From Hydrurus foetidus (taxonomy: Eukaryota): a stretch of DNA of 49,960 nucleotides. The position numbers and the translations under genes are program-made. Numbering within the stretch: position 1 is the stretch's first letter; every line of letters begins with the position of its first letter. Below, piece by piece: positions 1 through 49,960 of this stretch. Location of the stretch: contig UYFQ01000229.1 in the NCBI GenBank assembly GCA_900617105.1, positions 62,001-111,960 of the forward strand, given 5' to 3'. The notes under the pieces are model-generated. The model was not told where the DNA came from. It saw only the letters and a program-made list of their open reading frames with translations, and made no database searches.

Positions 1-1157
1 CGACAGGTGAAGTGGTTCGAGGACACAGTCAAAGCGTGTCCAGCAAGTGAAGGCTGGCGTGTATTCGTCTTCAGTCATGCACCTCCAATGGGCTCCGGAC
101 TCCGTGTGCTCCAGGAGAATCACGTAGTCAACGGCTGCTGTTGGTTGAACCACAGTGGAAAAAACACTGGCAAATTCATTGAAGTTGTTCGCGAAAACGC
201 ATGCATCAAGGCCTGGTTTTCCGGTCACTTCCACTTGGGTCAGGACTACCAAGACTCCATCACTTTTCCTGAGGGAAACAACAGAGGCAGTTGTGTGTTC
301 GCCCAGACAGCCGTCATGTCTGCCAAATCGAGCAGAGACACTCGTCAGCAGTCTCGTCTTGTCCGCGGAACAAAGAGTGGGTTCACCATCTCCACGATCG
401 ACCACCAGAAGGAGGGCAAAGAGAGACTCGACGCCACTGTCACATACACCACATCAGGTGCTGAGGTAGTATACGCCCACGCCTCTGATGACTTCGACCA
501 TGACAAGTTCTTCGCTGCGTATACTCCTCAACCAGAGGATGGATGTTACGTCGAGAATATTGACGGTGAAATCACTGTAGCTGGCAAGGAGAACTCTGTG
601 TGCTGGTGGCACATGGCCGATGGCAAAGTGCTCGGTGTACACAACGGAATGGTTCTTGAGTACGACGCCTCCACACTCGCACCCCTCGGTCTTGTCGTTG
701 GCAAGGACGAGTTGAAGGGCAGACAGCTAGCAATTGTCGACAGCGGCATCGACGCAGGCAGAAACAAGCTACCCGGCCGTGAACAGGCCGTTATCTTGTA
801 CGATGACGACATGAACGTGACTGTTGTCCAGCCTAACGAGGACGGAAGTTACTGGCGCAAGATCGTCCGCAACAAGGTAAGCATATCTGAAATGTTCTTG
901 GTTACATCTGAGTGACACTCCCATCCATACTCGACTAGCCTCGCACACAATTGTCTAATCTATGTATTGTTTCTTCGCAGGTCGTGCGTATGAGAGAGAA
1001 GAGAAGAGAGAAGGCCGCCATTGACTTCATCAAATCAAACTACGGAGTCGACAAATCCACTGTCGTTGATGTGAAGAGTTCATGGGGCCCATACACCACC
1101 ACTTCCGGAACAGCGAAATCGACCATGGTCCCGGGAATGACGAAAAACATTTTCTGA
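1..1157 (+). CDS. Calcineurin-like metallophosphoesterase, 3' part (exons <7-876 and 981-1157)
   Basis: FSHAP and WFSGHFH metallophosphoesterase motifs; GTAAGC...TTCGCAG intron 877-980 joins IVRNK to VVRMREKRR in frame; TGA at 1155-1157. Confidence 0.75.
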
Positions 1158-2463
1158 ACAATCAGACAACTTCCTTTTCAATATTTGTAGTACCTAGAAA
1201 TCAACTATTTGTATGCCAAGACCGTGGCTCGTTTAACAAAGATGAACATAAACTAAGCGTTGCAATGCTCTGATTTTTATCTGATAATTTTTGCAGTCAG
1301 AGCTTGAACTTTCTCACAGACCAGCTTTTACATGTGACCACAAGAAGACATCCCCGATCATAACTGAATTTGCTGCCACTGCTTTACGAATTTATCACCC
1401 TTGGGACCTTTGAATGAACGATCACCACATGTACTAGTAGACTATTCTTCTTATTTAACTTTCAAAAGTAGAAATCTCGTCGATCGGGTCTGCGTCACAT
1501 TCTTCTTCAGATTTTGCGAAGTTAGCAAATGGTGTTGCACCGTACTCTGTGCCACAACCCCAAGCAAAAGTGGAGACATTTTGATCCTCGAGCCTTCTCA
1601 TCATCTGCGACAGGAGTGGATATCGATGCATGCCTCTCTCCCAAACCTTGTGCTCATCCTGAGAAACTCATAATAGGGTCGGGTCGCCCATCAACACGAA
1701 AGACAGTTGTACTCGTCAAATCACTCTCAATAAACAATAAACCCTCTTTACAAACAAATTGTGATGATTACGAAAACATACAGATAATCATACAATTACT
1801 GTATTTTTCACATTTTCAGAATGCGCGGCAGCTGATCCTCGAAATTTCATTAAAAAAAGGTGGAAGGTACCTAAAGAAAATTAAAAATTGACTCATACGA
1901 CATACGACGACTTTTCGTTCGGTGATGGGATATAGGGGATATATTACGCCATTACGCCCGCAGAATAAAGTGATCGCTTCCCTCTCGCAAAAAATAGAAA
2001 TATTTCTGACATTTTTCATTTTTCTGGGGACTTTTCGTGTAGAATAGCCCTGAAAGTGCTATTCTTGTACCCCTCCCCCCTCCCTCAGTGGAGAGTTTCA
2101 GGGGGAGAAACGATCGGTCATTTTATTCTCTGCGCGTAATATCATATGATATACTGTACAGTATGGGGATGGGGATGGGAGGTGTGGTGTGTGGCACAAC
2201 CAACATACAGAACACGGAATAGAGAATAGGAATACAGACTATACTGTATACAGTCGGAAACTCCAGTAGTCGACAAATGTAAATGGGGGAAACGCCAGCT
2301 GTATCACAGCTCATACATATGTTCGTTTATGGTAAAGGAAGAATTCCATGTGGTTGAAATTCTTTATTTCAGCCTCTGGGAAAAGTTAATAGAGGGCAAA
2401 GTTGAGTGGTGGCGAATCTCGTGGGATTAGTATTGTGGAAAGTCAAGACGTCCCAGTTAGAGC

Positions 2464-2776
2464 GTACATTGTGGCAACCCAATTAATGGTGTACTGAATT
2501 AATAGTTTGATGTACTGAATTAATAGTTTGATGTACTGATCACACCCTAACTCTAGCCCTGACCCTAACCCTGACTCTGACTTTAGCCCTAACACTAACC
2601 CTAACCGTAACCGTAACCCTAATTTTCACCCTAATCCTAACCCTACTCCTGACCTTCAGTGTTGAGTTCAGTACTTCAAACTATCAATTCAGTACACGAA
2701 TCTCTCAATTCAGTACCGTACACGGTAAATTATTTCCGGTACATTGTGGGCCTCTAGACAGAGGGGCCACAATGTA
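2464..2776. repeat. Degenerate interstitial telomere-like (CCCTAA)n tract inside subterminal inverted repeats, followed by a hairpin
   Basis: CCCTAA/CCCTGA/CCGTAA units ~2545-2650; GTACTGAATTAATAGTTTGATGTACTGA (2491-2539, tandem) inverted against TCAGTACTTCAAACTATCAATTCAGTAC (2668-2695); hairpin 2740-2776. Confidence 0.75.
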
Positions 2777-2858
2777 TTTATCCGGCTTTTTCAAGAACTT
2801 ATCCGGTTTTATCTACACCAACTTTTCTCTTTCTCGTGGGGGACTTTTGTCGACTATA

Positions 2859-2957
2859 CCCCACACGGCCCCACACCATACTAAAAAATACAAAAACCGA
2901 GGAACTTTCGCAAATTTTTTGCTTTTTTGTTTTTTAGTATGGTGTGGGCCGTATGGG
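2859..2957. mobile_element. Small foldback/MITE-like inverted repeat
   Basis: CCCACACGGCCCCACACCATACTAAAAAATACAAAAA is nearly the reverse complement of TTTTTGTTTTTTAGTATGGTGTGGGCCGTATGGG. Confidence 0.55.
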
Positions 2958-3007
2958 ATGCTTATTATCATCACTCCATCTGAGATTTTCTGGGAGAAAA
3001 TAGAAAA

Positions 3008-3171
3008 TATTGTGCCGGTCAAAACTAAACGGTGCTGCAAAGATTTATTTCGCGGCATATTCGTGTTTTTGACCGCAGAATCAAAGTAACTGTTATTTTG
3101 ACCTGTGTCAAAAACACGAGCAAACCTCCTCGCAAAATAAATTCTCCTGTTTAGTTTTGACCGGCACAATA
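3008..3171. mobile_element. MITE with 23-bp perfect inverted termini
   Basis: TATTGTGCCGGTCAAAACTAAAC (3008-3030) / GTTTAGTTTTGACCGGCACAATA (3149-3171); same outer 14 bp as the element at 13478-13681. Confidence 0.8.
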
Positions 3172-3375
3172 GTATCATTTTATTCTGCTTTGGTAATATA
3201 GGAGATCCGACTGTACTGTACTGTTGGAAGTGAAAGAAAACAGTTAAAACAACTTTTGCCCGATTTTTGATACCCCTGATCGGAATGTGAGCCTGTAGCC
3301 TGTACTGTGTACTGGAAGTCCACCAAAAATGAAGTAACCCGGAGGAGTATCCGACGAATAATACGGTGGATATTG

Positions 3376-3670
3376 TGTTGATGCCGCTGGTTTGAATGCT
3401 GCACCAAATGTGAAACGAATGAACGTGTTTCACGAGTGTTGGATTTAAATTATGCGAGATGAGAGTCAATGCGCATGACTAACTGTTGGTGCGATTGAGA
3501 GTGTTTGGAAATGATAGTTGCGTACGATGTGGATTGTATGTACGACATGCATGGTATGTATGTACGACATGCTTGGTATGTACGCTGCGTACGGTGTGTG
3601 TTACATGTGCTGTACGTGCGCCATGGTATGTACGGGGTGTGTTACATGTGTTGTGCGTGCGCTATCAACA
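3376..3670 (-). repeat. 3' LTR of Copia A
   Basis: Direct repeat of 13183-13477; preceded on the minus strand by the purine-rich GGTTAGGGTG. Confidence 0.93.
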
Positions 3671-3990
3671 CACCCTAACCATAACATGCGAGTTTGTGAA
3701 CAAGTAGTAAAAATTGGGCCTTGTAATCAGCGTGATTTGGCGCAACTGGTTAGGGGCATGCCAGTTGCAATTGAGAGGCCCGCGGTCCGAACCTCTCATC
3801 TGTACGAGGAGTTATCGGCCGTCAGGGTAGTAGGGGTGTCGACCGGAAGGTGAATGCCCCGATCCGCCGCTGACTATTGGGAATTCTTAAATGGGGGACG
3901 CCCAACCACAGGCTCTTCGGCAACTGAGCACGTCACCAAGGCGGTAGGGGAAGGCACGCATTTTACTTAGTGAAGTTTTGATAACTTTTA

Positions 3991-4245
3991 CTATTGAGCC
4001 GACCACTGAGCTGCTCGGGCAACTGACGAGGAGAGATGGGGTGAGAAAGAAGCTGGAGGTGTGTGCACTAGGAGTGGCATAAGTGATTGATGCGCGTGAA
4101 CTGGAAGCGGCTTTGCAAAAAAGTCTGCAAGGTTGTCGGCACCCTTGCGCCAAGCAACAATGAATTGCTGCTGTTGGATGCGATCTCGTATCCAGTGATA
4201 TCGCATGTCGATGCTTTTAGTACGTTTTGGTTTGATGGTGTCCAA
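3991..4245 (-). pseudogene. pol: Copia A RNase H C-terminal fragment
   Basis: KRTKSIDMRYHWIRDRI...NLADFFAKPLP, closely similar to the end of element B pol. Confidence 0.9.
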
Positions 4246-5349
4246 CGCGATCCCGACGGCGCATTTATGAGTTCTTTTGAACGAGTAATATCATTTCGTA
4301 CTCATCGAGTCATCCCATGCCACACCATTCATGCAATATATTACATGAAATGGAGCCAAATACAGCTATTAGTCGTAATAATACGATTATTATTATATGA
4401 TTTACACTCATTTCCATTTCCTCTTACATAAACATATACTCACTGTATAATGGCTTTATAAAGTTAATAACTTTTGTAATACATCGAGTTCATCGACCCC
4501 ACTTCATACCCATGATCATGATACATATACATAGTGGTTTCATATCATGTTGGATAGTAGTTAAACATTTGGCTACATTTTAATGGTGTGTAAGTTCTTT
4601 TTTACGTACACAGCACTTCTATTTAATTTACTACATTGTTGGTTTGAGTATATCAAAGCCCAGAACATTTTATCGTACTTCACTGCTTTTATTCAATTCT
4701 CCATAATGTTAACATCATCATCCATGAAATATATGAACATTGTCCGCGATAAAATTATTTATACAACTTTTAAGGTACTTAGTACAGGTATTCAAGTCCT
4801 TAAAGTGCTGATAATATTACTGAATGCTTCTCCAGAACATTTTTGTAATACTTAAATGCTTTTATTCTACTCTCACTTAGTATGCTAACATCATCATCTA
4901 TGTAACATAATGTGAATATTGGGCGAGGTTCATTATTTACACAACCTTGAAGGTACCCAGTACAGGTATTCAAGGCATTGATCACAACACTCTCAATTTC
5001 TGATCATGTTCTGTAGCTCTAAATACCACGTATTACGCATAATAAATCACTCAATTAGTCTAATCGTGACGAAAACTTTTCAAAAATCTACAAAAAGGTA
5101 TCTCTGTGTATCCAGGGACAATCTTGCTCATTCCAGGGATTATCGCGCGGTAACCGGGTACAGCAAGATATCCCAGTAAAAAAATCAGCGAGAAGAGCCA
5201 AAAATATCTAAATTTGTCATTTTTAAAACTGTGATTCCGAAGCCAATATGTCGATTCAAAACGTGAAAATAATCTAGGGTTGTTTGTCTCGTCGAGACAA
5301 ACAAAATAAGATCATCTCCGGCAAAACAGGTATTATCTTGTACCTTGCG

Positions 5350-8300
5350 AGATGGCTTTATATCTTCGTTAGTGACAACTTTACTGATAGATTTTTCTTC
5401 ATTTTGATTATATACATATACACCATTTGATATGTATCCACGAATAATCTCAACTCCTAATTTATCTATTAATGCTAATGCTTCTCTAATAGATTCGATT
5501 GAAAAACATCTCATTCCTTCTGATATAAATATAACAACATTTTGTGATTTAGACATTCCGCAATTACATAGTTGGGAGATTGAAATTAGTGTTTCCTTCA
5601 TCCCTTCCATAAGTATAATGTCGAGACCCAATGGTCCATATAGTCCTGTCGCTTTTGATTCTATGGCGGGACCGAAAGCTGGAGTTGCTTTGATACCCTG
5701 ACCATATATTATGTGACGTAGGAGTGTAGGATCAGAAGTGGCACATGTTGACGCACCAGAGTCGAATATTATTTGCCCTTGCATTTTCATTGATTTAATA
5801 TTATGATTTATTCTTAGAGATTTCAATTGGTTTTCTATTGGTTGAATATTAGTATTTTCATTAATTTCATTTGATTCGTTCATCTTGTCATTATCTTCAG
5901 ATTCATTTAATTTTAGTCTTTTTGAATCATGTTCTTTTATTAAACTTTCAAATTTATTTTTATATCTAATTTGTCTTTCTTCCAAGTTTTCATTTGCATT
6001 TTCATCATCATAATCACTAATATCTTTTTCAAATTCTGTTATTGCATCTTTATATACTACATGTTCTTCACCTTCATTTATATTCCTATCTACTTCTGGT
6101 TCTGGTTCCGGTTGATTCACATCATAACCCTTTAATTTTCTATATTTTCCAAGCTGATCATAATCTACAATTCTTACACCTCCAACATATTCAATGTATT
6201 TCGGTAATATTAAATGGAGATGATTTAATAGAGTCCATTGATATTGGACTATCAGGAATATCAACTCTATCATATGACATATCACTTGATTCATTATCAC
6301 TTTCACTTTGATCTGATGTATGTACATACATTGGAGACAATTCTTCAGTTGTTCTTGTTACTACATCCACATCAAAAATCGGTGATTGAGCTCTGTCATA
6401 TAAGACTGTTATCCTTGATTTTTTGACCAATTCTTTTGACGATTGAAGTGAGTGTATTAATTCATCTAATTCAGTCGTTAATGTTGATGACAGTGTTCTT
6501 TTTACCAAGTCATTTATTGGTCTTACTAGTCTTGCTATTACTAGGAAGGCATCTCTAATTCCAAACATAACAAATGATGGATCATTTTCTTTAAGTATAT
6601 CCATTTTTAGTGTTCTTCTTAATAAGTCTTCTTTATCCAGAGTTGATTTCTCATGGTAATACCCAACATGTTGTCCAGCAAATGCGACAAAGTCGAATAT
6701 GATTGCGTGCAAAACTGTATCAATGAATAGTGTATTATTAATTACTTCATTGAATTGTGTGTATTGATCAAGACGTTTAATTACTTCCGCATATTCACTA
6801 ACACAAGTCATTTGAGACCAATAGTGTCCTGGTCTCGTTGAGGGAATGTATTTTTCCGTCACCCCGTCAATACAGTATGGATTGAATTTCATAAAGTGAT
6901 GAGGTCCGGCCTTTTCATCAGCAGGAGGGAGAACTATACATGCTTGTAATAATGTGGCTCCTATCTGATACATCAGGTGCATCCATTTAACTGTTGGAGT
7001 TCTGATATCCTTTCTACGTGTAGTAGATGGATTTTTATGCCACCCAAAAAGATCAGTGTATTGATTTGCTCTTTCTTGATTATCCTTGATTGTTCTTTTG
7101 TTTTTGAATAAGAAGATATAAGGAACTATTGTTGTCGCAGGATCATTTCTATTATATTCCATTACATATAAATGAAACAAATAGTATTGTTCGGCTAATA
7201 ATATTGAGGCATTTATTGCCCTTTGGGGAATAGAGCATGCAGAATAATCATTTTGTACATTTTGGAGTAGAGATCTTTGACGACTTTTCATTTCATTTTG
7301 ATTCATTTTTCGATTGTAAATTTTTTTTTATATTCTTGATTTTGCCTATCGGTTTTTATTGTTCTTTGATCATTTGGTGTTATTCGCACTCTCATTAAAG
7401 TATTGTGTTTGTCTTCATTTGAGTGATAAGGTGGTGCAGAAGGGTTACCCCAACTTGAGAATGCACGCACTTGATGTTCAGTTTCACTATCTTATCGCAT
7501 CCAATTTAATCTTTTAATTTGCGCTTTTGAATATCCACCCCGTATACTTGGGTCACCAACCTTTGGTCCTACTGAGTCAATTTGTGCTTGAGTTAAATCA
7601 AATTGTACTGACTTTTTGTAAGGAATTGTATTTGGTTGTGGTTGTTGGATTTTATTTTCATTGTCTGGATTCATTTCATGCTTGTATTTGCATGTTGGTC
7701 TGTTACAAGTTCCTTTTTGAAATCCAAAACAATATCCACCATTTTTAACCGGTCTTTTATTTTCTCCACTATTGTCCGGTAATGATCTTGCATCTTGAAT
7801 TTTATTTTTGTTATTAATATCATAGTTATAATTTGGATTATATTGTGTTTGTTTCCCCGGATTTTGTGGCGGATTTGACAAAGATTGATATTGATTTAAC
7901 TTTGCTTGAGACTGATTTTGAATTGTATTTTGATATAGAGAATATTCAGAACTACTTGACGTTTCAGGAAAAGATGTTACACTCGCCATGCGAATGACCG
8001 CTGTTTCAGGCGGCATTGCATCTGCGACTCTCAACATAATTCCCATCGACTCATTATAACTTGTGTTATTCACGACACATGCAGCAAATGATGAAGCGAT
8101 CTTAGGTCTTGGGTCAGAATCTAACCGATCTGATACCCAAGCCATTTTCTCGACGTCATTCATCATTCTACTCTGTGCGTGTTCTAGATTAGAGAATAAT
8201 TGTTCCCATTTAGAATATTCTAATCTAAAATGAACACTTGGATTTATTTGGTAGGTGTCCAACGCTCTTCTTGCGAATTTGACGTCCTGTTGTTTTTGAC

Positions 8301-9360
8301 CGAATATGTAATTGATCATGTCCCGATAAGATTCAATTCCGTTTCGTAACTTCTGATTTCTTATTGATATATTATGATGCAAAGTTTTGGAAAACATAAT
8401 GTAAACTAGTGAAAAGAGTCTATCATTATCATGAATATAATGGAATGCATCATCTTCCTCTAGAACTACTCTCTCTATTATGGGCTCCGATGATATTGTG
8501 TCTATCGATTTCTCATCCTCATATTCTACTCTAGGTACTAGTATAATCTTCCTAGTCTTGAATCCATGAGTATTTTCCTCTGTCATTATTGGCTCGGTAC
8601 GATGACCTTCAATAAGGGTGAGTAACCCCGTTGTTGATAATACCGAATGTGACATACGCAAACGATGAAATTTGTCTGGAGTATTTATATCAATAACATA
8701 TTTCCCTATTTCAGATATTAGGACAGTGGAATTCCTTTGATAATGTATTCTTTTGACCATTTTATTGCATGGTTTCTTTTTGGAATATTGAATCTCTTGT
8801 TCCTCATCACTGCTACTACTATCTATATCCCAGAATTCTGATTGCCTTGGCGTCGATCCGATTTTGTTGTTGTTATTATTATTAGAGTTCTTTCGACCCT
8901 TCATTGTCGTTATTGAGGACTCGCTCGAAAAATTTTTGCGAGGGTTTCCCCCGTTATTCAATCTACTCGAAATTTTACTACTACTAATGGACGACTCATC
9001 ATCGGACGGCACAGGACTTGACGGACAGAGGTTGAGGTAAATCGCTCTCATCTCAGTGCTCCTAGACGAGGGTTGATCGCCTAGCGGCAGATCCACCCTT
9101 GGCGCGATGTTGATTAACCCTAGCGGGTTATCTATAATCGGGCTCTCATCTCTTAGCAACTGGATTTAAGCGATCCGTCTATCTAAAGCTGCCCGGAATT
9201 GAGGGCTTTCCTCATCGATTACAACACCGATGGGAGGCTCCTCAATTCCTAATGCAGGAATCAGGGGGAGAGTAGGGATTAGTGGTTCAGGATTGGGCTG
9301 CGGTGGCTCGTCGTCTTCTTCTGACGAGAATGGCCCCGGGCCTTTCCTTCCTTTTGCCAT
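5350..9360 (-). pseudogene. Disrupted gag-protease polyprotein of element C with CCCH zinc finger
   Basis: ORFs 9166-9360 and 7492-9159 share a frame across a TAA; CFGFQKGTCNRPTCKYKH; frameshifts near 7325 and ~6200; catalytic Asp of DSGAS at 5761-5763. Confidence 0.7.
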
Positions 9361-9409
9361 CTTTAACTTGGACGGAGGCTCTATAAAACTATCGGAGAAG
9401 TCTTGGACA

Positions 9410-9424
9410 CTTCAATCGCTACCA
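9410..9424 (-). promoter_or_regulatory. Canonical tRNA(iMet)-like primer-binding site of element C
   Basis: TGGTAGCGATTGAAG directly after the LTR end ...CACA; compare Ty1 PBS TGGTAGCGCC. Confidence 0.6.
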
Positions 9425-9649
9425 TGTGAGTTGCCACGGGTTGGCACGAAGTCGGGAGGACATATCGTGGATGGCCAAATGAAGATGGGAAGGTTTGGTT
9501 AGTAAATTCGATTTAAGAATTAGAAACTGGCACGGAGGCCACAAAGCATAAAATCATGTTGCACATCATTTCTACCTGCCGTACAATAATAAGATCTCAA
9601 TCGTCATGCGCATGCAATTTGACTGGCTCTCGTAGATTTACATCTACGT

Positions 9650-9966
9650 TGTTGTATAGGCGAGATAGTAGCTACTCAACTGTAAATATGACGTTTGTAC
9701 TAAAAGCTAGACTTTTGGTACCAAGTACCGGATAAATACTATACAGCTGTGGTTATTATGGTGTAACAATGGCAATATACGTGATACGAATTGGCATTGA
9801 GGAAGCGACTTGGTGCACATTGCACACCAATAACAATCTACAAAATGTGTTTACTTATGATATCCTATCATGCTAATTGTTGATTATACAAATGATAATA
9901 TACGGCTATAACTAGCACTTATCGCTGTTATATACCGATAACTACTATATCTGCTGCTATACAACA
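9650..9966. mobile_element. Probable solo LTR inserted in the LTR of element C
   Basis: 10-bp inverted termini TGTTGTATAG...CTATACAACA; near-TSD TACGT/GACGT. Confidence 0.6.
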
Positions 9967-10125
9967 GACGTAACTACGTTAGTGGTATCCTTTTGGGTAT
10001 CGTTACATGTCGACATTGAATGGACACAGGAGACGTTGCTCTTCGAAGAAGATTGACCAAGCAAAACGCTCTTCTTATATGGGTACTCTTGTACTCCATA
10101 TGTTACCCTCTTTTTAGAGGTAGGT

Positions 10126-10713
10126 TTACCGCGTGATAGACTTGACTTCAGCTGTATCTGATTCGGCACCCAACGCTATCATTTGACGCGTATACTTATG
10201 TTGATACATGGGATCAAGTTTCAACAAAGCTTCTTTCTTATCGAATTCGCGTTTGCGTGCATCGCTTCTCTTTTTGTTCCCCGCACTCAGCTCTGGAGAG
10301 ATGCCGAAAGCAAACGGAGTTAAAGACCAAAAATCATATTTATTTACCGTCTTACGGCTAAACAAAATTTCAATTTCAATTTTTCTATTCACCCTCATGG
10401 GTAAGCTGATGCTCTGGCATTCGCCATCGTAAGAATGAAAAACGATTTTTAAATCGCAAATTTCGTTATTTAAATAACATTGACCATCGAGGCCGCTGCA
10501 AACAGTGATAGCTGTAGGAGTGGGGTAACAAAGGTGAGTGACATTCAATTTTACTAACATAGTAAAAGAAATAAAATCCTCTGAATAGTTCGCGGTGTCC
10601 AACACGGCTCTTCCAACGGCTCGCAGCTCGCTTGCTGGGCCAGTCCTTTCCTTATCCTGCACGATAACAGTTACGTTGAGGTGATGAGAAGGAAGGACAG
10701 ATGGATCATGCAA
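10126..10713 (-). pseudogene. Retroelement aspartic protease fragment
   Basis: AVLDTA motif, then FIS and a later IEILFSR segment resembling the retropepsin ILG motif. Confidence 0.55.
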
Positions 10714-10763
10714 AAATTCTTCACGAATAATTACATGTGGCTATTCTTCAACATGACTATCCA

Positions 10764-12278
10764 TCAGATTATGGGAATCATTGTTAAAGACAGCAGCCAC
10801 GTCATCAGAATAAAGGTTCTTACCTTGATCCTGACCTGAACTGGAGGAGGAGGGAGGGTTGTTTCCCTGTGGGGGGTTGTATTTGTTTCTCCTGCCACCG
10901 GATCCACGACCCTGGTTTTGGTTTGCATTGGGGTTGTATCCTCCCCTTTGCTTTCCTCTACCCCCTCCATGGTTGCCATGGTAACCACCGTGGTTCCCCT
11001 GGTTTTGGTTATACCCCCCTTGTCCCTGGTTGGAACGATCTGAACCACCAGACGCATTGGGGTTGTTACCGCCACCATGGCTGTTTTTGGGGCGCTTGTT
11101 GTCGTTAGCATCAAGTAGGGTTTAGAACCCTTAGGGAGTAACAGAACGCGATCTTCGTATCCGGGGAGTACGAGATGCTGTTGCCATTCTGTGAACCCTA
11201 CCGCTGCCCAAGCCATACCCAATGTGGAATCCTCCCAATCAGCCGAATGGTCTGTATTGGAGTCGGAGTAATACAGGATGGGACGGTCAGTCAACATGTG
11301 CGACTTAGACCCGCACGAGCAGCACGCTAGCAAGTTCGGTACGAACGGCACTTCCGTCGACGCACGGACAGCGAGTCCGTGCTGAGTCGGAATGTACGAG
11401 CCTGTTGTACGCACAGTCGTGTTAAGTGACTTAGACGTCCCGGATGGAGTAGGTGAGGGTGCCTTAACACTTGCTCTACTTGTCTCTTTTTTACCAACCT
11501 CAGGCGGAATAGCCGATGAAGGGAACGAGTATACTACCTCCGGGTTGCCGTAGCTCTTGATGAGGTTCGTCATCGACCTAGCCTCGGCCAGAACCTGACC
11601 AATGCGTAGCATAGTCTTTAACCACGTCCACGTGTTAGGTGGTGAGGTGTCAGCTGCTTTCGCTCTCAGGTAGTCTTGTTGAATTTGACTACCCTTAGCT
11701 AGGCGCTTCTCCAAGATCTGAACAAGCTCAGCATGCTGAGTCATAGTCAGAGGGCCCTTGGACCTCTCATAGTTGCTCACTAATTCATTGTAGCGAATAA
11801 AAGTGGCATTCTCATGATCGTGGTTAGCGATCTGGTAGTGGAAGGGAATTTGGCTAAAACTCTCTGTCAAAGTACACTCCCCCAAACCGTTTGGGCAAAA
11901 GTTCTTCACTACTAGAGTGGCTACCTGAGTCACCGATAATACGGTGAACCAATCATGACGTCGTCGACGATCAATGATGTTGAATTCAGGATCGACTAAG
12001 GTTTTGAAGTTCAATAGTTCGATTGCCTGCTTCTGCATACAGTCCGTCAACTTCATGTTGGGATTGCGTTGAGCCTGTTCGTAGAACTCAATGGCATCAG
12101 CTTCATCAATGAAGTTGTGTCTGAGCACGAATACCTCACTCTGGAGTTGCATCGTAAGCGAGCTGTTACCAAACAGTGAGCTGTTGGTTGGAATAGTCTC
12201 ATTGAGGGCAGCCAACGCTGCGAGACGAGCAATCTCCTCCTCATCAGGAGGTGGTGGAGATGGAGGTGCGGCTGACAT
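10764..12278 (-). pseudogene. gag: Gag-like ORF (frameshifted near the C-terminus)
   Basis: 504-aa ORF with degenerate CX2CX4HX4C upstream of a protease ORF. Confidence 0.55.
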
Positions 12279-13042
12279 ATCGTTACTAGATATGTATCTC
12301 GCTTAAACACAGCAGAGATCAATCCCCTCTTGTCAAAAAAAATTGCAAGGGGTTTGCCTTGTTCGCTAACGGGTACTGTAACGTCAGTAACAACGTGTTA
12401 AAGGATTCTAACCAACTCTTGAACTGAAAAGTCCAATGGCTTAAGAGCCAAATTTTGAGTGGCAGAAAATGTGGATACCTTTTAAGGTATACGCTGCTGC
12501 TTTTCAGCGACAAGAAGACATCTCTTGACTAATCTTATGTCGGCGGTGATGAATCCGTGATTCAATCGACCGTTAGAGCAGATCTTTAATAAATCTCGGG
12601 AAGGATCTTTCGACTTCGACCGGAAACTTAAAGAATGGAAGAGCCCAAACTTAGGGATTCCAAGAAAGCAGGTATGCTGACTTTCTCTAACTTAAACTAA
12701 GGTTCTCTGAGCTCAAAGCTGCAAGAGAAGTCGGCCGTGGCGGACAATAGATCGCTCAGAAGTCTTATCTAAAAGTTGAGGACAAGTAGATGGACTGAGA
12801 GGTAGTAGAAGAAAGCGCGGACGAATAGCGCTATTGTAGTCCTGATGGAGAAGAAGATGGGCAGAAGAGCGGGTTGTGCTTAGGTTACAGGCTAGGCTAG
12901 AAGCTAGTTAACTTCTACGAGTAGGCTGCAGCTAGCTAGCTAGTCGTGGTAGGGCTGTATGTGTACTGTAGGCGGAAGGATCGGGTGGATCGTGACGAGG
13001 TCTGGTACGGCCCGTAGGCCCGGTATACCCGGTACGACCACA

Positions 13043-13159
13043 CAGGCCATGCTGGTATACAGTGGTACATGCAGCACCGTAGGCAGCGACGGCTGCACGA
13101 TAGAACAATCGAAATTGCTGGCGAAGTTGATCCATGAGAGTCACCGGGAACGAGGCCAT
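13043..13159 (-). pseudogene. gag: Copia A gag N-terminus
   Basis: MASFPVTLMDQLRQQFRLFYRAAVAAYGAACTTVYQHGL aligns with B gag MVTFPVTILEIPRQQFRLFNRAAVAAYGAACTTIHQHGL. Confidence 0.9.
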
Positions 13160-13171
13160 GATGACAGAAAC

Positions 13172-13182
13172 TTAAATCCAAC
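13172..13182 (-). promoter_or_regulatory. Self-complementary primer-binding site of Copia A (GTTGGATTTAA)
   Basis: Abuts the 5' LTR; exact reverse complement of the LTR 11-mer at 13245-13255. Confidence 0.75.
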
Positions 13183-13477
13183 TGTTGATGCCGCTGGTTT
13201 GAATGCTGCACCAAATGTGAAACGAATGAACGTGTTTCACGAGTGTTGGATTTAAATTATGCGAGATGAGAGTCAATGCGCATGACTAACTGTTGGTGCG
13301 ATTGAGAGTGTTTGGAAATGATAGTTGCGTACGATGTGGATTGTATGTACGACATGCATGGTATGTATGTACGACATGCTTGGTATGTACGCTGCGTACG
13401 GTGTGTGTTACATGTGCTGTACGTGCGCCATGGTATGTACGGTGTGTGTTACACGTGTTGTACGTGCGCTATCAACA
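13183..13477 (-). repeat. 5' LTR of Copia A
   Basis: Direct repeat of 3376-3670. Confidence 0.93.
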
Positions 13478-13681
13478 TATTGTGCCGGTCATATCTATAC
13501 GACGACTTTTTTGGGGGAACCTTTTTTTTGCGGAACAATCCACAGATTTTCGATTTTTTTAACGATTTTTATTTCAAAACCGTGAAAATAATTTTCTTTT
13601 TGCCTCAAAATCCGGTTTTGAGGACTGTTGCGCAAAAAAATCGTTTTTATTTGCAGCTCCGTCGTATTGACCGGCACAATA
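13478..13681. mobile_element. MITE of the same TIR family as 3008-3171
   Basis: TATTGTGCCGGTCA ... TGACCGGCACAATA. Confidence 0.75.
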
Positions 13682-13933
13682 CTAGAGTGGGGTGTTGATT
13701 AATGTCCGATACTGCATCAAATAAATCTAATGCAGCAGCAAATATATATGCTGCAGCAGACAATTAGATGCTACTTCCATATATACATACATCGTACGCA
13801 GTTATCATTTACAAACACTGTCATTTGAATCAACAGCTAGCCATCGACTTCTCGCATAATTTAATTCCAACACTCGTGAAATACGACCTTCGTTTCACTT
13901 CTGTTGTCCCATCAAATCAGTTGCGTCATCGTC

Positions 13934-15012
13934 ATGGTCACATTTCCAGTAACGATACTGGAAATTCCGCGACAACAATTCAGATTATTTAACCGTGCCG
14001 CCGTTGCAGCGTATGGGGCGGCATGCACAACGATCCACCAGCACGGGCTACTTGGCTACATCGTCAACGATACCCAATGGGGACTTCTCCCCGGAAACAA
14101 CATCATTGACCCCGATCCCGAAGTTGCCGATGTCATTCTTCCTCGCCCAACAGTCGTTATTCCGCTCACACCAGCTCCGACAGCAGGTGCTCTCACTATC
14201 AAAGTTTGGGAAAGGAAACTTGCTGACAATATCGCAGTTACTGACAATCTCAGAACGCTTAAAGCCCAACTCATCGCGAGTATACAGCCTGCTGACTTAG
14301 TCACTCTACATGACCCATTCTTTGGCCTACTTAACGTGTCCGCACTGGCTATCATGGCGCATGTGACCGCTTTACACGGCACACTCGATCGCAACGACTT
14401 CGCACATCTACGTGGCCAACTCTCAACCTCCATGACCCACAACGAGTCGTTACAAGATTTCGTCGCCACAGATCAACTTTTACATGCCCAATTCGCGGAA
14501 TCCCAAGAACCTTTATCTGAACTAGATAAATGTCATCAATTTCGTGAAGCAGTGACACAAGCTCACATTCAACACAAGCTCACATTCAACATGCCATCGA
14601 CACGTATCTCGTCGCTCACCCATTGGTCGGCGAGCAAATATTTCTCGCCCTTACTACCCATGTTGTCGAACAAGCTCCCAACTTCGCACCTACTATTGCT
14701 TCGATGGGTTATGCGGCCAACAGTATGTCAGTCACGCACGACCACTTGCCATCCGATCCCTCACTCACAATACTTTCATCACCAGCGTTCTCGGCTCTCC
14801 TTACAGCTGCAGTTAAGGCTGCTCATCCTCCCGCCCGCAAAAAACGCGCCGCTGTCCGCTCTTCTCCTACCCGACCGTATTGCTTCTATCACGGCTATGA
14901 TGGGCATTCCAGTGCGGATTGCCGTCACATGCTGGCGCACGCTTTCCCCGCTGATCAACGTGCCGCGGTAACACATACAGTCTTGCCAGGCGCGTCCACT
15001 AACCGCCTCTGA
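13934..15012 (+). pseudogene. gag: Copia B gag
   Basis: ATG 13934; 17-bp tandem duplication ACAAGCTCACATTCAAC (~14557-14590) shifts the frame; YCFYHG..GH.SADC knuckle; TGA 15010-15012. Confidence 0.85.
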
Positions 15013-18000
15013 CACGTACGAACGGATAGTTCGGTAGATTGTACTGTTGCCGCACAATGTAACTTAACACAATCATCACCAACATCCGTTCCATTCCCTT
15101 TCTGTGCCGATACCGGTTCCACACACACTTTAAGTCGAGAATCTGACGCTCCATACATAGATCAATCAGCTGATTCATTAAATGTGTTGCTTCCCAACGG
15201 GCACACTATGCAATCCATTGGCATATGTCATATTCAACTTCCACACGTGCAGCATCGTCTTGTGGCCCACATATTTTCCGATACAACAACACCTCTCTCC
15301 TGTCTATTGCACAGCTGTGCCATATGAGCTGTACAGCTCTTTTCACATCCACCGCGGTTACTATACTCTACAATCAGCTCACAGTGCTCTCCGCCGTCAA
15401 AACACCTACCACTCACTTTTGGTCGATAAGCTTCCCAGAAGAGTTCTTACGATATGATCCACCCACTGCCAATGCTGTTACCGCATTATCAACCGATGCC
15501 GCCTTCGTTCAGTTCACCCATGCTGCCCTAGGCAGCCCATCTATATCGACGCTTAGTGCCGCTGTCCGCCGCGGATATCTGCACACATATCCCCGCCTCA
15601 CTACCGCGATCTTAGCTGCTCACAAACCGCATACGATGGCAACAGCACAAGGACATCTCGATCAACATCGACAAGGTCAACACTCCACCAACGTCCCCAT
15701 CCGCACGTTCGATGTTGATGGCTCGCTCGACGACAACGTTCAGGATCCGCCCGAAAATGATGTACTCACCCCACCCAACGCATACACTCAGGTCGTTCTT
15801 GCTTCACAAACATTGCACTCAGACCTCACAGGACGATTTCCTGTCACATCGCGAAATGGTGCACAATACTTGTTTGTATCCGTTCTCGACGGTTATATTC
15901 ATACAGAAACCATGAAAACCCGACACCATACAGAGTATGTTGCTGCTTACAAACGCACACTGAATTTCTTTGCGCGCTTTGGACGGTGCCCTGCATTCCA
16001 ACGCCTTGACAACGAAACTTCAGCGCCCTTAGAAGCGTTCGCCCTGGCTAACAACATTACCATACAATATTGTCCGCCTCACACACACCGCTCGCTCAAA
16101 GCGGAACGTGCAATCCGCACACTGAAAAATCATCTTGTCGCCACACTGTGCACTGCAGACCCCGACTGCCCCCTCAATTTATGGGACGAAATGCTACCGC
16201 AAGCAGAACTATGTCTTAACCACCTCATTCCGTACTCTCCTAATGTAACCGTTTCAGCATACGCTGGTATGCATGGAGGCGCCTTCGACTTTGCCGCACA
16301 TCCGATCGCTCCTATAGGAACCCGAGTATTAATTCACGATAAACCAGCTGTACGAGCCTCATGGGCTCCGCATGGTGTTCCGGGTTATTACTTAGGCCCC
16401 GCACTTCAACACTATCGCGCATAATATCGTGTTTGGTCCACGTCAACCAACACAACGCGTGTCACGGACACCGTTGCGTGATTCCCGTATAAACTCACGG
16501 TTCCCGGACCGTCCGCCCATGACACTCTTACGAGCACCATACACAATCTTCGTATAGCTCTTCGTGACTTCGCTGCCACCACTCAAGCACTACGGCACAT
16601 GGCACAGCCAGTCTCTACACTAATAGACAACGTCACAGCTAACCTACACACAGTCGCCAATATGCATCTACCACCGTCACCCGCCGTACCCCAACCACCT
16701 CTCCTCCACATTCCTGCCGTAGAACAGAGGGTGGTCACTGAAGCATCTGACACACGTACCGGTCTCGAACAGAGACATCCTGTCAACCCACTCGTCCCCG
16801 ACGCAGGGAGAGACACTCTAATCGGCCCTAACATCCTTCTGCACGCCCCACAAAGACCATCCATCCCAGTTCCTCCGCACATTACCACGTCATCTTTTCA
16901 GCCCGCGTCCGCTAACACAGCGCTTAATCTCGATGACCGCGGTCAACCGCTCACCTATGCGTCAGCAAAATCAGGCACAAACGCACCACATTGGCAGCAT
17001 GCTGAGTCTGAAGAACTTGACCGTCTCCTAGCAACCCACACTATTCGTCCTCTTCAATACAGCGACCAACCACTTCACCGTCGGCAAGACACAACGTACT
17101 ACAGCCCACAGACAAAAGAAAAAGGAACTCCCGACGGACAGCGCACGTATCGCATTCGTGGCACTATAGGAGGAGACAGAGTTAACTACCCTGGACCCAC
17201 AACAGCGCGCACTGCTGCAATGTCGCTTGTCAAAATTCTCATACATTCAGTCATCTCAGACAACGCCCAATGGCTTACCATTGACATCAAGGATTTTTAC
17301 CTCAACACTCCCCTGCCACGGCCAGAATATCTTCGAATTCAGTCCAAGTTCCTACCTACCGACATCATAGTGAAGCACAATCTCACTCCGTATCTACGCA
17401 ACGACTCCATTCTCTTTGAAGTGAATAAAGGCATGTATGGCTTACCCCAAGCTGGACTCCTTGCCCAACAACGCCTTATCACGCGTCTCGCTAAACATGG
17501 TTATCACCAAACTAACACAGCCTGCTTATTCCGACACGGCTCCAACGGCACTGTATTTTCCTTCGTAGTCGACGACTTCGGTGTCAAATACACCACCAAG
17601 CAAGGAGCACAGCATCTCATTACCACGCTACAGACCCTTTATCCCATCACCATCGACTGGACCGGCGCTAAATATCTCGGTTTCAGCATTCAGTTTGATA
17701 GATCACAGCGCACTGTCACGCTCGCTATGCCAGGGTACATTGCCAAGACCCTTCAACGCTTTGCTCCTACACTCACCAGCGGCGCCAATTCACCAGCCAT
17801 ATACATTCCCCCCAACTATGAAGTCGGACAACAGACACCACACGTAGACACCAGCGACCCCTTGTCCGACTCTGAAACCAGCACGCTGCAAGAACTTGTT
17901 GGATCTCTTCTATACTATGCACGAGGCGTCGATGTCACGATCCTGCCTGCCGTCACTCATTTGGCTTCACTACAAACACGTCCAACACAACACGTACTTC

Positions 18001-18623
18001 AAGCTTCCCAACGCTTGCTTGCATACTGTGCCAGATATCCAAATAATGCCCTGCGTTATCACGCGTGCGACATGACATTGCACATTCAATCAGATGCATC
18101 CTATCTCTCTCGTCCCAATGCCCGATCTGTCGCTGGAGCCATTTCTATCTTTTCAACCGCTCACATTAATGGGTCTATTCATGTACTCAGCACAATTATT
18201 CCTTCCGTTGTCTCATCGGTCGCTGAAGCTGAATACGCCGCCCTCTTTATCGCCGGTCAGGAAGCAGTATCGCTCCGGAACACTTTGCATTCATTAGGAT
18301 ACTCACAAGGACAAACCGTCATTCTTTGTGATAACAAGTGCGCAGAAGACATTGCATTGGATACTATCAAACCCAAACGTACCAAGAGCATAGACATGCG
18401 GTACCACTGGATTAGAGACCGCATCCAACAGCAGCACTTCATTGTCGCTTGGCGCAAGGGCGTCGACAATCTTGCCGACTTCTTCACCAAACCTCTCCCT
18501 GTTCACGTTCATCAATCTCTTATGCCTCTCCTAGTACACACACCACCAGCTTCTCTCTCGGCCCGCAACTCCTCGTCAGCAGCCCGGGCAGCTAAATGGT
18601 CTGCCCAATTGCACAAGAAATAA
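15013..18623 (+). pseudogene. pol: Copia B pol (PR-IN-RT-RNase H), disrupted
   Basis: ADTGST protease; HSDLTG / RLDNE / AERAI integrase; GMYGLPQAG and VVDD RT; SDAS, EAE, CDN, ADFFTKP RNase H; frameshift ~15280, stops at 16422 and ~16479. Confidence 0.92.
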
Positions 18624-20529
18624 CCTCATTTGGCAAAACGCACATGCCCTGCCGACCGCCTTGTGTACATGCTTCGCCCAAGACCCGCTAAGGGCGTCCC
18701 GTTCCGACTTCACACTACACAGCGGCGGTACGGGGCATTCACCTTCCGGCCGACAACTCCTACTACCCTGCGGCCGAATCCCCTCTTACGTGTTGGAGGT
18801 TTCGAACCACGGGCCTCTCAGTTACAACTGGATCATATTAATCAGCTGCGTCAGTACGCGCTGGGAAAAAGATGACATTACAACTACCTGTTCCCACATT
18901 CACATGTTTGAGAGGGTGTGTTGATTAACGTTCGATACTGCATCAAATAAATCTAATGCAGCAGCAAATATATATGCTGCAGCAGACAATTAGATGCTAC
19001 TTCCATATATACATACATCGTACGCAGTTATCATTTACAAACACTGTCATTTGAATCAACAGCTAGCCATCGACTTCTCGCATAATTTAATTCCAACACT
19101 CGTGAAATACGACCTTCGTTTCACTCCTGTTGTCCCATCAAATCAGTTGCATCAACATGGGGAACCCTTTATTTCTTAAACTCCAATTAAGAACGCTTTT
19201 TTTCCGAAAGTTTTACGGAAATGACTCTAAAGCCGTGAAATAAAATATCGTTTAAAGGGTGAATATAGGACCCCTGAGAAGTACGAAATCGATATCCGGA
19301 ATGTGGAAAACGTCTCACACGGAATTTTTAAATACGGAAATGGCATAGTTGGGATCTGACATTTTTCAAAACTTCAATGGAACATCACAATCGACATGAG
19401 GCATTCTCTGCAGATCACACCAGATGCAGCAGCTGACCAATAAATTCCGCTGCTGTGGCTTTTCTCCAACTCTGGTTTGCAGGGGGCATTTTGCCCCCCT
19501 CCATGTTCGCTTTCTCCTCGAAAAACTTTTGAACAACTTTCTGAACAACTTTTGGTGCAATCGGCACTGTTTATTTCATAGCAGTATTCTCTTTCGCTGA
19601 GGCCATCATGATCAAAAAAGGATTCATATTCTTGGATACGGGGGAGGACAATTTTGCAACGCAGACAGATACTGATCTTTAAAACGTCAGAAAGTTGTCG
19701 GGACACGTTTGCAAATGTCGCAAAGTTGCAGCAGACAACGTTTCCTTTCCATCCTACGGGGACCGATTGAACTATCTTACGGTTAACCGGTTAGCTTTGC
19801 TTTAACGGTATCTTTTTAGCCGTCCACGACCAGATTCGGCTAGTTGCAGAATCCGTTTCACGAAAATTGGGCTAAAATCGTACATTGACTTCAATTAAGA
19901 AATGATTATTCTGACACATTTAGACCCCCTAAAACGCAGCAAAACATTTAGACAACGCAGCAAAAATTAGATAGCCTACAATATTCTAGAGTATCAGACG
20001 AGTACAGAAATGTACTCAGAAGTACCATCCGGTTGATAGTCCGTTTATTAGAATTAATCTTGGAGAGCAGTTCTTAATTAGGTCCCCCGGCGTTTAATAC
20101 GCCGGATAATCCAACCGGATACTCCATTTTGGTGGACTTCCACCTTCCACCGTGTGTACTGTGTGTCGGAATAACTTTGTGATAAGTAACCGTATAAGTT
20201 ATTACGTATGTACATTTAATGACGTTTCGTACGTCGTGTGCCACGTGGAGGTCGCTACTCCACCGATCCAAGTTCTTTTTCCACATCCAGGAACATTAAA
20301 AATGAAAGTACACCATGTTTGACTGTGCGGGACAGATCGAATTTCTCGACTGTCTCCATGAACGATGTAAGCTACGTTGCATTGTTAATTACCTTAAACA
20401 TCACACCAAACCCACTTTCGCCTTGAGCCCGGGAAAGTGATCAGAAGCCAGGTTGAAGTTGCAGAAGGAGAGCGGACCCAGGAAGGATTTAGTTGCCCAT
20501 TCAGTGGAACTAAAGCGTGGACTCCAACA

Positions 20530-20540
20530 TAATTAACAAT
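20530..20540 (+). promoter_or_regulatory. Self-complementary primer-binding site of Copia D (TAATTAACAAT)
   Basis: Abuts the 5' LTR; exact reverse complement of ATTGTTAATTA at 20381-20391. Confidence 0.8.
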
Positions 20541-20554
20541 TGCACTTTCATCCT

Positions 20555-21666
20555 ATGAAAGGAAAAGTTGCAGACAAGAAACCTTCTGGCAAGGGCGGCC
20601 CTGCCAACGGCGGCAGAGGCAATGCTGGCCGTGGAGGCTTCAAGCCTCTACCCCGAACAGGACCGGTAGCGGCCATAGGCGCGTTCCTGGATTTGGGGAA
20701 GGAAATGAACCATGGTAGCGTAAGCGCATGGATGAGAAAATTTAGAGAGTATACGCGGATCAAGTATAAATCAGACATTTGTGACATATTTGGAAACGAA
20801 GGCATACCGGGAGAATATCCCGTCCAAGTGGCTCCTGCCGATATAGCGGAGGACGCGAACTTCATGCAAATTGCAAGATGGAAGAAAACACTGGACCTCT
20901 ACGACAAGAAAATGATCGAACTAGAGACCGACAAGAAGCAGGTTTTCGGCCTGATGCTAGGTCAGATAAGCGGGACGTCTAAGGCGACTATCCGCGAAAC
21001 TGAACCGGGCCTGGCCGCGATCACAGCGGAGAACCCGCTATTATTCATGAGAGCCATCATACTCACCCACCTGTCCGACCCGAAGCTGGGAGCAGATGAG
21101 AACTTACTACGGGTAAGGATGGCCTATGAGACCGTAAGAATGGAGCCCAACGATGTCCTCAAGTACTACTACCAGCGCTTCAAAGCCCTGAAGACTGGAT
21201 ACGATGACACCAAACGGGTCCTAGGGATCGAGCCGGTGTATACACCGGCCATGACCATACACGAGAACCTTCTCACGGGTATGAAGTTCATGAAGGGACT
21301 CAACTCGGGGTATAAACAGTTCGTAGAATACTACGAGCATGGGATCAAGGACTGGCCAGATTTGCTAGATGAAGCGTACTTAGAGATGGCTAAGGTGACT
21401 CCCAGAAAACCGGCCGGAACGGGCCCACCTAACCAATCTAATATCTTTGCAGTGAAAACAGCTGGAGGAGAAAAAACAGTAGGTAGAGAGAAGGGAAGTC
21501 AACTGGGGATGCGGGAAAAGGGAAGGGTGCACGTCCGGGATACGGCACCCGACCCGGGATTTGTAATTCATGTAAGGAACCGGAACACTATGCATATGAG
21601 TGCACTGCCCAGGTGAGCCAATCGGCTGCATCAGCAGCCAGTGGACACTCGAAATCGGTAAACTAA
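20555..21666 (+). pseudogene. gag: Copia D gag (one frameshift ~21500)
   Basis: ATG 20555; RGG-rich N-terminus; CNSCKEPEHYAYEC knuckle in the shifted frame; homologous to E gag. Confidence 0.85.
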
Positions 21667-24600
21667 ACGCATTACATTATTCCTCACCCACACACGCACC
21701 CCCACACACACACACACCCGTACATGCACTTACCTCCACCGGTCCACGTTTGGCTGACTCCACTAGCGGGGTTAAATCGTGCGACCGTATTGTATTTAGT
21801 GCAAACACTTGTAATATATACAACGCAATTAAAACAAAACACATACTGCTTGATACTTGTGCTGGTGAGTCGGTATTCAACGACTCATCCCTGTTATACA
21901 ATGTAAAATCTGCCACCACTCCCATGATTGTTAGCGGGGTGAATCCGAAAGGAAAACCGCATTGCCGAATCAGCGTTCGGCAATGTATATTATAGCCCTG
22001 ACTGTACTGGTAACATACTGTCTTTCGGTAATGCTGTACGTGACTGTACTGATGTTATGTACTTACATGACCATGACTGTTACATAGTACAGGATGTCAC
22101 TGGTAACTATTTCTACAGATTCTCGCGAGATGAATCTATGAATATATACCAGTGCAACCTCGACACTATGGTGACTAAATGCATGCCACTATTAGTTACA
22201 ACCGTAGAAGAGAAAAAGAAGAAGTATACAGTTAGAGAGGTCAGAGACGCTCCGCTAGCTAGAGACTATCAGCGTAAGCTAGGTTACGCTAGCGCAGCAC
22301 AAACTATCAAGTTGATATCCCAAGGGAATTTGACTAACAGTAAAGTGACTGCGCGAGACGTACACCGAGCAGTAGACATATGGGGACCAGACATTGGATC
22401 CCTAAAGGGTAAAACTACTAGCCACCAAGCTAAGCTAGAAGAGAAGTTACCTCTTATAGGCACAGAGTATAAGACAGAACAGATCATGTACATTGATATA
22501 ATGTTTGTCAACCAAATACCTTACCTAGTATCAGTTGTACAGCCTATTGAATTCCTGTTTGTTAGCAAGCTAGCCAAGAGAGATCACAAGACACTATGGA
22601 ACAGTCTAAAGACAGCCATAGCAGGCATGACTAAGTATCACTTTAAGATTAAGATGATAAGAGTAGACGGTGAAGGCGCCATAAACACCGAATGGTTCCA
22701 CAACAAAGTCAGTCTCAGAGGTATCATTCTAGATGTTACCGGAGCCGGGGAAGCCGTAGCCGTAGTGGAGCGTAAGATTAGACATATCAAAGAGAGAGTC
22801 AGATCAATTATTAACACGCTGCCATTTGAATTAAGCGAGAAAATTGAAGTATGGTTAGTTAAGTACGCAGTCAGTAGAATTGTATTAGCCCCCACACGTA
22901 ACTCTATAGATCACATCAGCCCACGAGAGAAACTTAGTGGTAGAAAGATTGATGTAGACAAAGAGATTAAGCATGGCTTTGGTGATTATGTTCAAGTGCA
23001 TAATGATGTTATTGATAACTTCACCAAACCAAGAACAGCCGGGGCCATAGCACTTATGAGCTCCGGCAATCTAGAAGGTTCATGGTACTACATGTTGTTA
23101 GCAAATGAACAGATTGTTAAACGTACAAAAGCAACTGTACTACCCATGCCTCACGAAGTTGTGTTGTATTTAAATAACCTAGCAGCGAATAGAAAAACTG
23201 CCAATGTAAAACAACCTGTATTCGAGAATAGTCACACTGTATTCAATGATAATGATGATGTTGACGATGACCCTGAATATATTGGTGACATTGAATACGA
23301 CATCATAGATGAATCTGCTGATGCAGAAGAAACTGATGAAGTAGTTACCGAAGACAACCAATACTATAACAACGATACATACCCAGAATCACAACTGGAT
23401 ATGTATGATGAAAATCAGCCACCGACGTTAGACGAGTATGTAGATGACACACTATATATGAATGACACAACTAACGCCAATGACGAACTATATTACGATG
23501 AACACACACATGATGATTCGAATCAATACGAAACACATGAGCGTTCACCAAAATATGATCAAGTATTAATTGACGATATATTTGGTATCAGCGATGATGA
23601 AAATGACTTTGATGATGTAATACAACCTGAAGCATTAACACCACCTGATGTAATACAGACAGAATATAACTCACCTGTACTACGTAGAAGTGGTAGAAAC
23701 CACCAACCAGGCAAATGGAATAAGAAATACGTTGGTAGCATGTTTTATAATAATACACACTTGTATAAAATGACTGTTACTGAAGGTATTAATAAGTTAG
23801 GGGTGCTAGCTGTCGACTCCATTACATCCGAACTAAAACAAATGTGCGACAAGGATGTATGGGAAGGCGTAACTTATGAATCACTTACCCCTAAACAAAA
23901 ACGCACCATCATACCGAGTAGTATGTTTCTAAAAGAAAAGTACACGGCTGATGGTATGTTTGAAAAACTTAAATCTAGACTAGTAGCCGGTGGGCACTTA
24001 CAAGATAGAGATGTGTATAACAACGGCGCGTCTCCGACTGCTAGCACATCCAGCGTATTTATACTAACTGCGATTGCTGGTAAACAGAACCGTGCCATTG
24101 CCACTGTTGATTTCCCCGGTGCATTCCTGAATAGCGATATGCCGCTGACCGGTGACCATGTTGTATACATGCGATTAAATAAACAACTGACTGCTGCACT
24201 AATACAAATAGATGCAACATATAACAAATACATAAATAAGAATGGAACATGTATCGTGAAACTAAAGAAAGCTTTATATGGATGTGTAGAATCTGCTAAG
24301 AGATGGTATGACAAACTATCCAGCGATTTGAATAAACTCAATTATACTGCAAACGAATACGACATCTGCGTATTCAATAGAACCGAAACTGATAACACAC
24401 AAACCTCATTAGTAATTCATGTTGACGACATAATTATTACTGCTTCAACTGAATCCTGCGTGGATGAGGTTATAAAGCAGATTGAAACTATATACCCCGG
24501 TCTAACCAAACACCGCGGCAAAGTTTTAAATTACATAGGTATGACCTTCGACTTCAATAACGAAGGAGTAGTCAAGATGACGATGGAAGGGTTTGTAAAA

Positions 24601-25491
24601 GATCTCATTGAGGGGTGCACCGACATGCCGGGCACGGCTACCACTCCTGCACGGCCCAATCTGTTTGCTATACCTGATGAATCTAACCCATTATTACCTG
24701 ATGACTTGCGTGAGCGTTTCCACTCCATTACAGCTAAGCTACTGTACCTGAGTAAGAGGACTAGGCCGGACATTCTCACGGCCGTAGCATTCCTCACCAA
24801 GCGGGTGCTGAAGCCCCAAAGGGATGACTACGACAAGCTATCCCGTACGATCCAGTACATACGGGGTACCCAGCACATGGGTATTACATTTGAAGTACAT
24901 GAACCTATCCATGTTACTGCATATATCGACGCATCCTTTGCCATACACCCCGACATGAAAAGCCATACAGGTAGCGTGGTCACATTGGGGAAGGGGGCAA
25001 TTTATGCCAAGAGCGGGACACAGCGCCTGATGACCAAGTCCAGCACAGAGGCCGAGCTAGTCGCACTCAGCGACGCCGCCAACCAAGTGCTATGGACCAG
25101 GAACTTCCTGGAGAGCCAAGGACACCCACAGCCTCCCGCACTAGTGTACCAGGACAACCAGTCCACGATACAGTTAATTCGTAACGGTCGTTCTAATAGT
25201 GAACGTACACGTCACGTCGACATACGGTATTTTTTCCTGCACGACAGGATTACCACAGGCGATATCGACATTGTCTACTTACCTACTACTGACATGATCG
25301 CAGATATCCTAACCAAGCCATTGCAGGGGGAGCTATTTAGGAAGCTGAGGAAGCAGCTACTCAACATCCCCCCCCTCTCCATTACCTATGCAGAAGGCTG
25401 CAAGACCGAGGATCACGTGGACCCACCACCTACTCCCACGCGGCAAAAGACCAACCCACACTTCCAATATCCATCTGGGAAGAAGACTTGA
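21660..25491 (+). pseudogene. pol: Copia D pol (frameshift/deletion ~21965; 1144-aa IN-RT-RH ORF intact)
   Basis: LLDTCAGES protease; YIDIMF / RVDGE / VERKI integrase; KSRLVAGG, KALYGC, HVDD RT; YIDAS, EAE, QDN, ADILTKP RNase H. Confidence 0.93.
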
Positions 25492-25770
25492 TGCTAGCGA
25501 CGAAGACACCAAGACTACATCACTCCCTACTGCCCCCCTCCATCATACCCTACTAAACCACCGCTGTCCGCTTCAGCCGAAGACTGATTCAGAAGACCCC
25601 AAGACTCCGTCATTCCTGCTGCCCCCCTCCATCCATTCCTACTACCCCATCAATGCGCATAATGACAAAGACCCCAAGACCACATCTGTTCCTCCTACCC
25701 CCCTCCGTCATTTTCCTACTGCCCCGTCAAGTGAGAATCGAAACCAAGACCCGATCACTCAAGACCCCAA
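25400..25770 (+). repeat. Degenerate ~90-bp tandem repeats at the pol end/3' UTR of D
   Basis: Recurrent GAAGAC(A/C)CCAAGAC...CCT(A/G)C(T/C)GCCCCCCTCC units. Confidence 0.6.
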
Positions 25771-26859
25771 GAAAACCCTGACAGAGACACGACGAGCGAG
25801 GAGCGCGGACAAGACCCAAGAGAGAAGTGCGGAGTGCAGCGATTTACCCAGTTAGGAAATTGCCTTAATTGCATTCTTATGTGTGTTACATAATTCTACT
25901 CTCATGAGGATCAGTCAGACCTTATGATACTTACATTACCCTGTGTGTAATAAATTATCTAACGTCACAACTAACACCAACCTCACCATTACCCTACTTC
26001 CCTACCCTACAAAATCATGCTATGATACACCACCTGTGCAACTCCATGTAAACGGAGTATTTTTGAACTACTGCGTTTTCACATCCACATACACCAACCC
26101 GACGACTCACGCCATAGGGGTGTGTCGGAATAACTGTGTGATAAGTAACCGTATAAGTTATTACGTATGTACATTTAATGACGTTTCGTACGTCGTGTGC
26201 CACGTGGAGGTCGCTACTCCACCGATCCAAGTTCTTTTTCCACATCCAGGAACATTAAAAATGAAAGTACACCATGTTTGACTGTGCGGGACAGATCGAA
26301 TTTCTCGACTGTCTCCATGAACGATGTAAGCTACGTTGCATTGTTAATTACCTTAAACATCACACCAAACCCACTTTCGACTTGAGCCCGGGAAAGTGAT
26401 CAGAAGCCAGGTTGAAGTTGCAGAAGGAGAGCGGACCCAGGAAGGATTTAGTTGCCCATTCAGTGGAACTAAAGCGTGGACTCCGACACTGTGTGTACTG
26501 TGTACATAACACATACCGTAAACGTAATATGTCGTGAGAATTTATCAAATAATTATTGGGATCATTCTCAGCCAGGTCCGGTTAATTAATTAATTCTCAG
26601 GAAGATTCTCACCACCCTATACTTTTAATTAATTACATTTTAGGAAGATGCAGAGATGCAAAATCCTTGTTTCGCTGTCACGTGACCTTACAGCTGTAAC
26701 TGCTTCCAACAGGATTTTTTTTGCTGACGCACTTTTAATAAATGAGAAATACATGAAATCATGAGAATTCTTCATCGATTAGGATCAGCGCATAATTAAG
26801 TTGTCAAGCGAATTACACGAATCAAATTTGAAGAAGATATCCATGAAGACGTTAACGGT

Positions 26860-27050
26860 GATACCAGTGGTGTTGATGATGCTTATGGTGATGATGACGA
26901 TGATGCTAATGATGATGATTCTGATGGTGCTAGTGCTGATGATGTGCCACTGCATTGGGCTCTCTAGGTCGGCGTCTCTCCAGACTACAATGATGATGCT
27001 AATGATGATGGTGATTATGGTGCTAATAATGGTGACGATGATTTTAATGC
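26860..27050 (+). repeat. (GAT/GGT)n low-complexity tract
   Basis: Runs of GATGATGA. Confidence 0.7.
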
Positions 27051-27096
27051 AGATTCGCTTGAGTGATCAAAAATATTTTTTTCGAAATTATGAAAT

Positions 27097-27310
27097 AGAG
27101 TGTTTGCGATTTCGGGTTTTTTTCAAAAATGACTCTCAAAGTCGTCTTCTTCAAAGTCGTTTTTTACAGAAAAAAACAAAAAACGACTTCGTCGGTCAAG
27201 AGGGCCGAACTCGTTTTCTGTGGTGCCTTTTCATTTTTTGGGAAAAACGTCTTTGAAGAAGACGACTTTGAAAGGCATTTCTGAAAAAAATCCGAAATCG
27301 CAAACAATCT
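27097..27310. mobile_element. Tourist/Harbinger-like MITE
   Basis: ~65-bp imperfect TIRs AGAGTGTTTGCGATTTCGG... / ...CCGAAATCGCAAACAATCT; 3-bp TSD AAT. Confidence 0.8.
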
Positions 27311-27949
27311 AATCAAGAACAACTTAATCAAAATATTGGAGGTCTTATAATCGCTTAATGGGGGCATAATTAATCTGTTCTTCGAAACATACTCATAATC
27401 TTTATCATAATCTGAATAGCCTCTCGATATCTGACAGCCAAGAAGGATAAAAATGTAGCCAGGTCATGAGTACGCGACGTCATGACTAGAATGACATATC
27501 AAGCGTCCAAAATTTACTGCGAATCGCACGGCGGCACTGATAGAGGCTCCTTCTACCTGATTCCAATTGCTGAGACAACCAACAAAATCTTGAAGCGACA
27601 GCACCCGGATGGACAGTGATGTTAGGAAATTCCTTATTCTACTGTTGATTACTATACGTTGCTGGCAATAGGCTGTAGATTGGACAACCGATCACATACA
27701 CCGTAACATTGAAAACCATCTATTTGAATTTGCACCTTATGCGCACGCCTAGTGCACTTAAAATGTACATACTTTGGTATGCAGTCGTCAAAAAAACAAC
27801 GCTATATAGTGGTTATTGCATTAGCCTATCGCTTTGCTACTGGAGAGGTCGCGGGATCGAACTTTATGTAACTCTGAGTTTGAGTTTAGGTGGTTCAACG
27901 TCCAGAATTATTCTCAGCACTTTTTTTTCTCACTTAATTAATTCCTGTA

Positions 27950-28441
27950 CCGTCGAGTGCCATATGTTTTGTTTTGAAAAAAAAGATTTCGGCAAATCGC
28001 CTTTTTTCGCTGTGAAAATCACTGTTTTTTTGGGACAAATTACCGAAATTCTTGCAAATTTCACTGATTTCCGATAAAAAATGTTTCACGGAAAAAGCTA
28101 TCTCAATCAGGAAGCAATTTCATGCTTATCTGCTGTCATATTCGAATTCTCCGTAGTTTTTGTAGTCGAACGCCTCCTTCAGATGTTTTTTGAAGCTCCT
28201 GCAGATTGAGAAATTTGACGCCGGCGGTACCATGACTGAAACTTTCACTGCGATTTACACCATGATGCGCTTCACGGAGACCTAATGACTTCATATATCG
28301 AAAGGCTCGGAATTACCTCAGCTTTCTCAATTTTGAACCAAACACCACTTTGAAATGCAGTTGGCTCCGTAACTGCCAAAAATAGGGTCAAAATGGTGAT
28401 TTTGGTGGAAAACGGAAAACAAAACATATGGCACTCGACGG
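27950..28441. mobile_element. Tc1/mariner-type MITE upstream of the S15 gene
   Basis: 26-bp perfect TIR CCGTCGAGTGCCATATGTTTTGTTTT with TA on both sides. Confidence 0.85.
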
Positions 28442-28678
28442 TAGTTCTCTCTCATCACGAATTTTCAGTAATTAATTCGTATTCCAAAAAATTCTCACGA
28501 AAACCATTCTCACGACATATTACGTTTACGGTAGCACAGCATGAGCTTTCATCAACACTGATCAGCATCATAATCCTTCTCCTAACACTTCACACCATAC
28601 CACAGGCCACAGATCTCTGTCGTGACAGGCGGTCACATCAACAGCAGCGCTTCGTAATTATCATTTTCACCAAGTGTT

Positions 28679-29238
28679 ATGTTTAGTTCATCTATTCGCG
28701 GTGGTCTGCTGGCTCGGCGTTTAATCTCATCCAGCCCTTTCTGCTCCAAATCAACTCCAACCAAAACTCCTACAATACACAAGATTCTGGACTTTCACGT
28801 TGAGTATCCTCCAGAGCTGGAAGGTGTGTTTTCTCTGGCTACAGCGAACCAAAATGAAGTGACAAAGCACAAAATTTCGCTGGCGGTCGCAAAATACAGG
28901 AAACATCGAAGCGATACAGGCTCGGCTGCAGTGCAGCTTGCAGTCATGACCGAAACGATTTACAACTTAGCAAGACATTTTGCCCTGCACAAGAAAGATA
29001 AGGCGGGACATAGAGGTTTCGAGGTCGATAGCTGAGTTGTTTGCAGTTGTTATTTATGATCCTCAACATATCTTCGCAAACATGAGAAGTTTAACGACAT
29101 ATATCGTATCTCAATTAGATGTTGCTGGCGAGGCGCAGAAAAATGATGAAGTATTTGCGGGACAAGAACTTTGAGGAGTACCGTGAGGTTGTCAAGTCAC
29201 TCCAACTCGAGAAAGAGGCTCTTCACTTGCAGACATAA
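28679..29238 (+). CDS. MRPS15: Mitochondrial ribosomal protein S15 (uS15m); exons 28679-29023 and 29119-29238
   Basis: DTGSAAVQLA...H...HKKD...RG followed by RRRKMMKYLR...Y S15 motifs; Ser/Arg-rich targeting-like N-terminus; GT-AG intron 29024-29118. Confidence 0.9.
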
Positions 29239-29996
29239 AGCCATCTGAGTAGTTGCGGGAATACCAAACGCTGCGCATGTGTTTCACTAAGCTTGTGACT
29301 TAATGCGCCATCTCAAGCATCTCCCGTGTACTATGTATTGGTTGTCGAAGAATAATTACCAAATTGAAAAAACTGGATATTTAATAAGATATTAAGACGA
29401 ATAATGCTGAGATGTGAAGAACTGGCGCGATCATTCTTGTCTATTGCATTAATCCATGTAGGACGGCATCTGCAAAAGTTCGAAGACATCTCTCGCAGAA
29501 ATCATCTAAATGAAAGAGTCAGCACTGTCTACTTCACTTTCTGTAAATCGAGGAGCATTGGAAATGGAGGATCTGAGGCGTCCACAATTGAAGTGTATCT
29601 ACTCCGAGGCATTAGCTGAGATATGCACTATCCTAACAGGATGGATAACGTTTACGAGGGTGTCTTTGTTTTCCCCTCTACTGTAGAAGTGAGCTGCTGA
29701 AGCGAAGTATTGAGCTGACGGATAGTTGAAATGCACCGCACTGTGCCGATACGGGGCAAAATAATATTAGAATCGAATTATTACCAAATCAAGCCCTTCA
29801 GGTGATGCCTAGTTTGTACAGTATAACACAGTCTGAATCCAGATGACGAGACTTGAACGATTTAGTGTGACTCGGAAGGGGCCACATTGTTCAGCATCGG
29901 CATGGAGGAGTTCTTGCGCAGCAGAGACGCCTGCACCTCCTAGATGAAGTTTGTAGTATAGTAAATAAGTAGCCACTGAATAAGGTCGATGTCAAA

Positions 29997-32900
29997 TCAT
30001 TCAAAAGTTGTAGAAACGATCTTCACCATGGCTGTGGGGGCGGCCTCAGTGGGCTTTCTGTTGTGCTGCATGTGGGACCGCACAAGGTGATTCGCAGCTA
30101 GGGCGGCCATCAGAGAGAGCTCTCCTGCTAGCACAGCGGATCCTACAATCTGAGCGAGCTTGCGCGAGTTGTCGCCTGAAGTGCGTTGGAATGATGAAGT
30201 AGATGATGAGCAGGCGGTCATGGCAGCGCACACGGAGATTGTTGTGGGATTGGAATTGATGTTAGCAGAACATGATGAGTGTTATTAAGGTGTGAGAAGA
30301 GGGGCAGCTGCTTACCTGCCATAGCTCCTGGAGCTTTGGATGCACCCCTTACGCCGCAGATGTCGAGGCATCCGGCTTGAGCGGGGAGGTGCGTGCCTCC
30401 TCCCACGGTGCCCACTTCAATGGAAGGCATGGTGACGCTCACGTGCAGACTCTTGCCGTCCTGTGAGAGCGAAGAAAAGAAGGAGAGGAGAGGAGGGGGA
30501 ATATTCAATGAGAAAGAACGTCATTGCCGCGATTTATTTCATACGCGCTAGGGGTGATCTCCCTCACCTCAGCGTATTCCATGATGGTCATGCAGTTACT
30601 GCTTTCAACGTTCTGTGCGGGGTCTTGACCAGTGGCGAGGAACACGGCTGTCACGATGTTTGCGGCATGTGCGTTAAATCCACCGATAGATCCTGTACGA
30701 GTTTAATAATATTTGTAATGAGCGGCGACAAGAAAGGATACATTTGTCGTGGTCAATTCTGTTCAATAGGACGATTTATACAAGTGCGTCCATATCAGTT
30801 TTGAGACGCATTTGACTGACCTGCCATGGCTGAGCCGATGTGATTCTTTTGTTTGTTGGTCTCGATCATGTCATACACGCTGCTCTTCAGTACGTTCTTC
30901 ACGATCTTATCCGGTATCACGGCCTCCACCACAATGCTCTTCCCACGGCCCAAAATCCTACAGAATTCATGAAAAAATTCTATGAGTTTTGGGACTCCGC
31001 GGATTGGTTCGTGTTTGAAGGTGATGTTATCTCATTGGGTGAGAAGGAGAAAAAGAAGGAGAAAAAGTGGAAGAAAAGGAAAAGATGAAGAAAAAAAGAA
31101 TAAGTAAAGAAGGAGGTCGCACCAGTTGATTGCGGAGGGTTTCTTGTCCGTGCACATGTTGCCGCTGATCGCCACGAGCACGAGATCAGGGAATTCAAGT
31201 TCCAAGATCTCTATCGCTTTCAAACAGCCTTTGCTGACCTGTCACAGAATATGTGGATTAAAATATTGAACGCACAGGTATATTAAGCATAACACTGTAC
31301 AGTACTACACTGCATTGATTCGATCTATGTTCTCTACAATGTTGTTTTCAATCCACGCACCATATTCATTCCCATGGCATCGCCAGACATGCAGCAGAAT
31401 CGAAGGTACACATTCCTTCCCGCTATGGTGGCGTCAACGCTGTTGAGACGGCCGTAGTTCGTTGTGGAGTTGAAAGCTTCCTGCAAAGTGTAGAGAGAAG
31501 GAGGAGACGATCAATCAGAAGGGGAAATAATGGTTCTGTCATATACATATACACTTGGCAATTCGCAAGTATCATGTGCTATTATACACTCAGGTGTCGT
31601 GCTGAAGAGTCAACTTACCTCGACTTTCAAGTAGTTCTCAGGACTCTCCACCCATCTCTTCACAGCAGCTGCACGCATAGCGGAGGGCAGTCTGAGGCAA
31701 GGGGCACGGGTGATAGCGTCTTTCAAAAGTACAGAGTGGCAGCCACCAGCAGCGGATCTGAGAAGGAGTATGGGATAGTGGGGATTAGATGGATATCCAG
31801 TGCAACTTGACCTCACATGTTACATATGAAAAGCAGGGGAAGGACTCATAAAAGTGAAAAGTTGACTTACATAGCTTTGCATCCTCTGTTCGTTGATGCC
31901 ACAAGGCAGCCCTCAGTAGTCGCCATGGGAATGTAGACGGGCTGTGGTGCGTATGAGATAGGGAGTTATATTTGAGATGGAATTAGAGCTGTGAGAGTAA
32001 TTACAAATACGTAATTCTTCAGAGGCTGTCAAGCGGAACATTTGAGGTCTGATCAGTAAGTCTTAATATCTATGTGCGATTGACGCTGCTTGCTTGGGGA
32101 ATTTACTACCTCTCCATTGATCGTGAGGGGACCAACAACTCCTACGGGGATGGGCACATATCCGATCACTATCTCGCAGTTCGCTCCAAATACCTGCCGT
32201 ATCCATATCGTAGCAATCATGAGGATTAAGAAAAGGTCTTTGTCCAATTTGCAGTGGAGTTGATGCGATTTGAAACTCTCGCCCAGACCCATACACACCT
32301 TGTTGTAGTCGTATCCTGCGTAAGGAATGAGGTCAAGCTTCTTGTCTAGTAAATGCTCATAAAGTCTTCGTCTCAGACTCACTGCTCTTTCGTAATCGCC
32401 GAGCCTTTTCTCCAACTGGTAATCTTTCAAGGAACCATTGATAAGAAATTCAAATACCTCGTCGTCATTCAGTTCAGCGAAAGCGATCTCGTCGATGTCT
32501 CCGGTCTCCACCTGCGGCTGCTCGGCGCTTAATTTGCAAGCGGCATCGATGGTGGCTGGAGCTCTCTCGACACATATCGCCGTATCGTTGCGTGGAGTGT
32601 GGGAAGCAACTTTTGGTGCAGCGGCCACAGTTACGGCTTTCTGAACTTTCTTCGGCTTCTGAAGGGCTTTCTCTTCTTCGGCATTTCTTGCTGCATCTGC
32701 ATGGCGTTGGAGGTCCGATAAGCCGAAAGTTGACGGTGATTCCGAGATTGCCTCTGTGTCTAAGAATGATATGCCGAAAAAACCAAAGAAATATGCGAGG
32801 CACATTGTCCAAAGCACCATCACGGGAAAGAACATGCTCGTCAGGGGGCTAGCACTTTCGTTTTGTTGATTGATTGTTATGTTCCGTCGATAGTTAAACA

Positions 32901-33119
32901 CCACGTAGGTGATGCTGCCGATGAAAAGCGTCAGAACAACATAGTTTAGCGCTCGCAGCACTCCCCATTTCGGCTGAGGATTCTGGTAAAGTGGTAAAGG
33001 TCCGAAAGTGTCAGGATGAGACTATCTTGTATAATTGCACGACAGAAATTTTCGCCGCGCAATATCTAAACATCTTGAGAGTGCTGATTTACCGAAAGAG
33101 ATTTTCCATTGGTATGCAT
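29997..33119 (-). CDS. HMGR: Class I HMG-CoA reductase, multi-exon (possible extra last exon 29798-29939)
   Basis: [61 protein letters not shown] and GELSLMAAL motifs across GT-AG exons; two N-terminal hydrophobic segments; start exon 33093-33119 tentative. Confidence 0.95.
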
Positions 33120-34543
33120 GATTTCGGAAGTCGACAACGTCCAAATATTCCCCGATGCCCTATGCCCTAAGTTAATTGAAATCAAGTCCGATCAAGTTGA
33201 TCGAGACTGAAAGATGCGGAATTCGCTTCTTCTAGCGGCGACTTCTTATTCCCACTAGCCACTGCTTCGAAGCCTCTCCTATTAAACCTTCCTTGATTCG
33301 ATCGACCTATTACTTGTTGGTCACTTCTACGGCACTCCGTACACACAGCGAACGGCGAATTTTGAATGAATTTGTTTTCACATCCCGATCGATCTACTTC
33401 ACAGAAATTCGTTCCCCTTCAAGCGGTGACGCTGATTCGCTGATTTTTCAAATTTGGAGACCTGGGACCCCGATTTGGGTTTTTCCCTCTTTCGTCCGAG
33501 TCGATTGGTTCCAATCAGTTGAAAAGTCAGCCCCACAAATATTCCCTCGCCTCTAATATCTTGTGCTGAACTCCAACAAATATTCCCTCGCCTCTAATGT
33601 CTTGTGCTGATAACACAGCTTCACGCGAAATTTCAAATGCCGTTTTCATCATAACATCCTCGACCAGAATACTCATTTTTGGTCGGTTTTGCAAGAAATC
33701 AAGAATCTGAAGATTTCTTTTCTTACTTCAGAACTCTCAGAGCTCGCTGATTCTTATTAGACATGCACCAACCACCATCGGAAGAGAAGTTGCATTTCTT
33801 CAGTGATGGTTTCTCCAGTAGAAATTAGAAAATTCAAAATAATGTAATCAAAAATTAAAAATGACCATATTTTGGAAAGGATTCCCCACACGACAGGTAA
33901 AAAGGACCTAACGGTTTATAGGGACAGAACCATTCGCTGGAGGCTTGTTGCTGGATCGTTTTGCTGGAAAATCGGGCTGGGCTGCCTTCTATAGCCCCTT
34001 GCTTTATCCTCAACCGGTTGGTACAACTACGGAGTTGAGTCTACAAAAACTGCTACCGTCTCCGACCCTATTATTTATTGGATTTTTGGTAAACCAAATT
34101 TTTTTTGCTCTGCAAATCACGGATATCGTTTTTAAAATTTGCCACGGATTCATTTTTATCTCCCTTAATAATCAGTTTGGAGGAAAGTTAGTTGCAGATT
34201 CGGATTCAGGGCACTTTCTTAAGTGAAATAGCATACCTTAACTTTTTTTTTCACCAACGATGAACGAAAGAATGCCATCCGAAGAGGCGAAGGACGTAAC
34301 TTTGAGCACATGCAACTCCCCCATTTCTTATCCGAGGCAGAATCTAATTGGTGGAAAAGTTGCGCACAACTACTAGCTATCGATAGAACCAATGTCCGGA
34401 GATTTTTGAATGCTATTGCTTGCAGCGTTGCAATTAAACATACTAAAACATGCTAAAAATCACCATTTTTCGAACACTGAAAGTGCCGATTATGTTACAG
34501 CCGATCAATAGCCGACCTTCCAGAATTAGACAGCTGCGTCAAG

Positions 34544-36256
34544 ATGAGCGCTCGGAGATCGATGGATATGAGAAATTCCTTCAGCTCTGTCAAGAAAAAG
34601 CGTCAGCATTTGGCAAATTTAGCTGTACAATACTATCGAGATGAAGAGAAGGAACAGATGGACAATGAAAAACGTGAGGAGCTTCGCGCTGATCTAGCTG
34701 AGCGCCGTAATGAACGCAAGAGTCAAAATCGGGCGAGGAGAATCGAAGTAGCTCGATCATCGAGAGATGAAAGATCCGATGAACAGAAAGTGCAAGATGA
34801 CATTGATTCAGTTGTTGAGGATATACCTGTCGTTCCAACAATGCCCAAGAATGGCGTCAAGAGGCATAAGAGACCACCAAATTGGGGAGATATTGCCGAT
34901 GAAGCCGAAATATGGAGAAACGATGCTGCCAAGAGAAACTTCGCATCAGACTTCAACGGAGCATCTCAAACTGCCAAGTATCAGAGATTGAATCAATTGA
35001 AGAAGGATTTGAAAGACAAGAAAATTTCATCTGCTTATCAAGGTCAACCATTGTATGGGAGTGAGATCGACTTACTTCTTCTCGCTGACTGTCATGCCAG
35101 GAGGGCTGTAGGACTCCCCATTGACGACGTGATTCTTAGGCGACTGCTTATTGTTCATCTAGCTGCAGCAGGGAAAGAAGAAGAGTTGATTGAGAACGGC
35201 GGGAAGTATCACTACGGACATTCATGGGCGATGAGATTTTACAAGAAACACAAATTGGCAAGCAGAGTTTACACTACTGAAATGAGAGAACTTCCAGGGG
35301 ATTTCGAAGCCAAAAAAGCCACGTACATAATGATCGGCGCAGAGTACAACGTGCCGCCAGAATCGGTTATCAACAGAGACGAAACAACTGTTCTCCTAGT
35401 GAATCGCGCAAAAGTGACTCGCAATACAGTGGGAGCAAAACGTGTGAGGATTTTGGGCATGGGTGAAGACAAGGCTCAGATCACGATGACTATCTTCGTC
35501 ACCGAAACTGGTGATGTCCTCCCGTATCAGATGATATTCTCAGGTACTACTACAAGGTGTCACCCTAAGTCCCTTAAACCTGCCGACTGCCTGTGGACGA
35601 ATACTGCGAGTCGCTGGCAATCTGTCGAAACGTACCTGGAAGTTCTTGCTTGGGCCATTGTTCCTTACAAGAACAATATCATCAGAGCTCTAGGACTCCC
35701 AGCCAACCAAAGAACGATCCTTAAGCACGACTTACATTTTACTCATAAGGATGCCCGTGTCTCGGCTTATTTGAAGGCAAATTTCATTTGCCCACTATAC
35801 GTGCCGGCGGAATACACGGATATCATTCAGGAGTGCGATGTAGTTGTTAATAAGCCGTTCAAGAACGCTGTTCGGGGTGCTTTCAGAGACCACTTAGATA
35901 CACTGTTTCAAACACATTTGGCAGCTGGACGCCCCCCAACAGACTTTGCCCCGAAGCCTACAATGGGTACGCTCAAGCCATACCTCACAGGTTTCGTTGA
36001 GAAGGGAGTTCTAGCGCTCAAGATGCCAGAGATGAAGGCCTGCATAAGAAAATCATTCGCGAGTGACGGTTTCTTTACTGAAATGAGATCATCCGAGATG
36101 CAACTCATGGTGCAGATGGAGGGAGGGGCGACCCTTGCAGAGGAAGATCCTGACATAGAGGGGATCGAAAATGATGAAATCATTGAAGAATTAGACGCTG
36201 ATTCTGATGTCCATGCTAATGTTGAAGTTGAGGTTGATAATGACATTAATGAATAA
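34544..36256 (+). CDS. pogo/Tigger-like DDE_1 transposase
   Basis: SWAMRFYKKH CENP-B-like HTH; NRDET, KAQIT, KHDLHFTH, IQECDVVVNKPFK catalytic region; acidic tail; TIR pair not identified. Confidence 0.85.
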   Translation: MSARRSMDMRNSFSSVKKKRQHLANLAVQYYRDEEKEQMDNEKREELRADLAERRNERKSQNRARRIEVARSSRDERSDEQKVQDDIDSVVEDIPVVPTMPKNGVKRHKRPPNWGDIADEAEIWRNDAAKRNFASDFNGASQTAKYQRLNQLKKDLKDKKISSAYQGQPLYGSEIDLLLLADCHARRAVGLPIDDVILRRLLIVHLAAAGKEEELIENGGKYHYGHSWAMRFYKKHKLASRVYTTEMRELPGDFEAKKATYIMIGAEYNVPPESVINRDETTVLLVNRAKVTRNTVGAKRVRILGMGEDKAQITMTIFVTETGDVLPYQMIFSGTTTRCHPKSLKPADCLWTNTASRWQSVETYLEVLAWAIVPYKNNIIRALGLPANQRTILKHDLHFTHKDARVSAYLKANFICPLYVPAEYTDIIQECDVVVNKPFKNAVRGAFRDHLDTLFQTHLAAGRPPTDFAPKPTMGTLKPYLTGFVEKGVLALKMPEMKACIRKSFASDGFFTEMRSSEMQLMVQMEGGATLAEEDPDIEGIENDEIIEELDADSDVHANVEVEVDNDINE

Positions 36257-36568
36257 GATATTTAACATTTTTTTAAATGATTTTTGTAATTCATACTACT
36301 AAAGAATCGACTTTTCGTAAATCATCAGTGGTGTCCGGCTCAGTCCATAATAAACGGTGGATTATGAGCCCATCCGATTATGAGCGACCCGGTCTCTACG
36401 TTATGGGTCCGTTCGGTAACTTCTGTTACTAATTCCACTGGATTCGTGAAACCAGTGGAAATGAGAAATCCACTGGATTCACTAATCCAGTGGAATGAGT
36501 TTCCGAACGCCACATCATTACTTGCTCCTCAGATGATGGATGATGAATGATGGATGTTGTGGACTGGA

Positions 36569-37238
36569 CTATTGAGCAAGCGTAGGAAGCAGCAGGTTGA
36601 CAATGGATGAAGTTGGTTTCCTAGCTGGGTTCTTCACTGGTAAAGGCTTCACAGCAGGTAACTTCTTCACGGCTGCTGGCTCATCATCGCTCGAGGAATC
36701 GATGTCGTCCGCTCTTTTACGTTTTTGGCCTGAAAGCCATTCTCCGACGAAGTCTGGCTCCGAATCGCGAGCGACAGCTACAGCTACCGGTGGAATTGGT
36801 GTGACCGCTACCGACGACTTCGCGTAGACGCCTGTTGCTGTCTTGCCACCAAAGATCTCCTCCAAACTGTCATATTCAGCTGTCATAGTCAGGCAATGCC
36901 TTATTGCGGAATTGAGCTGCAGAGGGATGGGCAGCAATCATAGCATCCCAGACAGATTTTGAAGCTATAGGTGCATCCGTCCTTGGATCGATACCGAACC
37001 CAGAGTTGTCCATGATAACGGCATAGATGGTGTATTTCTCCTTCAGACTCTTGTACTTTGATTGACACTGTTGTTTGTTATATTTTATGTCGGACGAGAG
37101 GTGAAGTCCGTCGACGATGCGCTTCCAACCATCCTTCTTGAAGCCAGAATCAACCCAGCATCCGCGACCTACTTCAGCTACCATCACTTTGATAAAAGAA
37201 CTAATACTCTCCTCGGTCCAAACGGAACGTTCTGCCAT
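36569..37238 (-). pseudogene. Harbinger Myb/SANT-like DNA-binding protein (frameshift ~36880)
   Basis: WT.E...F...GFKKDGWKRI...QCQSKYKSLKEKY...SGFGID...W, continuing as YDSLEEIFGG.TATG in a shifted frame. Confidence 0.8.
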
Positions 37239-37765
37239 GATGACAACTTTTGTTGTGATGTGCACGCCAATGTCGCGCTTTGTGTATTGCGCAGCTGAAG
37301 ACAGCGAAAATTTTCCCAAAGAGATCCCAGAAAAAGTTGGATATTCGTTCCAGTGGATTTTAGAAATTTCCACTGTCTCTTTCCGTATCGAACGCTCTGC
37401 TGGATTGGTCAATCCAGTGGATTCTAAAAAGCCAGTAAAGCCTGGGGTATGTGGGGGTAATCCAGTATAAGAGGAAGCTACCGAACTGTTGTGATATCCG
37501 GATTAGACTAGGATCTTGTACCCTATGTGATGTATGATTGTTTTCATGCACGGGTGTACGTACATTCAGCGATAACATTGACCGCAACCCTCGCACTCAT
37601 GTTATGCTACCTAGATGTAATCGACAGCATGTCACTGTCGTTTAATCCAACTTACCGAATAGAACGTCTTCTTCTCTTTTGAGCGAGCGTTGCTAGCAGT
37701 CGGAAGTGCAGGGATCGTTTGGGAACTCGGAAGAAATTCCGTGTAAATCGCCCAGATTTCCAACA

Positions 37766-37776
37766 TAAACGACAGT
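37766..37776 (+). promoter_or_regulatory. Self-complementary primer-binding site of Copia E (TAAACGACAGT)
   Basis: Abuts the 5' LTR; exact reverse complement of ACTGTCGTTTA at 37634-37644. Confidence 0.85.
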
Positions 37777-37820
37777 CATCCTTAGATAGATTAGCTAGTA
37801 GTTGCAAAAGAATTGCAAGG

Positions 37821-39005
37821 ATGGGAGGACGAGGCGATGGAAGATTCCAGTCCCGTGGCGGGGGCAGGGGTCGATATGGTAGGGGGCAAGGCGAGCCCCA
37901 TAAACCCATAGTAAAAGGTAGGAAGCCCGAGGTAGGTGCTTACCTGGATTTGCCACGAGGCCAAGCGGCAGATCCGGAAGCCGTGTTGAAATGGCTTGAA
38001 TGTTTAAGAGTTTATATGTATAGTACTTACGAATCTTCCGTTAAAGAAATCATTGGAATAGATGGGGTCCTTACAGATTACGAAGAATTTGTGGAGCCAG
38101 ACGACCCGCCGGATAACGCCGGCATGGTTGCCATAGAGAGGTGGAAGACCGCAAGTAAGAAATATGCTGCTAATATTGAATTACATAAAAAAGACTGTGC
38201 AAAATTGTATGGTGTAATATTAGGTCAGATGTCGGAGGCCTCAATCACGAGGGTGAACGAGATGCCGGCAGGCAAGCGAGCCATAGAGGACTGTGATCCT
38301 CTCGAGGTGTTGACATGTGTGGTTGCTACACACATGAACAACAAAAGGTATGGAGATGTATATAATATGACTACAGCAATTAGAAACTTCTAGAATAATA
38401 AAATGTACCAAAACGAGGATCTAGCTTCATACTTTAGTAGGTGCAGGACGCTTCTGTTTGTCAAGAGCGAGTCATACAGGATCGCCGACGAAGAAGAGCC
38501 CTTCCACACAGATGAGTTTCATGCTGTATTATTTGTAACTGGACTGAGTTCAAACTATTTAGAATATATAAATACGTTTAAGAATAAGGTTCGGTCATGG
38601 CCGCAGACCATGGCCGATGCCAACCAGGACGCGGCCAACTTCCTTATGGGAAGGCCCGTCCACGGAGGAGCTCCCCCGAACTCGGAGAAGCGAAACGTTT
38701 TCGCGGCCAGTCGGGGTGGGAGAGCGGGTTCAGTCGGAAGAGGCGGCAGAGGCCGTGGCAGCGGAGATAGCGGAGCTGAGAAGGGAGGATTCGACACCCC
38801 CGGCAGCGAGAGCAGAGTGAGGGCAGGCACTCCCTATAGGGATAGGGAGGCCACCCCACAGCGAGAGAGAGGTGGTGCCGTACAGGAGTACGGTACCCGT
38901 TATGGAGCGTGCAATAACTGCGGGGAGGAGGGCCACTATGCGTACGAGTGTAAGAAGCCCCCGAGGAAGAACGCACCTGCGCGTCACACTTCCTCGGAAA
39001 AGTAA
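37821..39005 (+). pseudogene. gag: Copia E gag (in-frame TAG at 38391)
   Basis: RGG-rich N-terminus; CNNCGEEGHYAYEC zinc knuckle. Confidence 0.88.
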
Positions 39006-42000
39006 GTCCCTTATATGCTTTTTTACCTGATTCACTAGCTAAGGATGTAAATGTTCCGTGTGGGGAAACCGGACTGCATGACGTATTTGCAACGTCGACC
39101 GGTTACCCTGCGTTTGTGCCATTGTTAGATAAAGCATGCAGCTTGGAGAATTTTTGTCCACTGAACAGTAAAAATTGTGGGGGTGACCCTGTGATTTTTA
39201 GTGCGAATGTATATACACACAGTTCCACATTTACAGATAGACAAGTGTTGTTAGATACATGTGCAGCAGAGTCAGTATTTTGTAGTGGAGATTTATTTTA
39301 TAGTATTATGCCGTCCGCTACCCCGATGATTATTAATGGAGTGAACCCTCAGGGGGAACCCTTGATAATCACGGAGTGTGGCGAGACGGACTTCGGAACA
39401 GTTTACTACGATAGCAATTGTATAGCGAATATATTATCCTTCGGTAACATAGTCAGCTCGAGCGAGTCAGTTAGCTATGACAGTGACCAGGATTGTTACA
39501 AAGTTAGGATGATTAAGTTAGGACCTGTATATAGATTTGTCCATGATCAGTCTACGAACATATATCTATGCGACTTAGACAGAAATGTCAGTTACAAGAA
39601 TGTATCGTTCGATAAATCGATCATGGTCATGACAGTTAAGGATAAGAAGAAACTGTATACAGCTAGACAAGTTAAGTCAGCAGAGTTAGCTAGAGAGTAT
39701 CAGAGAAAGTTAGGTTACGCCAGCCCAGGACAGTTAATTAAATTAATAGGTCAGGGGAAATTAGATAAGAGTGACATAACAGCGCAAGATGTAGTTAGAG
39801 CATTAGATATTTTTGGACCAGATTTGGGTTCCCTTAAGGGGAAAACAACTAGTCACAAAACTGAGTTAGAGGAAGAGATGCCAGTTGTAGATAGGCAGTT
39901 CCTGAACCAGGTTATGTACATAGATTTGATGTTTGTGAACTCGATACCCTATTTAGTCACAGTTACAAATCCCTTAGAATATGTGATGATATGTAAACTC
40001 TCACGTAAAAATAAGTCTTCCCTATGGATGAACTTAGAGAGCAACATACATCACATTACTAAGTATGGATTTAAGATAACTATGATAAGAATAGACGGAG
40101 AGTCGGCAGTTAACACCTTAAGTTTTGAGAGTAAGCTAGCCGCACTAGGTATTATATTAGACAGTACTGGAGCAGGAGAAGCAGTAGCTGTAGTTGAGAG
40201 GAAGATCAGAGTGATCAAGGAACGTGTTCGTGCCATCATTAACACGGTACCTTTTTCACTGAGTGAGCTACTAGAAAGTTGGTTACTTAGATATGTTGTG
40301 AACAGATTAAATTTAGTACCAACTAGAAACAGTGTAGCTTACGTCAGCCCCAGAGAGAAATTATACGGTAGAAAGATTAACGTAGATAAGGAGTTGAAAC
40401 ACGGTTTCGGTGATTACGTACAAGTACATACCGACTCCGTGGACAACTCGACTAAACCCAGATCACAGGCAGCAATAGCATTAGTTAGTGCAGGCAACCT
40501 AGAAGGGTCATGGTATTATCTGCTGTTAGCTAACTTAAAAGTAGTAAAGAGGACAAAGGCTACTAGCCTACCAATGACAGATGATGTGATCAGTTACCTC
40601 GATAAGTTAGCATCTGAGAGGAAATTAAATATGTCAGTGAATGTCAAGCAACCTATTTTCGAACAGAGTAATCAAATCCTCGAAGACGATGGAAATGATT
40701 ACTCCAACGATGAATTTGAGTTGCAGACACCTGACATGATAACACCGTATAGTTATCCTACAGAAGACGAATTTGTGCATCATGAGATAGCAAATAATTT
40801 TGACTCATACGATGGCAATTCTGATGTAGCTTACGAATCAGAGTTCGAACAATTAACAGAATACATACCAAATGATATATACGTTAATGAAGGAGAGGAT
40901 GTAGTGTATGACGATACACCAACTGACCCCGATGCATTAATGAATGATATATTTGGTGTAGACAGTGATGATGAGGTAGATACCCCCACCACAGAAAATA
41001 GCAAGTCAGAGGAAATTCTAGATAAACAACCCAGACGTAGTGCTAGAAACCATCAGCCAGGTAGATGGAACAAGAGATTAGTAGGTTTAAGTATACCTAG
41101 CTACAAAGATTCAGTTATGTGTAAGTACATGATGAACATGACCGTAACAGAAGGAGTACAGAAATTAGGCGAGATAGCCGTAGATTCCATTAAAAAGAGT
41201 TACAACAGATGTGTGATAAGAATGTGTGGGAGGCAGTTCACCTCAACAGTCTTAGTTACGATCAGAGGAAAAGTATCATAACCAGCAGTATGTTTTTAAA
41301 AGATAAGTATACAGCAGATGGTAAATTTGATAAGCTAAAATCTAGACTTGTAGCAGGAGGTCATTTACAAGATAGAAATATATATGATAACGGTTCATCA
41401 CCAACTGTTAGCACCACTAGCGTATTTATTGTTGCTGCAATTGCTGCTAGTGAAAATCGAGCGGTCGCTACGATCGATTTTCCTGGTGCATTCCTCAACA
41501 GTGATATGCCACTAGACGGTGACCATGCAGTGCTGATGAGACTGAATAAATATTTGACTAACATATTAGTTAGCATTGACAAGTCCTATCAGAAGTATGT
41601 AAATGAGAAAGGAACAGTAGTAGTTAAGCTTAAGAAAGCATTATATGGATGCGTAGAGTCAGCTAAGTTATGGTACGATAAAATATCATCAGACTTAACA
41701 CAGTTAGGCTATAAGGTAAATCCATCAGACATATGTGTATTCAATAGGACTGAGCTAGATTCCACTCAGACTACTTTAGTTATCCATGTTGATGATATGA
41801 TGATCAGCAGTAGGGATGAGAAGCGTATAGATAGTATAATTTCAAAGATAGAAAAACTATACCCAGGCTTGACTAAGAGTAGAGGTGAAGTGTTGAATTA
41901 TATAGGTATGACTTTTAACTTTGAGCAGTTAGGCAGAGTTGTCATATCCATGGAAGGTTTCATAAAAGACTTGTTAGACGATTGCATAGAGATTGTGGAG

Positions 42001-42735
42001 GTGTCTAGAGCACCTGCCGACGATAATCTATTTAAGATCGATCTTAACAGTCCTTTATTGAAAGATAAAGAACGTGAGAGATTCCACTCACTAACAGCTA
42101 AGTTGTTATATTTAAGTAAGAGAACCAGACCAGACATACTGACATGTATAGCATATCTAACTAAAAGAGTCTTAGAACCTAGAACCGACGACTGGAATAA
42201 GTTAGCGCATACTATACGGTATATCAGAGAGACTAGAGCTATGCCGCTGACCCTAGAGGTAGATACTCCGGTTAAGGTTATAGCCTATATAGATGCATCA
42301 TACGCTGTACATGCAGATAAGAAGAGTCACACTGGCTGTATTATAACACTAGGTAAGGGAGCAATATATGGTAAGAGTTCCACTCAGAAATTAAATACTA
42401 CGTCTAGCACAGAGGCAGAACTAGTAGCTATGACTGAAGCAGGTAATCAGGTTTTATGGACTAGGAATTTCCTTATCCATCAAGAGTATGAGGTAGGTCC
42501 AGCTTTAATCTACCAAGATAACCTATCCACAATTCAGTTAGTTAAGAACGGTAGGTCCAACAGTGAAAGAACTAGACACATAGACATCAAGTTTTTCTTC
42601 CTGCATGACCGAATTAAATCAGACCATATTATTGTAACCTACAAGAGTACTAAAGAAATGATTGCAGATTTGCTGACCAAGCCACTGCAGGGGAAGCTAT
42701 TCCAAGAGCTACGTGACCAAGTGCTCAATGTATAA
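39002..42735 (+). pseudogene. pol: Copia E pol (one frameshift in an A-run ~41195)
   Basis: LLDTCAAES protease; YIDLMF / RIDGE / VERKI integrase; HVDD RT; RNase H ending ADLLTKPLQG. Confidence 0.93.
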
Positions 42736-43546
42736 AGAAATTCAGGGAGTTATTTATTGATTTTGACTTACCCACTTATAGCGCTTTTTCCAGATAAATT
42801 ACAAAATAAAAATAAAAATCTGATTTCGCTTTAAATCAACATTTGTTTGATAGGACCGCGAGGGACATCGATGCACCGCTTTTGCGACATCGAATGTCGA
42901 CGTTTTAGCGGATTTAAGGGCACCAACATCGGTTGGATCGAACTCGAGACCGGTCACCAGCTGAGGCTTTTTTGACGGTTTAGAAATAGTTTTTCTCGAG
43001 TAATACTTACCCGCTAATCCAACCACCCATGTTTTATTTTACACCATATCACGACGCAACTTGTCAATATTAAAAATTCCGTGAAAAATATTTTTAAGAA
43101 AATTTACTGTTTACCATACCCTAACACTAAGTTCCCTATCTGAGTGTTGTGTGAAACATTATGAACAATAACCAATAAGTATACTATATAAGCATATGCT
43201 AATTAACATATTCACTTATTCAAACAATAACCATCATGGGGGTGTGTTGTGATATCCGGATTAGACTAGGATCTTGTACCCTGTGTGATGTATGATTGTT
43301 TTCATGCACGGGTGTACGTACATTCAGCGATAACATTGACCGCAACCCTCGCACTCATGTTATGCTACCTAGATGTAATCGACAGCATGTCACTGTCGTT
43401 TAATCCAACTTACCGAATAGAACGTCTTCTTCTCTTTTGAGCGAGCGTTGCTAGCAGTCGGAAGTGCAGGGATCGTTTGGGAACTCGGAAGAAATTCCGT
43501 GTAAATCGCCCAGATTTCCAACACGAACGGACCCTATAATATGTTT

Positions 43547-44566
43547 GGCACCCTAATAACGGGAAACTATAAGAAAGGAAGAAAAAACTTTTTTGAGAGA
43601 AAAAAACTATTTCAGATAATCTAGAACTTTAAAAGTGGAGAAGTTGCGACTATTTTTGACGAACTCGCCACTATTTCCAACAATCAAGACTTTTTCGAAG
43701 AAAACACCACTTTAAACCTGTAACCACAACTTTAAAAGAGAAAAAAAACTTTTTCGAACGGAATCGAATTATAAAAATGAAGGGAAAACTCTAAAAAGGA
43801 GGACATCTTAACGACTTCTAGGGTCATGGCCGACTCGGACAATCGGACGGATCACCACAGTCTCTAGCATAGCATTCAAGCGTTATCCTCTTCTGTTCCT
43901 TACTCAGACCTCTCTCGGGTGCTATTTCGAGATCGTTGTGCTGATGTTCAGAACCAGCGAGTTTCAAGAACGCACAGCTCTTCATGCAGCTTGTTCATTA
44001 AACTCATTTTGACATTGCGACCATCATGCGCACGTATCAAGTACGTGAAGCGTCTACCAATGTTATGATTGGTGCAGCCTCACGATAGCAAATTCTCAGC
44101 ACATTAGGCTCTCATTTCAGCCTCTGTTTCAAATGTCTGTTTTGCTACCCAATCAACTCCCACTATAGCCGTCTGGGGTCTCTGGGTATACCTAAATTCC
44201 GTAGACTTCTAGGCTTCTAGGTAGACTTCTAGCCGTGCATCAGGATGTTTCCTAGCGTTTGCCAGTTGTTGCCCTCTTGCACCTAACCCTAAGCAAGACC
44301 TTTTCCCTTCCTAGTCTAGACACTTCTAGGCCACAATTTTATAAAGTCGCTGATTCACTGAAATAGTCTTGATTCTCACATTAAAGTCTTCGATTCGTCG
44401 GAAATAGTTTTGATTCTGCCTTTAAAGTTTTTTTTATTTGAATTAGTGTGACATGTTTTATAAAGTCGCCGATTCACTGAAATAGTCTTGATTCTCACAT
44501 TAAAGTCTTCGATTCGTGGGGAAAAGTTTTGATTCTCTTTTTATAGTTGTCCTTTATATTTAAGTC
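43547..44566. mobile_element. Non-autonomous Mutator-like element
   Basis: 9-bp TSD AATATGTTT (43538-43546 and 44567-44575); imperfect termini resembling those of the MULE at 45113-48212; subterminal tandem repeats ~44337-44536. Confidence 0.7.
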
Positions 44567-44734
44567 AATATGTTTGAGTCTCTGGCAACCCCACACCCAA
44601 CACCTAACACTGCTTCCTGTTTCCTGAGCTCCCATCAGAAAAAGTTTGTTAATAGTTTGGAGCTCAATAAGGTCTGATTGAGGAGAAACCGAGGTGGCTT
44701 CGAAGACTGTTCCATATTTGCCTTCCTGTGAGCT

Positions 44735-45124
44735 ATGGGAAATCAGCAACCTGTATTCAACAGACTGGAAGTTCCGTCATTTGGCCTAGTTTGGCTGAAT
44801 GTAGATGACAGTGCAGGTGACGCCTTTGTTTTGATCCCAGGTGGTGGGGGTAGTACTAAATCAGGAGTGAAAAATCAGATTCAAATAGGGAAAGTTGTAA
44901 ACGACAAGACCGGCGGATTCGAATTCTTGAAACGCTTCGAAACTGATGTGGACGGTAAAAGTGTGCTATGCAGCGGAGTATCTGTTGGAATCTGCATGGG
45001 GAAAAAAGTTGTCTGTGCTTTTCTCGATAATCACTGTGCAATACTAACAGTGGAGAAAATTGGGAATGACTTACTGCTGGAACGAGTTGTTGATTTCAAA
45101 GCTGATTTTAGCGGACCCAAATAA
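44735..45124 (+). pseudogene. SEC12: Truncated duplicate of the SEC12 5' end
   Basis: Matches 49410-49788 up to KADFS, then runs into the MULE terminus and stops. Confidence 0.85.
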
Positions 45125-48100
45125 CGGACAGCTAAAATCTAGAAAATGCGACTATTTCTATGGAATATAACTATTTTCTGGAGTTTATCACTTTTTGGTT
45201 TTTGGCGACACTACTTTTTTTACGCCACTATAATATAAGAAACTCAACTATAAAAAACAAATTTCAACTTGAAGAAGGAATAAAAAACTTTTTTAAGCAA
45301 CACAGCTATTTCTGACAGCCACCAACTTTTTCTGCCAGAGATCACCCAATATCAGATAATTCTGCAGTTTGATTTTGAATTCATCGCGCACTACTCGTCC
45401 ATCACTAACGTGCAGAGTGCAGGCGGCAAGACTTCAATTTAACTCACGATGGATCCAGGAATTGATGTGGATGTGGTAGCGGTTAACGCAGCAGCTGAGG
45501 CTGGCCGCGGCGGAGGTCTTGATTGGACAGCTAGCTTAACATTTGACACTGGTAAGTCTTGACCATCGACTGGCATCGAGGTTGTTCTCCTCTGAAAAAA
45601 CAATTTCTCATTCACTACGCCGTGACAGTCGAACAGGTTAAAGAGTACTTAAAAGAGATGAGGCTCTCCAAATTTCGCACAAACCACAACTTTGGGGTTC
45701 GAGTTACTTACTTGCGATGTTCTGTAGCAGGATGTCCATATCGTTGTCGGCTTAAGGAGAACATCGACTACGGAGGCGACATACCCCATTTCGAATTTGA
45801 AATACTTACTGCCAGCGAGCACAATCATCAGATGGAAATTGTTCGCGAGAGGGGACTCACTCTGCAACAGAAAAATATCATTGACCTAAGTCTTGAGAGA
45901 AATCAGTCGGAACCGAAGAAGGTACTCAATTTCATGTTAATCACTCCGAATGAAGCTCAAGAGTAAATAGATTCATAACCAACTAATCTTATTTATCTTA
46001 ACTCAGGTCGTCAGAGAGTTTAATAGACTACGGCAGCTAGCAATACTGGCGAATGAAGACCCAGTTCCAACGCCAAACAAAGCTATGATATCTAGCTACA
46101 CATCATATAAAAAACTGCAGCAGCGGGGAGGCGTGCCCGTCGGCGAGCAAAGCCTCCAACACATCCTTGACTTCGCCGCGGCAGTCGAGCTGAAGCCCAC
46201 GAGCGGAGACCATGAAGCCTGCTGCATACAGTGTGTAGTTAATAGTCAGAAGATCGAAGCCTTTTTTGCGATAGTCCTATCTACGAGGAGACTACTCAGC
46301 GGATTGGACAGCTCAAGGCCGATTGAAACTGATGAAACATTCAAAGTCATTCATGAAGGATACGCGTTGACTCTCATTGGGCAAAGCGATATGAACAGAG
46401 TCTGGCATGTGAGGTAAACTGGCACTGATTTTCTATCAGATGAGATCTATCTGTCTAATCATTTACCCAATGCTCCAAATATCAGGGCCATCGGTGTGTC
46501 GACAAATTCGACACAGGAAGTCGGCGAAATTTACCTTCGAGCAATTCGGGAGCACGCCCCTGACTTTCATCCCACGGCCTACCTCGGGGACGCAGCTGAG
46601 GCATTTGCCAATGCCGCCAGCGCTGTCTTCGACTCAATTACATCAAGATTGATGTGCTTCGCCCATGTCTACAAGGTACGCAGTCGATGTGTGAAGCAAT
46701 CCTCGAACTTCGAACATCCATCCGATTTTTCAAAACATTTTTCATTTTTCGTTTTTGTTATAATTTTCATGTCATGAACTTCTTTAGGCAACGGAAAAAC
46801 ATGCAAAGAGAATTGTAGATATGCAAATAAAAGCCAACTTTATGCAAGATATAAATGCAATTTCTTATGCATGGACACCTGAGGTAGCCGTTATGTTGAA
46901 AGCTCTATTTTTTAAAAAGTGGGAAGAGCATCCTAACCCCATTGTACTTAGCGTTACGGAGCATTTCAAAACTGAATGGTGCAATGAGCGACTTGGGAAC
47001 TGGACCTCAGGACATGCGCATAACTGTGTCGTCAATACCAATGGCTTAGAAGGCACAAATAAGGTCATAAAAGATGAATTGACATACAGACAGCTTCTTC
47101 CGATCATGGATTTCCTGCAAAAAGGATTAGTGTGGGTTCGTGAGCAGTCAGAAAACAGATCAGATGGGCCTGATGGGGTTCCTAATCCAAACAAGTTGAC
47201 TTTTGCAAACAGTCACACCTTCACTACTAACGATTGGACTTCGGCTAATTCATGGAAAAATAATACTTCGAAGCAGATTCGGTTTTTGCCGCTTTTGAAT
47301 GTATACGTCGCAGTTGATGCGGGTGCCAGAGGTCATCTAACGGATGTCAAAGCTACTGCCTACGCCACAACTTTTGCGGAGTGCGCATGGGATACATTTG
47401 ATGAGTATACATCTATGTTTTTTAATGTATGCATATTACACCATGATGAAACACGTCCTGAAATGTATGACTGTACTTGCAGTGCAAATGCGAAAAAATT
47501 TACATGCGTGCACTCATTGGGAGTAGCGATGATGAGAGGAACTCTAATTCCACCGCAAGCAGCGCAAGTCCAGCTACTAGGACGGAAAAGAAAAAGAGGT
47601 CGGAAGCCACTTGCTGCTCCTGCATGGGAGCGGATGGCATTTGCGTTGGACACCCCACCACAGCACCCACAGCAGGAAGCTGCTATCCTCCTTGGACCTC
47701 ATGCTGTGATACAGCTCGATGGAGTGGGTGCCGATCTCGCTGCTGAATTTGTTTAAAGTCTATAACTAACTCTATTAGGATAGTATCTTAAAGTAGCTTT
47801 AATTCAATGAGAAGAGATCTCACTGGAGTAAATTAATCGACTTAAAAATTGCTTATGACAAAGTCACTTTAGAACAGAATGACAAAGCTGAGAGTGATTG
47901 ACAGGGTGGCCAATACAGAATACAGCTTCTCAATAAAATAGCTGTCCCTAACAGAAAATAGTGCCCTTTCCATAGAAAAAGTTACGTTATAACAGAAATA
48001 GCTGTCTTTAACAGTAATAGCTGTCTTTAACAGTAATAGCTGTTTTTAACAGAAATAGCTGTTCTTATCAGAAATAGTTGTAGTTGTTAATAAAAGTTGT

Positions 48101-48212
48101 TTTAACAGAATAAGTTACAGTTTGGTTAATAGTGGCGATTCCAGATTTAAAGTTGCAATTCCATAGAATAGTTATATTTTCCAGATTTTAGTTGCACGTT
48201 ATATTTAAGCCC
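45113..48212 (+). mobile_element. Autonomous-looking Mutator (MULE) transposon
   Basis: Imperfect long TIRs GGACCCAAATAACGGACAGCTAAAATCTAG... / ...CCAGATTTTAGTTGCACGTTATATTTAAGCCC; intact spliced transposase; no matching short TSD. Confidence 0.88.
45449..47756 (+). CDS. MULE transposase, 653 aa (exons 45449-45551, 45629-45921, 46007-46413, 46486-46675, 46788-47756)
   Basis: Four GT-AG introns give one continuous frame; C...CP...HNH zinc ribbon, ETDETFK, GDAAEA, CFAH, TNGLEG and SWIM CTC...CVH motifs. Confidence 0.88.
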
Positions 48213-48417
48213 TTTATATTTAAAAGTCAATATGTTTGAGGGTCCGTTTGGTAAATTCGACGAAAAACGGCGTTTTTCGAAATCACGATTCGGACTTCGG
48301 ATCGAGATCTGAAAAATCGTGTTTTTTCGATTTTCGAAAAACCCGTTTTACCAAACGGCCTGAAATCCCACCTTTAACCTCATACGTGTTCATGCACAAC
48401 ACATAATAGAGTAAACG

Positions 48418-48603
48418 ATGTTCAATCCTGATGATGGTCTAATAAACCTTAAATTGCTGGTTGCTGTTGTTTTGGCAGCTGAGAATATTGACGGTGTGCA
48501 TCCAGTCATCCAACACGACTCCGAGCTCACTGGTGCGAAGTACTTTAGTGAGCTCATGCGCACCGAAAATGTGCACCGATTTCATCAAGTTGCCAGAATG
48601 GAT
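48418..48603 (+). pseudogene. Harbinger transposase N-terminal stub
   Basis: TGAKYFSELM...RFHQVARMD resembles the G..Y..EL...F....RM N-terminus of PIF transposases. Confidence 0.6.
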
Positions 48604-49003
48604 TACGTCCAAATAATGCCGTTAATTCGTTAAAAAACATCAATGGTCCATCGGCAAACTCAGCAGCTTTTGGATGGCTAGCATAATACTCGTTTAATGC
48701 TTCTGAGGCACCAGTGACCATACCACTTGCATCCATCCCAAAACCACTTTGGTTTGCATACTTTGTGAACTCAAGGTATTTCTTCTTCAAAGAAAAACAT
48801 TGAGTTTTAAGCATCTCTTTGTTATACTCTAAACCTGTCCTGATTTTGAACTCGTCAGCTATGATCTGCCAAGCAGTCTTGTCGTTAGACAAGTTTGCAA
48901 ATCTGCCGGCAGAATGCTTCGTCAGTAGGTCGATCAGAACTTTGCGGTTCATGTTCGACTACTTCGCCACGTCCTTTTTCTTGAAGGACGTCGACATCAT
49001 TAT
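48604..49003 (-). pseudogene. Harbinger Myb/SANT-like protein fragment
   Basis: KTAWQIIADEF...LKTQCFSLKKKY...SGFGMD...HPKAAEF, homologous to 36569-37238. Confidence 0.8.
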
Positions 49004-49409
49004 GCTATATTGTGTAGTATGTAGTGCATAAACGGTGGTTGCTACGACAGTTACCTCGATATTTTTGAACCAGGATGATCGGGTCCCAGACGATTCGAGG
49101 GCAAAGCTCTTTCTCGTGGAATCGCGATTTATCGAAAAAAAATCGGTTTCAGAAATTTACCAAACACCGGATTTGAAAAATTGAGAAATTTCAAAAAAAC
49201 GGGGGAAAATCTCGTGGGATCGCGATTTTTCGATTTACCAAACGCACCCTGAGTCTCTGGCAACCCCACACCCAACACCTAACACTGCTTCCTGTTTCCT
49301 GAGCTCCCATCAGAAAAAGTTTGTTAATAGTTTGGAGCTCAATAAGGTCTGATTGAGGAGAAACCGAGGTGGCTTTGAAGACTGTTCCATATTTGCCTTC
49401 CTGTGAGCT

Positions 49410-49960
49410 ATGGGAAATCAGCAACCTGTATTCAACAGACTGGAAGTTCCGTCATTTGGCCTAGTTTGGCTGAATGTAGATGACAGTGCAGGTGACGCCT
49501 TTGTTTTGATCCCAGGTGGTGGGGGTAGTACTAAATCAGGAGTGAAAAATCAGATTCAAATAGGGAAAGTTGTAAACGACAAGACCGGCGGATTCGAATT
49601 CTTGAAACGCTTCGAAACTGATGTGGACGGTAAAAGTGTGCTATGCAGCGGAGTATCTGTTGGAATCTGCATGGGGAAAAAAGTTGTCTGTGCTTTTCTC
49701 GATAATCACTGTGCAATACTAACAGTGGAGAAAATTGGGAATGACTTACTGCTGGAACGAGTTGTTGATTTCAAAGCTGATTTTAGCGAAGATGGCTCTG
49801 TAAACTGTGCATGTATTTTACCATCTGGTCATATTGTCACTGGTGGAGACGATGGTATTTGCCGGCTTTGGGCTGTCGGTTATATCAAAGATTCGAATTC
49901 ATCTGCTCCTGCTATTTGGAGAGTAAGGATGCTAAGTATGATGGAGGGTCATACAGCCGC
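49410..49960 (+). CDS. SEC12: SEC12/PREB-like WD40 Sar1 guanine-nucleotide exchange factor, 5' part (runs off window)
   Basis: GGGGSTKSGVKN K-loop motif; WD40 repeat IVTGGDDGICRLW...EGH. Confidence 0.8.
   Translation, partial: MGNQQPVFNRLEVPSFGLVWLNVDDSAGDAFVLIPGGGGSTKSGVKNQIQIGKVVNDKTGGFEFLKRFETDVDGKSVLCSGVSVGICMGKKVVCAFLDNHCAILTVEKIGNDLLLERVVDFKADFSEDGSVNCACILPSGHIVTGGDDGICRLWAVGYIKDSNSSAPAIWRVRMLSMMEGHTA

What the first reader, a model, noticed from the sequence alone, without database searches (positions are those of the whole stretch)
13172..37776. Three Copia retrotransposons carry the signature of tRNA-independent, self-primed reverse transcription
Seen: none of A, D or E has a TGG-type tRNA PBS. 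In each, the 11 nt directly after the 5' LTR are the exact reverse complement of an 11-mer inside that same LTR. A: GTTGGATTTAA / TTAAATCCAAC. D: TAATTAACAAT / ATTGTTAATTA. E: TAAACGACAGT / ACTGTCGTTTA. The three sequences differ, yet position and Watson-Crick length are conserved. The rough chance per element is ~300/4^11, about 1e-4 (somewhat higher for AT-rich words). Known: S. pombe Tf1 (Gypsy, Tf1/sushi group) primes with the first 11 nt of its own transcript, which anneal to the PBS and are released by RNase H. B, D and E have Copia domain order (PR-IN-RT-RH), and A is homologous to B. Inference: two divergent Copia lineages (A/B type and D/E type) use Tf1-like self-priming, possibly by convergence. 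Element C in the same window has a normal TGGTAGCG PBS and acts as an internal control. I cannot exclude that this was already proposed for some Copia families.
Basis: partly seen in the sequence, partly recalled or inferred. Interest (0 to 1): 0.93.

Follow-up and report, generated by a model that had tools for sequence, protein, structure and literature searches.

The report
Self-priming in two deep Copia lineages
Three jumping genes here, and dozens of distant relatives from aquatic DNA, have no tRNA-type primer site; instead the bases right after the first terminal repeat match a short word inside that repeat, so they likely start copying themselves with the front end of their own RNA, a trick shown in fission yeast and already predicted for one plant Copia group.

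Summary
Observation confirmed. In A, D and E the 11 nt after the 5' LTR are the exact reverse complement of a word in that LTR.

Relatives carry the argument. D/E type: 32 of 37 testable loci keep a 9-33 nt exact match (shuffles 1.4%, swaps 9 of 600), with 22 different 9-mers among 25 families. A/B type: 7 of 9 (shuffles 7 of 1800). The D/E word starts at an initiator-like TCA (21 of 25 within 1 nt; decoys 30%), indirect support that it is the RNA's 5' end. Tf1-like self-priming is likely (0.85) but unshown: no transcript starts, no host tRNAs.

Corrections: length is not fixed at 11; A is a shell with nested inserts; B has lost its primer site; C is a fragment and a weak control; a crude test found no Tf1 'pretzel'.

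Not categorically new: self-priming was already predicted for plant TAR Copia (PMC6317226). I found no paper on it for such divergent non-plant lineages. This scan noted the same signature before in other, mostly diatom, genomes.

The parts
13183..13477 (-). Element A, 5' LTR (TG...CA)
   Evidence: TSD CAATA on both sides
13245..13255 (-). A: predicted self-primer core; initiator-like C|A 5 nt upstream (A at 13260)
13172..13182 (-). A: PBS, exact complement of the LTR word, 14 bp with one G-U
13043..13159 (-). A: start of gag, homologous to B gag, then interrupted
10008..13042 (-). Insert nested in A with two ORFs (512 and 204 aa); no Pfam match; Gypsy-like gag/protease only by recalled motif; ends approximate
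5185..10007 (-). Fragment C nested in A: putative LTR, TGGTAGCG at 9424-9417, gag with weak CCCH finger, protease-like ORF; no RT, no second LTR; ends approximate
3990..4270 (-). A: RNase H C-terminal tail homologous to B
3376..3670 (-). Element A, 3' LTR, preceded by purine tract
13693..13924 (+). Element B, 5' LTR; last 7 nt, PBS and part of the leader are deleted in this copy
   Evidence: TSD TGGGG
13861..13871 (+). B: LTR word homologous to A's with one change (TTAATTCCAAC); predicts a matching change in the PBS of intact B copies (untested)
13880..18623 (+). B gag-pol in Copia order, frames broken; RT and RNase H acidic motifs present; RVT_2 only 25.9 bits (below cut-off)
18918..19157 (+). 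Element B, 3' LTR
20164..20529 (+). Element D, 5' LTR
   Evidence: TSD CTGTG
20381..20391 (+). D: predicted self-primer, begins at C|A
20530..20540 (+). D: PBS, exact complement
20555..25491 (+). D gag and pol (IN-RT-RH order; RVT_2 76 bits)
26123..26488 (+). Element D, 3' LTR
37487..37765 (+). Element E, 5' LTR
   Evidence: TSD CGAAC
37634..37644 (+). E: predicted self-primer, begins at TC|A
37766..37776 (+). E: PBS, exact complement
37821..42735 (+). E gag (CCHC knuckle, one internal stop) and pol (IN-RT-RH order; RVT_2 80 bits)
43245..43523 (+). Element E, 3' LTR

Best explanation
A, D and E are Copia-type LTR retrotransposons whose primer site is complementary to a word in their own LTR, and they likely prime reverse transcription with the 5' end of their own RNA instead of a tRNA. 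Shown: complementarity, position, polarity and its retention across divergent relatives. Inferred: transcription starts at the TCA initiator-like site; the RNA's first 9-33 nt (in A/B type after a short, mostly unpaired overhang) fold onto the PBS, looping out R-U5. Taken over from Tf1, untested here: the element's RNase H cuts at the 3' end of the paired stretch, and RT extends the freed 3' end across U5 and R. Also inferred: plus-strand synthesis copies the primer, rewriting the PBS from the RNA's 5' end each cycle, which would explain the pure Watson-Crick pairing and the sharp edge.
For: D/E type: 32 of 37 loci with at least 400 nt before gag have 9 or more exact nt; dinucleotide shuffles reach 9 in 56 of 3900. 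25 of 29 clusters at 80% integrase identity are positive (D and E included); median integrase identity among them 34%; PBS of one family against the LTR of another reaches 9 in 9 of 600; 22 distinct first-9 words; none starts TGG. Paired changes in close relatives, e.g. L055/L056 and L006/L007. L016 fixes the LTR end independently: its repeat stops at CA and the PBS follows. A/B type: 7 of 9 at 9-13 nt, shuffles 7 of 1800, swaps 0 of 72. The 5' edge of the D/E word is C|A in 12 of 25 exactly and 21 of 25 within 1 nt, against 15 and 32 of 105 chance inverted repeats (P 6e-5 and 5e-8); T precedes the CA in 16 of 21, like the diatom TCAH(+1)W motif in PMC4686930. Pairing falls to background on both sides (0.23 and 0.25). 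The duplex has mean pair probability above 0.5 in 25 of 25 predicted folds. RNase H acidic motifs are present in B, D and E.
Against: No transcript start, cDNA or cleavage was observed; the RNA runs laid were contigs only. Host tRNAs could not be searched: no genome is held and the window has no tRNA gene. The two flanking duplexes that Tf1 needs were not detected in 26 elements by a crude duplex test (mean z 0.05 and 0.24). Five of 37 D/E loci and 2 of 9 A/B loci miss the threshold. A single-pick blind rule for the LTR end scored only 25 of 45. Gag starts used were partly set by eye. The search demanded exact pairs, so the lack of G-U is partly built in. Many PBSs start TAA, a bias not explained. 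Some duplexes are weak (down to -4.4 kcal/mol).
Confidence: 0.85

Rival explanations
1. The primer is the element's own 5' end, but it is not released by RNase H cleavage in cis. Short capped transcripts, a host nuclease product or the partner RNA in the particle supply it.
For: Primer length varies 9-33 nt and no Tf1-like flanking duplexes were found.
Against: The cis duplex is strongly predicted in 25 of 25 folds; RNase H motifs are intact; Rfam finds no ribozyme or other family at gathering score in the window and 17 loci.
Confidence: 0.07
2. The pairing is structural (packaging, dimer formation or translation control) and priming uses something else.
For: No direct priming data; long-range 5' pairings occur in retroviral RNAs (recalled).
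Against: The match starts at the first base after the LTR end, has priming polarity, ends at an initiator-like site and there is no TGG site.
Confidence: 0.05
3. The PBSs bind host tRNA halves or fragments, and the LTR match is secondary.
For: Half-tRNA priming is common in Copia (PMC6317226); many PBSs begin TAA; host tRNAs were not testable.
Against: 22 different 9-mers in 25 families, each matching its own LTR and rarely another's; single-base changes are mirrored in the LTR.
Confidence: 0.02
4. Chance or assembly artefact.
For: AT-rich words; relatives are collapsed metagenome contigs.
Against: Shuffle, swap, sense and reversed controls; two-LTR elements with TSDs in the window.
Confidence: 0.01

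Closest known systems
Tf1/Tf2 of Schizosaccharomyces pombe and the Tf1/sushi group (Ty3/gypsy chromoviruses)
   Same: [quoted passage not shown]
   Different: These elements have Copia domain order; paired length 9-33 nt; the three-duplex 'pretzel' (PMC10085805) was not detected; nothing here is shown by experiment.
TAR lineage of plant Ty1/copia (Houba, Osr-1)
   Same: Copia with predicted self-priming in 89% of 203 elements, by the same criterion of at least 10 bp LTR complementarity (PMC6317226).
   Different: TAR is a plant lineage. These RTs fit the Copia Pfam model poorly (26-80 bits) and integrase and gag miss the Pfam Copia models, which points to distant lineages; not tested by tree.
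CoDi-like Copia of diatoms (CoDiI, CoDiII; PMC2806351, PMC2774666)
   Same: Divergent Copia lineages from aquatic protists; motif likeness of B and of D/E to diatom elements is recalled, not tested.
   Different: No reference sequences were available. The passages found in those two papers say nothing on primer binding sites.
Fungal GalEa Copia with conserved hairpin site (PMC5445492)
   Same: Copia lacking a tRNA PBS.
   Different: There the site is a conserved palindrome with no complement in the LTR; here it is variable and complementary to the LTR.

Membership tests
Ty1/copia superfamily | Two LTRs (TG...CA), 5-bp TSD, purine tract | tested here: met
   A, B (5' LTR end deleted), D, E
Ty1/copia superfamily | Integrase before RT-RNase H; RVT_2-type RT | tested here: met
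   D and E above the Pfam cut-off, B below it (E 9e-6); integrase placed by motif and homology, no Pfam hit; A has only gag start and RNase H tail
Self-primed LTR retrotransposons (mechanism class) | PBS complementary to own LTR, no tRNA-type TGG site, kept across relatives | tested here: met
Self-primed LTR retrotransposons (mechanism class) | The complementary word is the 5' end of the transcript | tested here: inconclusive
   indirect only: initiator-like CA at the edge; no reads showing starts
Self-primed LTR retrotransposons (mechanism class) | RNase H cleavage releases the primer | not testable with these tools
   acidic motifs present; needs biochemistry
Tf1/sushi group | Ty3/gypsy domain order and RT type | tested here: not met
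   Copia order and RVT_2
Tf1/sushi group | Three-duplex 'pretzel' structure | tested here: not met
   0 of 26 elements with z below -2 for either flanking duplex; crude test, not calibrated on Tf1
TAR lineage | Placement in the TAR clade by RT-RH-INT phylogeny | not testable with these tools
   no reference sequences; the paper's sequence files were too large to read; weak Pfam scores argue against
CoDiI / CoDiII | Placement by RT phylogeny with diatom CoDi elements | not testable with these tools
   no named references among homologues; likeness is recalled

The most novel reading that the evidence does not exclude
Self-priming is clade-wide and old in two deep Copia branches that share only ~24% RT-RNase H identity, works without the Tf1 pretzel and with primers of 9-33 nt, and is inherited from a common ancestor. 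Self-priming, not tRNA priming, would then be an early state of Copia, as speculated for LTR elements in PMC3601003.
Probability: 0.15. Interest if true: 0.8.

Novelty: new variant of a known kind. Interest (0 to 1): 0.55.

Why it matters
It would move self-priming from a fission-yeast and plant-TAR speciality to a common strategy of Copia elements in aquatic eukaryotes, with at least two more deep lineages. Such elements would escape control through tRNA supply or tRNA fragments, and annotation pipelines that demand a tRNA PBS would miss or misjudge them. The rule 'PBS complement ends at the transcript start' would also predict LTR promoters from sequence alone. The range of primer lengths gives a natural series for asking how a Copia RNase H could cut an RNA duplex.

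Tried and rejected
Whole-genome survey and host tRNA test: no genome held, no tRNA gene in the window.

Viral contigs: five scans, no relative. Genome contigs with the single B protein: none; the alignment found 16.

Reads on E: four runs, all contigs, so no start sites. No variant in the PBS or LTR word was among the 40 rows shown, but 232 rows were hidden, so this says nothing. Intact copies of B were not examined.

A single-pick rule for the LTR end often chose a wrong AACA in AT-rich leaders: 25 of 45 positive, 7 of the misses being contigs with under 200 nt upstream. It was replaced by a best-of-candidates statistic with a matching null.

Dropped before the 32-of-37 count: 28 of 76 loci (27 with too little DNA upstream, L019 with no gag start) and 11 loci with under 400 nt before gag (3 of these positive). 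Of the 5 misses, L021, L026 and L068 show 9-13 nt matches by eye at a non-standard LTR end, L067 has a 10-nt match behind a long leader, L069 shows no LTR. A/B type: 7 of 16 loci lacked the LTR-gag junction; L081 (12 of 13 paired) and L084 (8 nt plus a bulge, by eye) miss the threshold.

Pretzel duplexes: not found. Ribozymes: none in Rfam. PDB search with E RT-RH: nothing useful. Cluster look-up: no lineage names. Tree: no outgroup, so no statement on convergence. Earlier-findings look-ups by sequence: nothing; by place: one unrelated note.
Full report
Anatomy. Self-comparison of the window gives four LTR pairs with 5-bp target duplications: A on the minus strand, and B, D and E on the plus strand. 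D and E are near-complete Copia elements with integrase before RT-RNase H (RVT_2 76 and 80 bits), and their RT-RH regions are 66% identical. B has the same order with a weaker RT match. A is a shell: the first gag codons and the RNase H tail match B, and about 9 kb of other elements lie between, including fragment C. The host is not identified. Runs that hold E are mostly freshwater, biofilm, sediment and glacier metagenomes; a protist host is my inference.

Observation. In A, D and E the 11 nt after the terminal CA are the exact reverse complement of a word 73, 149 and 132 nt upstream in the same LTR; chance is 1e-4 to 3e-4 each. B carries A's word with one change but has lost the LTR end and PBS in this copy. 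C has TGGTAGCG after a CA and no self-complement beyond 5 nt, but it lacks RT and a second LTR, so it is a weak control.

D/E-type relatives. An integrase alignment fetched 76 metagenome loci at 28-52% identity, many of them whole elements collapsed into circles with one LTR. 48 had a gag start with DNA upstream and 37 of these had at least 400 nt. Taking the best of all CAACA-like ends within 160 nt of the gag start, 32 of 37 have 9 or more exactly complementary bases in their own LTR; the same statistic on dinucleotide shuffles reaches 9 in 56 of 3900 trials. Gag starts were partly set by eye after a first look, and a single-pick blind rule gave 25 of 45. After clustering at 80% integrase identity, with D and E added, 25 of 29 clusters are positive. 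Lengths run 9-33 nt, median 14; there are 22 distinct first-9 words, none starting TGG; a PBS set against another family's LTR reaches 9 in 9 of 600 swaps. Close relatives show mirrored single changes. In L016 the repeat ends at the CA and the PBS follows, which fixes the boundary without using the match.

A/B-type relatives. An RT-RH alignment found 16 loci in prokaryote genome bins, most likely eukaryotic contamination. Nine have the LTR-gag junction; 7 of 9 match 9-13 nt, three of them after an end reading CAATA rather than CAACA. Shuffles reach 9 in 7 of 1800 and swaps in 0 of 72. B's RT-RH is 24-25% identical to D and E, and a tree of 33 rows puts the nine A/B rows on one side of a long branch (100/100); it has no outgroup.

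Where the word begins. In D/E type its 5' edge is C|A in 12 of 25 families and within 1 nt in 21 of 25, against 5.5% and 16% from base make-up and 15 and 32 of 105 chance inverted repeats in the same loci. The context is mostly TCA(C/T)(T/A), like the initiator-like TCAH(+1)W proposed for a diatom (PMC4686930, passages). In A/B type the CA lies 3-6 nt before the paired core in the seven positives and L081, and 5 nt before it in A (background 34%), so A's RNA probably starts upstream of the 11-mer. Pairing drops to background on both sides of the duplex, and only 2 of 25 runs continue with a G-U. That fits a PBS rewritten from the primer each cycle, though the search itself demanded exact pairs.

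Mechanism. The best reading is Tf1-like self-priming (0.85). Complementarity, polarity and covariation are shown; the transcript start is inferred; RNase H release is borrowed from Tf1 (PMC7175516, passages; PMC5341516, passages). The cis duplex is predicted in 25 of 25 folds. The two flanking duplexes of the Tf1 pretzel (PMC10085805, passages) were not seen in 26 elements by a crude test, and Rfam finds nothing in the window and 17 of the 92 loci. Against the reading: no RNA ends, no cDNA, no host tRNA set, and a few weak duplexes.

Prior knowledge. PMC6317226 (passages and Additional file 5; files 1 and 3 too large to read) predicts self-priming for TAR Copia and cites earlier proposals for Houba and Osr-1; I did not read those primary papers or the Levin papers. 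PMC5445492 (passages) describes fungal GalEa without a PBS and without an LTR complement. PMC2806351, PMC2774666 and PMC7082073 (term searches and passages) give nothing on primer sites of diatom or oomycete Copia; their supplements were not read. PMC3601003 (passages) speculates that hairpin priming preceded tRNA priming. Eight searches of the held library listed no paper on self-priming in non-plant Copia. Subscription journals, Repbase and GyDB pages are outside that library. The names CoDi-like and Gypsy-like for these sequences are recalled and untested.

Earlier notes of this scan. 31 notes in at least 6 genomes hold the same search words, and 7 of the 8 shown report this signature for Copia elements, mostly of diatoms. 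They are unchecked AI notes, read after my analysis, and are not counted as support. One prompted the ribozyme check.

Verdict. Real feature, likely self-priming, in two divergent Copia lineages. The mechanism is known and was already predicted for one Copia lineage; the lineages, the variable primer length, the initiator evidence and the apparent lack of a pretzel are what this adds. New variant of a known kind; interest 0.55.

Noticed in passing
window 13478-13692 and 2997-3181: A and B sit head to head 215 bp apart, each next to a copy of the same short motif, which recurs in a palindromic stretch near 3004-3031. Possibly both inserted into the termini of a small DNA element.
   Followed up: no
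L077, L080, L085 (A/B type), L026 (D/E type): The LTR appears to end in CAATA rather than CAACA directly before the PBS: a TG...TA end or a short spacer.
   Followed up: partly
window 3671-3680, 18909-18917, 26114-26122, 43236-43244 and many loci: Both lineages share the same short purine tract style, ending GGGTG or GGAGTG before TGTT, despite 24% RT-RH identity.
   Followed up: no
window 44575-45113 and 49250-49788: 539-bp direct repeat, 99.8% identical, without TG...CA ends, around a 322-aa ORF (46788-47756) with no Pfam match; a SWIM/MULE-like motif is recalled.
   Followed up: no
window 26514-28533: Two nested pairs of perfect 28-bp inverted repeats and a long palindrome (27096-27311) beside D's 3' LTR: likely MITE-type elements.
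   Followed up: no
window 32053-33021 (-), 34481-36256 (+), 36876-37502 (-): HMG-CoA reductase fragment, DDE_1 transposase and Myb/SANT protein; E's 5' LTR overlaps the start of the Myb/SANT frame.
   Followed up: no
window 9424-9417 (-): C's site shares its first 7 nt with the GalEa tRNA-Met PBS quoted in PMC5445492.
   Followed up: no
L031: 33-nt perfect PBS-LTR complement, far longer than in any other family.
   Followed up: no
L077-L092: Copia-type elements lie in 15 or so prokaryote genome bins, one in a 162-kb contig (L087); probably eukaryotic contamination.
   Followed up: no

Follow-up and report, generated by a model that had tools for sequence, protein, structure and literature searches.

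How does a Copia retrotransposon prime reverse transcription when its primer-binding site (PBS) lacks the signature of a tRNA? In the retrotransposon Tf1, the RNA's initial 11 bases form pairs with the PBS, and RNase H cleaves between bases 11 and 12 (as described in the accessible text of PMC7175516). A comparable arrangement is seen at element E, one of four Copia-type elements with near-identical LTRs (A, B, C and E) in the window, the whole stretch of 49,960 nt that was analysed.

Anatomy and state of element E

Element E is a young, recently inserted Copia element, flanked by a 5-bp target-site duplication (CGAAC, at 37482-37486 and 43524-43528). Its domain order (gag-PR-INT-RT-RH), RVT_2-type reverse transcriptase (RT), TG...CA LTRs and 5-bp duplication are those of Ty1/copia elements. 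Its parts are as follows.

37487-43523, + strand: element E, Copia LTR retrotransposon
37487-37765, + strand: 5' LTR, 279 bp, TG...CA, one mismatch to the 3' LTR
37766-37776, + strand: PBS, flush with the LTR end, without the TGG tRNA signature
37777-37823, + strand: leader, with a predicted 7-bp stem (37777-37783/37817-37823; minimum free energy (MFE) and centroid structures) over the gag ATG at 37821
37821-39005, + strand: gag with CCHC zinc knuckle (Pfam zf-CCHC) and an in-frame stop at 38391-38393
38954-41281, + strand: pol, first frame, protease and integrase, assigned from motifs, without a Pfam match
41194-42735, + strand: pol, second frame, RT and RNase H (Pfam RVT_2, E 2.6e-22)
43238-43244, + strand: polypurine tract, ending GGGTG and adjoining the 3' LTR
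43245-43523, + strand: 3' LTR

The copy itself is damaged or mis-assembled, since close homologs run through both of its interruptions. P0121, a gag homolog with 98% identity, reads through the position of the stop at 38391-38393, and the pol homologs P0393 and P0410 each join in one protein the two frames that are broken in E between the integrase and RT parts (near 41194-41281). Because of the gag stop and the pol frame break, E would be mobile only with the proteins of an intact copy.

The stop at the end of gag seems to be conserved, as P0134 and P0150 finish alike, and pol overlaps gag in the -1 frame (38954-39005). In several relatives from G002 (a bin with many eukaryotic repeats), one long ORF is present. 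The GGGTG end of the polypurine tract directly before the TGT of the LTR (43238-43249) is common to the clade of E and C and to the distant A/B family; by eye, it was also seen in A, B, C, L003 and L016-L021. Neither TATA-like nor AATAAA motifs were found in the LTR of E.

Sequencing runs containing E come mostly from freshwater, biofilm, sediment and glacier samples, and a stramenopile alga is the probable host. Its closest relatives are metagenomic proteins, and the only named eukaryotic matches are to a diatom (Cyclotella cf. meneghiniana, 29% identity). In their motifs, E is reminiscent of CoDi6 and element B of CoDiI.

Pairing of the LTR with the primer-binding site

The PBS of E complements a segment of its own LTR, a pattern expected of Tf1-type self-priming.

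37634-37644, + strand: predicted self-primer of E (predicted first 11 nt of the RNA), complementary to 37766-37776
37632-37636, + strand: initiator-like TCACT, the only YCAYT or TCAHW in the E LTR

Read as its reverse complement, the segment ACTGTCGTTTA (37634-37644) is identical to 37766-37776. There is no spacer, as the LTR ends at 37765 and the PBS starts at 37766. The match consists of 11 Watson-Crick pairs; the next pair would be C/C, and there is no G-U extension. A sequence-only reading of this locus had claimed pairing over exactly 11 bp, beginning at the A of TCACT in a YCAYT context and giving an R+U5 of 132 nt for a start at 37634, and the complement, the context and the length were all confirmed. 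TGG is absent from the first 8 nt after the LTR, 37400-37900 contains no Rfam match, and the site does not resemble the half-tRNA-iMet site. The window itself holds no tRNA.

That such a match arises by chance is extremely improbable for E alone: when its LTR was shuffled 20000 times with dinucleotides kept, just 12 shuffles reached at least 11 bp, with offsets of 0-5 allowed.

The same geometry in other elements

The flush match recurs in seven other elements. All eight testable elements, three from the window and five fetched, match their own LTR at offset 0 over 9-14 bp, with differing letters; a length of 11 bp is therefore not a rule of the lineage. The other two elements in the window are C and A.

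20164-20529 and 26123-26488, + strand: LTRs of element C
20381-20391, + strand: predicted self-primer of element C, 11 bp with 20530-20540
20530-20540, + strand: PBS of element C
13477-13183, - strand: 5' LTR of element A
13245-13255, - strand: core of the predicted self-primer of element A, 11 bp, or 14 bp with one G-U
13172-13182, - strand: PBS of element A

Elements C and E have RTs that are 66% identical and gag proteins that are about 29% identical. Their primers differ at four of 11 positions, and each change is present on both sides of the duplex. By entropy the 11-mer of E is, as had been proposed, the most complex of the three (1.86 bits, versus 1.32 and 1.54). For the odds of a chance match, proposed to be lowest for E, this makes little difference: the shuffle counts were 12 for E, 20 for C and 10 for A (each of 20000), and by this measure E is not the rarest.

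The five fetched elements came from two sources. A metagenome scan gave two loci, of which one was testable (L003, with a gag 29% identical and a match of 14 bp). G002 gave eight clade contigs among 40 fetched, four of them testable (L020, 14 bp; L022, 10 bp; L019 and L021, 9 bp each). The match test left out element B of the window, in which the LTR end and PBS are missing, L001 and L004, in which the contig stops within the LTR, and also L002/L023, L016, L017 and L018, for which no junction of LTR and PBS came with sufficient LTR sequence. No relative turned up in four scans of viral contigs or in a phage search. A search of 401 genomes gave one further bin, with distant Copia RTs, and a search with the polypurine tract-LTR pattern gave 12 matches versus 13 for its control, with seven new loci that are not LTRs.

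Three control Copia elements from the same bin but outside the clade matched their own LTRs over only 4-5 bp, with LTR limits placed by eye. Their sites presumably are of the tRNA type, judging from motifs. In 56 cross-family tests of a PBS against the LTR of another family, 53 gave no more than 7 bp and the longest matches were one of 9 and one of 8 bp. In a quick RT-RNase H tree of 21 rows, built without named references and with truncated RTs padded with upstream residues in the rows of L022 and L023, the six self-matching elements with RT sequence form one clade (SH-aLRT 99); the three controls and element B lie outside it.

Taken individually, some matches are modest. The shuffle counts were 0-3 of 3000 for five of the testable elements and 24-49 of 3000 for three, the latter being relatives with AT-rich matches of 9-10 bp, which is what can be said for chance complementarity. 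It is effectively refuted by the LTR shuffles and the eight-element comparison, in which every match lies at offset 0 while controls and cross-family tests are negative.

Tf1-like self-priming of E and its relatives is likely, given that an own-LTR match is present in 8/8 testable elements and the 3/3 controls reach only 4-5 bp. Of the Tf1-type priming that had been proposed for E from its letters, the self-priming is thus supported by comparison (8/8 elements versus 0/3 controls), and the start at 37634 stays a prediction.

Two side observations concern the fetched sequences. In L021 (G002:C69), the LTR also contains the primer motif of L019 (G002:C367), 9 nt long, immediately downstream of the L021 primer; the start may have shifted here, with turnover of the primer. 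Genomes filed as prokaryotic hold eukaryotic retrotransposon contigs: G002, and also G001:C41 and G038. With 71 RT matches, G002 appears to be largely a mis-binned collection of repeats.

The predicted start of the RNA

Where the RNA of E would start was approached through the initiator-like motif and the edge of the pairing. The motif is common: in the window, YCAYT has a density of 5.3 per kb on the + strand and TCAHW one of 8.7 per kb on each strand; the chance of finding YC before a primer starting with ACT is about 0.12. Across elements, the pairing edge falls on a C-A junction in 4/8 (0.56 expected, P about 0.001) and, with E excluded, in 3/7 (P about 0.009), in a test that was picked after the data had been seen. 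A C-A junction lies within 0-5 nt of the pairing edge in 8/8 elements, and in 4/8 the perfect match starts elsewhere than at the junction. The broader test for a Y-R edge was not significant (4/8 versus 2.2 expected, P 0.15).

TCACT of E fits the initiator-like motif TCAH+1W proposed for a diatom, which is present in 67.9% of 80-base upstream regions according to PMC4686930; that motif places +1 at 37635. The oomycete motif YCAYTYY (PMC3599244) is not matched by TCACT. A transcription start at 37634 is plausible, and somewhat favoured, as a prediction from these sequence features.

Self-priming could also proceed from an RNA that starts a few bases further upstream, likeliest at the C-A junction at 37628/37629, with a primer of about 16 nt whose 5' end is unpaired or loose.

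37629, + strand: alternative predicted start, at a C-A junction 5 nt upstream, with extra bases unpaired in the minimum-energy duplex

In five relatives the distance from the nearest C-A junction is 14-16 nt (A, 16; L003, 14; L020, 15; L019, 14; L022, 15), in three of the five the junction precedes the perfect core by exactly 5 nt, which is also the case in E, and in E three further pairs could form across a 2-nt bulge. Those extra pairs are, however, absent from the minimum-energy duplex (-14.2 versus -13.7 kcal/mol, from a dangle only), the only nearby C-A junction of the sister element C sits at the edge of its 11-bp match, and the TCA context of 37634 is missing at 37629. An upstream start is rather unlikely on this evidence.

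Variant sequences are weak evidence here and do not separate the two starts. The available sequence runs are contigs, in which the two LTRs of E are merged. Listed differences between variant contigs cluster at 37596-37622, and among those listed none falls at 37623-37684, a pattern that is biased by contig ends. One diverged contig, at a weak depth of 3.7, has a change in the first base after the PBS and, among listed changes, none inside the PBS. Another contig offers weak evidence of a change of 37644 to G, which would leave a G-U pair. Some contigs from RNA-labelled libraries cover U3, and they speak neither for nor against the predicted start at 37634.

RNA folding

Folding in silico is compatible with the pairing. 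In an RNA of 37634-37830, the 11-bp helix is present in both the MFE and centroid structures (z -1.97); in a slightly longer RNA of 203 nt, the probability of primer:PBS pairing is only 0.47. Further predicted structures of this region are listed below.

37622-37640, + strand: predicted 6-bp hairpin (37622-37627/37635-37640) spanning the predicted U3/R border, in the MFE structures of RNAs starting at -14, -20 and -40
37719-37763, + strand: possible U5 end stem, a predicted duplex (37719-37725 with 37757-37763) with one G-U

In RNAs with an upstream start, the probability of primer:PBS pairing is 0.54 at -14, 0.08 at -20, 0.63 at -40 and 0.91-0.93 at -80 and -147. According to these models, the hairpin at the U3/R border would mask the primer in RNAs starting 14-40 nt upstream and would not do so at -80 or -147.

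The pretzel of Tf1, in which U5 pairs with the flanks on both sides of the PBS, can be drawn for E, yet it is not above chance (24/150 shuffles equally good), and nor is the U5 end stem of E (38/150). The pretzel helices are likewise not above chance in C (29/150 shuffles) and L003 (68/150). Only in element A does the pretzel exceed chance (1/150), driven by a U5 hairpin.

The helix might instead have a structural role, as a long-range contact within an RNA starting far upstream, serving packaging, translation or a U5-leader stem, with priming by a host RNA or some other route. That it still forms in silico for starts 80 or 147 nt upstream is in keeping with this explanation, as are the lack of support for the pretzel and the fungal GalEa Copia elements, which have a non-tRNA hairpin at the same position with no known mechanism (accessible text of PMC5445492). 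Against it, the 3' arm starts exactly at the LTR end in 8/8 elements, and this position determines the starting point of minus-strand synthesis; the letters vary between families with no common tRNA-like motif; and the 5' edge is enriched for C-A junctions. A purely structural role is thus quite improbable, and self-priming is the preferred reading.

Elements A and B: a second lineage?

Element B (13693-19157) has lost the site in question: compared with its 3' LTR and with its relative A, its 5' LTR lacks the last bases and the PBS (around 13925-13935). The LTRs are otherwise 98% identical and are flanked by a TGGGG target-site duplication. That so young a copy has no primer site points to a deletion since it inserted, or to a slip in the assembly. 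About 13815-13835, the LTR of B resembles 37634-37650 of E although the LTRs are otherwise unrelated, which may be chance.

Element A (3376-13477, - strand) is 10 kb long, with LTRs that are 99% identical and a TATTG duplication. Of the B family it keeps only the start of gag (50% identical to B) and the end of RNase H (86% identical); about 9 kb of other ORFs, with protease-like motifs and a weak CCCH finger, lie between its LTRs. A is thus a derivative of the B family and is possibly non-autonomous and cargo-carrying. Since A derives from the B family and the RT of B is only 24% identical to that of E, A hints at a second self-matching lineage.

The remainder of the window holds other repeats and gene fragments. 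Between the retrotransposons are an ORF resembling DDE_1 transposases, an exon of an HMG-CoA reductase and MITE-like palindromes, long and imperfect. A 539-bp direct repeat (99.8%), without TG...CA ends, looks like a duplicated piece of a host gene. The ORF between its two copies, which has no Pfam match, is presumably transposase-like.

34481-36256: DDE_1-like ORF
32053-33021: HMG-CoA reductase exon
27096-27311 and 2860-3181: palindromes
44575-45113 and 49250-49788: 539-bp direct repeat
46788-47756: presumably transposase-like ORF

Proposed mechanism and its meaning

From its sequence and by analogy with Tf1, E likely uses its own RNA's 5' end to prime reverse transcription; this RNA is predicted to start at 37634 or 37635. 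As in Tf1, the 5' end of the RNA would fold back over the 132-nt R-U5 and pair with 37766-37776. The RNase H of E's RT would then cut after base 11 (37644/37645), and extension of the primer from its freed 3' end would yield a strong-stop cDNA some 121 nt long. We infer that plus-strand synthesis would copy the attached primer into a new PBS. If so, primer and PBS would evolve in step, and the 5' end of the RNA would lie at the border of the perfect match.

A broader picture can be offered tentatively: two distant Copia lineages (E/C and A/B) in one freshwater protist may both self-prime without a pretzel, with a C-A junction setting a primer of 9-16 nt and with primer and PBS rewritten together in each cycle. 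If this is true, tRNA-free priming would be widespread, and possibly old, in algal Copia elements rather than a yeast oddity. As the primer site tracks the LTR while its letters change, these elements would be a clean system for asking whether an RNA-RNA duplex is a substrate for the RNase H of a Copia element, and the E lineage also suits the question of whether a pretzel is needed for self-priming. The self-primer match would predict transcription starts from DNA alone, and self-priming would explain why PBS finders based on tRNAs miss such elements.

Comparison with known systems

Experimental proof of self-priming concerns only the gypsy-type Tf1, as far as the accessible parts of the surveyed literature report, and for Copia elements it is a prediction. 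Tf1 is an established case of self-priming, which has also been proposed for the Tf1/sushi group (PMC10085805, PMC4600332 and PMC7175516, in their accessible text), and the available part of PMC3601003 mentions it only as a hypothetical ancestral state. A literature search, with most subscription journals outside its reach, found no report of self-priming in algal Copia.

Among Copia elements, the plant TAR lineage (Houba, Osr-1) offers a parallel. Self-priming was predicted in silico for 89% of 203 TAR elements, by a match of at least 10 bp starting 0-5 bp after the LTR (PMC6317226 and its Additional file 5, as far as accessible). E is similarly a Copia element for which self-priming is predicted by the same in silico criterion. 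TAR elements have been described from green plants and mostly have one ORF (from the same accessible text), whereas E has gag and pol in separate frames and relatives from aquatic metagenomes.

Diatom CoDi6 families have CCHC zinc fingers in gag, as does E (accessible text of PMC2806351). No descriptions of CoDi primer-binding sites were found in the main text of PMC2806351 or in the accessible parts of PMC8147415 and PMC2774666. Fungal GalEa elements are, like E, Copia elements without a tRNA PBS; unlike in E, their site has its partner downstream of the LTR, and a complement inside the LTR was not found by the authors (PMC5445492, in the part available).

The closest parallel in mechanism is with Tf1 and Tf2 of Schizosaccharomyces pombe, in which an 11-nt segment of the LTR complements the PBS just after the 5' LTR and no tRNA primer is used (from the accessible descriptions). 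The pretzel of three duplexes sets Tf1 apart, as it is not above chance in E, and start and cleavage are demonstrated in Tf1 and predicted from sequence in E. Tf1/sushi elements are Ty3/gypsy chromoviruses with the order RT-RH-INT and a chromodomain, whereas E has the Copia order and an RVT_2 RT. E therefore appears to work like Tf1 and is, by its domains, not a member of the Tf1/sushi group.
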